IMG/VR virus record: IMGVR_UViG_3300046477_000491
Coordinates: 12,754-76,753 of that record
Reading direction: 5' to 3' (one strand)
DNA length: 64,000 nt
Source of the DNA: a virus
The notes under the pieces were generated by a model that saw only the letters and a list, made by a program, of their open reading frames with translations, made no database searches and was not told where the DNA came from. The number at the start of each line of letters is the position of its first letter. Within the stretch, counting starts at the first letter, position 1. Below are positions 1 to 64,000 of the stretch, piece by piece. A program made the translations under genes and the position numbers.

Positions 1-236
1 GCTTCCTCATCGGCGCCGGTCAGTTCGCGGACGTCGGCGTCGTAGCGGACGGATGCGTAGTCGCCGCCCAGAACATAGCCTCCCGGCAGGCTGAAATTAC
101 CGCCTGCCGGGAGGGTGATCTCGGGCTTGGCGACCTGTCCCCCGTTGTCATTCAGAATCGCCGCGATGGCGGCATTCGATGCGCTCGGGTTGGCGAGGGG
201 GTTGGTGTACCCCTCGGTATTAAGGTCGGTAGCCAC
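1..236 (-). CDS. Partial (runs off the window edge) tail assembly chaperone / baseplate hub gp26-like protein
   Basis: Manual translation from GTG 236: MATDLNTEG...SLPGGY...VRELTGADEEA; lies directly downstream of the tail tube gene. Confidence 0.6.
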   Translation of the reverse strand, partial: MATDLNTEGYTNPLANPSASNAAIAAILNDNGGQVAKPEITLPAGGNFSLPGGYVLGGDYASVRYDADVRELTGADEE

Positions 237-272
237 TGGTGTTGCTCCTAGTCGAGTCTCGGGAATCCGCTA

Positions 273-824
273 TTAGAAACTAACGGAAGACGAGCCCGTG
301 CTGTTAGCCAACTTGAACTCGAAGCCCTCGTGGGCGAGGGTCATCTGCTGGACGACGATCGCATTGGCTCCGGCGTCGAGGTCGGAGAAGGCAACCGCCG
401 TCGGCCACGCGTTGTAGACGCGGAATGCGGCCTTGGCGGGAGTGTTGCCGGAAGTCACCGGGTGGTCGAGCACCTTGATGTCGACCATGTGCCGGAATTC
501 CTGTCCGGCCTTTCCGTTGCCGGTGCCCTGGATGACGGTGAACAACTGGCGCATCCAGTCCATCATCTGGCTGTCGCCGACCGCGAGGCCCTTGGACAGC
601 GTGATCGGGGCAAAGTCGGACTGACCGGGCATCTTCTGAGTTGTCGTGTTCATTCCACCCTCACGGTATGGAATGACCTCAGTCGTGACGTTCAAGCCCG
701 AAAGGGACATGAAGCCCATGCGGGCGAAGCCCTTGATGCCCGGGTGCTGGATCTGGACCTGGAACTTGAAGTTGCGCAACGGGTCCGTTGCGATGTGCCC
801 CACGGTCGAAGTGGTCGTAGCCAT
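273..824 (-). CDS. Contractile tail tube protein (T4 gp19-like)
   Basis: DPLRNFKF, YREGG, KMPGQSDFAPITL, NAWP and LAHEG motifs; follows the sheath gene. Confidence 0.92.
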   Translation of the reverse strand: MATTTSTVGHIATDPLRNFKFQVQIQHPGIKGFARMGFMSLSGLNVTTEVIPYREGGMNTTTQKMPGQSDFAPITLSKGLAVGDSQMMDWMRQLFTVIQGTGNGKAGQEFRHMVDIKVLDHPVTSGNTPAKAAFRVYNAWPTAVAFSDLDAGANAIVVQQMTLAHEGFEFKLANSTGSSSVSF

Positions 825-838
825 CAGTCAGTTACCTC

Positions 839-2383
839 TCAGGAAGTGGCCGTCGAGTCGGTCGCGGAGGACCCACCCGAGTACTGGCCGATTTCGATGA
901 CGATGAATTCGGCCGGTGTCTGGACCGCCACACCGACGGAGATGTTCACGACACCGTTGGCCACGGAGGCGGCGGTGTTGTTCGAGGAGTCGCAGGTGAC
1001 GAAGTACGCCTGCTCCGGCGTGGTACCGGCCAGCACACCCGTCTGCATCAGGGTGAGCAGGTACTGCGTGATGACCGCGTTGATCTGGTCCCACAGGATC
1101 GAGTCGTTGGGCTCGAAGACGGCGAAGCGGGTCGCGTCGAGGATGCCCTTCTTGATCAGCATCAGCGACCGGCGGATGGAGACGTACCGGTCCGGCATGC
1201 CCGTCGACAGCGTCCGGGCGCCGTAGATGACAAAGCCCGTGCCCGGCAGCGACTTGATCACGTTGACGCCCGCGACGTTCAGAGCGTCCTGGTCGTCGTT
1301 GGAGAACCGGAACTCCGTGTCCAGCACGCCCTTGAGGACGGTGTCGATACCGGCCGGAGGCTTCTGCACACCGCGCGAGGCGTCGGTACGCGCGTACTGG
1401 CCCAGCACCGCGCCGCCAGGCGGCAGCAGACGGGCCGAACCGGACGCGGCGGTCGCCGGGTCGTTGACGATCAGCCACGGCCCGTAGACGGCCGCGTACG
1501 AGGACGCGCTCAGCGCCGAGCCACCCGTGGACATGTTCTGGAGCGAGAGCGCGTAGGAGTGAGCGTTGTCGGCCGAGGTCGACTTCACGCCGTCCACGAC
1601 GACGAACACGCTGCCCTGGTCCTCGGCCCACGCAATGACCGGGTTCAGGACGGTCGCGTCGGTGACGCCCGGCAGGTTGAGGACGAGGTTCGCATCGACG
1701 ACCTCCAGCCGCTGCGCAGCGGACGCCAGGTCCACCGCAGCGACACCGTCCGAACCGCCGGTCAGGGCGACACCGGACTGTATGGCCGGGGCGTGGGTCG
1801 GCACCCACGCGGTATTAAGCAGGCTCTGGACCTGGACGAAGGACGAGCCGGTGACCGGGGAGTTGATCAGCGCCTGGGCGTTGCGGGAGTCGGCCGGGTC
1901 CAGGGAGACATCGGTGAACCGCTCCTTGAGGAAGGCCGACGTCTCACCGCCCACGTACACGAACAGGTCGAAGCGGCCACCGCCGGACGAGGCCGCCGTG
2001 ACGTCCACGTACACCTGGTTGCCCCAGGAGCCCGGAGAGATCGCGGTGATCTTCAGGGTCGGCTCGGGAGTCACCTCAGTGTCGTCGAGGGAGACATGGG
2101 CTGCGACCGCGTCGGAGGCAGCAGCGCGCACGACGTAGGCCGCGTTGCCGCCGTTGTTGAAGTACTGGTAGACGCTGAACGGCAGGTACTCGCTCGTGTC
2201 GCCGAACCCGCCGAAGGTGGCCACATACTGCGACCAGGACGACACCAGCGTGGGGGCCAGCGGGCCGCCCTGCTTGTTCGTGCCGACGAAGGCCGCGACG
2301 GACTCGCCCGGCGTGTTTACGGTCTGGCTGAGCGGGGTCAACGTCTCCGAAATGTAGACGCCAGGCCGCTTGTAGACAGTCAT
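839..2383 (-). CDS. Tail sheath protein
   Basis: YKRPGVYISE N-terminus; YFNNGG, KPPAG, YGARTL, RYVSIRR, FEPND and PAEFIVI sheath motifs. Confidence 0.95.
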   Translation of the reverse strand: MTVYKRPGVYISETLTPLSQTVNTPGESVAAFVGTNKQGGPLAPTLVSSWSQYVATFGGFGDTSEYLPFSVYQYFNNGGNAAYVVRAAASDAVAAHVSLDDTEVTPEPTLKITAISPGSWGNQVYVDVTAASSGGGRFDLFVYVGGETSAFLKERFTDVSLDPADSRNAQALINSPVTGSSFVQVQSLLNTAWVPTHAPAIQSGVALTGGSDGVAAVDLASAAQRLEVVDANLVLNLPGVTDATVLNPVIAWAEDQGSVFVVVDGVKSTSADNAHSYALSLQNMSTGGSALSASSYAAVYGPWLIVNDPATAASGSARLLPPGGAVLGQYARTDASRGVQKPPAGIDTVLKGVLDTEFRFSNDDQDALNVAGVNVIKSLPGTGFVIYGARTLSTGMPDRYVSIRRSLMLIKKGILDATRFAVFEPNDSILWDQINAVITQYLLTLMQTGVLAGTTPEQAYFVTCDSSNNTAASVANGVVNISVGVAVQTPAEFIVIEIGQYSGGSSATDSTATS

Positions 2384-2436
2384 CTGTTTCTCCTGGGTAA
2401 AGGGGAATTCCTGGGGTTACGAATCCTGGGTCCGGA

Positions 2437-3072
2437 TCATGTGCGGATTGCGTGGTCCGTGGAGTACTCGAAGTCCAGCGCCACACTGGTCGCCTTGATG
2501 TATGCGTCGGCGACGGACGGAAGCATTTCGCTGGAGACAGAGATGAGGTATTCGCGACGGAACAGACGCTTACCGTTCTCGTCACGGGTGTCGGCCAGCT
2601 CAGGGCCGCCGAGAAGATCCAGGCGCCGTACCGTTCCGTCCTCCGGAATTTCCAGGAACCCGAAACGCGCCGGGAGCCGGTCGCGCTGCATCATCGAAGA
2701 CGCCAGCGCGATGTCGTGCTCCGCGAGACGGGTGAAGACCATGACGCGGTACCGCAGGTCGAACGGGATCGGGAACTCGACGAGGTACGGGGACTTCGTG
2801 ACGTCGTAGGAGGTGTCTCCCTCCGCCCACCAGCCGGTCGTCCCCTCGGGGGCGTAGGGCAGGTAGACGGGGCCACGGTGCTCCCGCTCTTCGGCCTTCT
2901 CGATACCCGCGTGCTCGATGACCACCAGGGGGAAGGTCTGCTTGGCCAGCTCCGTCTCGGGAATTCGGTAACGCACCGGAACGGGTCGGCCGTCCGGTGC
3001 ATTCGCGTCAGTGACAGAGAGACCCTGGAGTTTCGCCTTAACGGCGCGGTCCTCGTTGATGAGCCATGGCAA
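2437..3072 (-). CDS. Tail terminator / neck protein
   Basis: Directly upstream of the sheath gene; start placed at TTG (PWLINED). Confidence 0.55.
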   Translation of the reverse strand: MPWLINEDRAVKAKLQGLSVTDANAPDGRPVPVRYRIPETELAKQTFPLVVIEHAGIEKAEEREHRGPVYLPYAPEGTTGWWAEGDTSYDVTKSPYLVEFPIPFDLRYRVMVFTRLAEHDIALASSMMQRDRLPARFGFLEIPEDGTVRRLDLLGGPELADTRDENGKRLFRREYLISVSSEMLPSVADAYIKATSVALDFEYSTDHAIRT

Positions 3073-3147
3073 AGCGGGCCTCACGGGTCTCGAATAGCAG
3101 AAGTCTTCCGCCATTCAGGATCCCAAGAAAGCCGGGAAAGTTTATAG

Positions 3148-3666
3148 TCAGACGGCCTGGGACCAGTGCGCGAACTGCACATCGTTGACCAGCTCGTCCG
3201 GCTTCATCTGCACGCACTCGATACTGACGATGACGTCCCGGTTCTGAATCTGCCCCAGAACAGCAATCGACGTGACCCGGAAAACCGAGGAGTCGTAGAC
3301 GAGACGGTCCACCAGGTATTTGCCGTGGTCGATGTCCTGGTCGGTGAACCCCATCTTCCGCAGGCTGTCGAACGAACAGGTGAGGGAGATGTTGTCGACC
3401 GTGTACAGACCCTGCGGGGTGTCCTGCGCCGCGCCCTGGCTGTGGATGACGTGCAGCGCCGGGATCCGGTACGGGCCGATGAACGTCTTGCCCTGCCCCG
3501 TCGCCTCGTCGTACAGGTCCTCCCCGGCCGGATCCGTGTGGGAGTACCGGTAGTACTGGACCATCTCGCCGGTCTCGTGCTGGCGCCCCCGCAGCGACGC
3601 CATCATCTCGGTGGTCTCGTAGTTGGCGTTGAACCGCCCCGACCGCTTCCAGTCCAGGCGGCCCAT
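3148..3666 (-). CDS. Head-closure / neck protein
   Basis: Synteny between adaptor and terminator; DLYDE and DRLVYD..VFRV segments. Confidence 0.5.
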   Translation of the reverse strand: MGRLDWKRSGRFNANYETTEMMASLRGRQHETGEMVQYYRYSHTDPAGEDLYDEATGQGKTFIGPYRIPALHVIHSQGAAQDTPQGLYTVDNISLTCSFDSLRKMGFTDQDIDHGKYLVDRLVYDSSVFRVTSIAVLGQIQNRDVIVSIECVQMKPDELVNDVQFAHWSQAV

Positions 3667-4475
3667 CAGAAGTACCCGCCCCACGTCTGCGAGGGGATCC
3701 CGGAGTCGTCGTCGTTCTGGTGGCCCGGCCCGATCGGCGGGAGGATCCGCGTGGGCAGGGAGTAGTCGTCGTACTCGCGCTCACGGAAGATCGGCACGAG
3801 ACGGTTGGTCGTACGGGAGACGCGGCGCAGGTTGGTGACCTCGATCGCGTACAGGCCCACGCCCATCTTCTCGCACAGCATCTTGTACCGGTCGGTGAGC
3901 ATTTCGATCTGCTTCTGGATCTGCGCGAAACGCTGGCCCCGGTCGACCGAAGTACCGTCGGCGGTCTGGACGTTGATGTCCGTTGCCGCGTCGGTGGCCA
4001 GCGCCCACATCGCCTCGGTGCATGCCAGCATGACGATCATGACGTCCTCCTCCGGCGGGAGGTTCGCGAAGTCGACGGGCTCCTCGGCGTAGCGGATGAA
4101 GCCGTTGTCGTCGCGGTACCGGGCGGAGATCGTCCGGCCCCGGTTGTGCTGGGCGAACGCGTCGTTCAGGTAGACGTCCAGCTCGTCGTCGGCGAACAGG
4201 CTGTAGGACTGCCCGGAGGCGAGCAGCAGCGCGTCCAGCGGGAGCGGGGCGTTCAGGGTGAGGATGCCGTTCAGTGCGTCCAGGACGTAGTCGCTGCTCG
4301 TCAGGACGGTCTGTGTGGTGCCGACGACCTGGACGGCCTCCAGGCCCGTGACGTTGTTCGCGCTCAGTTCGTACTCGGCGACGTCCCCGGTGCCCCGGAT
4401 GGTGTCGCGGAACGGCGTGAGCCGGTCGCCCAGCTCGCTCCTCACCCGCGACCGCAGGTCTTCAAGCGTGGCCAT
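3666..4475 (-). CDS. Head-to-tail adaptor
   Basis: MATLEDLRSRVRSELGD start and FADDEL..YL motif; neck position. Confidence 0.6.
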   Translation of the reverse strand: MATLEDLRSRVRSELGDRLTPFRDTIRGTGDVAEYELSANNVTGLEAVQVVGTTQTVLTSSDYVLDALNGILTLNAPLPLDALLLASGQSYSLFADDELDVYLNDAFAQHNRGRTISARYRDDNGFIRYAEEPVDFANLPPEEDVMIVMLACTEAMWALATDAATDINVQTADGTSVDRGQRFAQIQKQIEMLTDRYKMLCEKMGVGLYAIEVTNLRRVSRTTNRLVPIFREREYDDYSLPTRILPPIGPGHQNDDDSGIPSQTWGGYF

Positions 4476-4488
4476 TCCGCGACTCCGA

Positions 4489-4908
4489 TCAGGTATTAAG
4501 GGTCAGCGCGCCAGCGGCGATCTGAAGGGACTCGTTCGTCGCCGCCTGGAGCGGGCTGTCGATCGGCCACGCGTAGATGACGGTGCCGGTCGTGCCGGAC
4601 GCAGAGGTGACCAGCGCCGCGAAGGAGGCAGCGTCGGTCATGTCGGCGGTGAACGGGCCGTAGAACAGCAGCGCGTTGTTGGCCGTGGTCATCGGTGCGC
4701 CGGACGGCGCGGTCCAGACGACCTGCTGACGGGCGTAGCCGGGCGTGGAGACCTCCGGCAGCGCGGTCATGCTGTAGGTGCCGTCCTCCTGCGTCGGGTC
4801 GTCGATCAGCAGGGCCAGGTAGGTCGTACGCGGCGCGGCCAGAGCGATGGCCCGGCCGGTGAGCATGTCCAGGGCGTTACCGGCCCAGACGGGATTGGTA
4901 CCGGGCAT
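4489..4908 (-). CDS. Virion structural protein
   Basis: YLALL..DP and EVSTPGYARQ pattern of small beta-rich virion proteins; ends in LNT-stop. Confidence 0.55.
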   Translation of the reverse strand: MPGTNPVWAGNALDMLTGRAIALAAPRTTYLALLIDDPTQEDGTYSMTALPEVSTPGYARQQVVWTAPSGAPMTTANNALLFYGPFTADMTDAASFAALVTSASGTTGTVIYAWPIDSPLQAATNESLQIAAGALTLNT

Positions 4909-5204
4909 CAGGCATCCGCCTTCTTGAACAGCCGCACGAAGTCGGACAGGTGGATGGAGAAGTGCCGGACCGCCTTGCCGGGCGCGTGGCCGCCGTCGTC
5001 GGTGATGACGTGGGTGTCGTAGTCGTGCGCGAGCAGGACCGAGTCCTCGCCAGCGTGGCCGACACCAGCGGTGCCAGCCGGGTGCACGTCGACCACCACG
5101 ACCTCGGAGCCGGTGGGAAGGTGTCCCAGCCCGGCTCCGTGGCCTTCGGCGTTCTCCAGCACGTACGCCTCACCCGGGGCCGGGGAGGGAGTGGGAGTAG
5201 TCAT
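4908..5204 (-). CDS. Hypothetical protein
   Basis: Coupled ORF in the capsid operon with an RBS. Confidence 0.6.
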   Translation of the reverse strand: MTTPTPSPAPGEAYVLENAEGHGAGLGHLPTGSEVVVVDVHPAGTAGVGHAGEDSVLLAHDYDTHVITDDGGHAPGKAVRHFSIHLSDFVRLFKKADA

Positions 5205-5226
5205 GTGAGGGGGTCTCCTTGGACCG

Positions 5227-5601
5227 TCAGTGCCAGACGTAGCCGAGGCCGTCGAGGTGGTCGTACAGATCCTTCGGCGCCTTGTAGCGCTGGCCCTCGA
5301 CGAAGTCGTAGTGCTGGCCGTGGCCGTAGGTCATGTTCTCGATGGATGTGTTCACCCGGAACTCGCGGTGCGGGATCTCCACCTGGACGGCCTCGGCGAC
5401 CTCGATGACGGTCTCGACGACCGGCTCCGGGGTCTTCGGCTTGGCCTCGACGACGGTGTCCGACTTCTCGGCAGCCGCCGCCTCGTTGATGAGCGAGATC
5501 TCCCGCTCGCGGGCCGCCAGTTCGTCGGCGTGCTCCTTGGTGAGGGCGGCCTTGTTACGGCCGGTCAGGTCACCGGGACGGGCAACATTACGTGCAGGCA
5601 T
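5227..5601 (-). CDS. Hypothetical capsid-operon protein
   Basis: ORF immediately after the major capsid gene; codon bias fits. Confidence 0.7.
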   Translation of the reverse strand: MPARNVARPGDLTGRNKAALTKEHADELAAREREISLINEAAAAEKSDTVVEAKPKTPEPVVETVIEVAEAVQVEIPHREFRVNTSIENMTYGHGQHYDFVEGQRYKAPKDLYDHLDGLGYVWH

Positions 5602-5751
5602 TTGTTTCTCCGGGTTCGGGACTCAGGTGTGTGAGGCGGTACTACTTTAACGAGGAAGGGGAGCGGTCCTGGTAATCCCAGAATCCGCTCCCCTAACCAT
5701 CAGGATCGCGTGGCCGCGAATACCAACTAAGCCATCAGACAGGCTGAGAAA

Positions 5752-6738
5752 TTAGTTGGTTTCCGCGACGAGAACGGCCTGGTCCGTGATCAAGCCGAGG
5801 CCCCAGATGGCGTACCAGGCGAGCGCGTGCTCTCGTCCGAAGTCGAGGATGCCGCCGTCGCGCAATTCGACCGGGAGGGAGATCGCGTGGCCGAACGCAT
5901 TGTCGCCCAGGAAGATGGACTGGTAGACCGTCTTCCCACTCGCATTCGTGATCTGCTTGACCTGCGTGGTCTCGATGAACACGGTGTCTGCGATGCGGCC
6001 GATCTCACCCAGGAGGAAATTCCCCGGGGCGGCGTACTTGGTGACCTCGATGAATTCGGGATCATCGCGCAACTTACGCGACTGGTGCGGGTGGATGAAG
6101 CACACGTAGGTCTCGCCGAGACGCGGGACATTCTTCGTGGCCAACGTCTCGACGGCGTCCTTGACGAGCGCCGTGGTGAAGTCGAAGGTGCCGTCGAGGC
6201 CGTCCGTGGAAGTCGCGGCGGTGCCGTGGGTGTACACGCCGAGATTCGTCATCGGAGTGGTCGCGGCGTACTTGTTGTAACCCCAGATCTTCGAGGTCGC
6301 CTGAAGCAGGGTGTCCCTCGCGGACTGGTCGAGGTAGAGAGCCATGTTGCGTCCGAGCAGGCGCGATGCACTCGCCATGACGTCGTCGAACGAGGCGTTC
6401 AACAGCAACTCGGAAACCGCGACGGCGTAGCCGTGCTCAGCCACGGTAATGCTGAACTGAGAGGCCGAGAGGGCGTTGGTCTGCATGCGCACACCTTCGA
6501 CCAACTGCGATGCAGCGCCGAGGTTGTTGTAACGCATGAAGTTGATCGTCAGACCGGGCTGAACGCCGAGTTCGGTCTTCTTGACGGCGAACTGCTCGAA
6601 ACGCAGAATCGGCATGGACTGGAACAAGATTTCCTTGCTCCAGATGGTCTGGATGGCCGCACCGAGAGTGCTGTTGGCGCCCGAGTAGTTCGTCGGCGAA
6701 CCCGACAGATTCGGGGTACCAGTGATCGCGCTAGGCAT
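5752..6738 (-). CDS. Major capsid protein, N4-gp56 family
   Basis: WSKEILFQSMPILRFEQFA, YVCFIHPHQ, GEIGR and DFGREH motifs. Confidence 0.9.
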   Translation of the reverse strand: MPSAITGTPNLSGSPTNYSGANSTLGAAIQTIWSKEILFQSMPILRFEQFAVKKTELGVQPGLTINFMRYNNLGAASQLVEGVRMQTNALSASQFSITVAEHGYAVAVSELLLNASFDDVMASASRLLGRNMALYLDQSARDTLLQATSKIWGYNKYAATTPMTNLGVYTHGTAATSTDGLDGTFDFTTALVKDAVETLATKNVPRLGETYVCFIHPHQSRKLRDDPEFIEVTKYAAPGNFLLGEIGRIADTVFIETTQVKQITNASGKTVYQSIFLGDNAFGHAISLPVELRDGGILDFGREHALAWYAIWGLGLITDQAVLVAETN

Positions 6739-6773
6739 ACTTGGATTTCCTTAGTTACGGGTACTCGACCGAA

Positions 6774-7634
6774 TTACGAGTACAGTCCACGCTGGTTCTG
6801 GGCTGCCTGTCCGACGCCCAACTGGCCCCGAATCTTGGCGTACTCCGACATCGGCATGTCACGGAGGTCAGAAAGGGAGTACGACTTAGTGCCCGGATCG
6901 GTGTCCATCGGTCCCGTGGTGGAATAGCCCGTGGGGCTCACACCACGCATGGAAGCACGCTGCTGAATTGCTGCCTGCTGAACCGATTCCAGAATAGCCT
7001 GGGTCTTCGCCTTGACTGTAGCGATGGAAGCCTCGACCTCTTCCGGCGAATTACCGCCGACGAAGTCGAGAAGTTCGGGAGCGATCTCGTTGGTCTCTTC
7101 ACCGACGCGACGCTGAATGTAGGTCTGGAGGTTGTTGAACTCCTGCTCCTTGGCGAACAGGGTGCGCTCCTGCTCACGCTCGCGCTCGATCTGCTCGAAG
7201 CGGGTGTTCCACTCCTGCTCCTTGACCGACAGGAGGTCCTTGACGGACAGTTCCTCCTCCGCCTGGCGCTTCGCCTGGGCCTGAGCCTCCTGGCGCTTGC
7301 GCTCCTCCTCGGCCTGGGCCTCCTCGCGCGCCTTGCGCTGGGACTCGATCTCGTCCAGGAACTTCTTGTTCTGCTCCTCGACGGTCTGAAGGCGCTTGTA
7401 CAACTTGTCCTTCTCCTCAGACCGCGCCCGCTGGATGTCCTCGGCGGTGAACCGCGCCTCGGCCGGAGGGGTGGCAGGGGTCTCGACGACAGCGGCCGGG
7501 ACGACGACAACGGGGTCGCCACCCTCGCCGGGCTGCGGAGCGCCACCTGCGATGGCGTGGATCGGACGGCCGTCCTTGCGGTACCCGAGAATCACGTCGG
7601 CGGGCACCGAGATGCCCGAGGTATTAAGCGTCAT
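6774..7634 (-). CDS. Capsid scaffolding protein
   Basis: E/K/Q-rich coiled coil between portal and capsid genes; C-terminal MPMSEYAKIR. Confidence 0.8.
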   Translation of the reverse strand: MTLNTSGISVPADVILGYRKDGRPIHAIAGGAPQPGEGGDPVVVVPAAVVETPATPPAEARFTAEDIQRARSEEKDKLYKRLQTVEEQNKKFLDEIESQRKAREEAQAEEERKRQEAQAQAKRQAEEELSVKDLLSVKEQEWNTRFEQIEREREQERTLFAKEQEFNNLQTYIQRRVGEETNEIAPELLDFVGGNSPEEVEASIATVKAKTQAILESVQQAAIQQRASMRGVSPTGYSTTGPMDTDPGTKSYSLSDLRDMPMSEYAKIRGQLGVGQAAQNQRGLYS

Positions 7635-7646
7635 GGGGACGAACTC

Positions 7647-9368
7647 CTAGTCGGTACTTTTGTCCGGGTCGCGGCGAAGCCCAGCACGCGGGCCGTACGC
7701 CTGTGTCACGATTTCGTTAGTCATCTTCTGAATCTCAGGCGCAGTGATGTTGCCGAGTTCGACACCACCGGGAAGCGTCACCGGATTCGGACCACCAGGC
7801 TGCGGGCCGACGGGGTTTCCATCTGCATCAGTCTGGGGTGCAGGCGCCTCCGCCCCTTCAGGCGGCATTCCCGTCAACTGGAGAATACTCGAATCGATCT
7901 GCGCCTTTAGCATTCGCAGAGCGCCCTGCTGCTTGGCGTCCTCGATCTGCTCCTCGAATATCTCGCGGACCTTCTCGTCCGGGAACTCCTCGCCCAAATC
8001 GTGGAGGGCTCCGCGCATGGACTCAAGGCCCATCGACATCTTCGCCTGGATCTCGTTCAACTTGATGAGGGTGTCGACCGGGAGAGGGGCAGGCCATTCA
8101 CACTCGGTGAAGTAGGCCATCGGGTCGAGAACATCCACCATCGGCGGCTGATCGTCCTTCATGATTCCCTCGGTGGAGGGGTCGTACAGCCGGGATTCCG
8201 GCTCGAAGGTGAACAGCGTCTTGAGGATGAGTTCGTTGACCTTCTGGAGGCCGACGGAGTACTGCATCTTCTTCTGGTCGTAGCGGGACATCATCGGCCG
8301 GTACATGATCGCGAGGGCGACACCGGACGTATTCGACGCGGGCTGCATTTGACCGAGCGCCGTTTCCGGAACGCCCGTGATCTCATGCATGGAACGCTTG
8401 ATCATCTCAAGGTACTGAAGCGGCCCGGCGAGATCCACGCCATTCTCCAGGTTATACACTTGGGCTTCCTTGGGAAGTCCGCCCCACACCTTGCGTGGGC
8501 CCTTCTCAAGGTTGCTCGCTTTCGCGCCGCTGATGATCGTTACGGGGGCTGCGTGGTAATTGATGATGTCGCTGATATCCGTCGCCTTCTCGTTGTACTC
8601 ACGGTTCAGCGAGATGATGTCGGCGATGTCCGACAGACCCCACGGAGAACCAGAGACCTGAGCATTGGCGATGTGCACGACCGGAATGGTCCCGAGAGGG
8701 TTCGGCCGGGAGTCGATCAACTCGTCATTCAGGTACTCCTCGATCGAGTCGTCCGTCAGGACCTCGACATAGGTGTACACCGAACGCGTCCCGTCTTCAC
8801 CCGTCGCCCAGAAGCGGTACTTCAGTTTGAATCGGATCAGACGGTCCCGGTCGTGGGGGTGCCACTCCGGGAAGCAGAAGGAAGCGTTCAGGGGAAGGAT
8901 GCGTACGCGGCCTGGGTGTAGTTGTCCCGTGCTGTCTTCGAATGCAGGCTCATACGCGACCTTGACGAAGGAGTCCCCGGAGATGCCGCCCTGCTGGCCC
9001 ATCTCCCACAGCAACTGCTCCTTGCGGTTGTCGACCTCCCAGGCCCTCTTCAAAAGGCCCGGGATGATGTGCTCGTACTGCTTGACGCTCTTGAAGTGAA
9101 CGCCCCTGCCGAATGTGAAATTGTTAATGTAGTCGGCGAACGCCTTCACGTAGTTGAACGTGATCTGAGCCTCGCCCGCTTCTCTCCGGTAACCCCAGTG
9201 ATGACCCAGGTAGTATGCAAAGTTCTGGCTATACCGGTTCAAGCGAGGCCCGTGCACCTCAAACTCCTCATCGGCCAGTTCGACAAGGCCGAGAGGAGAG
9301 ATCGACACCGTAAGGTCCGACCCCGAAGCCCGCATGCTGGGGCTCGCGAATGAGATTGCACCGCTCAT
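7647..9368 (-). CDS. Portal protein (SPP1 gp6-like)
   Basis: NPLGTIPVVHIAN, WGLSDIADIISLN and SNTSGVAL motifs. Confidence 0.9.
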   Translation of the reverse strand: MSGAISFASPSMRASGSDLTVSISPLGLVELADEEFEVHGPRLNRYSQNFAYYLGHHWGYRREAGEAQITFNYVKAFADYINNFTFGRGVHFKSVKQYEHIIPGLLKRAWEVDNRKEQLLWEMGQQGGISGDSFVKVAYEPAFEDSTGQLHPGRVRILPLNASFCFPEWHPHDRDRLIRFKLKYRFWATGEDGTRSVYTYVEVLTDDSIEEYLNDELIDSRPNPLGTIPVVHIANAQVSGSPWGLSDIADIISLNREYNEKATDISDIINYHAAPVTIISGAKASNLEKGPRKVWGGLPKEAQVYNLENGVDLAGPLQYLEMIKRSMHEITGVPETALGQMQPASNTSGVALAIMYRPMMSRYDQKKMQYSVGLQKVNELILKTLFTFEPESRLYDPSTEGIMKDDQPPMVDVLDPMAYFTECEWPAPLPVDTLIKLNEIQAKMSMGLESMRGALHDLGEEFPDEKVREIFEEQIEDAKQQGALRMLKAQIDSSILQLTGMPPEGAEAPAPQTDADGNPVGPQPGGPNPVTLPGGVELGNITAPEIQKMTNEIVTQAYGPRAGLRRDPDKSTD

Positions 9369-9386
9369 GGGTAAACGACTCCGACT

Positions 9387-9680
9387 TTAGATCTCGACGA
9401 CGCGCGTGGGCGCGAGGGAACGTGCAGACTTCTTCGCTGCACGGCGGCTCTCGAAAGGCTCCTCACCGCGCTGCACGACATTGCCGTTCGGCAGAACCTC
9501 GTGCAGGAAGTACTGGCGGCTCTTGGAGCCGTCCTCGGTCTCTACGGGAATGCCCCGCACCAGATAGCGTTCGTCGATCAGGTGCTTCCCAACCGTGTCC
9601 CCCTTTGACAGGGGCAGCTTGGGAAGCACCTCATCGACGGACGCCTTCGGTGCCCTGCGGCGGTCATGGAACGCAACCAT
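9387..9680 (-). CDS. Hypothetical protein
   Basis: ORF in the packaging operon. Confidence 0.6.
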   Translation of the reverse strand: MVAFHDRRRAPKASVDEVLPKLPLSKGDTVGKHLIDERYLVRGIPVETEDGSKSRQYFLHEVLPNGNVVQRGEEPFESRRAAKKSARSLAPTRVVEI

Positions 9681-9683
9681 GGA

Positions 9684-10085
9684 TCAGTCGTCCACTACCG
9701 CCGGGGAAAGCCGCTCGTAGCGGCTGCCGTTACGCACGACCTCCTCGTAGGAGACGGCCGCGTAGTCGGAGAACGAACCGTGCGAGAACTCCCCGAGATA
9801 CGTCGGGGCCTCGACCCACGCGGCAGAGCCGACGTGAACCCGCTCCGCCATGGTCTCCTCGGGGAACTTCTCGTAGACGTTCGCGTTGTGATTCGGCCGA
9901 CCAGGCGCCGTGAGGTAGCCCTGCATGACGCCCTTGGTGAATTCATTCGGGACGTCCGTGTCAGTGGCCACGCCCTCCTCAAATCGAAGAGGACCGCGCC
10001 GGGCGCCGTTGTTGGCGACCTTGCGCTCGTAGACCGTGCCGACGCGCTCCTGGAACTGCGGGTCGGGTGCGAGATTTCCTGCCAT
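9684..10085 (-). CDS. Hypothetical (possibly virion) protein
   Basis: Good RBS and codon bias; lies between the fibre and portal genes. Confidence 0.7.
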   Translation of the reverse strand: MAGNLAPDPQFQERVGTVYERKVANNGARRGPLRFEEGVATDTDVPNEFTKGVMQGYLTAPGRPNHNANVYEKFPEETMAERVHVGSAAWVEAPTYLGEFSHGSFSDYAAVSYEEVVRNGSRYERLSPAVVDD

Positions 10086-10157
10086 TCCGTAATCCTCTTC
10101 CGATAGCGAAGGAACGCTTCAAGCGTAGGAGGATTACGGACGGCATTGTTAATACCG

Positions 10158-11537
10158 CTAAGAGAGACCGGCCCAGACAGTTCCGTTCGCCACGTTGGTA
10201 ATGCTGCCCAGTGTGACCGCCCCGGGAAGTGAGGAAAGGCTGGAGCCGTAAGCGCCGAATCGGTAGGCGGAAGCCGTCAGGTTCACGTTGGCCATACCGA
10301 GAATCGCGTTGGTTCCTCGGGCCACCGTCGGCATGGTCGTCCCGGCCGACACCAGGAAGGCCACCCAGTACCAGCCTGGGGCTAGGGAATGGGAGATCCC
10401 CATCGCGGCCGACTTCACGCCGGTCGACGTCATCGCCGTGGACTGGTCCGGGCTCTGGTCGATGAGCACGCCGGAGGAGTTGTACAGGCCCACGTAGGTG
10501 CCGGACAGTCCTGCACCGACGTTGGTGACCGCGTACCAGAAGGTGCTGACCGACTTCGTGGTGCGGATGAACACCTTGGACAGCGCGAGGGCGCCAGAGG
10601 ACAGGGCCACGCCGGACGGGTTGGCCGTGGCCGGGTCGTGCGTCCAGGTGACGAGGCCGTGGTCGGCGGGCACCGCGAAGTTGGCGTTGGTGAGGTCGAG
10701 CGCGGAGACATCGGCAGCGTTCAGCGTGATGCTCGTGCCGCTCTTGCCGTTGACCGTGGTCGGCGTTCCCTGCGCACCGGTATCTCCCTTGGGCCCTTGA
10801 GGGCCGGGCACGGTGGAGTCAGCACCGGCCGGACCGGTGGCGCCCTGCGGCCCCTGTGGACCCGCGCCGCCCTGCACACCCTGGGGGCCGGTGGCACCTG
10901 TGTCGCCCTTCGGGCCCTGCGGACCGGCCGGGCCGGGCACGGTGGAGTCGGCGCCAGCAGGACCAGCGGGACCAGGCACGGTGGAGTCAGCACCGGCAGG
11001 ACCCTGTGGACCAGCAGGACCAGCAGGACCAGCAGGACCGGGGTCACCCTGGTCGCCCTTGGGGCCTGCTGCGGCCTGGGGGATGTTGATGGTGCCCATG
11101 GATGAGGGCACCTCGACGAGGGCGGCCAGGGACACCGAAGGCACGGCGTACGGCAGCGCGACGCTGTAGGGCCGCACGGTCTGCCCGGCCACGACACCAG
11201 AGACCTTGTAGGTGAAGTTCTTCGGGGACAGCGCCGCGTTGTCGGTGGCAATCAGAGGCACGGAGACCTGGCCGTTGACCAACTCGAACGTCTGGCGGCG
11301 CAGCCGGATCGTCGTACCCGAGACGGGGTCGACGAGGCTGTCTATGGAGGGGTCGAAGATGAACCGGCCCGTGGCGGGCTTACCTCGGTCGTCAAGGAAG
11401 GTTCCGGTGACGGTGACCGTCAGGACGGAGGACGGAAGCGTGGGCACAGACGGGTCCGTGCTGCTGGTCACGGTGGAGGGCTGCTGGGATGTCCAGCCCG
11501 GGGAATTCCACTCGTCGCCGTAGTAATCGTCGGCCAT
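10158..11537 (-). CDS. Collagen-like (GXY repeat) fibre protein
   Basis: Long [17 protein letters not shown] run between beta-rich N- and C-terminal domains; start placed at MADDYY. Confidence 0.8.
10770..11066 (-). repeat. Collagen GXY coding repeats including three GADSTVPGP units
   Basis: ggcacggtggagtc recurs three times; ccagcagga tandem units. Confidence 0.85.
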
Positions 11538-11545
11538 GCTATTCC

Positions 11546-13135
11546 TTAGCGCTGGAAGGGAGAATTGGAAACTTCGACCTCGGGCATCGTGTAGTCCTTG
11601 GTGAGGACACAAGCGAGTGCCAGGGAGTCCGCGTAGTCGTCGTGTGCGTCAGCCGCGCGCGGGGCTTCTGCCAGGACGTACGGGCCTTCGAATTTCTTCT
11701 CCAAGTCTTCCATCTGCTGACGGAAACGCTTGTAACTCTTGAGGCGCCGGGTGTAAGCGTGAGCGGGCCAGGAGATGTGTCCCCGGTCCATCAGTTCCAT
11801 GAGGTGCTTCCAGCGCTTGGACTGCTCGGGGCGCTGGGAATTCAAGGGGACGATGTCGATGTGTGGCAGGAGGACCTTGAGCCGGGATATGACGACGTCA
11901 CCGACTCCGCCCTCGTCGACCCCGATCGCCATCACGTTGTAGTTCGAGACGAATTCCACGATCCGGTAGTACTGGGCCTCCCAGTCCATGCCTGCGAGGT
12001 CGAGCCAGTTCAGGATCCGGTGCTCGAAGTAGCCGTACTCGTCGGGCTGCTCCCAGCGGACCCAGACGGCCGTGACGATCGTGCTGTCCTGCTTGCGGGC
12101 TGGGTCGATGCCGATGACGATCGGGCTGGCATGGTAGGCCGGGACGATCTGCATGGAGGTGTCGCCGAGGTCGTCCAGCCGCTCGGAGGTCGTGAACATG
12201 CCCTTGTCGAGCAGCCAGATGAGGCGGTAGGACAACTTGAATTCGTCGGAGTCCTCACCGATGCGCAGGAGTTCCTTCTTGACGAATTTCCGGTAGTAGT
12301 CGGACCACTTCGAGACCTCTTTCCAGTCGGCGTCGAAATGGTTCTGCCGGGCTCCCCTGCGAGTGGCGGTCCTCCGGTTGATCTGAATCTGGTTGTAAAA
12401 CACCCCCTTCTCATAGGTGGGTGTGCCGGTGAATACCATCGTGGCATTCGTCGAGGCGCCCATCGGGCCGATCGACTTGTTGACCATCTTGGCGTCGGCG
12501 CCCTGGCACTCGTCGATAAGGATCAGGTGGTAGGTGCGGCCTTCGATGGTGGCGCGGGGGTGACAGGTCTGCTTTCGCACGAGACTGCCGGAGCGCTTGA
12601 GGGTAATGGAGCGGCCCTTGCCCTGCACGGTCTCGTCGATTTCCGGGTCCGCCATGATTTCCAGGGCATGTTCACTGGTGAGGCGGGCCACGATACGGCC
12701 GTACAAGTTATCCGCCTGCTCTTCGACAGGCGCAAAAGCGCCGACCCAGAGCCCTTCCTTGAACTTGCCCAGGAGGTCGGGGAAGATCTTCGCCAGCCGG
12801 GGCAGCATGATCATGCAGGCGGCGACGCAGTTGGCCACGGTCTCGCTCTTGCCGGACTGGCGGGAGAACAGCGCGGTGATGGTGGCGCCGTCGTCGATGA
12901 TCAGCGACTCGATCAGACGGGCCGCGAAGGGGCGCTGGTAGGGGCGCAGCGGGTGGCCGGAGACCTCATCGACGATGACGAGGAGTTTGGCGACCAGTTC
13001 GTCCACGAACTGCTGGCTGGTCTGGTCGAGGACCACCTCGGTGTCGAGCCGGGCCTGGTGTTCCGCCTCGGTCTCGTCACTGATCGCGTCCTCGGACTCG
13101 ATTTCCTCCGTAACAGCAGACACGCCTAACCCCAA
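11546..13135 (-). CDS. Terminase large subunit
   Basis: LRPYQ, Walker A SRQSGKS, Walker B LILIDE, GTP coupling motif, IGIDPA nuclease motif and HDDYADS. Confidence 0.95.
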
Positions 13136-13206
13136 TCCGTTTACATTACGGATTCGAGATTAGGCGTTTCTGTCTACGGCTTTGTAATTATGGCTTGACA
13201 AGAGGT

Positions 13207-13479
13207 TCAGGGGTTCTTGCGGATGTCCCGCTTGCTCACGATCTGCTGGGCCCGCTGCCGGGTGAACCCGAACATCTCGCCGAGGCGGTCGAAGGTGTAG
13301 CGGCCCTTGTAGTAGACGGCCTCGACGAGGGCGTCACGCCCCTCCGTGGACACCGCCGGGTAGTCGTTGTAGCAGCGCTCGTCGCAGTACACCGCCGCAT
13401 CCTTCTTGCCGACGCCGACCGTCCTGCGGCAGCCCCGGCAGCGGATCGCGACCAGTTCGGGATCAGTCATCGTCGCCAC
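13207..13479 (-). CDS. Zn-finger plus sigma-r4-like HTH protein
   Basis: CRGC...YCDERC followed by TFDRLGEMFGFTRQRAQQIV. Confidence 0.7.
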   Translation of the reverse strand: MATMTDPELVAIRCRGCRRTVGVGKKDAAVYCDERCYNDYPAVSTEGRDALVEAVYYKGRYTFDRLGEMFGFTRQRAQQIVSKRDIRKNP

Positions 13480-13747
13480 CCTCCGCCCGCTCGAACTCCA
13501 TCGACTGGTCCTGGTCGAGTCCCGGCTCGTAGCCGAGGTCCTGATAGGCGTCGTCCAGGCCCGCCATGATCTCGGGGAAGTGCTCCTGGGGGAAGGTCAC
13601 ACCACGGCCGTACGCGTCGAGGGAGGGGATGAACTCGCGGACGTCCACAAACGTGCCGTCCCCCGGGGTGTCCACGGTGGAGACGTGCAACTCCTTGTCG
13701 AACACAAGCGGCACACGCTTGAACACCTTCCGGGCTTCGTCAGCCAT
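13463..13747 (-). CDS. PC4-like ssDNA-binding protein
   Basis: LHVS...FVDVREF...GRGVTF pattern. Confidence 0.55.
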   Translation of the reverse strand: MADEARKVFKRVPLVFDKELHVSTVDTPGDGTFVDVREFIPSLDAYGRGVTFPQEHFPEIMAGLDDAYQDLGYEPGLDQDQSMEFERAEGGDDD

Positions 13748-13864
13748 GACCGCACTCCTGTCGATAGTCCATCCTGACCTTCGAGGCTACACCTCTGCAA
13801 GCAGTCTCGACAAGTCGCTTGACGAGCGAGTAGAGTGAAGACCCACGACAGTAGGAGACACACC

Positions 13865-14083
13865 ATGGGCATGTACCCGATGCGCGACCCGGAGAAGTGC
13901 CCGAAGTGCGGCCGGAACCTTAAAGAGGACCCCAAGCCCGTACGCCCCTCTGTGCCCGGATTTCCGGACGATGTAGCGTTCGGCGAAGATCCGGCCTGTG
14001 GGGGGCGCTGGCACGTGTGGGACAGGACCTCTCCGCTGCGGAGCCAAGCACAACCGTATGTGGATGGAGCGACCCATGTCTGA
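13865..14083 (+). CDS. Small Zn-ribbon protein
   Basis: CPKCG...CGGRWH; RBS AGGAG. Confidence 0.55.
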   Translation: MGMYPMRDPEKCPKCGRNLKEDPKPVRPSVPGFPDDVAFGEDPACGGRWHVWDRTSPLRSQAQPYVDGATHV

Positions 14084-14357
14084 TGAGCAATTCCGCTACA
14101 ACAGCATCAACCACCAGGTCGGCAACGCCCTCAACCCGAACCCGCCCGAGGGCTACGACCCGACGATGGACGCCATGCAGCACCAGTTGATGCGTGAGCA
14201 GCACGACTTCTACATGCAGCAGCAGCAGTACGCGAACCACCAGCCCCAGGGAGACAGCCAGCCTGACTTCCTCGACCGGATATTCGGTCTCTGCATGCTG
14301 ATCTTCGTCCTCGGGTTCGTCGTCTACGCAGCGGTCGGCGCCGCTTTCGGCAACTAA
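14076..14357 (+). CDS. Small membrane protein
   Basis: C-terminal hydrophobic helix; overlaps the upstream stop. Confidence 0.6.
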   Translation: MSDEQFRYNSINHQVGNALNPNPPEGYDPTMDAMQHQLMREQHDFYMQQQQYANHQPQGDSQPDFLDRIFGLCMLIFVLGFVVYAAVGAAFGN

Positions 14358-14377
14358 CCTGCGAGACTCCGCACAGA

Positions 14378-14416
14378 GAAGCCCCCGACTGATTTTGGGG
14401 ATCAGTCGGGGGCTTC
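14378..14416. terminator. Hairpin terminator between convergent genes
   Basis: GAAGCCCCCGACTGAT / ATCAGTCGGGGGCTTC 16-bp stem. Confidence 0.8.
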
Positions 14417-14422
14417 GTCGTA

Positions 14423-15496
14423 TCACCGTGCCTGGCGCAGCGGCACGACGTTGTGCTGGGAGACCATCGAGGTCAGGAACGGCTGGCCCTTCATCGTCTC
14501 GTCCCGACGCCTGCGCTCCGAGGACAGGCCCAGGTACCGCTCCGTGGTCGCCATGGACGAGTGATGCAGCAGCGCCGAGACCGTACGGAGCGCGGCGTCG
14601 TAGCCGGACTCCTCCGACAGCTTGTCGAAGTACGCACGCGCCACGGCCCGGCGCACCGTGTGCGTCCCCTCATAGCGGGTCGGCAGGCCCAGCTTCTCCA
14701 AGGCCCCCTTCACGATCTTCTCCGTCCGCTCGACCGGCCGGTCCGGGTGCCACACGTACGGGGTCCGCTCGTACACCCGCCGCCCCAGGTCCTCGTCGAA
14801 GTAGTGCGTCTTGATCTGGTTGCCCGACCGCGAGGGGAAGAGGTAGTCGTCCGGCCGCAGCGGACGCCCGAGCAGTGCCGCGTACTCCTCGAACCAGATG
14901 CGCAGCTCCCGCTCCAGGTCGGCGGTCAGCGGCATCTCGTCCTCCTCCTTCGTCTTGATCACGGTCACGAAGACCTCACTCTGCGCGAAGTCGACGTCCC
15001 CGACCTTCAGGGCTTGCAGCTCGCTCGCGCGGCACGCGGTGTTCACGGCCGCCGCCAGGTACGCCCGGTGCATCGCGCACTCGGCCTGGTCCAGGAGCTG
15101 GAGGAGGATCCCCGGGGCGGGCTGCATCCGCTTGCGCAGCGGCTCGGGCAGCGGCTCGACCAGGGAGAGGTAGTTGTCCAGCGGGGCGTGTCCGTTGGCG
15201 CGGGCGTAGGCGAAGAACACCTTCAGGCGCTTGCGGTAGTGGTTGTGTGTCGTCGGTCCGACGGCCGCGCGCAGGGCCTGGCCCTTGATGCGGGTGACGT
15301 GGATGTCCATGAGCCCGCCGTCGCCGTAGAAGAAGTCCCGGACGAGCTGCGGGGTGAGGTCGTCGAAGCTGGGGTTGCCGAGGTGGTCGGCGAAACGGGG
15401 CAGCAGGCTCTCGTCCGTACGCATGGTGTTGTCGGCCTTGGCCACGCGCCGGTTGTCCAGGTACTCGTCGATCGCGCTGCGCAGTGCGGTGGTCAC
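14423..15496 (-). CDS. Tyrosine recombinase/integrase
   Basis: Catalytic residues in CRASEL, K, HTVRR, LLHH and TTERY. Confidence 0.9.
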   Translation of the reverse strand: MTTALRSAIDEYLDNRRVAKADNTMRTDESLLPRFADHLGNPSFDDLTPQLVRDFFYGDGGLMDIHVTRIKGQALRAAVGPTTHNHYRKRLKVFFAYARANGHAPLDNYLSLVEPLPEPLRKRMQPAPGILLQLLDQAECAMHRAYLAAAVNTACRASELQALKVGDVDFAQSEVFVTVIKTKEEDEMPLTADLERELRIWFEEYAALLGRPLRPDDYLFPSRSGNQIKTHYFDEDLGRRVYERTPYVWHPDRPVERTEKIVKGALEKLGLPTRYEGTHTVRRAVARAYFDKLSEESGYDAALRTVSALLHHSSMATTERYLGLSSERRRRDETMKGQPFLTSMVSQHNVVPLRQAR

Positions 15497-15618
15497 GCTG
15501 CCTCCTGTTGCGGGGTGTCGCTGCGGACCTCAGCGTATCGACGTCAAGCGACCTTGGCAATCCCCTTCACAAGGTTCGAAGGTAGACGTAATCCGGAAGC
15601 CGTAGTAGCGTTCCTGGC

Positions 15619-15771
15619 ATGACGAACCTGACAACGCTTAATACCTCGGGCTCCAACGAGCCCCAGGTCACCGTGACCCTCACCAACAACCGGATGGAAG
15701 ACAGCCGCTGGAACCGGCTCCTCACCATCCTCTTCACCCCGCAGGACGAAGACGCGCCCGCAGCGAGCTAG
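15619..15771 (+). CDS. 50-aa ORF upstream of the serine recombinase (not in the ORF track)
   Basis: MTNLTTLNTSGSNEPQVTVTLTNNRMEDSRWNRLLTILFTPQDEDAPAAS; strong third-position C/G bias. Confidence 0.55.
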   Translation: MTNLTTLNTSGSNEPQVTVTLTNNRMEDSRWNRLLTILFTPQDEDAPAAS

Positions 15772-15894
15772 CACAACTCCCCCACACAAACGGGCCGTTC
15801 CCCATATACTGCGCTGATCAACAAGACGGGCCTGCCCACCGCGAGTCTAGGCGCGGGGACAGGCCCTTGATCAGTCTGTAAAGGAGACTGAGCC

Positions 15895-17991
15895 ATGGCC
15901 AGCATAGCGGCTGAACGCGCCCGCGCACGGGCTGACAAGGTCAACAGCGCCCGCCCCGGAACCCCCAACAGCTTCAAGTCCGCCACCGCGCTCGCACGCA
16001 TCGTCAAGCGAGTCGGCGCCTACCTCCGGGTGTCCACCAAGGACCAGGTCATCGGCTACGGCCTCGACGTCCAGCTCAAGGGCATCCAGGACCACGTCGA
16101 TGGCAAGAACGCCATCGAGCAGCGCAACGGCACCAACATCGTCTGGGAACTCGCCGAGATCTACGAGGACGCAGGCGAGTCCGGCGCCAAGCAGGACCGC
16201 CCCCAGATGATGCGCCTGGAGCGCGACGTCCGCGACAAGAAGATCGACGTCGTCGCCGTCCACAAGTTCGACCGCATCGGCCGCACCGGCCGCGCCTTCT
16301 GGCACTGGGTCTGGGCCCTCGAAGACGCCGGAACCTCGATCATCTCCACCACCCAGGAGATCGACACCACCACCACCCACGGCGTCACCGCCCTCCAGCA
16401 GCTCGCCTCCTTCTCCGAGATGGAATGGCGCACCATCCTGGAGCGCACCCAGAACGGCCTCAACATGAAGGCCGCAGCCGGAGGCTGGACCGGAGGCCCC
16501 CCGCCGTACGGCTACCGCATCGAGAACCAGGGCAAGCGCGACTCCAAGCTGGCCCTGGACCCCCAGGAGAGCCGCACCCTCGAACTCGCCGCCCAGCTCA
16601 TCGTCGAAGGCGGCTACACCGTCGACCGTGCCGCCCACATGCTCAACCTCATCGGCCGCCTCACCCGCAAGGGCGTGGCATGGACCGGCTCCAACCTGCG
16701 GCACAAATTCCGTAACACCGCCCTGGACGGATTCGTCGTCTACCGCAACACCGACGAGGTCGTCAACAAGCGCCGCAAGCGCGCCACCAAGATGAACCCC
16801 GACGGCTCCCCCAAGCACGGACCGATGATGATCATCGACACCCCGATGGTCTTCGACATCGACCGGCTCATGTCCATCCGTCACGCGCTCCGGCGAAACG
16901 GCGGCTGGACCCACTCCGGCAACTACAAGTACCACCCGCTCAGCACCCGCGTTATCGGCGAATGCGGCGCCCACTACACCGGGGTCCACGTAAAGATCGA
17001 GGACCGCCGCACCTACCGCTGCTCCGGCAAGAAGTGCGGCGACTCCGTTATCGACGCCGTCGCGCTGGAAGAGATCGTCTGGGACAGCCTGAAGAAGTTC
17101 CTCGGCGACAAGTCCAAGCTGCGGGAGATCGCCAAGGACTGGGTCACCACCGCGCCCGATCACCGGGAGATGTATGTCGCCCGTATCGACGAACTCGAAA
17201 AGGAGGTCGCGGGCCTTCTCGAACTCACCACGACGACGCTGGTGAATCTCGCAACGGCAGGAGTCGACGCGCGGGCGATCAATTCAGCCGTCGCGAAGAT
17301 CAACCAGGACATCAGCCTCAAGCAGACGATGCTCGATGACGCCCGGGACATGCTGTCGAAGTCCGAGGAGGCTGCACAGCGCGCGGAGGATTTCCAGCGG
17401 CTGGTCGAGATCGCCAGCTTCAACCTGGAGAACATCAACGACCGGCAGAAGTCCGAGATCATGGACCTGCTGGAGATCCAGGTGACGCTTATAGGGCCGG
17501 TTCCGCTGGAGCGTCGCTTTGGGCCGGGGTCAGAAATCGAAGCGTGGCACGTCGAGCGTGGGCGTATGCCGAAGGAACTCACGGACGAGCTGTGGGAGCA
17601 GATCAAGCCCAACATCCCGTTCCGGGTCACCAAGCGGAGCCTGGACCTTCGACTGCTCGTGGAGGGGCTGATCCACAAGGCGCGTACGGGCTGCCCCTGG
17701 GATGAGATGCCTGAGCGGTTCCCCGACAAGAACGCTCTGCGCTCCCGCTGGAGGGCCTGGAGGGGCGGGACGTGGGAGAGCTTCATGGAGCCGCTTCTGG
17801 AGGCCGTACCGGTCCGTCCACTGCGTCAGGCGCCGCTTCCGCCCATGCGGGTGACGGGGAACATCGACCCCCGTCTGGTCGAGTTCACGAACGGCAAGCT
17901 GACGAGCCAGGTTCCTCACTCTGGCGCACCGACATCCAGGGGATCGTTCACGTACATCATCAACGTGGCTGATCTGCGATTGGCCGTCTGA
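15895..17991 (+). CDS. Large serine recombinase with an inserted DUF4096-like (IS5 transposase N-terminal) domain
   Basis: AYLRVST, EDAGESGA, DRIGR, GGPPPYGY, Zn ribbon and coiled coil; C-terminal LTDELWEQI...ARTGCPWDEMPERF. Confidence 0.9.
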   Translation: MASIAAERARARADKVNSARPGTPNSFKSATALARIVKRVGAYLRVSTKDQVIGYGLDVQLKGIQDHVDGKNAIEQRNGTNIVWELAEIYEDAGESGAKQDRPQMMRLERDVRDKKIDVVAVHKFDRIGRTGRAFWHWVWALEDAGTSIISTTQEIDTTTTHGVTALQQLASFSEMEWRTILERTQNGLNMKAAAGGWTGGPPPYGYRIENQGKRDSKLALDPQESRTLELAAQLIVEGGYTVDRAAHMLNLIGRLTRKGVAWTGSNLRHKFRNTALDGFVVYRNTDEVVNKRRKRATKMNPDGSPKHGPMMIIDTPMVFDIDRLMSIRHALRRNGGWTHSGNYKYHPLSTRVIGECGAHYTGVHVKIEDRRTYRCSGKKCGDSVIDAVALEEIVWDSLKKFLGDKSKLREIAKDWVTTAPDHREMYVARIDELEKEVAGLLELTTTTLVNLATAGVDARAINSAVAKINQDISLKQTMLDDARDMLSKSEEAAQRAEDFQRLVEIASFNLENINDRQKSEIMDLLEIQVTLIGPVPLERRFGPGSEIEAWHVERGRMPKELTDELWEQIKPNIPFRVTKRSLDLRLLVEGLIHKARTGCPWDEMPERFPDKNALRSRWRAWRGGTWESFMEPLLEAVPVRPLRQAPLPPMRVTGNIDPRLVEFTNGKLTSQVPHSGAPTSRGSFTYIINVADLRLAV

Positions 17992-18005
17992 CCTGCGGAA
18001 ACGCT

Positions 18006-18038
18006 GAAGGCCCCTACCCGATCAGGGTGGGGGCCTTC
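18006..18038. terminator. Hairpin terminator
   Basis: GAAGGCCCC/GGGGCCTTC stem between convergent genes. Confidence 0.75.
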
Positions 18039-18039
18039 T

Positions 18040-18312
18040 TCATGCCTCCCGACGGGAGAGGACATCCAGCACGCCGAGCAGACTCTGGGCCCCTCGGCGG
18101 GCCTCCAGCAGACTCTCCGGCGTGGACTGCTTGCGGTAGTCGTCGAGCGCCTTCGCCAGGCCCGAGCCGACGCTGTCTGCCCAGTCCAGCACGTCGCCCG
18201 TGGGGAGCCGGTCCAGACGCTTGGCGACCTTCCCCCGGACCGGGTCGACCATCTCCTCCGAGGCGCCGTCAGCGCCCTGCCACAGTCCCTTCAGAACAGC
18301 CCAAGCGCGCAC
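18040..18312 (-). CDS. Hypothetical protein
   Basis: ORF track; codon bias. Confidence 0.55.
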   Translation of the reverse strand: MRAWAVLKGLWQGADGASEEMVDPVRGKVAKRLDRLPTGDVLDWADSVGSGLAKALDDYRKQSTPESLLEARRGAQSLLGVLDVLSRREA

Positions 18313-18393
18313 AGTGCCTCATACTCCTCGTCGGTGTCGTCCGTCTTCTGGGCCACGACCCTGCGGGCCGCCGCCTTCTCTTCCTCGGTGTTC

Positions 18394-18699
18394 TCAGGTG
18401 AGGAGGGCATCGTCGACCTCCGCGTCGAATCTGTGGGCGTGGTCGCGGATGTCGTCGGTCGACAGTGCGTTTCCGTATCCCTGGAGAGCGGTATAGAGAG
18501 CGTCGCTTTCCGAGCGCCAGGTGTGGCGCCAGCGGCCGAGGACGATTCCCTTGCCCGGCCATATCTTCAGGATCACGGAATTGGAGCGCCGATAGGGCGG
18601 CTCTATCTCGTCCGTGGGAGCGCGGTGGATAAGTGGCGTATGGGGGCGCAGGTTCACCGCGTGAACGAAGAAGGGCCCCACCCCATGTGTATTCGGCAT
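18394..18699 (-). CDS. Hypothetical protein
   Basis: ORF track. Confidence 0.55.
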   Translation of the reverse strand: MPNTHGVGPFFVHAVNLRPHTPLIHRAPTDEIEPPYRRSNSVILKIWPGKGIVLGRWRHTWRSESDALYTALQGYGNALSTDDIRDHAHRFDAEVDDALLT

Positions 18700-18738
18700 G
18701 GGAAGGAGCCTATTCTCCGGGCCGCCGGAAATGGTAAA

Positions 18739-19182
18739 TCAGTGATCGCCAGTGGGTTCGTCGAGATCGTGTTCCGGTGCGTAGGCGAAGTTGTTCAGCG
18801 TCCGGTTGATTGCGCGGCCGGGGCTCTTTACGCGCTTGAAGTTCCGCCAGACATTTGGCGGGACGTTGTAGTAGCCGTAGACCTGGCCATTCCTGAACCG
18901 TACCCGTAGCGTCTGAGAATCCTTGTCGTATCCAGCGGCAAGAGTTCTCGGGCGCGGCGGATTGATCGAGGGGGTCGGCTGGTATGGGAGGAGGTCCCCG
19001 TCGTCGCCGTCTTTCGCCAGTTGGATTGCGTCGGCGAGTTCCTGCGACATTATCCGGCGGGATCCCGGAGGGGCGCTGGGGGTTGTTCGGGGCGGTTCTG
19101 GGGTGGTCGGCATGGAGAACAGGCTGAGCTGTTCGAAGTCGCTGCCGCGCTTGTTCGGGCCGCGCGGTCCTCTGCGTGCCAC
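18739..19182 (-). CDS. KTSC domain protein
   Basis: AGYDKDSQTLRVRFRNGQVYGYYNVP...SPGRAIN. Confidence 0.85.
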   Translation of the reverse strand: MARRGPRGPNKRGSDFEQLSLFSMPTTPEPPRTTPSAPPGSRRIMSQELADAIQLAKDGDDGDLLPYQPTPSINPPRPRTLAAGYDKDSQTLRVRFRNGQVYGYYNVPPNVWRNFKRVKSPGRAINRTLNNFAYAPEHDLDEPTGDH

Positions 19183-19250
19183 TGTGTCTCCTTAAACGCA
19201 GCCGCCCCTGCCCCGGTGAAGGGAAGCAGGGGCGTGTGAGGCTGCTTGGG

Positions 19251-19661
19251 TCAGGCCGGGACGTTGTCGACCGTGGAGGCCACCGCTGGGGCGTTCTCGG
19301 CACCGGGAGCGGTCGCGGTGCCCGCGTTGCGGGTGCCCTCGTAGACACCGGTACCGGCGAGGCGGTCGTCGCCCTCCGGGCCACCCGGGTGCTTCGCAGC
19401 CTCCTCCGGGCTCAGCACGACGAGACCGGCGTTGTGAGTGGCCGGGTCGACGCCGATGGCGCGCTGGGCGGCCGGGTCGGGCAACTGGGCCGGGACGAAG
19501 ACCTGGCCGGGGATGGCGTCCACGTTCTCGTACTTGGTGCCGTGCTGAACGGTCCAGCCGAGGTTGGGGTGGTCCCAGTCCGAGGAGCGGCCGGGGACGA
19601 CCGCCGGGATCGCGGCCGGGGTCTCGCCGACGGGGGCCTCGGTGTTCTTTGGAGAAGGCAC
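19251..19661 (-). CDS. Hypothetical low-complexity protein
   Basis: RBS AGAGGA; codon bias. Confidence 0.6.
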   Translation of the reverse strand: MPSPKNTEAPVGETPAAIPAVVPGRSSDWDHPNLGWTVQHGTKYENVDAIPGQVFVPAQLPDPAAQRAIGVDPATHNAGLVVLSPEEAAKHPGGPEGDDRLAGTGVYEGTRNAGTATAPGAENAPAVASTVDNVPA

Positions 19662-19822
19662 TGTTTTCCTCTTTCGCAGGTTTACCGGTTCTGCTGGACG
19701 GTCCAGCCCGGTTCCTGCACCGGACCCTCTTCGTCCTCTTCAAGATTATGAGGGCAGTCAGTCCCTGAATAGACATGCTGGCCGTCTACGAATACGCAGC
19801 GGGATGTGTACATGTGGGTCTC

Positions 19823-20011
19823 CTACAGGGAACTGCCTGCCTCGGTATTTGAGCCTAGCGGCATTCCGGCCGGAGTTTCCCATGGCTGCATTCCGGCGAA
19901 CTGGTCGGCGGAGAGTAGGGACTGCCGGAGGGGGCTGCCGCCCACGGTGAAGGCGTAGCCGCCTGCATAGGCATCACCGGTGGCGGGGATGGGTTCAGGC
20001 GCCTTGCGCAT
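19823..20011 (-). CDS. Hypothetical protein
   Basis: RBS GGAGGAG. Confidence 0.45.
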   Translation of the reverse strand: MRKAPEPIPATGDAYAGGYAFTVGGSPLRQSLLSADQFAGMQPWETPAGMPLGSNTEAGSSL

Positions 20012-20198
20012 GGTTCTCCTCCCGGGCCTGGGCGAAGCCGGTGCGCAGCCGTACGAGGCGCACCCTGGTGGTGCGCAGTCGGCTCATGTGCTCAGGGGTC
20101 GAGCCGACGACCTTGACCACTTCGTCTATGCAGCGGTCTACGAGGTCTTCGAGGTCGGCGATGTCATCGCGTCTCGTCTGGGGCAGCAGGGGCATCAC
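19995..20198 (-). CDS. Hypothetical protein
   Basis: Coupled to the upstream membrane-protein gene. Confidence 0.55.
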   Translation of the reverse strand: MMPLLPQTRRDDIADLEDLVDRCIDEVVKVVGSTPEHMSRLRTTRVRLVRLRTGFAQAREENHAQGA

Positions 20199-20536
20199 GG
20201 CCTCCTCCGGCGGGGCCGGGGGCCTCCGTCGCTCTGAAACAGGTCCAGTACGTCTTCCAGGACGTCGGTGACGGTGGCCTGGGTGGCTACGCTGTCCCGG
20301 GTGGCCTGGACGAGGTCCTTGGCTGCGGAGACCATCTGCTCGGCGAGGGGCACGACCTTCTCGGTGAGGGCGCGGAGTCGCTTGTTCTCTTCGACTTCAC
20401 GTCGGTATGCCTTGCCGGAGACGACGACTTCGGTGACGAACACGGCGAATATGAAGGCCGCGATCGGGCCGAGGACCAAGGGGTTGTCGACGGACAGTCC
20501 GCCCCCTCCTGGTCCCGAAGCGAGCAAAAGAAACAT
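20195..20536 (-). CDS. Single-pass membrane protein with coiled coil
   Basis: LVLGPIAAFIFAVFV transmembrane segment followed by a charged helix. Confidence 0.65.
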   Translation of the reverse strand: MFLLLASGPGGGGLSVDNPLVLGPIAAFIFAVFVTEVVVSGKAYRREVEENKRLRALTEKVVPLAEQMVSAAKDLVQATRDSVATQATVTDVLEDVLDLFQSDGGPRPRRRRP

Positions 20537-20608
20537 CCCGGGTACCGTCCGTCGCTATTGGGGCTTGCGACTTTAATGGTACCCGGGATGATTCTTGGCG
20601 TATTAGGG

Positions 20609-20896
20609 CTAGAGATTAAGTCCCTTCTTCTGGAGTCGGTTCTTCAGCTTCACGAAAGCCACGCTGACCGGGGTAAGGCCGCAGATCTCGGGAATCTGCT
20701 TCTCTCGGTCTTCATCCGTCCAGTCCTTCCGTGGCTTGTCGAGGGGCGGTGGGGTCCACTTGAGGTGGTTGCCTCCGGTGACTTCGATCGTCCAGCCCTG
20801 CTTCCGGGCCGTCTTGGCCAGGGCCTCGGTCTCCTTGTTCGTGCCGAGCTTTCCACGTCCGCCGCTTCCAGCAACTGCCTTGCCCTTGGGGGGCAT
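20609..20896 (-). CDS. HicA-like protein
   Basis: ARKQGWTIEVTGGNHLKW resembles the HicA GW..GxH signature; RBS AGGAGG. Confidence 0.6.
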   Translation of the reverse strand: MPPKGKAVAGSGGRGKLGTNKETEALAKTARKQGWTIEVTGGNHLKWTPPPLDKPRKDWTDEDREKQIPEICGLTPVSVAFVKLKNRLQKKGLNL

Positions 20897-21142
20897 TGGG
20901 ACCTCCTAGGTCGAGTAGTACTTGGTGACGTAGTAACTGTATGGGTGACCAATACGGCTTCGCAAGCAACTTCACGAAACCGGTTGACGTGACCTAGGCC
21001 ACAAACCGACAAGTAAGTATTGACGATCGGCACATGTAAGGTCCACCTAACTACCGATCGTTCGGGTACAGAGAGTGAAGAGTCCCAGGACAGCACAAAA
21101 CCCCGCCTGCCAGTGTGGCAAACGGGGCTGAGTGCGGCCAGG

Positions 21143-22288
21143 TTAACGGCCGATCGTGTTGCGGCGCCGCAGCGGGTCTCCTCGCTGGGCATCCACGGGA
21201 ACGATCTGCGTGGGTGGATCCACGTCCTCGGGAAGGTCCTCCAGCTTGGTCCAGTAGGGCTCGATCCACTTGGTGTCGGACTGGGTGCGCTCCCCGGCCT
21301 TACCGGGACCGAACCAGACCGTCTTGAAATGCCCGGCCCGGTGCTGGGGCCCGTACTCGATGCCAGAAGGGATGGAGATGTCGGAGCGAGGGGCGTGGTT
21401 GGCGCGCTTGCGGGCGTCGTGCAGCTTGGGACCGATGTACCAGCCGACGCGGACCCAGAACGGCTCACGCTCCTTGCGCTGGCGGCCCTTTCCGGTCTTC
21501 CGCTTCCGCTGAGCCGTCAGCCACTCCGGGGGCTCCTCGACGTCCCGGTTGTCACAGCACAGGTAGGTGATCACCGAGAAGGTCTTTTCGAGCAGCGGCC
21601 GGAAGGACTTCATCGCCCGGCGCAGCTCCGCGTCGTCGACCACGGCGCCCTGCCACTGCTCCACGTGCTTGATCGCGTCCTGGGCCGAGAACTTCTCCAT
21701 GCTGGTGGGCAGCGGCATGAAGTCCCGTGCTCCGCCAGCGATGATCTCGCCAGTGTCCTCGTCGACCACGTCGTAGAGGTACAGGACGCCAAGGCCCTCG
21801 CGCTGCGGGTCGTTGGTGTTGCACAGGGCCCGCCCCACCCATCCGAAGATCATGAAGGCGCGGACCCAGCCGCCTTCCTTGGTGCCCCGGCCCGGTCCGG
21901 CTGGCCAGGGGTCCGGCAGGACCACCATCGGGTTGATGTGCGGGAGCTGGTCGAAGATGCGACCGGGAACCGTGCCCATCCGGGAGCGGGCCAGCGCGTC
22001 GGACAGCTCTTCGTGGAGGTCGTAGACGACGCGGCCGTTGCGCTTCCACAGCTCGCACACGCCGATCTCACCCATGAGGTCGCCGACCTGCTCCAGTGTC
22101 TGCTTGCTGAACTGGGTCTGGTCGTGAATGTCCCAGTGGAGGGGGATTCCCCGGATCAGCCCGTCCAGCCGCCTGGCGATCTTGGGTTCGGCCCGCAGCT
22201 CCGTGCTGGCCTCCGTGAGCATGGCGATGTGCTTCATCGCGCGCTCGTGCGCCTCGCTACCCCTGCGGGTCCTGTCCTGGTGTGCCAT
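21143..22288 (-). CDS. Hypothetical protein with a C-terminal HRxGH motif (AcrVA2-like architecture)
   Basis: PQHRAGHFKTVWFGPG...KWIEPYW; has its own TTGACA promoter. Confidence 0.6.
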   Translation of the reverse strand: MAHQDRTRRGSEAHERAMKHIAMLTEASTELRAEPKIARRLDGLIRGIPLHWDIHDQTQFSKQTLEQVGDLMGEIGVCELWKRNGRVVYDLHEELSDALARSRMGTVPGRIFDQLPHINPMVVLPDPWPAGPGRGTKEGGWVRAFMIFGWVGRALCNTNDPQREGLGVLYLYDVVDEDTGEIIAGGARDFMPLPTSMEKFSAQDAIKHVEQWQGAVVDDAELRRAMKSFRPLLEKTFSVITYLCCDNRDVEEPPEWLTAQRKRKTGKGRQRKEREPFWVRVGWYIGPKLHDARKRANHAPRSDISIPSGIEYGPQHRAGHFKTVWFGPGKAGERTQSDTKWIEPYWTKLEDLPEDVDPPTQIVPVDAQRGDPLRRRNTIGR

Positions 22289-22323
22289 CGGTCCCTCCCT
22301 GACGTGCAAATTCTACGGGCAGG

Positions 22324-22352
22324 AACTTACTCCGGACGTTACGTGTTGTCAA
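22324..22352 (-). promoter_or_regulatory. Sigma70-type promoter
   Basis: TTGACA-17 nt-TAAGTT. Confidence 0.7.
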
Positions 22353-22487
22353 GCAGTCTTTTTAATTAACTTGACGCCATCGGGCAATACGAAGCCCCGG
22401 CCACTGCCTCGGGGGAGGAGCAGTGAGCCGGGGCTTCCATCCGACCGCCGAGGGGATGATCCACAGCGGCCGGGGGGACCTGCCCTG

Positions 22488-22748
22488 TCAGGGGACCGAC
22501 AGGGCAGGGGCTTCAGGCGGGCCGTCGTCGTGCCGCACGACTCGGTGGTAGTTCGTCGTGGTCTGCCGGTAGCCGAAGTGCGCGGTGCGGCCCGCGTGCT
22601 TGAGCGCCCACTCCTGGCACTGCTCGTACGGCAGGCACCCGGAGGTCTCATCGCAGGAGGTGCACGCCATCTCCTCCATGTCCTTCTCGGCGGCGGGCTC
22701 CGGGCCGATGGAGTGGTTCACGAAGCGGTACAGGGACTTCGTCGTCAC
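22488..22748 (-). CDS. Small Cys/His protein
   Basis: CTSC...WALKH...H; typical partner of Streptomyces XRE loci. Confidence 0.6.
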   Translation of the reverse strand: MTTKSLYRFVNHSIGPEPAAEKDMEEMACTSCDETSGCLPYEQCQEWALKHAGRTAHFGYRQTTTNYHRVVRHDDGPPEAPALSVP

Positions 22749-22972
22749 AACTCCCCCCGGCTGCGGGCGTTGGCCAGCGCGACCCCGGCACTCAGCAGCT
22801 CGGACGCGGTGGGCTGGCGCAGGTCGGCCTTCGACGTCCACCACTCCGTCCCGCCGGTCCGCTTACGCATGGCGCACCGCTCGGGGCCGACCTCCATGAC
22901 CTCGGCCACCAGGTTCTTGGTTGCGTCGTAGGCCAGGGAGTGCGGTTCGGGCTCGTACCACTGCTCAGGCAT
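22745..22972 (-). CDS. Hypothetical protein
   Basis: MPEQWYEP...GGTEWW; coupled. Confidence 0.6.
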   Translation of the reverse strand: MPEQWYEPEPHSLAYDATKNLVAEVMEVGPERCAMRKRTGGTEWWTSKADLRQPTASELLSAGVALANARSRGEL

Positions 22973-23240
22973 GGCTGCTTGCCTCCTCGGTTGCCGCGAC
23001 CTTCTCCCGCAGCTCGACCAGCTCGACGAGGAGGGCCGCCAGGTCCTGGGCGACGTCGGGGCGGCACCGGCCGAGTTCGACGAGCGGGCTGGACATCGCG
23101 CTGTACTCCCGGTCGAGGGAGGGGAACGTGACACCCACCGCCGCCAGCGCGGCCTTGAGGGACTGGACCGCGTCGGTCGTCTCCTTGGTGGACCACGTGG
23201 TGGGGGGTTGCCCCTGCCTCTTCGCTCTCGTCCCCGCCAT
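22965..23240 (-). CDS. Hypothetical protein divergent from the XRE regulator
   Basis: ALAAVGVTFPSL...LVELGRCRPDVA, typical of Streptomyces XRE-divergent genes. Confidence 0.65.
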   Translation of the reverse strand: MAGTRAKRQGQPPTTWSTKETTDAVQSLKAALAAVGVTFPSLDREYSAMSSPLVELGRCRPDVAQDLAALLVELVELREKVAATEEASSHA

Positions 23241-23451
23241 CTGCGTCTCCTTCGCCGAGCCCAACGAACGTGCATCGAACAGCAGTTGGAAGAGTGAGTG
23301 ACGACGCCACCACCCTCCGCGAGTAGCATCCTCCCCATCCGTCTGTCATGCAAGTGCATGAGCTGAGCAAGTGCACGTAAGGATGAAGGCTGTTCCGTGC
23401 TAAGAGGGGGTGGCAGACTGTGAGGCAGTACCCGCAACCAGGGAGGTCCCG

Positions 23452-24318
23452 TTGGCAGCCAATCCGACCGTGCTGAAGCGACGGCTCGGTAGAGAGCTGC
23501 GCAACTTGCGCCAGACCAAGAACCTGACGGCCGCGCAGGTCGCCAAGTCGCTCAACTGGTCCGAGTCCAAGGTCAGCAGGATCGAGGGCGGTAAGTCGCC
23601 GCTCTCAGACAAGGATGCCAGAGCGCTACTGGGCCTGTACGGAGTTGATAAGTCTGAGGAGATCCAGCAGTTCGTCGGACTCGTCCGCCGAAGCCGCCAG
23701 GAGGGGTGGTGGCACAGCTACGGCGACGCGCTCCCGGACTGGTTCAAGGCGTTCGTGGGCTTCGAGGCCGATGCGTCCGAGATCCGGATCTACCAGAACG
23801 AGCTGATCCCGGGACTTCTCCAGACCAAGGCGTACGCCTTCGAGGTCATCCGCGCGATGAACCCGGAGGAGACGACCGAGCAGGTGGAGAACCGGGCGTC
23901 TCTCCGCTTCGAGCGGCAGGAGATCCTGGGCCGCAAGGAGCCTGCCCCGCCGAGGATTTGGACGATCCTCAACGAATCAGCCCTGCGTCGTTCCGTCGGG
24001 TCTGGAATGGTGATGGCCGAACAGCTCAATCACGTGGCCAACCTGGTCGACGAGCACCCGGGTGTCACTGTTCAGATTCTCCCGTTCGACGCCGGGGCCC
24101 ACGCAAGCATGGGGTACAACTTTTCGATCTTGTCGTTCAGCGACGTTCCAGGCAGCATCGCCTACACCGAGGCGCTGACGTCCGCGACGTACATCGACAA
24201 GGAGTTGGACCTCGGCCGCCATGACCAGATCTTCCAGCGGCTCATGGCGGCATCCGTAAGGCCAGAGAAATCCGTTTCCTGGCTCAGAGAAACAGCAAGG
24301 GACTACGACCGTGCATAA
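23452..24318 (+). CDS. XRE HTH / DUF5753 (WhiJ/Scr1-like) regulator
   Basis: RRLGRELRNLR HTH, SKVSRIEGG, IPGLLQT, ILNESALRR and QILPF; TTG start after GGAGG. Confidence 0.9.
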   Translation: MAANPTVLKRRLGRELRNLRQTKNLTAAQVAKSLNWSESKVSRIEGGKSPLSDKDARALLGLYGVDKSEEIQQFVGLVRRSRQEGWWHSYGDALPDWFKAFVGFEADASEIRIYQNELIPGLLQTKAYAFEVIRAMNPEETTEQVENRASLRFERQEILGRKEPAPPRIWTILNESALRRSVGSGMVMAEQLNHVANLVDEHPGVTVQILPFDAGAHASMGYNFSILSFSDVPGSIAYTEALTSATYIDKELDLGRHDQIFQRLMAASVRPEKSVSWLRETARDYDRA

Positions 24319-24511
24319 CGACCAGCCGCTGATCTTCGTCAAGAGCAGCTACAGCAACGGACAGGGCGACTGCGTCGAGGTCGCCAAGACGGCCGACGGC
24401 GGCCGTGCCGTCCGCGACTCCAAGAACCCCATGGGCGGTACCCACTTCCACACACCGGCCGGGTGGGCCGCGTTCCTCGACGGCGTGAAGGCCGGGGACT
24501 TCGACGCCTGA
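24311..24511 (+). CDS. DUF397 protein
   Basis: KSSYS...CVEVA...VRDSKNP...W.AFL. Confidence 0.92.
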   Translation: MHNDQPLIFVKSSYSNGQGDCVEVAKTADGGRAVRDSKNPMGGTHFHTPAGWAAFLDGVKAGDFDA

Positions 24512-24518
24512 TACGACA

Positions 24519-24559
24519 GAAGCCCCCGTCTCCCACCGGAATGGGTAGACGGGGGCTTC
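24519..24559. terminator. Hairpin terminator
   Basis: GAAGCCCCCGTCT / AGACGGGGGCTTC. Confidence 0.75.
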
Positions 24560-24567
24560 CGCATGTC

Positions 24568-25071
24568 CTACACCCACTCTCCAGTGAGTGCACCGTGGAC
24601 GTCGGCCTCGCGGTAGGTGTCGGGCTTGAGGATCTTGCCGTCCTCGCGGCGGATCACCTGGCCGTTGGGGCCGACCTTGCTCATGTTCGAGCGGTGGACC
24701 TCGGCGAAGATCGCTTCGAGCGGGATCTCCAGGAGGTCGGCAGTGCCGTAGACGACGTACAGGACGTCGGCCAACTCCTTGGCCAGGGCCTCGTACCAGT
24801 GCGGGGCCTCGACGACGTGCTTCCGGCTGAGGAGCATGTCCTGGTTGGCCTCGAAGTGGTCGTCCATGATCTGGGCCTTGCGGTAGTTCAGAAGGGCCTC
24901 CAGGGCCTCCTGGACCTCCTCGGCGATGAGGGTGGACCGCAGGGCGATCAGGTCGTCCCGTCCGGCGTCCTCGCGCTCGATGAACCGCTTCTCCCCCACT
25001 GCCTGGTGCCACTGTCTCAACGACGCCATCGGCCGGTGGGGGCGGGTATTAAGCCAGGTCTTCGCTGTCAC
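24568..25071 (-). CDS. MazG-like (PRA-PH) nucleotide pyrophosphohydrolase
   Basis: LIAEEVQE, KELADVLYV, EVHRSNMSK and REDGKILKP. Confidence 0.88.
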   Translation of the reverse strand: MTAKTWLNTRPHRPMASLRQWHQAVGEKRFIEREDAGRDDLIALRSTLIAEEVQEALEALLNYRKAQIMDDHFEANQDMLLSRKHVVEAPHWYEALAKELADVLYVVYGTADLLEIPLEAIFAEVHRSNMSKVGPNGQVIRREDGKILKPDTYREADVHGALTGEWV

Positions 25072-25104
25072 TGTCTGGTGCTCCTCGCGTATGGGGTGGG
25101 GTGG

Positions 25105-25599
25105 TCAGAGAACGTCGGCGATGTCGCCCGGGTCGACCGCCAGCGGGAGGCGGCCGTCGTCGAAGAGATGGATGCCGTTGCGGCTGTAGGCGAGGTCGCA
25201 CAACTGGGCGCACTGGAGCCGGTCCTGGCGTGCGATGCGCTGCGCGATCCGGTCCGACCAGAAGCCGAAGAACCGGAGCCCGAGCGCGAGGTCGTCGAGC
25301 CAGCCGTAGCCGATGCCCTTGCCGCCGTTGGCCTGGGCGAAGCCGAGGGCGGTCTCCCAGATCTTCTCCCGGGTCTCGTCTGGGATGACGGTGTGGGTGT
25401 TGTACTTCGCCTTCGGGTACATCGAGATGTGGCCGATGCGGGCGCCGCCGGGCTGGGCCTCGACGAGGAGTCCGGCCGGGCCGACGATGAAGGCGTGGTT
25501 GTAGCGGGAGAACGTCAGCAGCCGGATGCCCCAGCCGATGATCCCTCCGGTCGCGGTGACGCCGATCGAGCCGACCGGGGGCGGGGTGCCGTCAGCCAC
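25105..25599 (-). CDS. Permuted papain-like (YiiX/NlpC-P60 superfamily) enzyme
   Basis: SRYNHAFI, VEAQP and LQCAQLC; His precedes Cys. Confidence 0.7.
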   Translation of the reverse strand: MADGTPPPVGSIGVTATGGIIGWGIRLLTFSRYNHAFIVGPAGLLVEAQPGGARIGHISMYPKAKYNTHTVIPDETREKIWETALGFAQANGGKGIGYGWLDDLALGLRFFGFWSDRIAQRIARQDRLQCAQLCDLAYSRNGIHLFDDGRLPLAVDPGDIADVL

Positions 25600-25786
25600 T
25601 GTCTTCCTCCAGGGTGTACTTGCCGATGAAGTCGATCTGGAACAGGTGCGGTGCCCGCTCGGCCTTCTCCCGCCAGTCCGTGACGTGGAACTGGCGGGAG
25701 TAGAAGAACGTCTTGGGCTTCCAGCCCGATGGGACCTTCAGCAGGACCCGCACCTTCCAGACCGCGTTGTCGCGGGCTGTCTTCAC
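25592..25786 (-). CDS. Hypothetical protein
   Basis: Coupled ORF. Confidence 0.55.
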   Translation of the reverse strand: MKTARDNAVWKVRVLLKVPSGWKPKTFFYSRQFHVTDWREKAERAPHLFQIDFIGKYTLEEDSG

Positions 25787-26112
25787 TCAGCGCCCCCGGA
25801 GGGGGAGGTATTAAGCAGGCTGAGGATGGTCGCGGTCTCGGTGGGGACCTGCATGAACGGTTCGGCCAACTGCACGGCGACCTGGGTGAAGGCGTCGCCG
25901 ATCTGCTCGTAGATGCCGCCCATGCCCTCCAACTTCTCGGAGAACTCCAGCAGGGAGCCGACGACGTCCTTGATGGACACGTACGTCTCGCCGTCGTCCT
26001 CGCCGACGATGTAGTGGTAGGCGGCCTCGTGGTCGGAGGCGATCTCGGTGACGATGCTCAACGGGTTCTCCAGGGTCGTGGTGGCGGTCTCAGAGCCAGA
26101 TGCGGTGTTCAC
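25783..26112 (-). CDS. Hypothetical acidic protein
   Basis: Coupled ORF; GTG start inferred. Confidence 0.55.
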   Translation of the reverse strand: MNTASGSETATTTLENPLSIVTEIASDHEAAYHYIVGEDDGETYVSIKDVVGSLLEFSEKLEGMGGIYEQIGDAFTQVAVQLAEPFMQVPTETATILSLLNTSPSGGAE

Positions 26113-27331
26113 TGGTGACGCGTCCCTTCTCGGGGTGGACGAAATGGAGTCGCTGGGAGGGGTCTCCCGTGGCCGCGACGAACTCGTGGGCGTACACATT
26201 GTCCGATTCGGGGCTTCCGGTCATGTAGACGGAGCCGCCGTTGGCCAACTGCAACTGCATCGACTGGTGGTAGTGGCCGATGTACAGGTCCCGGAACGTC
26301 GGGAGGACGCCGGAGGCCCACTGGTTGGCCTTGCGCAGGATGCCGTAGGCGGGGATGTTGCCGCCGAAGGACTTGATCTCGTCGCCGTGGATGGCCATCG
26401 CCTTGTAGTTGCCGATGGAGAAGTTCTGGTACCAGTCCCCGGAGGTCTGGAACTTCGTCAGCCGTCCCTCGTGGGCCAGGCGCTCGCGGACGATGTTGTA
26501 GACCATGCGGTCGACGTTGTCGGACGCCTTGATGCCGTCGGACTTCTTGCCCAGGCGGCCGTGGTTGCCGTACTCGGCGACGACCTCGACCTCGTCGTAG
26601 ACCTGGAGGGCCTTCTTGATCGTCCACATCATCAGGTCGGAGACGTCGAACATCTGCTCGTAGAGCGTGCCGTCCAACTCCCAGACCTGGCCGGGGAAGA
26701 TCGAGACGCCTTCGACCATGTCCCCGGTGAAGAGGAGGACAGCCTTGCGCACGGGGTGGTCGGCGCGCTGGATCTCGGTGATCTCGGTGGCCTTCTCGAC
26801 GTAGCGCATCACCCGGGTCCGCATGATGGTGCGGTCGTAGGTGATCGTCTTCTTGCCGCCCTGCCAGTCGGTGAGGTGCCACAGGGCGACCTCGGCGGCC
26901 TTGGTGCGCTTGTCGGCCTTCGGCGGGGTGACCGGGGTCGCTCCGACGAACTGGGCGGCGTCCCGGGCGGCCTTGTAGACGGCCTCGATGTACTCGTCGC
27001 CGCGCGTCTTGGCCTTGGTGAACTGCTGGAACAGGCGGCGGTTGTCGGAGGTCAGGGACTCGATGCGCTCCCTCAGCACCTCCTCGTTCTCGGCCACTGC
27101 CTCGGCCGTGCCCTCCTCGGGCAGGGTATTAAGACGCTTCGGTTCCTTGCCCGGCTCGACGAGGATGGCGCGCTTGTAGCCGTTGGCCTTGCGCCAGCGC
27201 CGGACGGCCGTCTCAGACGTCTCGATGCCGTTGAAGACGAGGTCCGCAGCGGCGGCCTCGTGTCCGACGGTGGGGTCCATCAGGATCTCGCGGACCCACT
27301 CGACGTCAGTGGAATCGGTAAGGGCGCTCAA
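26090..27331 (-). CDS. HTH plus calcineurin-like metallophosphoesterase
   Basis: LTDWQ, GDMVEG, GNHGR, IHGD and GHYH motifs. Confidence 0.85.
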   Translation of the reverse strand: MSALTDSTDVEWVREILMDPTVGHEAAAADLVFNGIETSETAVRRWRKANGYKRAILVEPGKEPKRLNTLPEEGTAEAVAENEEVLRERIESLTSDNRRLFQQFTKAKTRGDEYIEAVYKAARDAAQFVGATPVTPPKADKRTKAAEVALWHLTDWQGGKKTITYDRTIMRTRVMRYVEKATEITEIQRADHPVRKAVLLFTGDMVEGVSIFPGQVWELDGTLYEQMFDVSDLMMWTIKKALQVYDEVEVVAEYGNHGRLGKKSDGIKASDNVDRMVYNIVRERLAHEGRLTKFQTSGDWYQNFSIGNYKAMAIHGDEIKSFGGNIPAYGILRKANQWASGVLPTFRDLYIGHYHQSMQLQLANGGSVYMTGSPESDNVYAHEFVAATGDPSQRLHFVHPEKGRVTSEHRIWL

Positions 27332-27383
27332 GGTGGTTCCTCTCGCAGAGGGTTGGTGGTGCCGGACCTCCCGGCCCGACAGG

Positions 27384-27417
27384 GATTACGTTATAGCGAT
27401 TACGGCTTCCATGTCAA
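27384..27417 (-). promoter_or_regulatory. Promoter overlapped by two operator half-sites 14 bp apart
   Basis: GATTACGTT at 27384 and GATTACGGCTT at 27398; TTGACA on the minus strand at 27412-27417. Confidence 0.65.
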
Positions 27418-27534
27418 CACTCACTCCTGGAGTGAACCGTCCTCACTCTGGGGTCAACCGGCCCACTCGGACCTGTGACCTGCGCAGACTATCCTGATAA
27501 CTGGTTCAGAACCAGTAATGAGGAGACCTCTTTA

Positions 27535-27960
27535 ATGAGCGGTATCGGTGGCAGCACCTTCATCCTGACCAACAACGACCTGTCCGTGGCCCAGCCGGTC
27601 CCGTTCGGCGCCGAACTGGTCGCTATCTACGCGAACCTGGGCACGCTGGGCTCGACGCAGTCCACGTTCCAGGTCAACAAGAACGGCTCCGCCGTATCCG
27701 GGGCGGTCGCCGCCGTCGCGGCCAGCGCGACCAAGGGCAACAAGGTCATCAGCAACCCGTACATCGGCGTGAACGCGGGCAACCAGGCGGGCTGGACCGA
27801 CCAGCAGGCCGCGACCGTCCCGTTCACCGCGAGCCAGGGTGGCGTGAACAACGTCTCCGCGCTGGCGACCTTCGCGGCCGGTGACACGGTCTCGCTGACC
27901 AACACCCTCGGCACCTCGGCTGCCAACCCGGGCGTGGTGCTGGTCTTCAAGACCCTGTAA
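27535..27960 (+). CDS. Beta-rich protein, possibly virion decoration
   Basis: G/A/T/N/S-rich with strong codon bias, RBS GAGGAG and its own downstream hairpin. Confidence 0.65.
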   Translation: MSGIGGSTFILTNNDLSVAQPVPFGAELVAIYANLGTLGSTQSTFQVNKNGSAVSGAVAAVAASATKGNKVISNPYIGVNAGNQAGWTDQQAATVPFTASQGGVNNVSALATFAAGDTVSLTNTLGTSAANPGVVLVFKTL

Positions 27961-28036
27961 GACCCCCAACCACGAACCCCCGGGCCACTGTTCAGACGGA
28001 GGTCCGGGGGTTCGTTGTATCCAAGGAAGGAAGCCC

Positions 28037-28315
28037 ATGTTCTGGTACTGCGATGACTGCAACGGCTGGGGCGTGTCCGGGACGGAGGTCGACATGGCGG
28101 TCGACAAGCAGCGGCACCTGGACGCCCACCAGGCCCCCGACACTCCCCCACCGTCCGAGGAAGAGCCGGATGAGGTCACTGTCTGGACTCTGAAGAACGC
28201 GGCGTGGGGTATAACGGCCGTCCTCGGGCTACTGTCCGCCCACTACACGTCCCTGTTGGGGGTATCTGCGGTTGCGGCCCTGCTCACGTTCGTGGTGACC
28301 GGCATCGGAGAATGA
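28037..28315 (+). CDS. Small Zn-finger/membrane protein
   Basis: CDDC...H..H followed by two hydrophobic segments. Confidence 0.55.
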   Translation: MFWYCDDCNGWGVSGTEVDMAVDKQRHLDAHQAPDTPPPSEEEPDEVTVWTLKNAAWGITAVLGLLSAHYTSLLGVSAVAALLTFVVTGIGE

Positions 28316-28357
28316 CCGAGCCCCGGCAACCTGATGGGTTACCGGGGCTTACGGGGG

Positions 28358-28430
28358 CTCCCCCACCTGGACTCGAACCAGGAACCCTGCGATTAACAGT
28401 CGCATGCTCTGCCAATTGAGCTATGGAGGA
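28358..28430 (-). tRNA. tRNA-Asn(GTT)
   Basis: Cloverleaf TCCTCCA..AGCTCAATTGGCAGAGC..GCGAC-TGTTAA-TCGC..GTTCGAGTCC; no encoded CCA. Confidence 0.92.
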
Positions 28431-28435
28431 TTGCG

Positions 28436-28516
28436 TACCCAAGGTGGGACTTGAACCCACACGCCTTTCGGCGCCGCTTTTGAGGCGGCTGACTGTGCCA
28501 ATTCGTCTACTCGGGC
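28436..28516 (-). tRNA. tRNA-Leu(CAA)
   Basis: Anticodon arm GCCGC-CTCAAAA-GCGGC, variable arm GCCGAAAGGC, T arm GTGGGTTCAAGTCCCAC, discriminator A. Confidence 0.85.
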
Positions 28517-28604
28517 GAGCGTGCTCCGCACTGTTGTATCCGGTTTAGCACGGGCACTCCAGTCCAGGTGTCTTACCGGTCCCGGACTTTCTTACAGGTG
28601 AATC

Positions 28605-29234
28605 CTACTTCACCGTGTAGCGCCCGTAGTAAACGGACTTCGACCACGGCGAGTAGTAGTTCACGCCCTTACCGGGGCGCTCCGCTTCCAGCCACTTCGT
28701 CGAGGAGACGTAGATCGCCACGTGGTAGACGTGGCCGCTGGAGTCGTGAACGAAGACCAGGTCGCCCTTCTGGGGCTTCGAGACCTTCGCGCTGGCGTGG
28801 TACTGGTCGCTCGCGACGCGGGGAATCGACTTCCCCAGCTTCTGGAACGAGTAGTGGGTCAGGCCGGAGCAGTCGAAGCCCGCCGACGGCGAGGATCCGC
28901 CCCAGACGTACCGCGTGCCGATGTACTTGGCGGCCTGGTTGACGATCTTCGTGCCCGACGAGGTCGAGCTGGTCGTCGAAGCGGGCTTGGCAGGTGCCGG
29001 GGTGGCCGATGCGGCCAGGAGGATCCGCTCTCCCGGGTAGATCCGGTTGGGGTTGGATATGTGGTTGATGGACGCGAGGTGCTGATACGTCGTCTTGTGG
29101 GATTTCGCAATCCCGCTCAGTGTGTCTCCGCTTTTCACGGTCACGTAACTGGCGGCTGCTTCGGCGACCGAAGTCGCTATCGGCGATACGGCCAGTGCTC
29201 CCGCGAGAGCGATTCCAGCGATCCTCTTATTCAT
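28605..29234 (-). CDS. Secreted LysM plus NlpC/P60 peptidoglycan endopeptidase
   Basis: Signal peptide with AEA site; Lys[12 protein letters not shown]...NPNRIYPG; YVWGG, DCSGL, GDLVF and HVAIY. Confidence 0.92.
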
Positions 29235-29244
29235 GATGCACTCC

Positions 29245-29392
29245 GCACGCCTGCGAAATTAGGTGACGGGCTCGGGTAAGTGCTGTTCCCTACCACAAAT
29301 GTTTCTGCGGATTCGCCCCAGTACTGCGTTTCGGTCTCCCGCCCCTGTTCAGGGTTGATTGCAGTTTTTGTCCAGGAACAGGGCTCGGCGTC
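29245..29392 (-). ncRNA. c-di-AMP (ydaO/yuaA) riboswitch
   Basis: Minus strand GCCGAGCCCTG...CAGGGGCGGGAGACC...TGGGGCGAATC...GTAGGG...CCCGAGCCCGTCACCTAATTTCGCAGGCG fits the recalled ydaO consensus; sits 5' of a cell-wall hydrolase. Confidence 0.8.
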
Positions 29393-29401
29393 TGGACAAA
29401 G

Positions 29402-29474
29402 TGGCCCCCCTTGGAATCGCACCAAGATCTCCCGCTTTTCAGGCGGGCGCATTAACTGTCTCTGCCAAAGGGCC
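29402..29474 (-). tRNA. tRNA-Phe(GAA), atypical
   Basis: Anticodon arm CCCGC-CTGAAAA-GCGGG; T-loop TGCGATT; D-loop lacks GG. Confidence 0.7.
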
Positions 29475-29480
29475 GTGAAG

Positions 29481-29554
29481 TCTGGACGGCAGGATTCGAA
29501 CCTGCGACCCCCTGCATCCAAAGCAGGCGCGCTACCGGGCTGCGCTACGTCCAG
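29481..29554 (-). tRNA. tRNA-Pro(TGG)
   Basis: CTGGACG/CGTCCAG acceptor stem, CCTGC-TTTGGAT-GCAGG anticodon arm, GTTCGAATC. Confidence 0.9.
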
Positions 29555-29568
29555 AAGTTGATGGCTAC

Positions 29569-29599
29569 ACATTACGGTATCAAGATTGGTCCTTGTCAA
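29569..29599 (-). promoter_or_regulatory. Putative promoter of the tRNA/riboswitch operon with an ATTACGG half-site
   Basis: TTGACA at 29594-29599 and TAATGT at 29569-29574 (19-nt spacer, long). Confidence 0.5.
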
Positions 29600-29964
29600 C
29601 CCCATTGAGCAACTAGCTTGCCATGGAGAGACAGTTCCCCGCCGGGTCTTACGCCTCGCTTGGGGTAGCGAGCCGAGGAGGCTGCCCTAGCGGGCGGGGA
29701 ACGGGAAGCGGCCGAGGCAGAACGCCGTCAAGGCCGGGATGAGCGCGGGCATGCTGGCGGAGGGGAGGTTGCTCCCCTGGCCCGGCCGTCGCTCGCTCAT
29801 CGTGTTCATGCATCCTTTTTACAGGATCACGGTTACGGGTTTGTAATCAGGCCACTGCCCCGTTTCCCTCGCGCGAGGCGGGGGGTAGGGCACTGTCCAG
29901 AGCAGCAAAAAGGGCCGGGGGGACGCCGTTGTCCCTCCGACCCTTGCCAGGGCGTATGTCAGCT

Positions 29965-30339
29965 CTACTTGTGCGCGGCCTCGAACTCGCGGATGAGGTC
30001 CGTGGGGATCCGGCCGGTGTGGGCGATCTCCCGGCCCTGCTCCTTCAGCCACTGGCGCACGTCCGCAGCCGTGAAGGTCTGGCCGCCCCGACCCTTGATG
30101 GCCTTCAGCACCTGCGTGCCGACGCGCTTCTCGGTGTTGTGGGCGATGGAGGTGAAGGGCTCCAGGGCACCGACCATGAGCTGCTGATGGTCCCGGCATA
30201 GATCCATGAAGTATCTCGTCGTCCCGACCGTGATGGCCGTGGCCTCGTTACCGGGGACGTCCTGGCCGCAGGTTTCGGTCTTGCGGCCGTGCTTCACCTT
30301 GAAATCGCAGAACTTGTCAACACTGACGCGCTCACCCAT
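29965..30339 (-). CDS. lsr2: Lsr2-like nucleoid-associated protein
   Basis: Y.MDL dimerisation segment; C-terminal VRQWLKEQGREIAHTGRIP..LIREFEAAH. Confidence 0.8.
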   Translation of the reverse strand: MGERVSVDKFCDFKVKHGRKTETCGQDVPGNEATAITVGTTRYFMDLCRDHQQLMVGALEPFTSIAHNTEKRVGTQVLKAIKGRGGQTFTAADVRQWLKEQGREIAHTGRIPTDLIREFEAAHK

Positions 30340-30465
30340 GAATGATCACTCCTTAACGGCCCCCGCTGCTGGTCGAACGTCGGGCACGTTGGCAATATTG
30401 CCTCTCAGGCAGGGCCTTGTCAAGCGTCTTGCGTCACACGCTCGACAAGGCCGTATCAATAAGAC

Positions 30466-31320
30466 CTATTTGAGCAGCGACTCCGCCTGCCCCAGGATAC
30501 TCGTCACTACGGTCTCGACCGGGGTGTCGATCCTCGGCCTGGACGGCGGGGACAGGGCGGGAAGGTGCTTCAGGGGCGTCTGGTCGGCCCGATTGGGGGT
30601 CTTCGATTCCGTCTTCCCGGAAGTCTTCACGCGCGCCCCGTCGCGGTGCTTCGTGGGAACCCTCCGGTGCTTTCCGGCGGGCGCTTTGGGCTTGTCGGCC
30701 GTCGTGGTGGCGGTCTTCTCGGGGGACTGGGCGGCCATCTGGTAGCTGGAGCCGGTGGGCCGGTAGGTGTTGACCACAGCGGTGCGGGCACTCGTGGCGA
30801 CGGCCGTCTTGGAGGGCTCAGGGACGGGCACGTCGTTGCCTGCCATGTCGGGGCGGTCCATGGGGTGTGTTCCCTGGGCGTGAAGGTCCATGGCGGCCTC
30901 GGCGGTCATGCCGATGAAGAACGGGGCGATGGTGGCGGCCACGGTGAGCATGATCCGGCGCTGCCAGGAGGAGCGGGCTACCGGCTTCTTGGCCCGGTGG
31001 GAGCGCAGCTTCGGAGCAGGTTCAGGCTGCTCCGCCAGTTTGGGCTCCTCGGGCAGCCAGTAGATGATCTCCTGAGTGTCGCTGTCCCAGCCCATGCACA
31101 GCTCTCCAGCATCCACCAGGGCGGAGAGTTCTTCGTCGACCTCGTCCTCGTAGCTGAGCCCGTAAAAGTCCGGGATCGAGCCCTCGTGCGGCACGTCTTC
31201 CTTGTCGCGCAGGTGCGGCTCGTTCAGGGGCATGGGCGCAGTTTCTGCGTGTTGTTGGCGCAGCTCGCGGACGTCCTGTTCCCCCGTGTCGTTCGCATCG
31301 TCACGCCAGATCATGTTCAT
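30466..31320 (-). CDS. Membrane protein with a low-complexity C-terminus
   Basis: Central transmembrane segment; acidic N-terminus. Confidence 0.55.
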   Translation of the reverse strand: MNMIWRDDANDTGEQDVRELRQQHAETAPMPLNEPHLRDKEDVPHEGSIPDFYGLSYEDEVDEELSALVDAGELCMGWDSDTQEIIYWLPEEPKLAEQPEPAPKLRSHRAKKPVARSSWQRRIMLTVAATIAPFFIGMTAEAAMDLHAQGTHPMDRPDMAGNDVPVPEPSKTAVATSARTAVVNTYRPTGSSYQMAAQSPEKTATTTADKPKAPAGKHRRVPTKHRDGARVKTSGKTESKTPNRADQTPLKHLPALSPPSRPRIDTPVETVVTSILGQAESLLK

Positions 31321-31821
31321 GAGCGGGATGTACCCCTCCTACCAGACGCACGCGGGATCTGACGGTTTCGTGTGCGTAATCAGCTCGTGGACCTGGAGAG
31401 ACCCTGGATCATGGGGAGGCGGGCGGCTGCTGCACGGCACACCGCGTGGGGATGATCTTTGCCCTTGCGATCACTGGCTTACCAGGGAGCAAACCGTAGC
31501 ACCGGGAGGTCAACCGGAACAGGCGGCTCCGTGACTTGCGCAACCTTGTTGCTTTACTTTTCAAGCGGGTTGCTTGACCAGCTCTTTACTAAATATGCTA
31601 CAACCCGTGCAGTTACCCCGGGTTACATGTACCTGGAACCTACGGTTGCGTAGCTGTGGAGGTTCTGTATGGTGACCCAGCTCACATTGGTAAATTCGAT
31701 CAGCCGACAGATATGCGTCGACAATTTGTCAAGCTACCACGAGATATGACTTGACCCCGCTACGGGATGCCGTAACGGGGTCAGGAGTCAATCGGTGTTA
31801 TTTCAGATAGTGAAACCTCAT

Positions 31822-32691
31822 CTAGAAGGCCCCGGGGGCCACTTGGAGGGTCCGCAGGCCGAGAAGGCGCCACATCTCGACCACCTGGTCACGGTCGTCG
31901 AGGACCATCCACACGTTGTAGCGGCCCAGGATCTCCTGCCGGTAGATCTCCTCCTTCACGATCGAGTCCTTGCGCATGTCGTACTCGGCGCGCATCAGCA
32001 GCGGCGACAGCGAGGTCCACTCCCCCACGTGCTGCACCAGCCAGGCCCGGGTCCGCTTGTAGGCCCGAGCGTCGCGGCCGGACACGAAGATGATCTCGGC
32101 GCCCGCGTCCCGCAGCGTGTTCACGAGGTCGATGACGTCCTGGTGCGCCGTGTCCTCGTCCACCCGGTCCCAGTCGAAGGGACTGCGGTCGGCCATCTTG
32201 GCCAGCGTGCCGTCCAGGTCCACCAGCACGGCGTGCGGGCGGTCAGGGAGCAACGCAGGGGGGTCGGCAGGCTTGGGGGCCAGGTACTTCTCGTACATGT
32301 CCTTGATGACCTTCTCGCCGACGCTCTTCTCCCGCTTCAGGTCGCGGCGGACGCAGGTATTAAGTGCCACGTCGGTGAAGTCCTTGACGAAGAACCGGGC
32401 TCCCCGGCTTTCCGCCAGCCGCTCCAGGCGCTCCTCGTGGTACGGGTTGAGGTTGGTGTCGGCGACGATCACGCTGACGCCCTGGAGCAGGAACATCTCC
32501 ACGAGCGCGTCGCGGGCCTTGACGACCTGCCGCTCGTTCTTGCCGTGCCAGCGGTCGGCGTGCAGCATCGCCCGCAGGTCGTCCTTGCACACGATCACGA
32601 CGGAGCCGGGGATGGCCTTGAGGACCTGCTCGCGGGCCCACGTCGTCTTGCCGGAGCCCGGCAGGCCCTTGGTCATGGTCAGCGTCGTCAC
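31822..32691 (-). CDS. Polynucleotide 5'-kinase/3'-phosphatase (T4 PseT-like)
   Basis: GLPGSGKTT P-loop; HAD motifs DLDGTLA, SGR and DDR. Confidence 0.93.
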   Translation of the reverse strand: MTTLTMTKGLPGSGKTTWAREQVLKAIPGSVVIVCKDDLRAMLHADRWHGKNERQVVKARDALVEMFLLQGVSVIVADTNLNPYHEERLERLAESRGARFFVKDFTDVALNTCVRRDLKREKSVGEKVIKDMYEKYLAPKPADPPALLPDRPHAVLVDLDGTLAKMADRSPFDWDRVDEDTAHQDVIDLVNTLRDAGAEIIFVSGRDARAYKRTRAWLVQHVGEWTSLSPLLMRAEYDMRKDSIVKEEIYRQEILGRYNVWMVLDDRDQVVEMWRLLGLRTLQVAPGAF

Positions 32692-32732
32692 GGGCTTCTC
32701 CTTCGTCTTCTTCGGTCCGCAGCACAGGCATT

Positions 32733-33038
32733 TCACGGGCATCGGCAGCACCCGTCGCAGCCGTGCAGGCCCTCGTAGGGGTTGTAGTCCTCGCCCTGCA
32801 TCATTCGCTTGTAGGCGAGGTCGTCCGGGTCGGGGTGTCCGACGCCGTGGGAGCACATCCGCTCCATCAGGGCGCGGTCCATGCGGAAGTGCTGGGGCCA
32901 GTCGGCCATGTGGTGGTCGGAGGGGTTGTGTACGCAGCAGTGGCGGCCGATGCAGTCCTTGCGGGGGTGGGCGAGGAGTCGTTCCCCGCCCACCAGTTCC
33001 GCCGCCTCGAACCAGCCGCCGAGGTCGTCGGGCTCCAT
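32733..33038 (-). CDS. Cys/His-rich metal-binding protein
   Basis: HCCVHNPSDH, CSHGVGHPDPDD and HGCDGCC; coupled to the ligase gene. Confidence 0.7.
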   Translation of the reverse strand: MEPDDLGGWFEAAELVGGERLLAHPRKDCIGRHCCVHNPSDHHMADWPQHFRMDRALMERMCSHGVGHPDPDDLAYKRMMQGEDYNPYEGLHGCDGCCRCP

Positions 33039-34144
33039 CAGGCCGCGTCCTCCGAGAGCGTCTGGAACGGCTTCTCGTACGTCGGCCGGACCCGCTTCCA
33101 GACGTCGGCCGTGATGTCCTTGCCGCCGTAGATACGGAACAGCAGACCCGGGTACGGCGTCTCCTGGGCGAGCAGCGCGAACTCCTTGCGGCGCTTCTGT
33201 GCGTCCGTCTCCGGCCGCCGCAGGCGCTTGATGATCCAGGCGTAGTCGTCCATGATCTGGGCCTTCTCGCGGGCGAAGTCGCCCTCCAGGCGGTACACCT
33301 GCTGGTGGACCCAGGTGTAGAACTCGTCCGGGACGCGGTCGATCCAGGAGTCGATGCCCTGCCCGTTGGCCAGCGCGTCCCACACGGAGAGGGTGGAGAC
33401 GTTCGTCAGGATGCGGTGCAGGCGGACGTACTCGTCGTACTTGAACTTCACCCGGGTGTCGCTCCAGGGGAAGCGGACGACGAAGCCCTCCAGGTTGGAC
33501 TCCTGCACGTTGCGCATGTAGTCCAGGACGTCGGGCATCGTCTTGAAGCCGACCGGCTCGTTGACCGGGCCCGGCCAGTCGTAGGTGCCGAAGGGGAGCG
33601 TCTTGCCGGTCGCGGTGTCGATGACGGCGAGGAGGACCAGTTCGTCCAGGCCCTGGTAGTCCACCACGATGCGGTTGGCCGCGTAGACGATCTCGAAGAG
33701 ATACGTCAGGCCGAGGATGGGCTCGAACTTCGGGTACCGGCTCTGAACGGCTTCCGTGGCGTGCAGCGCCTGGGGGCTGGTGAAGGAGCCCCGCGTGGCG
33801 ATGCGGAACTCCCCGGTATTAAGCGTGTAGCCGACGCCCAGAGAGCCGTCCCACTTCACGTACCCCTCGACCGGCTGCGTCAGGAGCGTGGAGTGCAGTT
33901 CGGGGACCTGGTCCCAGTTGAAGAACTTCTCGAACGGGCGGGAGACGACCTCGTTGGTGACACTGTCGACGATCAGGCCGCGCGTCTTCTTCGTGACGTC
34001 GTTCCACATGCCCTCGTACTGGGCCTTGTTCGTGTAGTTGAGGATGGCCAGCGGAGCGTCGGGGTGGTTCTGCCTGCGGACGTAGCCCTTTTCGAGCATG
34101 TCCTTGAGCAGGCTCTGGGACATGATGCTCATGAGGTTGGTCAT
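33038..34144 (-). CDS. RNA ligase 1 (T4 Rnl1 family)
   Basis: RGLIV, RPFEKFFN, KWDGSLG motif I, ATRGSF, EGFVV and KFKY. Confidence 0.92.
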   Translation of the reverse strand: MTNLMSIMSQSLLKDMLEKGYVRRQNHPDAPLAILNYTNKAQYEGMWNDVTKKTRGLIVDSVTNEVVSRPFEKFFNWDQVPELHSTLLTQPVEGYVKWDGSLGVGYTLNTGEFRIATRGSFTSPQALHATEAVQSRYPKFEPILGLTYLFEIVYAANRIVVDYQGLDELVLLAVIDTATGKTLPFGTYDWPGPVNEPVGFKTMPDVLDYMRNVQESNLEGFVVRFPWSDTRVKFKYDEYVRLHRILTNVSTLSVWDALANGQGIDSWIDRVPDEFYTWVHQQVYRLEGDFAREKAQIMDDYAWIIKRLRRPETDAQKRRKEFALLAQETPYPGLLFRIYGGKDITADVWKRVRPTYEKPFQTLSEDAA

Positions 34145-34166
34145 GGATCCTCCGAGGTGTGGTGGG

Positions 34167-34394
34167 TCAGAGACGCTGGTCGAGTGCCGTGACCACGCGC
34201 TTGGCGAAGGTCTCGTAGAACTCGTCGGGGAGGTGGTCGATGGCGAACCACTTCCGGGCCTCAAGGGCGACGATCTCTACGGCCTCGGCGCGCTTCTTGC
34301 CCTGCCGCTCCAGCCAGTCCCTCGCGGCGCTGACGTTGGGGATGGCCAGGTGTCCGAGGTTCAGGGTGGGGCGGTCGTCCTTCGTGGCGGTCAT
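34167..34394 (-). CDS. Hypothetical protein
   Basis: ORF track. Confidence 0.6.
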   Translation of the reverse strand: MTATKDDRPTLNLGHLAIPNVSAARDWLERQGKKRAEAVEIVALEARKWFAIDHLPDEFYETFAKRVVTALDQRL

Positions 34395-34396
34395 GT

Positions 34397-34810
34397 TCAG
34401 CCCTTCTTCGCGGCCTTCTTGTTCTTGCGCTTGTTCTTGGTCTTCTTCGCGGCCCGGCGGTCACGCTTGTCGAGGTCGGTCTCGACGTCGCTCAGGGCCT
34501 CGTCCAGCTTTTCGATGAAGAGGTAGATGGCGCCCTTGAGGCGGTCGGCCTTCGCGCGGGCGTTCTCCAGGTCCTTGCGGAGCTGGGCGCGGTCTTCCTC
34601 GGTGCCGGTCTGGCCGTAGACGCCGAAGTCGAGGGTCACGCTGCGGGAGCAGTCCTGGATCTGGAGGGTGGCGCCGAAGTCGAGGTAGTCGTCGCTGCTG
34701 TCACCGTCGTTGATCTCCGCGAGCACCGCACCGAGGCCATGGTGTCCCTGGTTGTTCAGGAACTCGCGGATGTAGAGGCGGCGCTGCTCGTCGGTGGCGG
34801 TGGTGCTCAT
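34397..34810 (-). CDS. Hypothetical protein with a basic tail
   Basis: Start MSTTAT after GAGGAG. Confidence 0.65.
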   Translation of the reverse strand: MSTTATDEQRRLYIREFLNNQGHHGLGAVLAEINDGDSSDDYLDFGATLQIQDCSRSVTLDFGVYGQTGTEEDRAQLRKDLENARAKADRLKGAIYLFIEKLDEALSDVETDLDKRDRRAAKKTKNKRKNKKAAKKG

Positions 34811-34865
34811 GCGGTGCTCCTCGGTTCTGCGGTTCTGTGGTGCCGGGGTGACCCCGACATCGAGA

Positions 34866-34931
34866 AACCTATAACGAAGAAGACGTAATCTCAAGCCCGT
34901 AATCGTGAATCTGTTCAACGTAACCCGTATG
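34866..34931. promoter_or_regulatory. Five-unit, 14-bp-period operator-like array
   Basis: AACCTATAAC 34866, AAGACGTAAT 34880, AGCCCGTAAT 34894, AATCTGTTCA 34908, AACCCGTAT 34922. Confidence 0.6.
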
Positions 34932-35123
34932 ACGTGGGTCACACCTCAAGGGGGTTGCGCACACGTGCAAAAGACCCCCGCCGTAGCAGGGGTCTTCGCA
35001 GGTCAGGACAGGTCAGTTACCGGACGCCACCAGCAGCGCGTGCCCGACGTAGACGGCCGCAGCCGCGTCCAGCAGGAGCGCCACGATCCACACGGCCTCC
35101 GGAACATCACGGAACCACTTCAT

Positions 35124-35774
35124 TCAGATCTTCCTCACGTAGTTGATGAAGTCCTGGAGCCGGTCCGTACGCGGCTGCGCCGGAAGGATGCCGACCCGGT
35201 CGTTGAAGACGTCGAACGCCTTCCAGAACTCGGCCTCGATCTGCTCGCCCGACATCTCGTCGAACGCCCAGTAGAAGTCCGGGTCCGGCACACGGACGGT
35301 CAGCGTCCCGAACTCCAGCAGTTGCTGGCCCTGCCGCAGCAGCCGGAAGCAGTGCCGGGCGTGCTTGGCCACACGCTTCTGCCTGGCCTCGTTGGCCAGC
35401 TCCTGCTTGATCCGCTTGATCTGCCCCATGGCGTACCCGCCGTACGCGGAGCGCACGTAGCCCTCGGACAGGAAGTCCTCGCGGATGTCGACCAGCCACT
35501 CCCCCTCCCAGGACTGCTCCTCGTACTCCTCCAGGTACATCAGGTCCATGATCGTCGGGTTGCACTTCAGCGCGAGGTTCACGTACTTGCCGACCTCGTG
35601 CAGGGTGACGTCCGGAGCCGTGGTCACCAGCGAGTCCTGATGCTGGGAACCGATACGGAAGAACTCCGGAGTGGGACGGATGAAGATGCCGAGCCGGTCG
35701 GTGTCCGAGCCGGGCCGGGCGAGGCCGAAGGCAGTGCTGCCCACGACCCCGCTCAGCAGGATGTTGGTCCCCAT
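35124..35774 (-). CDS. Pol-beta superfamily nucleotidyltransferase (RlaP/YcgL-like)
   Basis: VVGSTAFGLARPGSDTD, NPTIMDL and KHARHCFRL. Confidence 0.85.
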   Translation of the reverse strand: MGTNILLSGVVGSTAFGLARPGSDTDRLGIFIRPTPEFFRIGSQHQDSLVTTAPDVTLHEVGKYVNLALKCNPTIMDLMYLEEYEEQSWEGEWLVDIREDFLSEGYVRSAYGGYAMGQIKRIKQELANEARQKRVAKHARHCFRLLRQGQQLLEFGTLTVRVPDPDFYWAFDEMSGEQIEAEFWKAFDVFNDRVGILPAQPRTDRLQDFINYVRKI

Positions 35775-36229
35775 CAGAACCAGTAGTCCTCGGACGGGTC
35801 GTTGTCGCGGCCGTCCTCCTCGTAGCGCTCGGCCGCCTCCTCGTACGTCGCCAGGGCCTCCTCGACAGACCGGCCCCACGTCATACCGGCGTCCTGCTCG
35901 GACTGCACGATCTCCAGCAGCGCCCGCGTCTCGTTGTCGGCCTTGACGAACTCCGTGTCGATCAGCGTCCCCGCCGAGGCGTACACGTTCTTGTCCTGGG
36001 CGAACATGTCGTCGTACGTGACGCCCTTATAGGCCAGCACCTGGCCGACGATGCACGACGGCGCCTTCGTGGCCGGGTCGAAGTACGCACACAGCGCTGC
36101 ATCGTCGATGGTGAGCATCCTGTACACGTGGTCGGCGCCCCGCTCCTCGACCGCGCGGGCCAGCAGCGTCTTCGCCTCGTCCAAGGTGATCTCGACGGCC
36201 TCGTGGGAGGCCGGGGTATTAAGCGTCAT
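35774..36229 (-). CDS. Hypothetical protein
   Basis: C.Y...PSCIVG and QDAGMTWG motifs. Confidence 0.7.
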   Translation of the reverse strand: MTLNTPASHEAVEITLDEAKTLLARAVEERGADHVYRMLTIDDAALCAYFDPATKAPSCIVGQVLAYKGVTYDDMFAQDKNVYASAGTLIDTEFVKADNETRALLEIVQSEQDAGMTWGRSVEEALATYEEAAERYEEDGRDNDPSEDYWF

Positions 36230-36241
36230 GGTGGTGCCCTT

Positions 36242-36370
36242 TCAGGAGCAGTCGAACTCGAAGCCCTCGTCGGGCTCGGTGGTGATGGTCTCGTCCAGCA
36301 GGACGCCGTTGACGAAGATGACGTCCCCGACGTCGATACCGACGTGTTCCAGGAGGGAGCGGATGCTCAC
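36242..36370 (-). CDS. Small hypothetical protein
   Basis: GTGA-coupled start. Confidence 0.45.
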   Translation of the reverse strand: MSIRSLLEHVGIDVGDVIFVNGVLLDETITTEPDEGFEFDCS

Positions 36371-36603
36371 AGTCCCAGTACCTCCTTCAGGCGCGTTGCG
36401 AACTCGTTGACGGTCTCCTCGCGGAGCCGGTCCTCGTGCATGCGGTAGTCGCTCTCGTCGTCGCCCTTGCGCTCCAGGAGCACGACGTCGCCGATCGAGA
36501 TGGTGCAGGTGAACTCGCGGTAGCCGGTCCATCCGGCGCTCTTCCAGGTCTCCGTGGTGACGACCTGTATCAGCGGAATCGGTATCTCGATGGAGTCGGA
36601 CAC
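36367..36603 (-). CDS. Hypothetical protein
   Basis: RBS GGAGG. Confidence 0.6.
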   Translation of the reverse strand: MSDSIEIPIPLIQVVTTETWKSAGWTGYREFTCTISIGDVVLLERKGDDESDYRMHEDRLREETVNEFATRLKEVLGL

Positions 36604-36652
36604 AGGTCCTCCAGGGTGAGGCGGGGCCCGGCGGACCAGGCCCCGCGAGCGG

Positions 36653-37339
36653 TCACACAGAAGCGGGGTCGAACAGGTTGCGTCCCTCGCCGTCCTTCGA
36701 GACAGGGGTGAGCTTGCCCCGGTCGACCCACGTGCTGATCGTGCTGGGCTTCACCTCCAGCAGCTCGGCCAACTGCCTGGCCGTGACCAGGGTGACCTCA
36801 CTGCTGTCTCGCCGCTGTCTCAGCACCCCGGCCAGCCGGTGGAACGTCAGCGCGGCCAGGTGCGTACCCAGCGCGATGCAGATCGTCGGAGCGGCCGAGG
36901 CCAGGATCACGTGCCCCCACGTCGTCTTCGCGGACTGCCCGGTGACGTGCGCGTACGCAGAGCCGTGGGCGACGTTGAGAACGAGTGAGACAGCGGTGAG
37001 ACCGACCACCGTGCCGATCGCCCACCGGTATCCCGGGGAGCCGACCAGCGCCAGCGAGGCGACCACACCCAGACCGTCCAGCCCGTCGATGACCAGGGGG
37101 TAGTACTCCCTGACCTCGTGCAGGCCGATGCCGTCTGCGGTGTCTCGAAGGGGAACCCAGCTCACCCGCATACCGACCAGCGCCACGAACGCCAGCGCCA
37201 CCAGGATCAGAGTGAACCCGATGACCAGACCGGTCGCATGCAGGCCGTTGAACGGCTGAGACGGGGGCGAGACAGGGTCTGTCTCAGTCTTGCTCGCGCG
37301 ACTCTCGCGCCAGCTCTGGATAGGCTTGGTCAGTCCCAT
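36653..37339 (-). CDS. DUF2637-like membrane protein with a C-terminal MerR-like HTH
   Basis: VSW..L...A, YPLVIDG, SLVLNVAH and SAAP; TARQLAELLEVKPSTISTWVDRGKL. Confidence 0.7.
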   Translation of the reverse strand: MGLTKPIQSWRESRASKTETDPVSPPSQPFNGLHATGLVIGFTLILVALAFVALVGMRVSWVPLRDTADGIGLHEVREYYPLVIDGLDGLGVVASLALVGSPGYRWAIGTVVGLTAVSLVLNVAHGSAYAHVTGQSAKTTWGHVILASAAPTICIALGTHLAALTFHRLAGVLRQRRDSSEVTLVTARQLAELLEVKPSTISTWVDRGKLTPVSKDGEGRNLFDPASV

Positions 37340-37510
37340 GGAGAGTGCACACCTCTCGTTGGTGGGACAGGCGTCCGGTGGACTCATCCTCCGCCGGGCG
37401 CCCGAATACCCATCTAGGTATTAAGCCGGACCACCGTCTTCTCCTCCCTGTCTCAGGCCGGGACAGCTCCCGGTAGCGGTTGAGTATGCGTCGCTCGAAG
37501 TCGTTCAGGC

Positions 37511-37873
37511 TCAGCGGCCGACGACCTCCGCCCGTATCGCGTTGCCGGACGACGGGTGGATCGCGACGCTGCTGCTGGCGTGGACCTCCAGGCGCCGGTC
37601 CTCCTCCAGGCGCACCAGGAAGTAGGACCAGAACTTCTCGCCCGGCGCCTTCCAGCGGAACTCGACGGTCGGGTTGCCGTGCAGGTGCCGACGGTTCGCG
37701 CTGTAGGGGTCGATGCGGACCGTGGCGTCCTCGGGCCCCTCGTTCAGCAGCTCGCGGGCCGTAGCCAGCTCCTGCTCCAGGCGCGCAATCTTCTCGTCCT
37801 TCGCGCGGACGCGGTCCTTGACCCACTTCGGCAGGCGCTCGAACCTCGGGTCCTCCGTCATCGGTGTGTTCAC
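37511..37873 (-). CDS. Hypothetical protein
   Basis: ERLPKWV coiled coil; coupled start. Confidence 0.65.
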   Translation of the reverse strand: MNTPMTEDPRFERLPKWVKDRVRAKDEKIARLEQELATARELLNEGPEDATVRIDPYSANRRHLHGNPTVEFRWKAPGEKFWSYFLVRLEEDRRLEVHASSSVAIHPSSGNAIRAEVVGR

Positions 37874-38199
37874 CAGGTACCACCCTTCTTGGCCTTCTCC
37901 CAGGCCGACTTGGACACGCACACGTGCCCGGTCTTCTTGCCGTCGCGGAGGTCGAGGCGCCAGCACTCCGGGTCCGTCTGCGAGATGGGGATGTACATCG
38001 AGATCGTCGAGTAGCAGACCCTCGACGAGCCGGATCCCGAGCACTGCGTCGTGTAGATCGGCTGCATGTACGTGTAGGTGTCTTCCGGTACGTACCGCTT
38101 GCCGGTGATCGTGCCGTGGTCGAGATCCGACCCACAGCCGGTGAGGACGAGCGCCCCCACGAGCGCGGCCGAAGCCGCGTAGGTATTAAGCCGCTTCAC
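37870..38199 (-). CDS. Lipoprotein
   Basis: Signal peptide with lipobox LTGC. Confidence 0.75.
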   Translation of the reverse strand: MKRLNTYAASAALVGALVLTGCGSDLDHGTITGKRYVPEDTYTYMQPIYTTQCSGSGSSRVCYSTISMYIPISQTDPECWRLDLRDGKKTGHVCVSKSAWEKAKKGGTW

Positions 38200-38214
38200 G
38201 AGTTCCCCTTCTTC

Positions 38215-38237
38215 ATTACGGCTTTGGAAGCCGTAAT
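38215..38237. promoter_or_regulatory. Palindromic operator-like site
   Basis: ATTACGGCTT-TGG-AAGCCGTAAT perfect inverted repeat next to the RBS. Confidence 0.75.
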
Positions 38238-38298
38238 CTACCGGATCCGGCCCGGCCCGTCGACCCCTATCAGCCGACGGACCGGACCGAAGATGCAG

Positions 38299-38838
38299 CT
38301 AGCTCCGCGCGGGCCAGCGGTAGGCCGACAGGAGGTTGTCGGAGCCGACGCTCCAGTGCTCGTCCTCGTCGTAGCCGGGCAGCTTGCTGATCGCCCTCCG
38401 GCGCAGCGCGTCCACGAAGTTGAACGCCTCGGACTGCTCCCACTCGGGGTGCTCGCACGCCTGGTAGGTGAAGCCGTCGAGAGCCTTGAGCACCGACACC
38501 GGGTTCGGGACGCCGGGCAGGACCTTGAAGAGGTAGGGCTGCTCCCACTCCTCCTCGGCGTACCGGTGGTCGACCGACCGGCGGTTCTCCGCGAGGAGCA
38601 TGGCCCCCACGTAGCCCGCGTTCTCCCGGGTCAGGTGTCGCACGATCTTGCCGTACATCTCGTGCGCCTCCGGCCCCCAGGGCTGGCCCGCCGAGTACAC
38701 CCGGCCCTTCTCCTCGGCCGTCAACTCACGCACCTGCCAGCGCAGCTTGCTGCCGAACGACACGTAGGACAGGCCCGCGTTGACCAGAAGGTGGATGTGC
38801 TCGTCGTCGACCATGTTCGCGCTCACATGACCCCTCAC
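38299..38838 (-). CDS. Hypothetical phage protein
   Basis: EN..SV..RY and YQACEHPEW..SEA motifs. Confidence 0.7.
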   Translation of the reverse strand: MRGHVSANMVDDEHIHLLVNAGLSYVSFGSKLRWQVRELTAEEKGRVYSAGQPWGPEAHEMYGKIVRHLTRENAGYVGAMLLAENRRSVDHRYAEEEWEQPYLFKVLPGVPNPVSVLKALDGFTYQACEHPEWEQSEAFNFVDALRRRAISKLPGYDEDEHWSVGSDNLLSAYRWPARS

Positions 38839-38845
38839 GCTTTCT

Positions 38846-38913
38846 TTACGGCTTCGTACTTACGGCTTCCGAAGCAGTAATGAGAATCTATCGGAGCTAC
38901 TACGCCTCGTCAA
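38846..38913 (-). promoter_or_regulatory. Promoter with operator half-sites
   Basis: TTGACG-17-TAGATT; TTACGGCTT at 38846 and 38860, plus inverted AAGCAGTAAT. Confidence 0.7.
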
Positions 38914-38993
38914 CCCGTTTAGCCAAACAGCTTTCCAAGCATGAAGAAGGCCCCCACCCGGTCACCCAGGCAGGGGCCTACAACAGCCGTACG

Positions 38994-39500
38994 TCAGGAA
39001 TCGAGGTCGTGCGCCCGTTCCTGCTTGAGGCCCGCCACGGTCTCCTCGTAGTGGAACACCGCGACCGTCTCGAAGCAGCCCGTCCACAGCGCCAGCATGG
39101 TCTCGGGAAGGTGCGGGCCCTCCCCCTTGGAAGCCCACACAGCCCACCGCTTGGTAGGTGCGTTGAAGTCGCCGTCCAGGGAGTTCCACTCGATCTCGTG
39201 CTCGGCCAGCGCGGCCGTGAACACCCCGACGTTCTTCGCCAGCAACCGGGCCAGCAGCTCGGAGTCGTTCTGCGGTCCCGGGAAACCGGCCCACATGCCC
39301 GTCAGCGTCTGGATGTCGAAGACCAGGTCACAGGGCTTCGGGCTGAACGTCACCGTCTTGTACGTGGCGAAGTGCTCGTCGACACCGTGGTCGAGCGGCG
39401 ACCCGCCCCCGTAGTCGAAGATGTACCGCTTGAAGATGTCCCGCACCAGGAACGGGTCGCTCGGGACGTCCCCATCGTAGTAGCTGGGCCCCTCACCCAT
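38994..39500 (-). CDS. Hypothetical protein
   Basis: Coupled ORF. Confidence 0.6.
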   Translation of the reverse strand: MGEGPSYYDGDVPSDPFLVRDIFKRYIFDYGGGSPLDHGVDEHFATYKTVTFSPKPCDLVFDIQTLTGMWAGFPGPQNDSELLARLLAKNVGVFTAALAEHEIEWNSLDGDFNAPTKRWAVWASKGEGPHLPETMLALWTGCFETVAVFHYEETVAGLKQERAHDLDS

Positions 39501-39870
39501 ACGCCTGCACACACTCCAGTTTGATCGACGGGGCGTACGCGGCCACCGCGTCAGTCCCCGTGTCGTACGCACCCTTCGCCAGGTCCGTAACCCCCATGTC
39601 CGAGTACGTCTTGTAGATGTCCCACATCGGCGTGCCCTGGGCCTTGACGCCGAACTCGGCGAACTGCGACTCGTTCTCCGACCCGGACGGCTCCCCCTGT
39701 GCCACCCTCAGCGTCAGGTCCACCGCCTTGATCACCTCGACGAAGCAGGTCTTCGACTCCTCGCTGTCCCCCTGCTTGGACGCGCTCGGCTTCGCAGACC
39801 CCTCCGAGCCCCCACCGCACCCGGCGACCGCGAACAGCACAACCACAGCCGCCAGGACTCTCTTGCTCAT
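39493..39870 (-). CDS. Lipoprotein
   Basis: MSKRVLAAVVVLFAVAGC lipobox. Confidence 0.7.
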   Translation of the reverse strand: MSKRVLAAVVVLFAVAGCGGGSEGSAKPSASKQGDSEESKTCFVEVIKAVDLTLRVAQGEPSGSENESQFAEFGVKAQGTPMWDIYKTYSDMGVTDLAKGAYDTGTDAVAAYAPSIKLECVQAYG

Positions 39871-39946
39871 AACGCCCCCCATGTCTGTTAACCCCATCCC
39901 ACTAGTGCCTGCACCGCCTTGTTCAGCGCTCTCTACGCGTACGACG

Positions 39947-40282
39947 TCAGGCAGGGATGCGCGTGATCATGATCTGCGGAGTGTCGTTGAGGCCGACCTC
40001 CAGCTCCGCCGTGTACCCCATGCTGAGCAGCACCTCGTGGATCGCGGTCATGTTCGCGATGCGCATCGCGGCGTCGTCGAGGGGCCTGGACCCCGCCTCC
40101 CCGGCGTTCTCACCGTCGTCCGGCTCCGACCACAACACGCCCGCGTAGCCCAGGCCGTTATAGAGGAAGACCTTCCAGCCGGGCGCGGCAGGTTTGTCCT
40201 CGTTCGTATGGGGCGCCCGCGCCCAGCCGTGCGGCGCCAGATCGAGCGCGAGCCGCTCCTCTAGGTCCTTCTGCTCTATCAC
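39947..40282 (-). CDS. Hypothetical protein
   Basis: Operonic ORF. Confidence 0.55.
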   Translation of the reverse strand: MIEQKDLEERLALDLAPHGWARAPHTNEDKPAAPGWKVFLYNGLGYAGVLWSEPDDGENAGEAGSRPLDDAAMRIANMTAIHEVLLSMGYTAELEVGLNDTPQIMITRIPA

Positions 40283-40283
40283 G

Positions 40284-40721
40284 TCAGTTCTCCCCCACCA
40301 GCTTCTGCACAGCCTTGTCCAGCGCCCGCTGCGCCGCACGCTTACCGCCCTCGACGTTCGCGACGTCCACGTCCGTCTTGCCGAACGGACCGAGGTGCAC
40401 GGAGTAGTGGCAACGCCCCCCGTGCTCGGCGCTGTGGTGCACTACGGAGGCCGCCAGCTCGCCGCCGACCGTACCCTCCCAGCGCTCACCCCTCGCGTAC
40501 GAGCGGTCCTGCCACCACTCCAGGCGCTGCGCCTTGACCGGCGGGGTGGGGTCCGGCTCGTAGTCCTCCGAGGTGATGTCCACGCGCACCACCCCGACGC
40601 GGCTGGACATCAGGTTGCGGACGGCCTGCGCCCCCTCCTCCGGGCTGTGCGCGTCGGTGTCGTACCAGGGCAGCTTCCGCTGGCCCGGCTTCTTGGGCTC
40701 GTAGACCCGCAAATTCCACAC
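40284..40721 (-). CDS. Hypothetical protein
   Basis: Operonic ORF. Confidence 0.6.
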   Translation of the reverse strand: MWNLRVYEPKKPGQRKLPWYDTDAHSPEEGAQAVRNLMSSRVGVVRVDITSEDYEPDPTPPVKAQRLEWWQDRSYARGERWEGTVGGELAASVVHHSAEHGGRCHYSVHLGPFGKTDVDVANVEGGKRAAQRALDKAVQKLVGEN

Positions 40722-40722
40722 G

Positions 40723-41358
40723 TCAGTGCTCCTTCGTCGCCAGCTCGGCCGCGCGCTTGTCGAGCTGCTTCTCCAACTCGTCAGCGGCCACCCCCAGCGT
40801 CATCCACATCAGGTCCTTGTCGAGGCGCAACTCGGTGGTCTCTTCCGCCACCCTGCGCGCCGCATCGGATCCCGCCCGCAACTGCCGGATCGCCCACTCC
40901 GTGCCGTCCAGGTTCTCCCGCATCAGAAGCACACGGAGCGCGGAGTCGAACTGCGACCGCTGCACACTGACCTCCTTGACCGGCGCGGCCGGGGCCGGTG
41001 GAGCCTGCACAGCCTCGGCCGCCTGCGTACGGCCGCTCAGGCGCCGGGGGATCTCCTTCTCCAGAAGGGCTACCACCCAGCCGGGCCCCTCGAAGTCCTT
41101 GTCCAGCGGGCCCGAGTACATACGCTCGGCCCAGCGCCCGCCGACCGCGTTGTCCTTCCGGTACAGACGCCCCTTCACAACGACCGTGCCGACCTCCCAC
41201 TGTCCGTCCTCCGGGAGGACACTGACCCACACTTGGAGGGGGTTAATCGTCTGTGAGGAATTGACCTCCAGGCGCTCGCCCTCCTCCGGCTCCAGGGGCA
41301 ACCACATGGTGATCGTGCCCTCGACCGTGAACTCGCCGTCTTCCTTCAGCTTGGCCAT
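40723..41358 (-). CDS. Hypothetical protein
   Basis: RBS GGGGAGG. Confidence 0.65.
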   Translation of the reverse strand: MAKLKEDGEFTVEGTITMWLPLEPEEGERLEVNSSQTINPLQVWVSVLPEDGQWEVGTVVVKGRLYRKDNAVGGRWAERMYSGPLDKDFEGPGWVVALLEKEIPRRLSGRTQAAEAVQAPPAPAAPVKEVSVQRSQFDSALRVLLMRENLDGTEWAIRQLRAGSDAARRVAEETTELRLDKDLMWMTLGVAADELEKQLDKRAAELATKEH

Positions 41359-41409
41359 GTTCCAAACCCTCCCCGCGCTTTTTAAATGATCGAAATTGGG
41401 CCGGTAAGC

Positions 41410-41697
41410 CTACTCGGCGCTCTGCGCCTGCCCGGCATTTTCCAGCACCTTCACCTTGTCGATGTAGTGCCCGCTCTTGTTCCAGCGGCCGGTGCTCTTG
41501 GACACGTAGTGGAGTTGCAGGCGCTCGGTCCAGCCGATGTACTCGTCGCGCCGCCAGTCGAACTCCGAGGCCGCCCACTCCTCCTTCTTCTCTGCCGTCC
41601 GCTTGAGCAGTTCCAGGTCCGTGCTCACGGCCTCCGGCCCCACGCTCATGGCCAGGACGTACACCTCGGCGCTCCGCGCCTCCGCCGAACTGCTCAT
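41410..41697 (-). CDS. Hypothetical protein
   Basis: First gene after the promoter at 41735-41763. Confidence 0.6.
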   Translation of the reverse strand: MSSSAEARSAEVYVLAMSVGPEAVSTDLELLKRTAEKKEEWAASEFDWRRDEYIGWTERLQLHYVSKSTGRWNKSGHYIDKVKVLENAGQAQSAE

Positions 41698-41734
41698 CGT
41701 CAACTCCCTCTCCGCCGTTCTCAATTACGGGTTA

Positions 41735-41763
41735 ACTCTATGGGCCACACTCCGCCCTGTCAA
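41735..41763 (-). promoter_or_regulatory. Sigma70-type promoter
   Basis: TTGACA-17-TAGAGT, followed by an AACCCGTAAT half-site. Confidence 0.7.
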
Positions 41764-41821
41764 GCTGTTTCGTCAACCCAGTTGCGTTGCCGGAATCTCT
41801 AAGTCCGTTTAGCTTGAATAC

Positions 41822-42010
41822 ATGCGAAACCTGCGTGATGCACTCATGTGGCGCGGTACCCGAGCCGCTGCACTCGACGAGGCCAAGAAGCTGACGATCA
41901 CCGCCCGCCGCATGGGCTACGACGCCGTGGTGCACGGCACCCTCCGCAGGTACGGCAACGCTACCTACGAGGAGCGTCCTTACGGCGTCTTCCTCGAACC
42001 CCGCCCATAA
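41822..42010 (+). CDS. Small hypothetical protein
   Basis: Codon bias; followed by a hairpin. Confidence 0.55.
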   Translation: MRNLRDALMWRGTRAAALDEAKKLTITARRMGYDAVVHGTLRRYGNATYEERPYGVFLEPRP

Positions 42011-42013
42011 CGA

Positions 42014-42072
42014 CAACAAGCCCCGCAGTCATCCGGCGGGCTGGCCGGACTGCATGACTGTGGGGCTTGTTG
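42014..42072. terminator. Hairpin terminator
   Basis: CAACAAGCCCCGCAGTCAT / ATGACTGTGGGGCTTGTTG. Confidence 0.75.
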
Positions 42073-43081
42073 CTTTCCGCGCGCTCGTTCCCTAACCAAG
42101 GACGAACACAGCGGAGTAACCGTAGCGCCCCGGTTGCCGCTGCCGCAAATCCCCCCATCCCCCCAATTCCCCGAATCCCCCTGGCACTGTGACACTGTTC
42201 GCGACCCGCAATCGTTGCGCTACGCGGCTGTCTAGGCCCTTTGCTTCTGCGAATTTGCATTTAAGGGTAGGGGGGTCGAATATTTATTCATTGACATACA
42301 CACTTGACAGCCGCTTGTCAACCCCTGGAGCCGGGCAATATCAAGCCTCGCGCTTCCTTCCAGTATCTGCACCCTTGCTTTTGGTGTGACCTACGCCACG
42401 CGCTGCGCCCATACACAGCCCCTGGGCCCTGTCAACCCCTGGGAGCGACGCATATTATGCATGGCAATTCACCGATATTCACGAGGCCACTACCCCAAAA
42501 CGCTGATTTGCGTTGCTGCAAATATGCCCCGAGATATGGTGGGGTGGCGTTCGCTGTAGCAACTCAGCAACCAGGGAGCCAGGGAGTTACGGCGTATTGG
42601 CTGTGAGCCTGGCGACCGCGTGGCCGTGCATGCCGTGGTGCTGTGTCTCTCTGTGGTGTGAGCAGTGGGGAGCCTTCCCCTGGCCCGCGATTTGGCGACC
42701 CCTTGACCCGCAGCGATGCCAGGCAGGCGCACCCTTGACGTATGAGAGTCGGTATGCAATGGGGTGCGCTGGGGCATGGCCAGGCATGGGGAGAGTTCGA
42801 CAGCGTGAGCGCTGCGGCCTCGGCTCTGTGGCGCTCCGTGGTGGCTACATGCCGTCGTGCGGGCTCGTCGTCCACCTGCGCAGCACTCCGGCATGCCGGG
42901 ACCGTCCTAGGCGCGGAAATGGCCACTCAGGGCCGTGCAGCGTTGGCCCGTGGCCGGACGTGGCATGCGCGCTATGGGACTGCCTGGGTGGCGCTGTATC
43001 CCCGTGGGAGGGCCAAACACGAGAAAGCCCCCCACCGGCCCGAGTAAGGGCGGTGAGGGGCGTACGTAGGGCCGTGGCGGG

Positions 43082-43423
43082 CTAGTCGCGGGCGGCGGTG
43101 CCGTCCTCGCGACCCTTGGCCAGGGAGTCGGCCAGTTCGGGGCGCCATGCCAGGACGCGGCGCAGGTCGGCCAGGAACGGCGTACGGTCGAAGGCTTCCC
43201 CGTCGGTGTAGGCGTCCACGGCGCCGAGCATGTACGCGACGGCCTGGCGTCCTTCGTTGCGCGCGGAATCCCACGTGAGCTGTCGCGCCAGCGGGGAGGC
43301 GGAGACGGTGACGCGGTACCCGTGACCGTCGCGGCCGGTGCCGACCTGGACGGACACGCGCTCATGGGTGAGGGCGCCGAGGTGGGCGGCGACCATGGCG
43401 GCGGTGGTGTGCGTGATGCGCAT
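43082..43423 (-). CDS. Hypothetical early protein
   Basis: Preceded by the conserved leader. Confidence 0.65.
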   Translation of the reverse strand: MRITHTTAAMVAAHLGALTHERVSVQVGTGRDGHGYRVTVSASPLARQLTWDSARNEGRQAVAYMLGAVDAYTDGEAFDRTPFLADLRRVLAWRPELADSLAKGREDGTAARD

Positions 43424-43459
43424 GGGGGTTGTCCTCCTGATGTGGGGCGGGTTGGTTGG

Positions 43460-43891
43460 TCAGTGCTGGGGGCGGCGGATCATGGTTTCCTGCGTGCCGT
43501 AGTCGCGGGCGCGTCCCTTGTTGGGCGCGAACCCAAACCGGCGGTAAAAGGCGGTGAGGCGCCGGACGCTCCCGCCAAAGTCGGGGCTAGGGGTGGTGGC
43601 CAGGGGCAGGCCGTGCGCGTCGGCGTAGGCGGTCAGTTCGCCCATGACGGCCGAGCCGGAGCCGTTGTTGCGCTCCCCCTTGGGGACGATCAGAACGGAC
43701 AGGATCACGAACCCTGCACCGTTCGTTTCCAGGGAGACGCGGACGCCGGGGAACCGGGCGGTCAGGTCCTGCGCGAGGGTGGCGGGGACGGGCTCCAGAC
43801 CGTCACAGGAGACGCGGCCGAAGCGGGCGGCCGTCCAGTCGTGGGCGGGGTGGGGCGTGGTGGTCGGGCAGCCGTAGACGGTGCGGAGCAT
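43460..43891 (-). CDS. GNAT-family acetyltransferase
   Basis: VPKGERNNGSGSAVM motif A; LTAFYRRFGF motif B. Confidence 0.8.
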   Translation of the reverse strand: MLRTVYGCPTTTPHPAHDWTAARFGRVSCDGLEPVPATLAQDLTARFPGVRVSLETNGAGFVILSVLIVPKGERNNGSGSAVMGELTAYADAHGLPLATTPSPDFGGSVRRLTAFYRRFGFAPNKGRARDYGTQETMIRRPQH

Positions 43892-43962
43892 GGGGGGGCC
43901 TCCCTGGGGTGAGTGGGAGGGGGCCGGAGCGTTTCCCCGGCCCCCGTGGTGTGGGGCGGGTG

Positions 43963-44706
43963 CTACTCGGCGAGGCCCTGCGCGGCGTGCATCTTCTGCG
44001 CCTGCTTGAACGTGGCGCGGTACTCCGCGAGCGAGGCCGGGCGGACCGCCTCGAACTGGCGGGCCCAGTGCGGCATTACGGCGACCTTCTGCGTCTGGAA
44101 GACGCCCCCGGCGGCGATCATCGCGTGATTCTGCGCGCGGGTCTCCGTGGCCAGCGCCTTGCGGGCGAGGGGGGAGAACATCAGGGAGTGCTTACGGAAC
44201 GCGGCCTCCTCGCCGTGGCGGTCGACGCCGCGCCCGGTGCCGCAGTGGCCGAACACGTCGTGCACAGCGCGGAACATGTCGTTCGTGTCGTTGTCGAAGA
44301 AGAAGTGCCCGCCCGTGGCCTCCGTCGACAGGATGCGCATGCGGCCAGCCTTGACGTCCTCGAAGAACGCGCGGGTGCCCTTGTTGGTCACGTCGTACGG
44401 GTCGGCGTCCTCGACGCTCACGGCGATGCCCAGGCCGCCGCGCGACGGGGCGGCCGTCATGAACTCAAACTGCCGCTTGACCCCCTCGGCCATGGCGCGC
44501 CAGGCGGCCGGGGCGGCGTTGTCGATGAACGGGAGTTCGGCGTACGCGGCGGCGATCTTCTCGACGGCCGAGGGGGCGACGATCACGCGGGAGTAGTCCC
44601 AGTGGTCGCGGGTGGACAGTCCGGCCTTGGCGCAGAAGGTGCGCGAGCCCTCGACGATGGCGCGGATCGGCGAGACGGACAGGGCGGGGATGTTGGCGGT
44701 ACGCAT
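43963..44706 (-). CDS. Hypothetical protein with FRAVHDxFGH motif (polyvalent-protein-type domain)
   Basis: NDMFRAVHDVFGH...GEEAA...ALATETRAQN. Confidence 0.65.
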   Translation of the reverse strand: MRTANIPALSVSPIRAIVEGSRTFCAKAGLSTRDHWDYSRVIVAPSAVEKIAAAYAELPFIDNAAPAAWRAMAEGVKRQFEFMTAAPSRGGLGIAVSVEDADPYDVTNKGTRAFFEDVKAGRMRILSTEATGGHFFFDNDTNDMFRAVHDVFGHCGTGRGVDRHGEEAAFRKHSLMFSPLARKALATETRAQNHAMIAAGGVFQTQKVAVMPHWARQFEAVRPASLAEYRATFKQAQKMHAAQGLAE

Positions 44707-44830
44707 TGCGGGGGCCTCCTGTTGCGGGGCGGTTGGTGTGTGGTTGGTGGTGCGTTGCCAACCTAGCCCCGATTACGGCTTGTAAAGCCAGTTTCGGGGA
44801 TTGGTGGACAAGTCTTTATAGAGCTGTGAC

Positions 44831-45940
44831 CTAGGCGGTGGGGCCGTCCAGTTCGGCCAGGTCCAGGGCCAGCCGCTCCGCGTCCGTGAGCGGGCCCAGC
44901 AGGGACAGCAGCTCACCAGTGGTCACGATGGGCAGGGGAAGGCCGGAGACGGGCGCGGGGGTGGCTTCCTGGGGCGCTTCCTGGCGCGCGTCCCGCATGG
45001 CGGCCTCAACGACGGCCAGGTCCTCCGCCTCTTCGCGCCGCTCCTGCTCGCGGCGGCTCAGCTCCTCCGCGCGGGCGAGCGCTTCCGGGCCGTCCATGCG
45101 AATGGTCGTCCACGTGATCGACTCGCGGTCGAAGATGCCCCAGTCGTCCGCCTGGCGGCCGGGCAGCACGCGGGCGACGTAGCGGCCGGTGTAGGCGTGG
45201 GCGCAGAAGCCGCAGAGGTACGCGCCGAACGGCGAGAACCGGGCGGGGTACTCCGGGTCGTCGTCCGCGTCGCCGACGGTGTCGCACATGGCGCACAGGC
45301 GGGCCAGGTTCTCGGACGCCGCCAGGATCAACCAGTCGTCACCGTCGCGCCGGTCGGGGCTGTAGCCGATCACGTACGTGCCATCGGCCCAGATGTTGCG
45401 GCTGGTCACCGTGCCGTGGCCCATGGGGACGCCGATGCGGGCGCCCACCTGGGCCCACTTCGCGGGGTCGGCCAGCGCGGTACGGGCGGCCCACGGGTTC
45501 ACGTCGGCGCGGGTCTTGATCTCCTCCGGGATCGGGCCGCTGTACAGCCACGTCCCACCGACGTACAGGTAAAGGGTGTCGCCCTCGATGGACACCGTCA
45601 CGCGCTTGCCCTCGATGTACAGCGGGCGAGCGTCGCGCAGGGTGCGGGCGCCGGGCTCGTTGGGCTCGTAGTGGCCGGTCAGGTCGACCGCCTCCGGGCG
45701 CGGGTTCGTGATGGACAGGAAGCGGGCGCTGTTCTCCGCGTCGTAACCCTGGTAGTCGCCGTGCGTGTCGACGTAGCGGGAGCAGCGGGAGCAGAAGCCG
45801 CCCGGCATGTTGGCCGCGTCGCCGAAGCTGACGTAGGTGGTGACCGGGCGCCCGCAGACGGTTTCGTCGTTGCCGGTGCTGTAGTGCGCGGTCTTGCCCT
45901 TGCCGACCTGCGCCAGCTTGTAACCGGAGATCGTGTCCAT
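44831..45940 (-). CDS. Hypothetical multi-domain early protein with Cys clusters
   Basis: CSRC, CAMC and CGFC; RBS AAGGAG. Confidence 0.65.
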   Translation of the reverse strand: MDTISGYKLAQVGKGKTAHYSTGNDETVCGRPVTTYVSFGDAANMPGGFCSRCSRYVDTHGDYQGYDAENSARFLSITNPRPEAVDLTGHYEPNEPGARTLRDARPLYIEGKRVTVSIEGDTLYLYVGGTWLYSGPIPEEIKTRADVNPWAARTALADPAKWAQVGARIGVPMGHGTVTSRNIWADGTYVIGYSPDRRDGDDWLILAASENLARLCAMCDTVGDADDDPEYPARFSPFGAYLCGFCAHAYTGRYVARVLPGRQADDWGIFDRESITWTTIRMDGPEALARAEELSRREQERREEAEDLAVVEAAMRDARQEAPQEATPAPVSGLPLPIVTTGELLSLLGPLTDAERLALDLAELDGPTA

Positions 45941-46147
45941 GGTGTCGCTCCTTCGTACGTGTGTGGTGGGAGCGCTGACTTTTCCGTAGGGGGAACCCCT
46001 TGTCAAGCCCTTTGAGCACATGGATTTACAAGACGTTATGAAGCTGTGACCAGCGCCCCCGGCGCGGGTGTGTTCTCCTGGGGGCCGGACACAACAGGGC
46101 CCCCACCGGCCAGCGGGACGCGGTGGGGGCCTTTTGCATGCCCGGGG

Positions 46148-47815
46148 TCAGACGGTGGGGGCCTCGGCGTAGCCACCGACGGCCACCAGCAGGCCGTCCC
46201 AGTTGGCGGCGTCGATACCGACCCCGTCGACCCACTCGGCACCAGCGGAGTACGCCTGGCCCATCAGGTCGAGAGCATCCGCCATGGACATCAGCTCGAC
46301 GTCCTCACCGAGCCGGACCCACATGTGCCGGGAATCCAGCCGGGCCCGGAACTTGGATTCCTCCTCGGCGTTCTCGGCGATCGAGCGGGCGAATCCGTCC
46401 GCGCCGCCCTCGTAGTACGCCAGGCGATTCTGGTCCTGCTCCGGGGCGGTGTCCGCGACAGAATCCGACTGGGAAACCGGCGCGGTCTCCTCGGCGATTT
46501 CCGGCGCGATCTCCTCGACGACGGGCGCGGGGGCCGGGGTCTCCTCGACGGGAGCCGCAGCGGCCTTCTTGCGCGGGGTGCGGGCCTTCTTGACCGCGTC
46601 GATCTCGTACGGCTTCGGCTCGGTGACGTTGTCCTCGACGAGAGTGCAGCGGGTGAGGACGGTGGCCTTGTTGCCCTTGTACTCGTCGTGCTCCTTGACG
46701 GTGCCCCGGAGGGTGACGCGGACGCCCGTGTCCTCGCCCAGCGCGTTGTTGGAGGCGAACCACTTCACGACGACGCCGGAGTCCTCGGCGCGCACCTGGT
46801 AGAGGGTGGTCGAGCCGTACAGGCCGTCGATGTAGCGGATGGCTTCCACGATGCCGGTGAAGGTGATACGCGAGCCCTTGACCCCGGCGGCCTTGTCGGG
46901 CGCGGTGCCGATCCACTCGGACGGCTTGCCCTCGCGCTGCTTGCGGATGAGGGTCTGCTCGTTGAAGCGGGCCCACGCCTGCGGGGCGGAGACGAGGATG
47001 CCGAAGTTGCGCGAGGAGACCATCTTGGCGCCCGCGATGGCCTTCAGGTTGGTCACGTACTCCGAGGTGCCGGAGAAGTCGTCGGAGAGGATGAACGCGC
47101 GGATCTCGGCGGCCTTGCCCTTGGCCTCACCGGCCAGCGGCGCCATCTTCTCGGCGAACTCCTTGTCACGGCGGGCGCGGGAGGGGCTGATGGCGTTGCG
47201 CACGAGCTGCACGGTGGGGGTGGCGTGGTAGTCCTGGCTGCGGACGAAGCCGAACGCCTTGACGCAGGCCCAGGCGTAGGCGAGGACGGTCTCGGTGGAC
47301 ACGTCGCGGTCCCCGCCGCCCATGCCGTAGAACTCCTTCTCCTCGTCGTCGTCGGCGGGGGTGGTGGGCCAGGCGACGGTGGTTTCCCAGCCGAGGAAGT
47401 CCTTGATGCAGGAGCGGCCGATCTGCTTCTCCTCGCCGGTCTCCTCGTTCTTGACGAGGAAGGTCTCGCGGCGGGTGCGGATCTTCTTGCAGTGGTCGCA
47501 GACGCCCTCGCGGACGGCCTCGCGGTCGACGGAGTGGACGCCGGGCGCGGTGCGCACGATGAGACCGGCGTTCTCGTCCCAGTCCAGGGTGGCGAGGAAG
47601 GTCCAGCCGTTGTGCTTGGGCGCCTCGCCCGTGAAGAAGACGTCGTACAGGATCTCGACGACCTCGAAGCCCAGGTCATCCTTGGTCTTCACCTCGACCT
47701 CGGTGACGTCCAGCTCCAGGCGGCCGGACAGGCCCCGCTTGGCCGCGCGCTCGTTGATCTTCTCGATCTTCGCGAGGGTGGTGGCGAGCTGGTAGCTGTC
47801 GATTCGCGCGGACAT
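46148..47815 (-). CDS. Zn-ribbon plus OB-fold-like protein
   Basis: CDHC..R.R...IGRSC; C-terminal beta region ...VTLRGTVKEHDEYKG...TVLTRC. Confidence 0.65.
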   Translation of the reverse strand: MSARIDSYQLATTLAKIEKINERAAKRGLSGRLELDVTEVEVKTKDDLGFEVVEILYDVFFTGEAPKHNGWTFLATLDWDENAGLIVRTAPGVHSVDREAVREGVCDHCKKIRTRRETFLVKNEETGEEKQIGRSCIKDFLGWETTVAWPTTPADDDEEKEFYGMGGGDRDVSTETVLAYAWACVKAFGFVRSQDYHATPTVQLVRNAISPSRARRDKEFAEKMAPLAGEAKGKAAEIRAFILSDDFSGTSEYVTNLKAIAGAKMVSSRNFGILVSAPQAWARFNEQTLIRKQREGKPSEWIGTAPDKAAGVKGSRITFTGIVEAIRYIDGLYGSTTLYQVRAEDSGVVVKWFASNNALGEDTGVRVTLRGTVKEHDEYKGNKATVLTRCTLVEDNVTEPKPYEIDAVKKARTPRKKAAAAPVEETPAPAPVVEEIAPEIAEETAPVSQSDSVADTAPEQDQNRLAYYEGGADGFARSIAENAEEESKFRARLDSRHMWVRLGEDVELMSMADALDLMGQAYSAGAEWVDGVGIDAANWDGLLVAVGGYAEAPTV

Positions 47816-47923
47816 GCGGGCCTCCTGATGCGGGGCGGGTTGTTGACGTGCACGACATTACGGCTTCTGGAAGCTGTTGTCTACCCGTTTGCCTCAGCGG
47901 CTTGCGCGTGTTCTCATGGACGC

Positions 47924-47965
47924 CGAAGGCCCCCACCGGCCAGCTCGATTCGGTGGGGGCCTTCG
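47924..47965. terminator. Hairpin terminator between cassettes
   Basis: CGAAGGCCCCCACCG / CGGTGGGGGCCTTCG. Confidence 0.75.
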
Positions 47966-47978
47966 TCATGTCCCGGGC

Positions 47979-48440
47979 CTACTCGGCCGGGCGGAGCGCT
48001 CCGGTGATGTTGCGCCGCAGCAGCCGGTACAGGTGGGCCCAGCCGGTCTTCTTGTCCTGCGGGGCGGCCATCCCGTGGTCCTTCTCCCAGGAGTGCTGGA
48101 CCCTGCGCAGCAGCGCCGACCACTGGTTGGTGTCGATCAGTGAGGCGCAGATACCGCAGGCCATCCAGTCGCCCTCGTAGCCCTGCATCTTGCCGCTGAC
48201 CGGGTGCCGTCCTGCCACGAAATCCGCCACCGGCAGGAGGAACTTTTCCGCTCCCAGATCCTGGTTGCAGAAGTCGCAGCGGCCGTGGACTTTTCCGTCC
48301 TCGGGTGCCATGGGAATTGGCTTGTGCCCGGAGAGGGAATCCTGCTCGTGGTGCTGCCAGGATTCCTCCCCCGTCCCCTTCTCGATGTGGCGCTCCAGGG
48401 GGCGCCTACAGGTCTTGCAGACCATGGGGGGTGTACTCAC
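47979..48440 (-). CDS. Zn-binding hypothetical protein
   Basis: CKTC, CDFC and WMACGIC. Confidence 0.65.
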   Translation of the reverse strand: MSTPPMVCKTCRRPLERHIEKGTGEESWQHHEQDSLSGHKPIPMAPEDGKVHGRCDFCNQDLGAEKFLLPVADFVAGRHPVSGKMQGYEGDWMACGICASLIDTNQWSALLRRVQHSWEKDHGMAAPQDKKTGWAHLYRLLRRNITGALRPAE

Positions 48441-48859
48441 TGGGTGATCTCCTGGCCGGGCTTGAGGATGCGGAACATTGTGCCGTCCTCGGCGCCCAGC
48501 TCGTGACCGTTCTCCATGTCGGCGATGTGCGCGGCCAGCTCGCCGTAGCGCAGGCCCCGGCGCTGCATCTCGTTGGTCAGTTCGCCCCAGGCGGCGTCGT
48601 GGCCGTCCTTCTCGGAGGATCCGACCGTGTACCACCCGGCGCCCTCGTGGCGGCCCTTGACCTGCGCCCAGTACGCGGGGGCCGTGTCGGTCTTGTTCTC
48701 CAGGTACCAGTCCTTCAGCTCGGCGAAGAACTTGACCGTGGAGTCCGAGCTGTCCAGGCCGGGGAAGTGGACGGCGTTGCCGTCGATGAGGAGGGCGGTG
48801 ACCTGTGCGCGGGTGAGCTGGGCGGTGAACGTCGGCTCGGGGGTGGTGGCCTCGACCAT
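48437..48859 (-). CDS. Hypothetical protein
   Basis: Leader variant plus promoter TTGACA-18-TAGCTT at 48901-48930. Confidence 0.65.
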   Translation of the reverse strand: MVEATTPEPTFTAQLTRAQVTALLIDGNAVHFPGLDSSDSTVKFFAELKDWYLENKTDTAPAYWAQVKGRHEGAGWYTVGSSEKDGHDAAWGELTNEMQRRGLRYGELAAHIADMENGHELGAEDGTMFRILKPGQEITQ

Positions 48860-48944
48860 GGTTCGCTCCTTGTTCGGGCGGGGTGGTTGGTGACAGGACG
48901 AAGCTAGTCGTCGTCATTATGTCTTGTCAAGTAGTCTCAGGAAT

Positions 48945-49163
48945 TTACTTGACTGCGGTGTGCCTGCGCTGGACGATGCGCCCCTTGGGTCGCTCCTCGC
49001 CCTCGAACGTCCAGTTGGGCGGGAAGACAGGGACGACCGAGACGTTGGTCATGGTCCCCCGCAACTCCCCGGCCCGGCGGTCGGCGCTGGTCTTGTCGTA
49101 GCTCACGACGGACACATGCGCGTGGCCATTCGAGTCGGTCCACAGGACCTTGAAGTTCTCCAC
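48945..49163 (-). CDS. Hypothetical protein
   Basis: GTG start after AGGAG. Confidence 0.55.
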   Translation of the reverse strand: MENFKVLWTDSNGHAHVSVVSYDKTSADRRAGELRGTMTNVSVVPVFPPNWTFEGEERPKGRIVQRRHTAVK

Positions 49164-49177
49164 GATGCTGCTCCTGC

Positions 49178-49420
49178 TCAGGCTCGGGTGGTGGCGTTGT
49201 CGACGCGGGGGCATCCCTGGGCAATGTAGTCCTGCCAACTGACAAGGCTGTTGCGCGTGGCCTGGATGCGGGTCAGTAGGATGCGCTGACGGGCCGCCCG
49301 GGACTCCTTGCGCCAGCGGCTCTCCAGGACTTTCAGCGATTTCTCGCGCTGCCTGATCAGCTCGTCGGCGGCCTCCTGGCGCTCGGCCAGCAGGACCGAT
49401 CGGAACGGGCTGCCTGCCAT
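49178..49420 (-). CDS. Hypothetical protein
   Basis: Conserved leader. Confidence 0.55.
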   Translation of the reverse strand: MAGSPFRSVLLAERQEAADELIRQREKSLKVLESRWRKESRAARQRILLTRIQATRNSLVSWQDYIAQGCPRVDNATTRA

Positions 49421-49509
49421 CTGCTCCTCCTGGTGTGGGGTGCGTTGTCAGACAACAGTTAAGGGGACCGCTCGACAGTTGTCAAGCGATCCCCTCAACC
49501 TGCTTGCGA

Positions 49510-49752
49510 TCAGTAATCCTCGTCCCAGCGCTCGCCCGCGTACGTCGGGTCGAAGCCGGTCGGCGGGACGTCGGAGAACGGCGCGTACTTGCGGACGATC
49601 TCCTCCTGCTTCTCCAGCCGTGCCGACCAGTGGACGGCGCAGCGCGGGAAGGACTTGCCCGTGCCAGACAGCGGGTCACGGAACTCCACGGGACCGCTGC
49701 ACGCGCCCGTGTGGTCCTCCAGGCACTTCAGCTCTTCGTGCTGCTCGGTCAT
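49510..49752 (-). CDS. Small Cys/His protein
   Basis: C...CSG.V...FPRC..H...FDPTYAGERWDEDY. Confidence 0.65.
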   Translation of the reverse strand: MTEQHEELKCLEDHTGACSGPVEFRDPLSGTGKSFPRCAVHWSARLEKQEEIVRKYAPFSDVPPTGFDPTYAGERWDEDY

Positions 49753-49769
49753 GACGTGCTCCTCGTGGG

Positions 49770-50120
49770 TCAGGCGCTGATTTCCAGGGAGGCGGGCGAG
49801 GTGGGCGCGGGCTCCTTCGGGCGGAAGTGCTCGACGACGTCCCTCGCCCACTGCGGGATGTCGTCGTTCTCCAGGCTGTAGGAGGTCAGGTGCTCGACCT
49901 GTCCGGGGGTGCCGTCCTGCTTCAGCAGGACCCCGATGACCGGCAGGGACGCGGCCGTCCACTCGCCGTTGCTCGGCCAGTAGGTGAGGTGGAACCGGAT
50001 GACCTTCATCTCCTTGTCCTTGGCCCGGCCCGAGTAGGCTCCGGTGGGGATGACCGGGCCGTCCTCGACGGGGACGAAGACCTCGCGGCGGGTGCTCCAG
50101 TTGGTGGGGATGATCTTCAT
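49770..50120 (-). CDS. Hypothetical protein
   Basis: Conserved leader. Confidence 0.65.
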   Translation of the reverse strand: MKIIPTNWSTRREVFVPVEDGPVIPTGAYSGRAKDKEMKVIRFHLTYWPSNGEWTAASLPVIGVLLKQDGTPGQVEHLTSYSLENDDIPQWARDVVEHFRPKEPAPTSPASLEISA

Positions 50121-50150
50121 GGTGGTGTCCTCCTGTTGCGGGGTGGTTGT

Positions 50151-50312
50151 TCAGCGGGTCATGCTGCGGACGTACTCCTCGTGGCCGCCGTCAGGCTCCG
50201 TCGAGTCGTCCTTGGGGGCCCAGTAGTGGCCGGTGTAGACGTGCGCCGGGTAACCGTCCTGCTGGACCTTCTTGAGGTGCCCCTGGTAGGTGGTGGCACG
50301 GCACTTGCACAC
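50151..50312 (-). CDS. 53-aa hypothetical protein (not in the ORF track)
   Basis: MCKCRATTYQGHLKKVQQDGYPAHVYTGHYW...; RBS GAGGAGG. Confidence 0.55.
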   Translation of the reverse strand: MCKCRATTYQGHLKKVQQDGYPAHVYTGHYWAPKDDSTEPDGGHEEYVRSMTR

Positions 50313-50314
50313 GG

Positions 50315-50704
50315 TCAGTCCTCCTCGATGTGGTCGACGAAGTAGGTGTCGGACAGGATGCGCTTGTCGGCCTCGCGCACGTGGTGCTGGTGGACGGCGT
50401 ACAGGCCGCTCTGCTGGGTCGTGGCCTGGAGCAGCAGACGCATGAGGCTCTGACGCTCGTCCTGCATGCGGTCCAGGACCTTGTCGTCGTCGAAGGGGCT
50501 GTTGCCCTCGGCGTCCAGGCTCAGGGTCTCCTGGTAGAAGGCCGACTTCGCGCGCAGCTCCATGAACTTCTCGAAGTCCTGGACGGCGTCCACCGTGTTC
50601 GGGTTGTCCAGCTTGGCCTTCAGCGTCTTGGCGAAGCCGACGTAGGCGGTGTAGGCGGTCTTGGCGTAGGTGCGGACGCCCTGGGATGCGGTGGCCTTGT
50701 CCAT
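50315..50704 (-). CDS. Hypothetical protein
   Basis: ORF track; RBS AGGAG. Confidence 0.65.
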   Translation of the reverse strand: MDKATASQGVRTYAKTAYTAYVGFAKTLKAKLDNPNTVDAVQDFEKFMELRAKSAFYQETLSLDAEGNSPFDDDKVLDRMQDERQSLMRLLLQATTQQSGLYAVHQHHVREADKRILSDTYFVDHIEED

Positions 50705-50709
50705 GCTGG

Positions 50710-50856
50710 CTACTCCTGGTCTCGTATCGCTGCGTGCTTGGCAGTCTTGCGGGTTCGCTGCTTGCGGGGGCGGGAATCGTGCCCTCCGGCCGCTCCGCTG
50801 CGCCGACGCTCCTGGACGGCGCGGACGTGCTCGGGGGTCTGCTGCTGGTCGTTCAC
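50710..50856 (-). CDS. 48-aa basic protein (not in the ORF track)
   Basis: MNDQQQTPEHVRAVQERRRSGAAGGHDSRPRKQRTRKTAKHAAIRDQE; RBS GGAGG. Confidence 0.6.
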   Translation of the reverse strand: MNDQQQTPEHVRAVQERRRSGAAGGHDSRPRKQRTRKTAKHAAIRDQE

Positions 50857-50889
50857 GGGTGCCTCCGGGGCCGTAGGGAAGATTCCAGG

Positions 50890-50926
50890 TTATGGGTTCT
50901 CCCCTACGGCTTCCGAGTTACGGCTT
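50890..50926. promoter_or_regulatory. Three-unit, 14-bp-period operator-like array
   Basis: TTATGGGTT 50890, CTACGGCTT 50904, TTACGGCTT 50918. Confidence 0.65.
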
Positions 50927-51888
50927 CACTTGACGCGGTTCGGGTTGCGCGTGTCCTTCGCCCACTCGCGCTCGATCTTGCGCTGCTTCGCCTGGGCCTT
51001 CTTCTCGTGGGTCTCGAAGACCTCCTGGAAGGTCAGGCCCTTCTTGTTGGCGATGGCCCGGAGCAGGTACCAGGCGTGGCGGGTGTTCTCCATCTGCCGC
51101 TGGGCGTAGGACCTGTGCTCGAAGTAGTGGGCCCACTCCGGGTCGTTCTCGCGCGCCTGGTCCAGCAGGACCTCCAGCAGGGCGTCGGTCGCGGCGACCT
51201 CGGCGGTACGAAGGGTCTTGCAGACGTCCCAGGAGTCGTGGTCCTTGCCCGCGTACAGCTTCTCGCCCTCGGGGGTGGTGATGCTCTTGTCGGCCGCCTC
51301 CCGGGCCTTGCGGGTCCGCTCTGCCTCGCGCTCCTCGCGGGCCTGCTGGGCCTCGCGCTCCTCCGGCGTGAACATCTTGGTGCCCTTGGCGTTCACCGGG
51401 GCCGAGGGGTAGCAGGTGGTGCAGGCGCGCTTCCCGGCGTCGGCGACGATCTCGGCCTCCGGCTTGCCGGAGTACTCGACCAGCCAGGCGAACTGGGTGC
51501 GGTACTCGCCGTGGTGGCAGGTGGAGCAGTTCTGGCCGTTGTGGGCGTGGCCGTCGCTGCTCTTGGCCAGGAAGACGCGGGTCCAGCCGCCGCGACGGAC
51601 GTACTCGTTCTCGTACGGGAGGGACTTCTTCTCCAGCTCGGCCAGCTCGGCCTTGTACGCCTCGATGTTCCCCTTGAGCAGGTTGAGCTGTTCCACCAGC
51701 TCGATGCCGTCGAGGACGGTGCGGTACTGCGGCAGCCGGAAGCCGTTCCTGATCTTCTCGATGATCACGAAGGTCTCGGCCTCGGCGCGCTGGTAGCCAG
51801 CGATGCGCAGCTCGACGGTCTGCTGCTCGGCCCACATGTCGGCGAGGACGGTGTCGATCTCGACGGGGGTGGCGGTGGTGAGGTTCAC
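50926..51888 (-). CDS. Hypothetical Zn-binding protein
   Basis: GHAH...CSTC...CTTCYPSAPV; leader plus promoter TTGACA-18-TAGAGT at 51931-51960. Confidence 0.7.
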   Translation of the reverse strand: MNLTTATPVEIDTVLADMWAEQQTVELRIAGYQRAEAETFVIIEKIRNGFRLPQYRTVLDGIELVEQLNLLKGNIEAYKAELAELEKKSLPYENEYVRRGGWTRVFLAKSSDGHAHNGQNCSTCHHGEYRTQFAWLVEYSGKPEAEIVADAGKRACTTCYPSAPVNAKGTKMFTPEEREAQQAREEREAERTRKAREAADKSITTPEGEKLYAGKDHDSWDVCKTLRTAEVAATDALLEVLLDQARENDPEWAHYFEHRSYAQRQMENTRHAWYLLRAIANKKGLTFQEVFETHEKKAQAKQRKIEREWAKDTRNPNRVK

Positions 51889-51946
51889 CTGGGGCCTCCT
51901 GTTTCGGGGCGGTTGTTGCTTACAGGGAGGACTCTATGGGTGCCCT

Positions 51947-52282
51947 CTACGCCTTGTCAAGCGGAATCGGAGAACCATTTGCGTCGATGTACTGCTCGAT
52001 GTCGTAGCCCATCTCCAGGGAGTTGCGGCGCTTGCGGCCGATGGCCTTGATGCGCAGTTCCAGGCGGGTGGTCCAGTCGGCCACGTCGGCCGGGGCGACC
52101 GGGCCGATGTTGCACTGGCGCAGCCACAGGATGGGGTCGAAGCGGTCGCCTGTGCCGGTGAGGGCGTCGGCGATGTTGAACGCGATGTTGCGGCGGGCGT
52201 TGAAGTCCTGGTCGTCGGAGTCGGCGAGGGCGGCGGACAGGGTCTCGTAGTCACTGCGGGACATGCTGCGGGGCGCGGGCAT
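51947..52282 (-). CDS. Hypothetical protein
   Basis: MSRSDYETLSAAL...RFDP..WL..C. Confidence 0.65.
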   Translation of the reverse strand: MPAPRSMSRSDYETLSAALADSDDQDFNARRNIAFNIADALTGTGDRFDPILWLRQCNIGPVAPADVADWTTRLELRIKAIGRKRRNSLEMGYDIEQYIDANGSPIPLDKA

Positions 52283-52385
52283 GGCGGGCTCCTCCTGGTG
52301 CGGGGATCGATGGTCGCGGGAAGCGTACGGGCCGCCCGGCTCAGGTGTCGAGTCGGACGGCCCGTACGCAGGGGGTGCGTAAGGA

Positions 52386-53243
52386 TCATGCGGCGAGGCT
52401 GGTGCGCTGACCGCCGATCGCCCTGGTGCTGCTCAGGCGGGCGGAGCGGCCCGCGCTGTCCCCGGCGCTGCGGGCGGTGCTGCTGCGGGTGGTGCTGCTG
52501 GCACCCTTCCAGGTGCCCTTGGCGGTGGACTTCGCGTTGAAGTAGTCGGAGACCTCCTTCTTCTTGTCGAAGAGGACGAGGGCAGCGGTCACCTCGATCT
52601 CGTACTCCTTGCCGTCCACGCCCGTGCTGGGCACGCTGTACGTCTTCTCCTTGGCGGCCTCCAGGGCCTCCTTGCGGGCCTCTTGCAGGCGGGCGGAGAT
52701 CCGGCCGGTGAAGGCGTCGTAGAAGTTGGCGCGGGCGGTGCGGCCGTCCATCGGCTTGTAGACGGTCTCGTAGTCCCACTCGCCCCAGTAGGCGTCCCAG
52801 ACCTTCTTCTTGCCCCGGACCGTCTCCTTCTTGTACTCGCCGGTCTTCAGCCACGCGTTGGCGGACTCGACCATCTGGAAGAGCAGGGAGGCGTACAGAA
52901 CCTCGACGACCTCGATGTCAGACGGCATGCCGAACGCAATCACGAAGGTGCTGTTGTTCGCGATGTTGAGCCGGACGTCGTTGGCGTACGCGATGGCGTT
53001 GAACAGGTTGACCAGCCGCGCGTTGTTCTGCTTGCGGGCCTGACCGATGGTGATCATCTTGTGGGTCGGCTGCTCGCGCTGTTCCTTCTTCGCGGTGTGC
53101 TGCCGGGCCACGGCGAGGTCGATGCTGCCGAGGGTGGCCAGGGACTGCGCCTTCTTCATGTAGGTCGAGGCTTCCTCGGGGGTCGAGGCGTTCTCGGCCT
53201 GGGCGAGGATCTTGGCCAGCTTGTCGAGCATGCGGTCAGCCAT
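52386..53243 (-). CDS. DUF2786 domain protein
   Basis: MLDKLAKILAQAE...TPEEA...KAQSL and FG...D...V.VLYASL. Confidence 0.8.
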   Translation of the reverse strand: MADRMLDKLAKILAQAENASTPEEASTYMKKAQSLATLGSIDLAVARQHTAKKEQREQPTHKMITIGQARKQNNARLVNLFNAIAYANDVRLNIANNSTFVIAFGMPSDIEVVEVLYASLLFQMVESANAWLKTGEYKKETVRGKKKVWDAYWGEWDYETVYKPMDGRTARANFYDAFTGRISARLQEARKEALEAAKEKTYSVPSTGVDGKEYEIEVTAALVLFDKKKEVSDYFNAKSTAKGTWKGASSTTRSSTARSAGDSAGRSARLSSTRAIGGQRTSLAA

Positions 53244-53282
53244 CGTGGGCTCCTCCTGTTGCGGGGGCGGTTGATGAGGTAG

Positions 53283-53311
53283 AACTTACGGGTTCACGAA
53301 ACCCTTGTCAA
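53283..53311 (-). promoter_or_regulatory. Sigma70-type promoter with overlapping half-site
   Basis: TTGACA-17-TAAGTT; AACCCGTAA overlaps the -10. Confidence 0.7.
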
Positions 53312-53325
53312 GCGACTTCAGGAAA

Positions 53326-53667
53326 CTACTTTCGCGACTGCCCTCCGCTGGGGATGCTGACCACACGCTTGCCCTGGCGGTAGTCGAACCGCTGCTCCTG
53401 GGCGCGGTCAGCGGCGAACTCGTCGTAGGCATCCTGCACGACCTTGACGACGTCCTGGATGGACTCGAAGGGGCCGCCGGAGCGGGTGGTCAGACGCGGG
53501 GCGTCCATGTCGAAGTGCCAGCCGACGTCCTCGGCAGCGATGTCGTCCTCTGTGGGGTTCTCGACGACGGCGTCCTCGGTCACGCGCCATATAGATCCGA
53601 AGCGGCCGAACTGGTCGACGACCAGGAGGAGGTCGGAGTCCTCGGTGACTTTGAAGGTGAGAGACAT
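53326..53667 (-). CDS. Hypothetical protein
   Basis: ORF track. Confidence 0.6.
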   Translation of the reverse strand: MSLTFKVTEDSDLLLVVDQFGRFGSIWRVTEDAVVENPTEDDIAAEDVGWHFDMDAPRLTTRSGGPFESIQDVVKVVQDAYDEFAADRAQEQRFDYRQGKRVVSIPSGGQSRK

Positions 53668-53678
53668 GGGGGGGCCTT

Positions 53679-53882
53679 TCAGTGACGCAGGTCTTCCACG
53701 GCGTCGCGGAATTCGGTGATCGTGGCGTTGCGGACGTAGGAGATGATCTCCCAGACGTTCACGTCGTCAGGCTGGAAGGGCTTCCCGTCCTCGGGGGCGA
53801 TGGGCGCCGTACGCAATGCCTCGTTCATGAGGTGAGCGACCTTGCGACGGATTCGGGCTTCACGCTTGGGCTCGATGGGCAT
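53679..53882 (-). CDS. Hypothetical protein
   Basis: ORF track; RBS GAGG. Confidence 0.6.
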   Translation of the reverse strand: MPIEPKREARIRRKVAHLMNEALRTAPIAPEDGKPFQPDDVNVWEIISYVRNATITEFRDAVEDLRH

Positions 53883-53891
53883 GGGGACCTC

Positions 53892-54407
53892 TCAGGCGGC
53901 GACGAGGGCGCCGAAGGCGACGCCGTGCTGGGCGAAGGCGTCGGTGAGCAGCAGGCCGACCTCGTCGCCCACCAGCTCCTTGACCAGGTACAGGTAGGTG
54001 GAGACGAAGTGCACGCCGTGGTCCTCTCCGCCCCGGGCGAAGTGGTGGGCCAGCTCGTGCAGGACGACCATCTCGCGCATGGCCCAGGAGATGCCCTGCT
54101 GGTGGTCGGGGACGGCGATGACGCCGAGGCGGTAGACGGCCGCCCCGGATCCCTTGCGGGCGCGGACCCTGACCGGGTGACCGGCGAGGGAGGGCCAGGT
54201 GTCGCGGACCCAGTTGAGGGAGAGGACCTGGTCGACGTAGCGCTGGACGCCCTCGATGTCACCGAACTTGCGCTCGTCGGGCAGGACCAGGCTGGAGCCG
54301 TAGAAGTCGAAGGTGCGGGCGTCGGTCTGGGCGGCTCGGCTGAGCACGTCCATGACGAGGTTTTCCGCGCTGTAGACCTTGCTCTTCTGGTTGTCGCGCA
54401 TGCTCAC
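53892..54407 (-). CDS. HEXXH metallohydrolase (TIGR04338/Rv0185-like)
   Basis: RDNQKSKVYSAE, VRVRARKG and WAMREMVVLHELAHH...HG..F. Confidence 0.8.
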   Translation of the reverse strand: MSMRDNQKSKVYSAENLVMDVLSRAAQTDARTFDFYGSSLVLPDERKFGDIEGVQRYVDQVLSLNWVRDTWPSLAGHPVRVRARKGSGAAVYRLGVIAVPDHQQGISWAMREMVVLHELAHHFARGGEDHGVHFVSTYLYLVKELVGDEVGLLLTDAFAQHGVAFGALVAA

Positions 54408-54757
54408 GCCTCCTGGCCAGTGAGGGCGGCGAGGACCTTGCGCTTGGCCTCGGCGAGGCCGTGCTTGAAGCCCTCCATGCGGATGACGGCACCGATGCGC
54501 TCGGCTTCGCGGCGGGCGCTGCGCTCGGGCATGCCGCCGTCCTCCAGCCGTACGGCGAGGTCGGTGATCTCCATCTGGGCCGTGCGTCCAGCGACGCCGA
54601 CGACGGGGCGGCCCTTGTCGCGGCCCGCGTTGTAGATGTCGTCCAGTGCGCGGCGCAGGTCGTCGATGTTCAGGTCCTCGCCCTGGCCGACGAGGTGGAA
54701 CACCTCGGTGTACTTCTTCTCAAGGGCGAGGTAGTCGCGGACGCTGCTGTCGGCCAT
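54404..54757 (-). CDS. Hypothetical protein
   Basis: Start MADSSV after the conserved leader. Confidence 0.65.
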   Translation of the reverse strand: MADSSVRDYLALEKKYTEVFHLVGQGEDLNIDDLRRALDDIYNAGRDKGRPVVGVAGRTAQMEITDLAVRLEDGGMPERSARREAERIGAVIRMEGFKHGLAEAKRKVLAALTGQEA

Positions 54758-54819
54758 GGGGTGCTCCTCCTGCTGTGGGGGCGGTTGGTGTTGTGTTGAC
54801 AGGGAGAACACTACTCCGG

Positions 54820-54872
54820 AAGACGTAACCGTCAAGACGTAATCTGCGAGACGTAACGAAGAAAGCCGTGAG
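54820..54872. promoter_or_regulatory. Four-unit operator-like array over a promoter
   Basis: AAGACGTAAC 54820, AAGACGTAAT 54834, GAGACGTAAC 54848, AAGCCGTGAG 54863; minus-strand TTGACG lies within. Confidence 0.7.
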
Positions 54873-54920
54873 CTGCATCACAGGCAGCTCACGGCTTTCA
54901 TATGTTGACCGGGTAGCGGA

Positions 54921-55304
54921 TTACTTGGTAGACGTTGGTGTTTCCGTCTCCGTCTTCACGGGGCACGGAATCTTGACCTGCACGGAATGCGTATGGGTGA
55001 GTCCATACACAGGCGCGTAAGGCGTGGCCGAGGACGTGGGTGCGGGTACTGCGGGCGAGGGCCCGATCACGAGCGACACCTTGCACGTACCCGTATTCCG
55101 CTGGGCAGGCGCCTCGGCATACCGGGTGACTGTGGCGACGGGCTGCGGATTGGAATCCCCCTCGGTCCCGGAAGAATCCGACCTGGAAACTCCGGTATTA
55201 AGCCCGGTGGAATGCTGCTCGGGGATCACGGAAATTCCGATCGCAGGAATCGCGAGAATTCCGATTGTGATGAGGGCGGCCTTTACTCGGCGGAATCTGT
55301 TCAT
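54921..55304 (-). CDS. Membrane-anchored or secreted protein
   Basis: MNRFRRVKAALITIGILAIPAIG signal/anchor. Confidence 0.55.
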   Translation of the reverse strand: MNRFRRVKAALITIGILAIPAIGISVIPEQHSTGLNTGVSRSDSSGTEGDSNPQPVATVTRYAEAPAQRNTGTCKVSLVIGPSPAVPAPTSSATPYAPVYGLTHTHSVQVKIPCPVKTETETPTSTK

Positions 55305-55450
55305 ACCAGCACCGTACCGTAGCCCTCGCAGGGGACACAGTCCGCTCCGTCGCGGTCCTCCCCCGTGCCGTAGCAGCGCTTGCACTCGACCTCTTCTGCC
55401 GTGCTCTCGCCACTTTCGGCGAAAGACACTGCATGCACGTGCGTGTCCAT
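55301..55450 (-). CDS. 49-aa DnaJ-type Zn-finger protein (not in the ORF track)
   Basis: CKRCYGTG...CVPCEGYG; ATGA-coupled to the next gene. Confidence 0.6.
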   Translation of the reverse strand: MDTHVHAVSFAESGESTAEEVECKRCYGTGEDRDGADCVPCEGYGTVLV

Positions 55451-55462
55451 GAGAAGTACTAA

Positions 55463-57001
55463 CTAACCTTCCTGGTTGTAGAAAGTTGGTACATCGACGA
55501 TTTCCGCGTCGATGAATCCGCTTCCGGACTCGATCATCCGGTCCGCCGAGACAGGATTGTCGAAGGCGGTCACCTGCTGCCCTGCGTCTTTTCCGAACAG
55601 ACGGCTGATCATACCGGCCTGGGCACCATTCCCCTTAGCCTCCAGTTTCACGGAGAAGGAGTCCTGCTCCAGTTCGGTCTTCACCTTCACCAGTTTCTGG
55701 AGCCGGTCGATCTCGCCGGAGAGGTTCGGATCCGCGTAACCGCCGGTCATATCCTCGACCATCTTCATGAAGAGGACCCGCTGTGCCTGCATCTCGATGA
55801 GCGAATTCTGGAGCGCGCCCATCTGCTGCTTGCTCTTCACCTCGACCGGGATGTCGTACGCGCAGTTGGCATCCTTGTCGAAGGCCGGGCACTTCGAGGA
55901 GAGGAAGCAGGACGAGCAGACCCGCATGGACTGCGAGCGGACCGTGACCAGCGGGACGTCGCGTTCCTTGTTCACGCCGTCGTCGGGGTCGGTGTAGACC
56001 TCCCGCTCCTGGACCACGCCGATCACCGGCAAGTTGGTACGCGGGCGGTCCCGGCGAGGGGCGGGAGTTGCTACGGCGTTGACCACTTCTCCGGTCGTCG
56101 TATCAACTGTGCCCCCCTGCGTTTGAGCGAAAGCGGAGAGTACCCCTGAAGCGGAAGTAGTAACTGCTTCGGTCTCGGGCGCGCGGTGCTGCTCGATGGA
56201 GGCCGCCAACTGCTGCCACGACCAGATGGTGAACCGCAGGACCTCGTTGTTGTCCCCGGCCTCTATCTTGTCGGGGTCGAAGCCCGCTTCCTGGAAAAGC
56301 GTGCGGTGCCGCTTACGGGCCTGCTCCTTGTATTTCTTCGGGTACCGCTTCAATTCCCGCCCGGTCCAGACGATGGTGTCACCGTACTGCGAGGGGGAAA
56401 TCCAGGAGGTGGACGCGACGGAATCCCAGGTGACGGCAGCCATTTCCGCAGGCTTCGTCATTGCGACGCCGTGGAGCAGGGTTCCGTATTTCCGGGTGAT
56501 CTCGTTGAGAACGGGAGCGAGATTCCGTCCGTCCAAATCCGTCTGGGTAATTCCGACACGCTTATACCGCTGGGCGAGGCGGTCGAGTTCATCGACGCCC
56601 CATTCCGCGTGCCAGATGGGAAGGAACTTGTCCTCCGGCAGGTCCTCCCAGAAATCCTCGCGCCGGGCCTCTATCCATTCGCGTCCGAGAACGACCGCGT
56701 CGAACTCGGACACCATATTAAGCGAGTCGATGTTCTGCTGGACGAAGGCTTCATAATGCGCGGCGATCTCCTTGAGTTCGCCTATCGAGTACGTGTCGTC
56801 CTCGGCCTTGTTCACGGTGTAGGCGCCGGAGTCGAGGAAGACCTTCTGACCCTCCAGGTAGTGGTCCTCGATGAGCCACGGCCGGGAGAACTTGGTCCGC
56901 CTGCGCAGGCCCATATAACTGAGGGAGACGTTCTCGACGCCTTCCTCGGCCAGCATCTTGCGCCAGCCGGGAATCTCTGAACCGCCGAAGTACAGTTCCA
57001 C
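55463..57001 (-). CDS. TGT/DpdA-like TIM-barrel protein fused to a Cys4 plus helical C-terminal domain
   Basis: LYFGG, LSY, VFLDSGAYT, LPIWH, LHG and DSVASTSW; C-terminal CSSC..C..C. Confidence 0.7.
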   Translation of the reverse strand: MELYFGGSEIPGWRKMLAEEGVENVSLSYMGLRRRTKFSRPWLIEDHYLEGQKVFLDSGAYTVNKAEDDTYSIGELKEIAAHYEAFVQQNIDSLNMVSEFDAVVLGREWIEARREDFWEDLPEDKFLPIWHAEWGVDELDRLAQRYKRVGITQTDLDGRNLAPVLNEITRKYGTLLHGVAMTKPAEMAAVTWDSVASTSWISPSQYGDTIVWTGRELKRYPKKYKEQARKRHRTLFQEAGFDPDKIEAGDNNEVLRFTIWSWQQLAASIEQHRAPETEAVTTSASGVLSAFAQTQGGTVDTTTGEVVNAVATPAPRRDRPRTNLPVIGVVQEREVYTDPDDGVNKERDVPLVTVRSQSMRVCSSCFLSSKCPAFDKDANCAYDIPVEVKSKQQMGALQNSLIEMQAQRVLFMKMVEDMTGGYADPNLSGEIDRLQKLVKVKTELEQDSFSVKLEAKGNGAQAGMISRLFGKDAGQQVTAFDNPVSADRMIESGSGFIDAEIVDVPTFYNQEG

Positions 57002-57027
57002 GGGTTGTTTCTCCGAATCTGAGTTGG

Positions 57028-57819
57028 TTACTGCGGGGGCTGGACGAGGCTCTTCGGGAAGAGGCCGGGCTGGGTGACTCGGGGCTTGCGGGCCGGGGCC
57101 GGACCACCCTTCGACGGTGCGGCCTTGGCGGCCTGGCCGAACTGCTGCTGGGAGCGGACCGGGGCGACCTCGCTCGGGCCGAACAGGCCCCGCTGGGTGA
57201 CGCGCTGCGGCTTCTGGGCGGCCGGGGCCGCCGAGGTATTAAGCGGGGCTGCGGGAGCGGCCGAGGTGCCTTCCGGCTTGGGCCGGATACCGATCTTGCG
57301 GGCACCGCGCGAGCCGTCGGGGTTGTAGGTCGGGTAGGTGCGGATCTGGTGGCCCTGGCCGTGGTCACGCCACTCGGCCTGGCCGCCGGGCGTCGGGGAC
57401 GGGCTGGCAGTCGAGTGGGCGCCCGCACCGAAGGTGTCGTTGTACGCGGCCCAGCCGCCGGATGCGGACGGCTTCTGCTGCGCCTGGATGGAGTTCATGC
57501 GCTGGTTGAAGGTGTGCAGCAGGTCGGTCGCGGCGGTGGAGTGCTCCGCGTGCCAGCCGTAGGAGTCCGAGACGTGGTCCTCGCCGACGCGCTTGATCTC
57601 CTCGCGGGCGGCCGGGGACGCCTGCGGGGCGGCGGCCTTGCTCTTCTGGCCCTTGACGCGGATCTTGATGCGGGCGTTGGCAGGCTGCTGGCCCTGCTTG
57701 GCGTTCTCCAGGTCGCCCAGGCGCTCCTCGACGGAACGGTGGGAGCCGGGGAACTGGAGCGGGGAGAGCCAGCGCTCCTTGAACTTGCTGGTGATCGCGT
57801 GGATGCCTTCGACGCTCAT
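57028..57819 (-). CDS. Low-complexity Q/A/P-rich protein
   Basis: Repeated RVTQ.GLF; coupled start. Confidence 0.6.
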   Translation of the reverse strand: MSVEGIHAITSKFKERWLSPLQFPGSHRSVEERLGDLENAKQGQQPANARIKIRVKGQKSKAAAPQASPAAREEIKRVGEDHVSDSYGWHAEHSTAATDLLHTFNQRMNSIQAQQKPSASGGWAAYNDTFGAGAHSTASPSPTPGGQAEWRDHGQGHQIRTYPTYNPDGSRGARKIGIRPKPEGTSAAPAAPLNTSAAPAAQKPQRVTQRGLFGPSEVAPVRSQQQFGQAAKAAPSKGGPAPARKPRVTQPGLFPKSLVQPPQ

Positions 57820-58106
57820 GGTCGTGTGTCCCTTCGGACGAAGTAGAGGTAGCGGTGCGCGGCGAGGAGGGAGAGGAGGAAGCCGACGTTGATCCAGGAC
57901 CGGTTGGAGGAGGGGGAGGTCCAGAAGATGGCGCAGAAGACGGCGATGTTGGCGCTGTAGAGGAAGAGGGCTGCGGACAGCCACTTCTCTGCGGCGCCGA
58001 GCTGGCGCCAGACGGGGATGGTGGCCCGCAGGAGCAGGGCCGAGAACGCGGCGCCGACGGCCGCGTTGAGGATGCGGGTGATGGTGATCACCAGGGCGAC
58101 GGTCAC
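57816..58106 (-). CDS. Three-TM membrane protein
   Basis: Three hydrophobic helices; GTGA-coupled. Confidence 0.65.
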   Translation of the reverse strand: MTVALVITITRILNAAVGAAFSALLLRATIPVWRQLGAAEKWLSAALFLYSANIAVFCAIFWTSPSSNRSWINVGFLLSLLAAHRYLYFVRRDTRP

Positions 58107-58597
58107 AGGATCTCCATGTGTGGTCTCGTGTCTTCTTCGCGTAGTGCTCGCTGCCGCTCCACCTCGCCGACCAGTTCGGACCAGGGGGTGACGCTCTCCT
58201 GGTAGTCCGGCCGGAACTTGGGGTTGGAGTAGTTCGGGTGCAGGTAGTTCAGGACACCGATGCCGTTCGCCATGAGGTAGGCGGCGACCTGGGGGTTGGG
58301 CTCGATGACCAGCTCGACGTTGCATCCGGCCTGCCGCAGCCGGGAGATCTGCTGGAGCCTGCGCTGGCCTTCGTCCTCGGGGTCCAGGACGTTGGCGGTG
58401 ATCAGGTAGGGGTGTTTGTTGAAGCCGTTGACGCGCAGCCAGTGCTGGACCGGTGCGGCGTCGGTGTCGTCGGTGACCAGGGCGACCTTGTAGGTCTCCA
58501 TCAGGCCCCAGTACAGGCGCTGGCCCTGGTGGATGACCGCGTCTCCGACTTCGCGCTGGAGGACGCCCTCGATGACGATGGCGACGGTTGCAGTCAT
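58103..58597 (-). CDS. HAD-fold-like protein with degenerate motif I
   Basis: VAIVIEGVL, VALVT, WL..NGF and LVIEPNP. Confidence 0.55.
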   Translation of the reverse strand: MTATVAIVIEGVLQREVGDAVIHQGQRLYWGLMETYKVALVTDDTDAAPVQHWLRVNGFNKHPYLITANVLDPEDEGQRRLQQISRLRQAGCNVELVIEPNPQVAAYLMANGIGVLNYLHPNYSNPKFRPDYQESVTPWSELVGEVERQRALREEDTRPHMEIL

Positions 58598-58604
58598 GGC
58601 GCCG

Positions 58605-59438
58605 TCACCCGTGATCGTGCTCGTGGAGACCGGTGCGGTGCGCGGTCTCGTGGGCGTTGAAGGCGTGCTGCGGGTTCATGTTCGGGCTGTAGCCGTGGTG
58701 CTCGGCCAGGTGCGCGACGATGTCCTCGGGCGCCGTCTTCTTCTTGATCTTCGGCAATGTCTCGGCCTTGAACTGGTCCAGGTTGAGCACGTGCGCGCCG
58801 ACGTGGGTGTCTCCCCGGCCGCGCGCTTCGGCGAGCCGGTGGTGCGCGTCGGCGACGTACGGTGTCCCGTTCTGGACGAGGACCTTGACGTGCGGGTGGT
58901 CGGGGTCGAGCGGGCCGGTGATGTACGAGTGGGAGCCGGTCTCGAACGCGGTCTGGCCGGTGTGCAGCGGCGAGCTGGTGCTGATGCTGGTGACCTTGGC
59001 GTGCTTGTTCCAGAACGCTTCGTTGCTGTCGCTCATCTGCGGGCCGTGCTTGACGTACCAGCGGTCACCGATCTTGGGGTCGACGATGTTGCCGTGGCCG
59101 TCCAGGTGCCCGAACTGCTGCGGGTTGTGCGGCGGGCCCATGACCATCTGCCCCTCGGCCTGGGGGTAGTTGGTGCGCTCCTCGTCGTGGATGAGGTCGT
59201 GGTCGCGGGGACTGCCGATGGCGGTGACCTTGGTGTGCATCCCGCCCGGGTGGGGAGCGGGATGCGGGATATTAAGTTTCCCTGGCGTGTAGTCCGTCTG
59301 AAGGTGCAGCGGAGTGTCACGCGTCAGGTGGTACTTGGCGCGCAGCGCGGTCTGCTTCTGGTTCTGTGGGGACACGCGGCTGCCGAGCGGGACCGGCAGG
59401 GCGGTCTGCTCGAACTGTGGCCCGAGGGGGTTGGCCAT
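58605..59438 (-). CDS. Protein with a ParB/Srx-like domain
   Basis: PHVKVLVQNGTPYVADAHHRLAEARGRG resembles the ParB DGHHR motif. Confidence 0.6.
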   Translation of the reverse strand: MANPLGPQFEQTALPVPLGSRVSPQNQKQTALRAKYHLTRDTPLHLQTDYTPGKLNIPHPAPHPGGMHTKVTAIGSPRDHDLIHDEERTNYPQAEGQMVMGPPHNPQQFGHLDGHGNIVDPKIGDRWYVKHGPQMSDSNEAFWNKHAKVTSISTSSPLHTGQTAFETGSHSYITGPLDPDHPHVKVLVQNGTPYVADAHHRLAEARGRGDTHVGAHVLNLDQFKAETLPKIKKKTAPEDIVAHLAEHHGYSPNMNPQHAFNAHETAHRTGLHEHDHG

Positions 59439-60430
59439 TACGACCTCCGGTAGGGGGTGTTCCAAAGAGCCGCCTTCGCGAGTGCGGTGGCGGCGTCATC
59501 GAGCGGAGCCCCGTAGAGGTCGGTCTCCTGCGCCTTGTGGGCCTCGACGTCCGCTGTGGCCAGGGAGTTGAGTGCCTGGACCGTGCCTGCCTGCTTGTGT
59601 GCCTGCCAGCGGAAGTTGTAGTAGTCGCCGTAGCCGGATCCCCCGGGGCCGAATGCCTGCTTGCGGCCGAGGTGGATGTCGTCGAAGAGGGCCTTGGCCT
59701 GCTCGACGACGATCTTCTGGGAGGCGAGGGAGTTGTGCCATACGGCGGAGTTGGGTGAGGCACTGGAGGCGGCCGAGCGCAGGTGGTTGTAGCGCTCGAC
59801 GAGGGTGCGGGCGTGGTCTTCCTCGCGCTGCACGGCGCCCCACCAGTGCTTCGGGTACAGGCTGTGGGGGTCTGCGGGCAGGGACGGAGGCCGGATGTCC
59901 CAGCGGTCGCGGGTGAGGTTGTAGGCGGCGTACGGATTGATGGCCGCGATGGACTGCGACGTCGTACCCGGGTTCAGGTAGTAGGTGACCTCGTATACCT
60001 GGCCGTGGAAATCAGTGGTCGCGGTGCGCGGCCACAGGTTCTTCTTCAGTTCCGAGTTCATGAGGTCGGAGAATTCCGCCTCGGAGATGCCCTGGTAGGT
60101 CGGGTTCATCTCGTAGAACTTCGGGAAGTCAATTCCGAAGAGTACGTCGAGGTCGCCGTTTCCCCGGTCCCCGGCCCACTGGAAAGAGATTCCGGACCCG
60201 GCGAGCCAGGCGGCCAGCCAGATGCGTACGCCCTGGTAGTGGCCGTCGAGGTAGGTATTAAGGACGCCGAGGATGTGGTCGCGGACGTCCGGCTTGATGT
60301 GGTCGCCGTCGAAGATGTGCGGGTCGAGCCCTGCCTGGGGTGCGCTGAAATACCCGGAGGCGCCCGAGTGAATGTCGGGCTGCTGTCCCTGGGTTATTGC
60401 TCGATTGAGGTAGAACTCGTATCCGGCCAT
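59438..60430 (-). CDS. Pol-beta-fold nucleotidyltransferase-like protein
   Basis: WLAGSG.S.QW...GDLDVLFGID, EVTYY and AAYNL..DRW. Confidence 0.7.
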   Translation of the reverse strand: MAGYEFYLNRAITQGQQPDIHSGASGYFSAPQAGLDPHIFDGDHIKPDVRDHILGVLNTYLDGHYQGVRIWLAAWLAGSGISFQWAGDRGNGDLDVLFGIDFPKFYEMNPTYQGISEAEFSDLMNSELKKNLWPRTATTDFHGQVYEVTYYLNPGTTSQSIAAINPYAAYNLTRDRWDIRPPSLPADPHSLYPKHWWGAVQREEDHARTLVERYNHLRSAASSASPNSAVWHNSLASQKIVVEQAKALFDDIHLGRKQAFGPGGSGYGDYYNFRWQAHKQAGTVQALNSLATADVEAHKAQETDLYGAPLDDAATALAKAALWNTPYRRS

Positions 60431-60519
60431 GGTTTCGATTCTAGCTGGAATAGGGAAAGCCCCCAGAATCCGATCCGATATGGAGGGAGACTGGGGGCTT
60501 TATAGTTGCTACTTTCCCG

Positions 60520-60912
60520 TCAGAGTTTCAGTCGGGATCGCAGCGCGGCTTCCTGCTGCTGCTGTTGCATGGCCTGGCCCATCATCATCATGGCCTGCTG
60601 GGTCCGGGAGGCCGTCTCCATGACTTCCAGGTCCTTGAGCACGACGGAGGCCGCACCGTAGATGTCGTCAGGGGTGGCGCCACGCCGGGGGACGAACTGC
60701 TGGGTGAGGTCGGAGGTGGCCACGACCGCTCCGTCCAGGCCGACGGCGACGAGGAACGCCGTGGTGACGGGGGTACCGACCTCGTCCTCGGAGGGAGGGT
60801 TCTCCTCGGCCATCTTGGCCAGAGCCTCGCGCTGCTCGGGGGTGAGGTCTTCGGTATTAAGCCCCTTGTCGGCGGTGGGGGTCGTCTGGCCGAGGATCGG
60901 GATGTTGGGCAT
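60520..60912 (-). CDS. Hypothetical protein
   Basis: ORF track; RBS GGAG. Confidence 0.65.
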   Translation of the reverse strand: MPNIPILGQTTPTADKGLNTEDLTPEQREALAKMAEENPPSEDEVGTPVTTAFLVAVGLDGAVVATSDLTQQFVPRRGATPDDIYGAASVVLKDLEVMETASRTQQAMMMMGQAMQQQQQEAALRSRLKL

Positions 60913-60941
60913 GCAGTGCTCCAGGTGTGGTTCGGGTGGGG

Positions 60942-61427
60942 TTACTTGTAGAGTCCGGCCTTCTCGCGGGCCGACTGGACCACGAGGGAGTGGACGGGGC
61001 AGAACTCGCAGAGGTAGCGGTCCTGGGCCGACTTGTAGCGCGGGAGACCGGCGGCCTTGCGCTCGGCTGCGGTGTCCGGCGTGAGCCGCTTGGAGGCGGT
61101 CTTGTAGTCGTTGCAGCCGGGGTTGCGCAGGTGCTTGGCCCAGCAGGCGTGGGCGTCTTCCTGGAAGGTGTTCTTGGCCTCGTAGAACGAGGGGTCGAAT
61201 CCGGTGTGCCCGGTGGTCTCGCGGATCTTGGCGATGATCGAGTCGCGGGTGCTCGGGGAGTCCCAGTGCTTCTTCTCCACGCGCAGCATCGGGTGTGCGA
61301 TGTGGTTGGGGTGCTTCTGGACCAGGGCTTCGAGGAGCCAGTCCCGGCTCGGGTCGCCCTCGTAGTCGGGCAGTTCCTCCAGGGATCCGCAGGTCTTACA
61401 GAGCAGGAGCCGTACGTGCTCGGACAT
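60942..61427 (-). CDS. Cys-rich hypothetical protein
   Basis: CKTC, C...H...C and LCEFCP. Confidence 0.7.
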   Translation of the reverse strand: MSEHVRLLLCKTCGSLEELPDYEGDPSRDWLLEALVQKHPNHIAHPMLRVEKKHWDSPSTRDSIIAKIRETTGHTGFDPSFYEAKNTFQEDAHACWAKHLRNPGCNDYKTASKRLTPDTAAERKAAGLPRYKSAQDRYLCEFCPVHSLVVQSAREKAGLYK

Positions 61428-61467
61428 GTTGTCCTTCCTCGGGGGGCTGTTCAGGGACCAAACATAG

Positions 61468-61504
61468 CATCCCCATTACGCCTTGGGAAGACGTAATGGG
61501 GATG
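61468..61504. terminator. Hairpin containing the operator palindrome
   Basis: CATCCCCATTACGCCTT-GGG-AAGACGTAATGGGGATG. Confidence 0.7.
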
Positions 61505-61521
61505 GCGTAGTCGGGAAGGGG

Positions 61522-62502
61522 TTACTTGCCGGTGGCCAGGTAACGGCCGAGCAGCACGTAGGAGTCACCGGCCGTGGCACCGAGGACGGCGACCTTCTTG
61601 CCGGAGACGGCCACCGTGCCGGACTTGGCGTGCGCGTAGCCCAGCGCGGTGTTGGCCGGACCGCCGACCGCGACGACGACGTCACCGGCAGCCAGAGCGG
61701 CCTTGGCCACGTCCACACGGCCGGTGGCGACAGCACCCTTCGGCTGGAACGCATCGGTCGCCGCCGCAGCGGTCATGGAGTCGATGTTCTCGCCGAAGAT
61801 CACCATCGTGTACGCCTTCGCAGGGGTTGGAGCAGGAGCGGGAGCGGGGGTCGGCTTGGGCGCCGGGGCGGGGGCCGGAGTCGGCTTGACGACAGCCTTG
61901 GCCGGGATGGCCAGGGCCTTCCAGGTATTAAGGTCGCCGTTCAGCAGGTTCTGGTCTAGGCCGCCGACGATGCCGTACTGGTGCAGGGTCCACGTCGCCC
62001 AGCCAGCGGTGAGCGGGTGCCCGGCCGGGTTGTTCGGGTCGGCCACCCACAGCGGGTAGGACCGCAGTTCGGTCTTCTGCGCCTCCGTGGCCACACCGAG
62101 CAGGCCGGTGAGGTACGAGGTGTACGTGTACAGCAGCGGAGACGCCTTCGTCTGCGCCTTCACGTACTTCAGCCACGCCAGGGCGTAGTGCAGCCGCTGG
62201 CTCCAGGAGCCCTCGGACGCTTCCAGGTCGAGGACCAGGACCTCGCCGACCTGCGCGCCAGCGGCGGACAGGAAGTGCTTGGCCTCGGTCACCGCGTCCT
62301 GGGTCGGGTGGGCGAAGTGGTAGTGGCCCAGGGGCTTCTTCGCCGCCCGGACCGCCTTGACGATGCTCGCGTGCTTCGCGTCGCCCGTGTGCTCGCCCTC
62401 GGACGCCTTCGCGATGATGAAGGCGTTGTTCTTGCTGGCGATGGCCGACGCGATGTGCGCGGCGTCGTTGTTGTTGGAAAGGTCGACTCCGTGGAGGGAC
62501 AC
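61522..62502 (-). CDS. Endolysin, GH25 muramidase with a C-terminal putative cell-wall-binding domain
   Basis: GVDLS, KASEG, GHYHFA, LDLE, LWVA, LHQY and LDQN; PA/PT linker; VAVGG. Confidence 0.9.
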   Translation of the reverse strand: MSLHGVDLSNNNDAAHIASAIASKNNAFIIAKASEGEHTGDAKHASIVKAVRAAKKPLGHYHFAHPTQDAVTEAKHFLSAAGAQVGEVLVLDLEASEGSWSQRLHYALAWLKYVKAQTKASPLLYTYTSYLTGLLGVATEAQKTELRSYPLWVADPNNPAGHPLTAGWATWTLHQYGIVGGLDQNLLNGDLNTWKALAIPAKAVVKPTPAPAPAPKPTPAPAPAPTPAKAYTMVIFGENIDSMTAAAATDAFQPKGAVATGRVDVAKAALAAGDVVVAVGGPANTALGYAHAKSGTVAVSGKKVAVLGATAGDSYVLLGRYLATGK

Positions 62503-62503
62503 G

Positions 62504-62752
62504 TCAGAATCCTGCCTGCGCGGGTGGGGTCGGAATGAAGTTGGGGGTACGGACAGCACGGCCGTCGGGACGGACCTTCTCCGGCTTCTCGTGAATGCCG
62601 AACCAGACGTCGTTGAGGTCCCCACGAACGTGCGCGGTCTCGCTGTGCGTGACGCCGAGGCCGCCCCGGTCCATGACGACCTTCTTGTATCGCCCGTCAG
62701 TGGCGCCCTCGTTCAGTTCCGCGTTCATCGAACGCGAGGGGGCGTAAGCCAT
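62504..62752 (-). CDS. Hypothetical protein
   Basis: Coupled ORF. Confidence 0.6.
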   Translation of the reverse strand: MAYAPSRSMNAELNEGATDGRYKKVVMDRGGLGVTHSETAHVRGDLNDVWFGIHEKPEKVRPDGRAVRTPNFIPTPPAQAGF

Positions 62753-62916
62753 TACTTCGCTCGCTTTCCGTTGCCGTTAGCGCCACGGCGGTCGTTGAAG
62801 ATTGCCAGCGGCTTCGCGGATCCGGTAGAACCATCCGAAACCGTGCGCTTGCTGTTGTCGGACATACCCGGTCGCCGCTTGTCGTCAGCGCGGTGCGGCT
62901 TTCTGTGCTTGGACAT
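62752..62916 (-). CDS. 54-aa basic protein (not in the ORF track)
   Basis: MSKHRKPHRADDKRRPG...; TAATG coupling at both ends. Confidence 0.55.
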   Translation of the reverse strand: MSKHRKPHRADDKRRPGMSDNSKRTVSDGSTGSAKPLAIFNDRRGANGNGKRAK

Positions 62917-63215
62917 TAAGAGCCCCCATTGGTGGACCTCGAACTACCAGAGTATCCGCCCTGACTTCCCGTATAGAAGTTCGTCGAGGGCGAGGGATAC
63001 ACCTGGTCTACCTGGAGCACGTCCTCAATTCCGAGGGCCGTGTCTCTGTATCCGAACCTCGGAGGGAAAAGAGGCCGGACGACCGGGGGCGGTGCGCTCT
63101 GGAGTGCAATCACATCGCCCGGAATGTTGGCTACGCCGAGCGCATCCGTGAGAATCCGCTCAGGGAGGGAAGCCCACGGATGCGTCCGGTCGTATACGGA
63201 ATCCGCATTCTGCAT
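62916..63215 (-). CDS. Hypothetical protein
   Basis: ORF track. Confidence 0.6.
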   Translation of the reverse strand: MQNADSVYDRTHPWASLPERILTDALGVANIPGDVIALQSAPPPVVRPLFPPRFGYRDTALGIEDVLQVDQVYPSPSTNFYTGSQGGYSGSSRSTNGGS

Positions 63216-63218
63216 GAT

Positions 63219-64000
63219 TTAGAACAGCCTCGGGTGTGCGGTCGCCCGCAGCGATTCAGCACTGGCCATGAACTGCTGAGACCGGCCGGTGTTGCCCTGG
63301 GCGTGAATGGCCGGGGTCGCAGGCTGCTGGGCCTTCTGGTGCGCCTCGAATTCCTTGTCCTTGCCCGGGGCCTCCCGGCGCATCTCCACCCACGGCATGG
63401 CCTGCGCGGCGGTCGAGGGGTAGTCGTACGGCGTGTCCAGGTGCTTCTGAACGTGCTGGGCCGCCATGCGCGTGATCTTGTCGTACTCGGCGTGGCCCAG
63501 ACCGACGGAGGTGACCTTCGCCGACTCCGGGCGCTTGCGGTTGACGACCGGCTCGCCACCCTTGAACGACGCCTCCTCGTGGTTCCACTCGCCGCCGGAG
63601 TTCTTGCCCTGCCAGTAGCCCAACTTCTCCGAGCCGCCCGCCTTTCGGACGTTCGTCGACCGGCCGACGTTGACGTTGGCCTGGTTGTGCATCTCGGCCT
63701 GCGCCCAGGAGTCCTGCACCGTGGGGTGCTGGCTGGACAGGACCGCCAGGCGCCGGGTGTGCGGGTCAGGGTTGTCCGGGTGGGACAACGCCATCGCGGT
63801 CGCCGGGTGCGCATCCCGCATCCGCACGCTCTTGCCGACGTCGGCCGAGTGGTCCGGGCCGCCGAATTCCGCGATGTGCCGGGCGTGCGCGGCCGTCATC
63901 TGGAACCGGTCGTCGTGGGTGTTGTGGAAGTCCAGCGGGACGTCGTGCCGGGAGGGCAGGTACTTCTGCTCCTCGTGCTCGGCCGGGGACAGACCGACCG
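63219..64000 (-). CDS. Partial hypothetical protein, likely starting beyond the window
   Basis: Frame stays open to the window edge. Confidence 0.6.
   Translation of the reverse strand, partial: VGLSPAEHEEQKYLPSRHDVPLDFHNTHDDRFQMTAAHARHIAEFGGPDHSADVGKSVRMRDAHPATAMALSHPDNPDPHTRRLAVLSSQHPTVQDSWAQAEMHNQANVNVGRSTNVRKAGGSEKLGYWQGKNSGGEWNHEEASFKGGEPVVNRKRPESAKVTSVGLGHAEYDKITRMAAQHVQKHLDTPYDYPSTAAQAMPWVEMRREAPGKDKEFEAHQKAQQPATPAIHAQGNTGRSQQFMASAESLRATAHPRLF

Follow-up and report, generated by a model that had tools for sequence, protein, structure and literature searches.

The 9-mer and the genes that carry it

The window analysed here, 64,000 nt in length, is part of a 76.7-kb contig from a temperate Streptomyces myophage (genome about 105 kb), a prophage relative of which is resident in Streptomyces sp. 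NPDC002088. Lysogeny-type genes (Tyr integrase, Ser recombinase and an XRE repressor-like gene) are accompanied by replication and recombination genes for a DnaG-type primase, DnaB, RecA and nucleases. The first-pass annotation had listed one recurrent 9-mer; GGTATTAAG was indeed present at all 17 of the plus-strand positions given, with a reverse copy at 15637, and these 18 window matches compare with 0.03 expected from dinucleotide shuffles, bearing out the enrichment it claimed. Two near-matches, 59268 (CTTAATATC) and 56714 (CTTAATATG), also proved real, being in frame and followed by strong hairpins. Seven genomes were compared (six phage contigs and the NPDC002088 prophage), in which a sister lineage (B) bears CTTCATACC in place of the CTTAATACC of lineage A. 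The elements are as follows, in window coordinates.

194–224, minus strand: element; motif CTTAATACC at 216–224 with a hairpin downstream; codon 5 in a gene for 288 aa that lies between the tail tube gene and a long gene (1027 aa) in the usual position of a tape-measure gene
1791–1819, minus strand: element; motif 1811–1819 and an 8-bp hairpin; codon 189 of the 514-aa tail sheath gene; restricted to the A lineage, B genomes reading CTCGCCACC there
4449–4500, minus strand: element; a 139-aa gene ends with the motif (4492–4500) as its final three codons and then TGA, 13 nt ahead of the next ATG (4475); weak hairpin
7601–7628, minus strand: element; motif 7620–7628 and a 7-bp hairpin; codon 3 of the scaffold gene, which starts ATG ACG CTT AAT ACC; B genomes have CTTCATACC at the identical codon
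15637–15663, plus strand (the only one): element; motif 15637–15645, codon 7 in an ORF of 50 codons lying between the genes for Tyr integrase and Ser recombinase; 6-bp hairpin from nt 12; among relatives the ORF varies by in-frame indels only
24994–25053, minus strand: element; motif 25045–25053, in frame with MazG and 45 nt before its called start, probably codon 7 of a longer MazG ORF with a GTG start
25793–25815, minus strand: element; motif 25807–25815, 7 codons short of the stop of a 109-aa gene; hairpin 3' arm GGGGG at Shine-Dalgarno distance from the following gene's GTG
27109–27133, minus strand: element; motif 27125–27133 and a hairpin; codon 67 of a 413-aa exonuclease gene (phrog_284)
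32308–32364, minus strand: element; motif 32356–32364; codon 110 of the polynucleotide kinase-phosphatase gene; hairpin weaker and farther away
33783–33823, minus strand: element; motif 33815–33823; codon 108 of the T4-type RNA ligase gene; 12-bp hairpin retained in 7/7 genomes
36196–36223, minus strand: element; motif 36215–36223 and a 7-bp hairpin; codon 3 of a 151-aa gene that opens ATG ACG CTT AAT ACC
37335–37425, minus strand: special locus; motif 37417–37425 in the tiny ORF GTG GTC CGG CTT AAT ACC TAG
38164–38190, minus strand: element; motif 38182–38190; codon 4 of a 109-aa gene; hairpin GCGGC-UUCG-GCCGC from nt 12
55152–55202, minus strand: element; motif 55194–55202 in a conserved low-GC3 ORF missed by the gene caller, with a predicted membrane segment and then LNT (LHT in B genomes)
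56681–56722, minus strand: variant element CTTAATATG at 56714–56722; codon 94 of a TGT/DpdA-like gene; 9-bp hairpin, -22.5 kcal/mol
57217–57243, minus strand: element; motif 57235–57243; codon 193 of a 263-aa gene; 6-bp hairpin from nt 12
59237–59276, minus strand: variant element CTTAATATC at 59268–59276; codon 55 of a 277-aa gene; 11-bp hairpin from nt 12
60211–60262, minus strand: element; motif 60254–60262; codon 57 of a 330-aa gene; A-lineage-specific; hairpin weak and distant
60804–60861, minus strand: element; motif 60853–60861; codon 18 of a 130-aa gene; weak hairpin
61894–61932, minus strand: element; motif 61924–61932; codon 191 of the GH25 lysin gene; hairpin -17.6 kcal/mol

Strand, reading frame and the lineage switch

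In the full contig CTTAATACC occurs 21 times and is by far the most over-represented k-mer under an order-3 Markov model. With genes called by our own GC3- and codon-based procedure, 17 of the 21 copies fall within called genes, all of them sense and in frame as CTT-AAT-ACC, and the remaining four have the identical frame in small or uncalled ORFs. The claims of a sense-only string and a fixed Leu-Asn-Thr frame therefore hold for window and contig alike, and across the seven genomes 188 of 188 exact copies in called genes are sense and in frame 0, as likewise are the variant copies CTTCATATC/ACT/ACG. The codon check proposed earlier returned 17 LNT tripeptides versus 4.3 expected, all 17 encoded by the motif. 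In a second count LNT tripeptides numbered 35 (5.8 expected) and LHT tripeptides 33 (3.5 expected), an excess indicating that proteins have been altered to carry the motif.

Each genome of the lineage holds 20–47 copies (density about one per 2.6 kb); the genes that carry them serve replication, virion structure, RNA repair and lysis. About 85–90% of copies are within ORFs; about two thirds lie deep in genes, with no apparent coupling role, and many stand 2–6 codons past a start codon with a conserved Shine-Dalgarno (SD) sequence. Gene borders do carry an excess of copies, as proposed, though a modest one of about 3–4 fold. By the contig gene calls, the large untranslated gaps of the middle and late regions are without the motif; such gaps, where copies would be cost-free, are not preferred. 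The stretch from 38.2 to 55.2 kb does lack copies, as had been noticed, but a largest-gap test on the relatives was only weakly significant (p 0.03–0.4). The early block has TTGACA-type boxes and zero exact motif copies. The host chromosome showed no enrichment of the motif, which is thus not a host Chi. The core of the element is CTT[A/C]ATA plus a pyrimidine, with G preferred just 5' of the C in CUU. A second motif, TTACGGCTT, came out of the same k-mer analysis as over-represented and with a strand bias.

At 32 of 58 orthologous loci the two lineages differ by the one base that separates CTTAATACC from CTTCATACC, which implies a putative phage-encoded reader of position 4. Coding-strand copies in a single frame in dozens of unrelated genes, each with a small hairpin behind it, and a one-letter change in the sister lineage at more than 30 shared places, together suggest an undescribed, phage-specific control signal on messenger RNA. 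Orthologue alignment revealed that sites are gained by point change, such as CTGAACGCC to CTTAATACC at 4492, new sites emerging at Leu-His-x or Leu-Asn-x codons already present. With the host chromosome unenriched, this agrees with the earlier view of a nucleotide-level, phage-specific signal in one orientation.

The frame had been ascribed to avoidance of TTA and TAA. This fails as a full cause, given that CTTCATACC contains zero stops and zero TTA in all three frames and its genic copies are nevertheless all sense and in frame; embedding opportunity does not account for the frame either. In an A-type genome, sense frame 0 makes up only about 24% of the sense-strand positions that are 2–3 substitutions from CTTCATACC, and its near-cognates are commoner in the other frames and antisense than in frame 0. 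The cheapest embedding, antisense GGT-ATG-AAG, is unused in any called phage gene, and the annotation was right that antisense GGT-ATT-AAG has zero copies in genes. The rule could be a cost effect, as the other frames require ATA, TCA or TTA, read by minor tRNAs, whereas frame 0 consists of U-ending codons decoded by major tRNAs. A tRNA-Asn(GUU) is encoded in 6/6 phage contigs and in the NPDC002088 prophage; a tRNA-His(GUG) is additionally present in three of the four CAU-type genomes and absent from the fourth, G005.

The downstream hairpin and the gene junctions

A GC-rich hairpin lies downstream of the motif, most commonly starting at base 12; the first-pass annotation had overlooked it. 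The 36 nt 3' of the motif fold at -12 to -14 kcal/mol versus -8.8 for controls (z -6.4 to -8.4 in six genomes), and the upstream flank has no excess folding in the same comparison. Motif bases 3–8 are unpaired, the 5' arm of the hairpin peaks at nt 13–16, and G is favoured at nt 12–13, where the helix starts. Of 268 copies, 106 have a helix that begins exactly at nt 12; a start anywhere in nt 10–13 is seen in 68% of copies versus 25% of controls. This fixed spacing indicates that the motif acts in single-stranded nucleic acid; folds of about equal stability on the sense and antisense strands leave the hairpin's strand unproven. Compensatory changes in the hairpin are no commoner than in control windows, synonymous sites of the hairpin window display no extra conservation, and the hairpins of young sites are only marginally stronger than those at the orthologous places that lack the motif (p 0.08).

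Of 32 between-gene copies, 16 have an SD and an in-frame start no more than 20 codons upstream, against 11.6% of random intergenic positions (p 1e-7). Those inspected lie in tiny ORFs that end in an overlap of their stop with the following start codon (TAATG, TGATG, ATGA or GTGA), among them a Met-Arg-Leu-His-Thr mini-ORF split from the recA start in three B genomes, and junction hairpins enclose the SD or start codon of the following gene. At 37417 the motif is followed immediately by a stop, TAG or TAA depending on the genome, and its bases 4–9 pair with a downstream GGGTATT; in B genomes the partners are CATACC and GGTATG, the A-U pair having changed to C-G in compensatory fashion along with the lineage. 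This co-change of the anti-motif argues that the motif is present in RNA and that its pairing matters. Two further hairpins follow, the last over the SD and ATG of a membrane + HTH_17 gene (36653–37339), in which no lineage-specific recognition residues were found.

Candidate mechanisms and known systems

We tentatively favour an mRNA element that ribosomes run into during translation and that a putative phage-specific factor recognises. It would comprise a single-stranded CUU-[A/C]AU-A-Y-N, about two free bases and a GC-rich stem-loop, with copies apparently missing from the early ORFan block. On the ribosome, the P site and the mRNA entry/helicase site are separated by about the same 12 nt that are counted from the C of CUU. 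When a ribosome reached the hairpin, CUU would thus occupy its P site and the wobble-read codon AAU or CAU its A site, a geometry that would produce a programmed pause. Since the junction hairpin holds the SD or start codon of the next cistron, dwell time at a junction element may set the translation level of that cistron, as in erm-type leader attenuators. The exact U at two wobble positions and the all-or-none switch look more like direct recognition of bases by a protein than like decoding.

Possible, though doubtful, is an operator for an RNA-binding protein or a sequence-specific endoribonuclease that acts independently of the ribosome and reads single-stranded CUU[A/C]AUAY beside the helix. 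Such a protein might lock the hairpin, block ribosomes and hide the next SD, or a cut might leave RNA protected by a 5' hairpin, the fixed frame being merely the cheapest embedding in an ORF. Sense-only copies agree with this, a single-stranded motif at fixed spacing from a hairpin is typical of protein–RNA sites, the one-base switch at 32 loci fits protein co-evolution, the anti-motif hairpin at 37417 could mask a site, and young sites do arise at pre-existing Leu-His or Leu-Asn codons. Actinobacterial RNase E prefers cutting before C, so the G before the C of CUU would suit it. However, Pfam and PHROGs searches of the phage proteins gave no RNA-binding or RNase candidates, cost-free untranslated gaps are not preferred, intergenic copies are enriched for an SD and start close upstream, and it is hard to see what the phage would gain from cutting inside about 30 of its own ORFs. 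Among the options listed in the first-pass annotation, that of an mRNA site for protein binding or cleavage survives best, while its promoter option is weakened but still conceivable.

As a middle/late promoter, which is unlikely, the motif would be a -10-like box for host RNA polymerase and a putative phage factor, transcripts starting at about nt 12–13 and beginning with a protective 5' stem-loop. The motif tracks gene direction, is lineage-specific like phage promoter/polymerase pairs, prefers G at nt 12–13, occurs about once per 2.6 kb and has no exact copy in the TTGACA-bearing early block; that early-region gap is, however, statistically weak. Moreover, searches that included Pfam found neither sigma-70 region 2 nor RNA polymerase domains, copies 2–6 codons past an SD-bearing start cannot serve that gene, large untranslated middle/late gaps lack the motif, a junction transcript from nt 12 would be SD-less, and the compensatory pairing at 37417 needs the motif in RNA.

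Very improbable is a single-stranded DNA signal, read on one strand beside a DNA hairpin; it might mark nicking, lagging-strand priming or, in the manner of Chi, the action of the phage's own recombination machinery (RecA, Cas4-like, SNF2). A hairpin with an adjoining motif is the usual format of HUH nickase and priming signals, the strand bias is near-total, either strand folds equally and the phage encodes the DnaG-type primase, DnaB, RecA and nucleases; but the lone reversed copy (15637), conserved in most relatives, follows local gene direction, no HUH enzyme was found in the phage, and the frame rule, the tiny ORFs and the junction hairpins holding an SD or start are left unexplained. Least probable of all is a double-stranded DNA site at which a monomeric repressor on the asymmetric 9-mer blocks elongating RNA polymerase in the lysogen: the phage is temperate, has an XRE repressor-like gene and carries dozens of asymmetric, transcription-oriented sites that co-vary between lineages, but most are in ORFs rather than short intergenic spaces, a fixed-spacing hairpin has no role in double-stranded DNA binding, TTACGGCTT is over-represented and strand-biased too, early genes apparently lack sites, and the HTH_17 gene near 37417 has no lineage-specific recognition residues.

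The analogy with L5-type stoperators offered earlier accordingly fits poorly. The stoperators of Cluster A mycobacteriophages, double-stranded DNA 13-mers that a monomeric repressor (L5 gp71-type) recognises, are located at promoters and in short intergenic spaces (PMC9283540, PMC6550527). Shared features are dozens of short, asymmetric, transcription-oriented sites in a temperate actinophage and a lineage-linked sequence change; unlike stoperators, the phage core is 7–9 nt, lies mostly in ORFs in a single frame with a fixed-spacing hairpin, is apparently missing from early genes and has no known cognate repressor. In Cluster K mycobacteriophages, start-associated sequences occur 5' of start codons and take in the SD (PMC3203893). 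They too are a repeated asymmetric actinophage motif linked to translation starts, whereas the present motif follows the start codon or lies far into genes, in frame.

The T4 late promoter TATAAATA is a short box found tens of times per genome and absent from early genes. The present motif resembles it as an AT-rich, oriented box of 8–9 bp with tens of copies per genome and apparently none in early genes, but many copies stand just past start codons, untranslated gaps are never favoured, and no sigma-like factor was detected in the phage. Lambda nut, once or twice per genome in untranslated leaders, joins a single-stranded boxA to a boxB hairpin with a conserved loop. Likewise, a conserved single-stranded RNA box beside a hairpin would here be read on the nascent transcript in a phage-lineage-specific manner, although the hairpin sequence is free, dozens of copies are in ORFs and no NusG-like gene was found in the phage. 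Recoding signals, such as -1 frameshift sites and the bacterial SECIS, combine a codon string with a downstream hairpin. The fixed frame, the location in coding sequence and a structure about 5 nt past the presumed A-site codon are similar; the phage sites differ in having no slippery X XXY YYZ heptamer or UGA and no open alternative frame beyond them, gene calls staying in frame 0.

The ermC/cat leader-peptide attenuators are single-locus and triggered by antibiotic and nascent peptide, whereas the phage string recurs 20–47 times, mostly deep in long genes. At several phage junctions there is nonetheless a likeness, in that a short ORF with the motif immediately precedes a hairpin hiding the SD or start of the following gene, and a ribosome held there would open that hairpin.

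Counts, definition and lineage switch of the motif

The nine-base word GGTATTAAG, which the first-pass annotation had placed at 17 plus-strand positions of the window and once in reverse at 15637, was recovered at each of them, giving 18 copies compared to 0.03 expected from dinucleotide shuffles. The window spans bases 12,754-76,753 of a 76,753-bp IMG/VR contig; this contig as a whole contains 21 copies, 20 in the same direction, and k-mer counting over the contig, a check proposed by that annotation, returned this word as the most over-represented k-mer (20 vs 0.16 under an order-3 Markov model). Nearly all genes of the contig lie on the minus strand, as do 20 of the 21 copies read in sense, and the sole reversed copy lies within a plus-strand ORF; the relatives display the same arrangement. 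The claim of many asymmetric sites oriented with transcription was therefore borne out in this genome (G000) and in its relatives. The gene map is derived from GC3/codon-score gene calls, in which start codons are approximate.

Single-mismatch counts defined an invariant core, CTT[A/C]ATA, followed by C or T at position 8 and mostly C at position 9. Two near-matches reported previously, at 59268 (CTTAATATC) and 56714 (CTTAATATG), turned out to be variant motifs of this kind, and the genomes carrying C at position 4 (C-type) contain the additional variants CTTCATATC, CTTCATACT and CTTCATACG. With variants included, the core occurs 41-47 times in sense and 1-3 times in antisense in C-type genomes. 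The flanks show weak preferences for a preceding G, for U/A at nt 10-11 and for G at nt 12-13 (numbering from the C of CTT). The largest-gap test for a motif-free early region was weak. Other over-represented, strand-biased words in the window are GCTTGACAA, a -35-like box, and AAGCCGTAA/TTACGGCTT; these form a motif network separate from that of the 9-mer. The Shine-Dalgarno (SD)-containing word CCGACTAGGAG at 7635-7655 and 237-257 (minus strand) precedes the starts of the scaffold gene and of the gene after the tail tube, is kept in both lineages and resembles a start-associated sequence.

Genes of the phage assigned with Pfam and PHROGs, and two further loci of the window
Head and lysogeny genes: terminase, tyrosine integrase, large serine recombinase, and an XRE HTH_31+DUF5753 protein on the opposite strand
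Nucleic-acid genes: MazG, Lsr2, polynucleotide kinase-phosphatase, T4-type RNA ligase, RlaP, exonuclease
Other genes: TGT/DpdA-like protein, GH25 lysin
14423-17991: tyrosine integrase beside a divergently transcribed large serine recombinase with a C-terminal DUF4096 (IS4/5 transposase N-terminal)
55463-57001, minus strand: 512-aa TGT/DpdA-like protein (phrog_887, E 1.7e-78) without a Pfam match

The sheath and tube genes resemble those of the Streptomyces phages Alone3 and pSt2308, distant phages that contain one chance motif copy apiece. Relatives are common in rhizosphere metagenomes, complete ones being 105-110 kb, and one is carried as a prophage by Streptomyces sp. NPDC002088 (stretch L122, G011 contig C18, about 64-182 kb). 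The replication module (DnaB, primase, SNF2 helicase, PolA, RNR, RecA and ThyX) is absent from the present contig and is the motif-densest region of the complete relative G001.

The A-type motif CTTAATACC was found in relatives with terminases at least 92% identical. A sister group, about 78-82% identical in nucleotide sequence, contains no CTTAATACC and carries the C-type motif CTTCATACC at the same places instead, as exemplified by the scaffold start, ATG-xxx-CTT[A/C]ATACC, and by the reversed copy beside the integrase. Whole genomes use either the A-type or the C-type word, 27-38 times each and in no case with more than one copy reversed. Flank clustering resolved 58 loci, of which 32 are common to both types, 17 are C-type only and 9 are A-type only. 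Comparison of orthologues, also proposed in the first-pass annotation, revealed that sites are gained by point changes, not by insertion: the site at window 4492 is derived from CTGAACGCC, and A-type genomes have CTG/TTG-CAC-xxx at the positions of new C-type sites. More distant relatives (G006, G007 and G009, 60-64% terminase identity) have neither motif nor tRNAs. G007 (L091-L096) displays an oriented word of its own, GTCGTACCTA, eight times with none reversed, and G006 (L086-L090) an SD-like word, AGAGGAGAG, eleven times.

The NPDC002088 prophage contains 36 C-type copies despite a terminase 95% identical to that of the window, whose neighbours are A-type, and is thus mosaic. A single A-type copy in this prophage lies 12 nt ahead of a C-type copy. 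The rest of the 10.7-Mb NPDC002088 genome contains about 25 copies of CTTCATACC over both strands and zero of CTTAATACC. A Chi- or KOPS-like polar sequence of the host was therefore rejected, as the host chromosome is neither enriched nor skewed. The density in the prophage compared to the host, together with the lineage swap, shows that the signal is phage-specific and selected, with a putative reader that separates A from C at position 4.

Reading frame, small ORFs and tRNAs

Of the 21 copies in this genome, 17 lie in called genes, all in sense and in frame as CTT-AAT-ACC, and the remaining four lie in small or uncalled ORFs with the frame unchanged. Copies inside called genes number 33/38 in G001 and 29/31 in G004, the others again being in small ORFs. 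In four C-type genomes, genic copies are likewise 100% in sense and frame 0, including those at C-type-only genic loci. Codon use at Leu-Asn-Thr tripeptides, suggested earlier as a check, agreed with a nucleic-acid-level signal: there are 17 such tripeptides compared to 4.3 expected and the motif encodes all 17, so the proteins have changed to carry it.

The previous explanation of the fixed frame, that other sense frames would introduce TTA or a TAA stop, cannot hold for the C-type, since CTTCATACC contains neither. Opportunity in other readings is also ample: of the places in an A-type genome that are no more than 2-3 substitutions away from CTTCATACC, sense frame 0 has 142, the two remaining sense frames have 96 and 349, and antisense GGT-ATG-AAG has about 390. 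The frame rule may partly reflect translation cost, because frame 0 uses U-ending codons and major tRNAs while other frames need ATA, TCA or TTA. An anti-motif small RNA at window 15637 was rejected, as the locus varies in the manner of a protein-coding ORF, by indels that keep the frame.

With respect to gene borders, some copies lie 14-77 nt upstream of starts, and many lie deep in genes or 2-6 codons past a start whose SD is conserved. The border excess is modest (6 copies within codon 10 vs 1.5 expected; 8 within 15 codons of the stop vs 2.7), and internal copies make up about two thirds of the total. Outside called genes, an SD and an in-frame start lie no more than 20 codons upstream in 16/32 copies compared to 11.6% of random intergenic positions (p 1e-7), and those non-genic copies that were inspected belong to tiny ORFs, each with a stop overlapping the following start.

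Examples of tiny ORFs carrying the motif
Junction after the tape-measure gene: ATG CGG CTT AAT ACC ... TAATG
A second tiny ORF: GTG ACG CTT AAT ACC ... ATGA

At the start of recA in three C-type genomes (G003, G004 and G005), the first ten codons are detached as a mini-ORF, Met-Arg-Leu-His-Thr-...-stop (for example stretch L081, G004 reverse complement 31429), and recA restarts at a TTG or GTG overlapping or adjoining its stop; the mini-ORF is coupled to this new start. In A-type genomes and in the NPDC002088 prophage, recA is a single uninterrupted ORF.

The central codon of the motif matches the tRNA set of the phages, which is notable.

tRNA locus of the window
28356-29554, minus strand: tRNA operon Pro-TGG, Phe-GAA, Leu-CAA, Asn-GTT, broken by a c-di-AMP riboswitch (Rfam RF00379, 54.8 bits)

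A tRNA-Asn(GUU) is encoded by all six phage contigs and the NPDC002088 prophage. An 86-nt tRNA-His(GUG) occurs in three C-type genomes out of four (G004 L081:8973-9058, G003 and the NPDC002088 prophage L138) and in none of A-type. It has a long variable arm, a class II shape unusual for tRNA-His, and G-1/C73, and its acceptor, T and variable stems display compensatory changes among the three phages. A tRNA as the sole reader was nevertheless ruled out, because the C-type genome G005 has the CAU motif without tRNA-His. In the frame-dependent reading considered below, a lineage-specific reader might be tied to the phage Asn/His tRNAs, which belong to the G34-U35 family of TGT enzyme substrates, or might be tied to the phage TGT/DpdA-like enzyme. 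Among the neighbouring proteins scanned around the latter gene, no preQ0 synthesis genes were detected by Pfam.

Downstream hairpin and the leader at window 37417

The motif is followed by a GC-rich hairpin. In each of six genomes, the 36 nt 3' of the core fold at -12 to -14 kcal/mol compared to -8.8 at random in-frame positions of the same genomes (z -6.4 to -8.4), while structure in the 36 nt 5' of the motif is slightly below controls. Pairing-probability profiles showed that motif bases 3-8 are open (0.13-0.39 vs 0.62) and that bases 13-16 form the 5' arm of the helix (0.82 vs 0.60). The first helix begins at nt 12 in 106/268 copies, and at nt 10-13 in 68% of copies compared to 25% of controls. 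Fold stability is about equal on the sense and antisense strands; an antisense intrinsic terminator was rejected, as the stem and UAUU are parted by four non-U bases.

The hairpins lie within coding sequence, and their sequences and loops vary freely between sites. Further tests added no support for it: consensus folds at orthologous sites are more stable than control windows, but compensatory pairs are in no excess over control windows (12 vs 8-10), synonymous sites in the hairpin window have no extra conservation, and hairpins at young sites are just slightly stronger than the motif-less orthologues (p 0.08). The hairpin is thus kept as a property and not as a sequence. At gene borders, the SD or start of the next gene lies within the hairpin.

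Hairpins at gene junctions
Window 25807: GGGGG in the 3' arm, 8 nt ahead of GTG
Overlap junction: GGCGGAGC ahead of a TGATG overlap
recA end: GGCCGCC-UGAU-GGUGGCC across the stop codon of recA and the start that follows it

At window 37417 the motif closes a tiny ORF, GTG GTC CGG CTT AAT ACC TAG. The upstream sequence is unrelated between genomes, and in each of them an ORF enters the motif in frame, its stop codon following at once (TAG; TAA in one). Motif bases 4-9 pair with GGGUAUU downstream; the C-type pairing partners are CAUACC and GGUAUG, A-U having changed to C-G in a compensatory manner. As judged from this covariation, the locus shows that the motif exists in RNA and that its pairing matters there; an anti-motif close by was found at this locus only. 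Two further hairpins follow, the last of which covers the SD and ATG of the membrane and HTH_17 gene.

Gene behind the three-hairpin leader
36653-37339, minus strand: conserved 228-aa protein with several predicted membrane helices and a C-terminal excisionase/MerR-type HTH (HTH_17)

Possible modes of action and known systems

We tentatively favour, at less than even confidence, an mRNA element that is met by translating ribosomes. When CUU occupies the P site and the wobble-read NAU codon the A site, a helix that starts at nt 12 stands at the entry/helicase site of the ribosome. A pause there would keep the 5' arm inside the ribosome and release the SD of the 3' arm in the fashion of an erm attenuator. 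The lineage switch requires a reader of motif position 4, which would be phage-encoded. It is possible, if rather doubtful, that the signal is frame-dependent, comprising the three-codon string CUU, NAU, AYN plus the hairpin and having no effect unless decoded by a ribosome. Such a signal would amount to a programmed pause or recoding code across the genome, with which the phage times its middle and late proteins.

An RNA-binding or RNA-cleaving protein acting independently of translation appears unlikely. A short promoter whose transcripts start with the hairpin is improbable: some copies do precede genes, but others lie just past start codons, and the RNA pairing at window 37417 argues against it. 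Moreover, neither Sigma70_r2 (in G000, G001 and G004) nor an RNA polymerase domain (among roughly 70 proteins scanned) was detected, although very divergent factors could escape both searches. A signal in single-stranded DNA is very improbable. A double-stranded DNA stoperator, the likeness raised in the first-pass annotation, is hardly credible, since the orientation of many asymmetric sites with transcription is shared but the location inside genes and the hairpin are not, stoperator sites being at promoters and in short intergenic spaces, where a monomeric immunity repressor binds them as double-stranded DNA (PMC9283540), and the fixed spacing of the hairpin argues for a single-stranded target.

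Candidates for the reader were sought in the phage genes. Pfam and PHROGs gave no annotation for the early block, and counts of fixed residues between the A and B (C-type) lineages gave no clear candidate, because the replication module is covered by one A genome only; clade-specific genes are numerous, and the comparative screens were under-powered. The membrane and HTH_17 protein was rejected as reader, as it has no lineage-specific recognition residues. The sequencing runs with relatives are all rhizosphere DNA contigs, with no RNA runs among them, and the exact 9-mers in the literature were primers or unrelated sequence only, among the matches listed.

An action on translating ribosomes would make the element a phage-wide regulatory code in codons, a control layer undescribed for phages; a frame-dependent codon-level signal would, if true, be new in kind, and the natural specificity switch between A and C would make the reader genetically mappable. 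As a promoter or an RNA-protein operator, the element would still reveal the regulon and the timing logic in widespread, large temperate Streptomyces phages that are experimentally unstudied. It would also offer a compact orthogonal cis-element pair for Streptomyces engineering. Because the sequenced isolate Streptomyces sp. NPDC002088 carries a C-type prophage, the question is directly testable if that prophage is inducible.

Among known systems, -1 frameshift sites have structure 5-9 nt after the shift site, and here the helix lies 5 nt past the NAU codon. The motif as a -1 frameshift site was rejected, as CUU AAU ACC and CUU CAU ACC disallow -1 re-pairing of tRNAs (no X XXY YYZ), and no alternative frame is open: coding statistics and gene calls stay in frame 0, and the -1 frame of the A-type is an immediate UAA. 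The erm/cat leader attenuators, in which the ribosome stalls at a defined leader codon, likewise combine a short translated ORF with a hairpin hiding the next SD or start, as at six junction loci (the tape-measure gene and the next gene, L3, L4, the recA start in B genomes, window 25807 and the recA end), but do not fit the copies inside long genes, which are roughly two thirds of the total. Lambda-type nut sites pair boxA with a boxB hairpin of conserved loop in an untranslated leader and work with an N-like protein; here the hairpins and loops vary and the copies lie in ORFs, and no NusG-family gene was found among the phage genes searched. The start-associated sequences of Cluster K (PMC3203893) have part of the motif anatomy in common, not all. 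Each of the closest systems, namely stoperators, Cluster K start-associated sequences, leader attenuators, codon-plus-hairpin recoding signals, nut sites and T4-type late promoters, thus shares only part of the anatomy, and the element is filed as a phage-specific dispersed cis-regulatory element.
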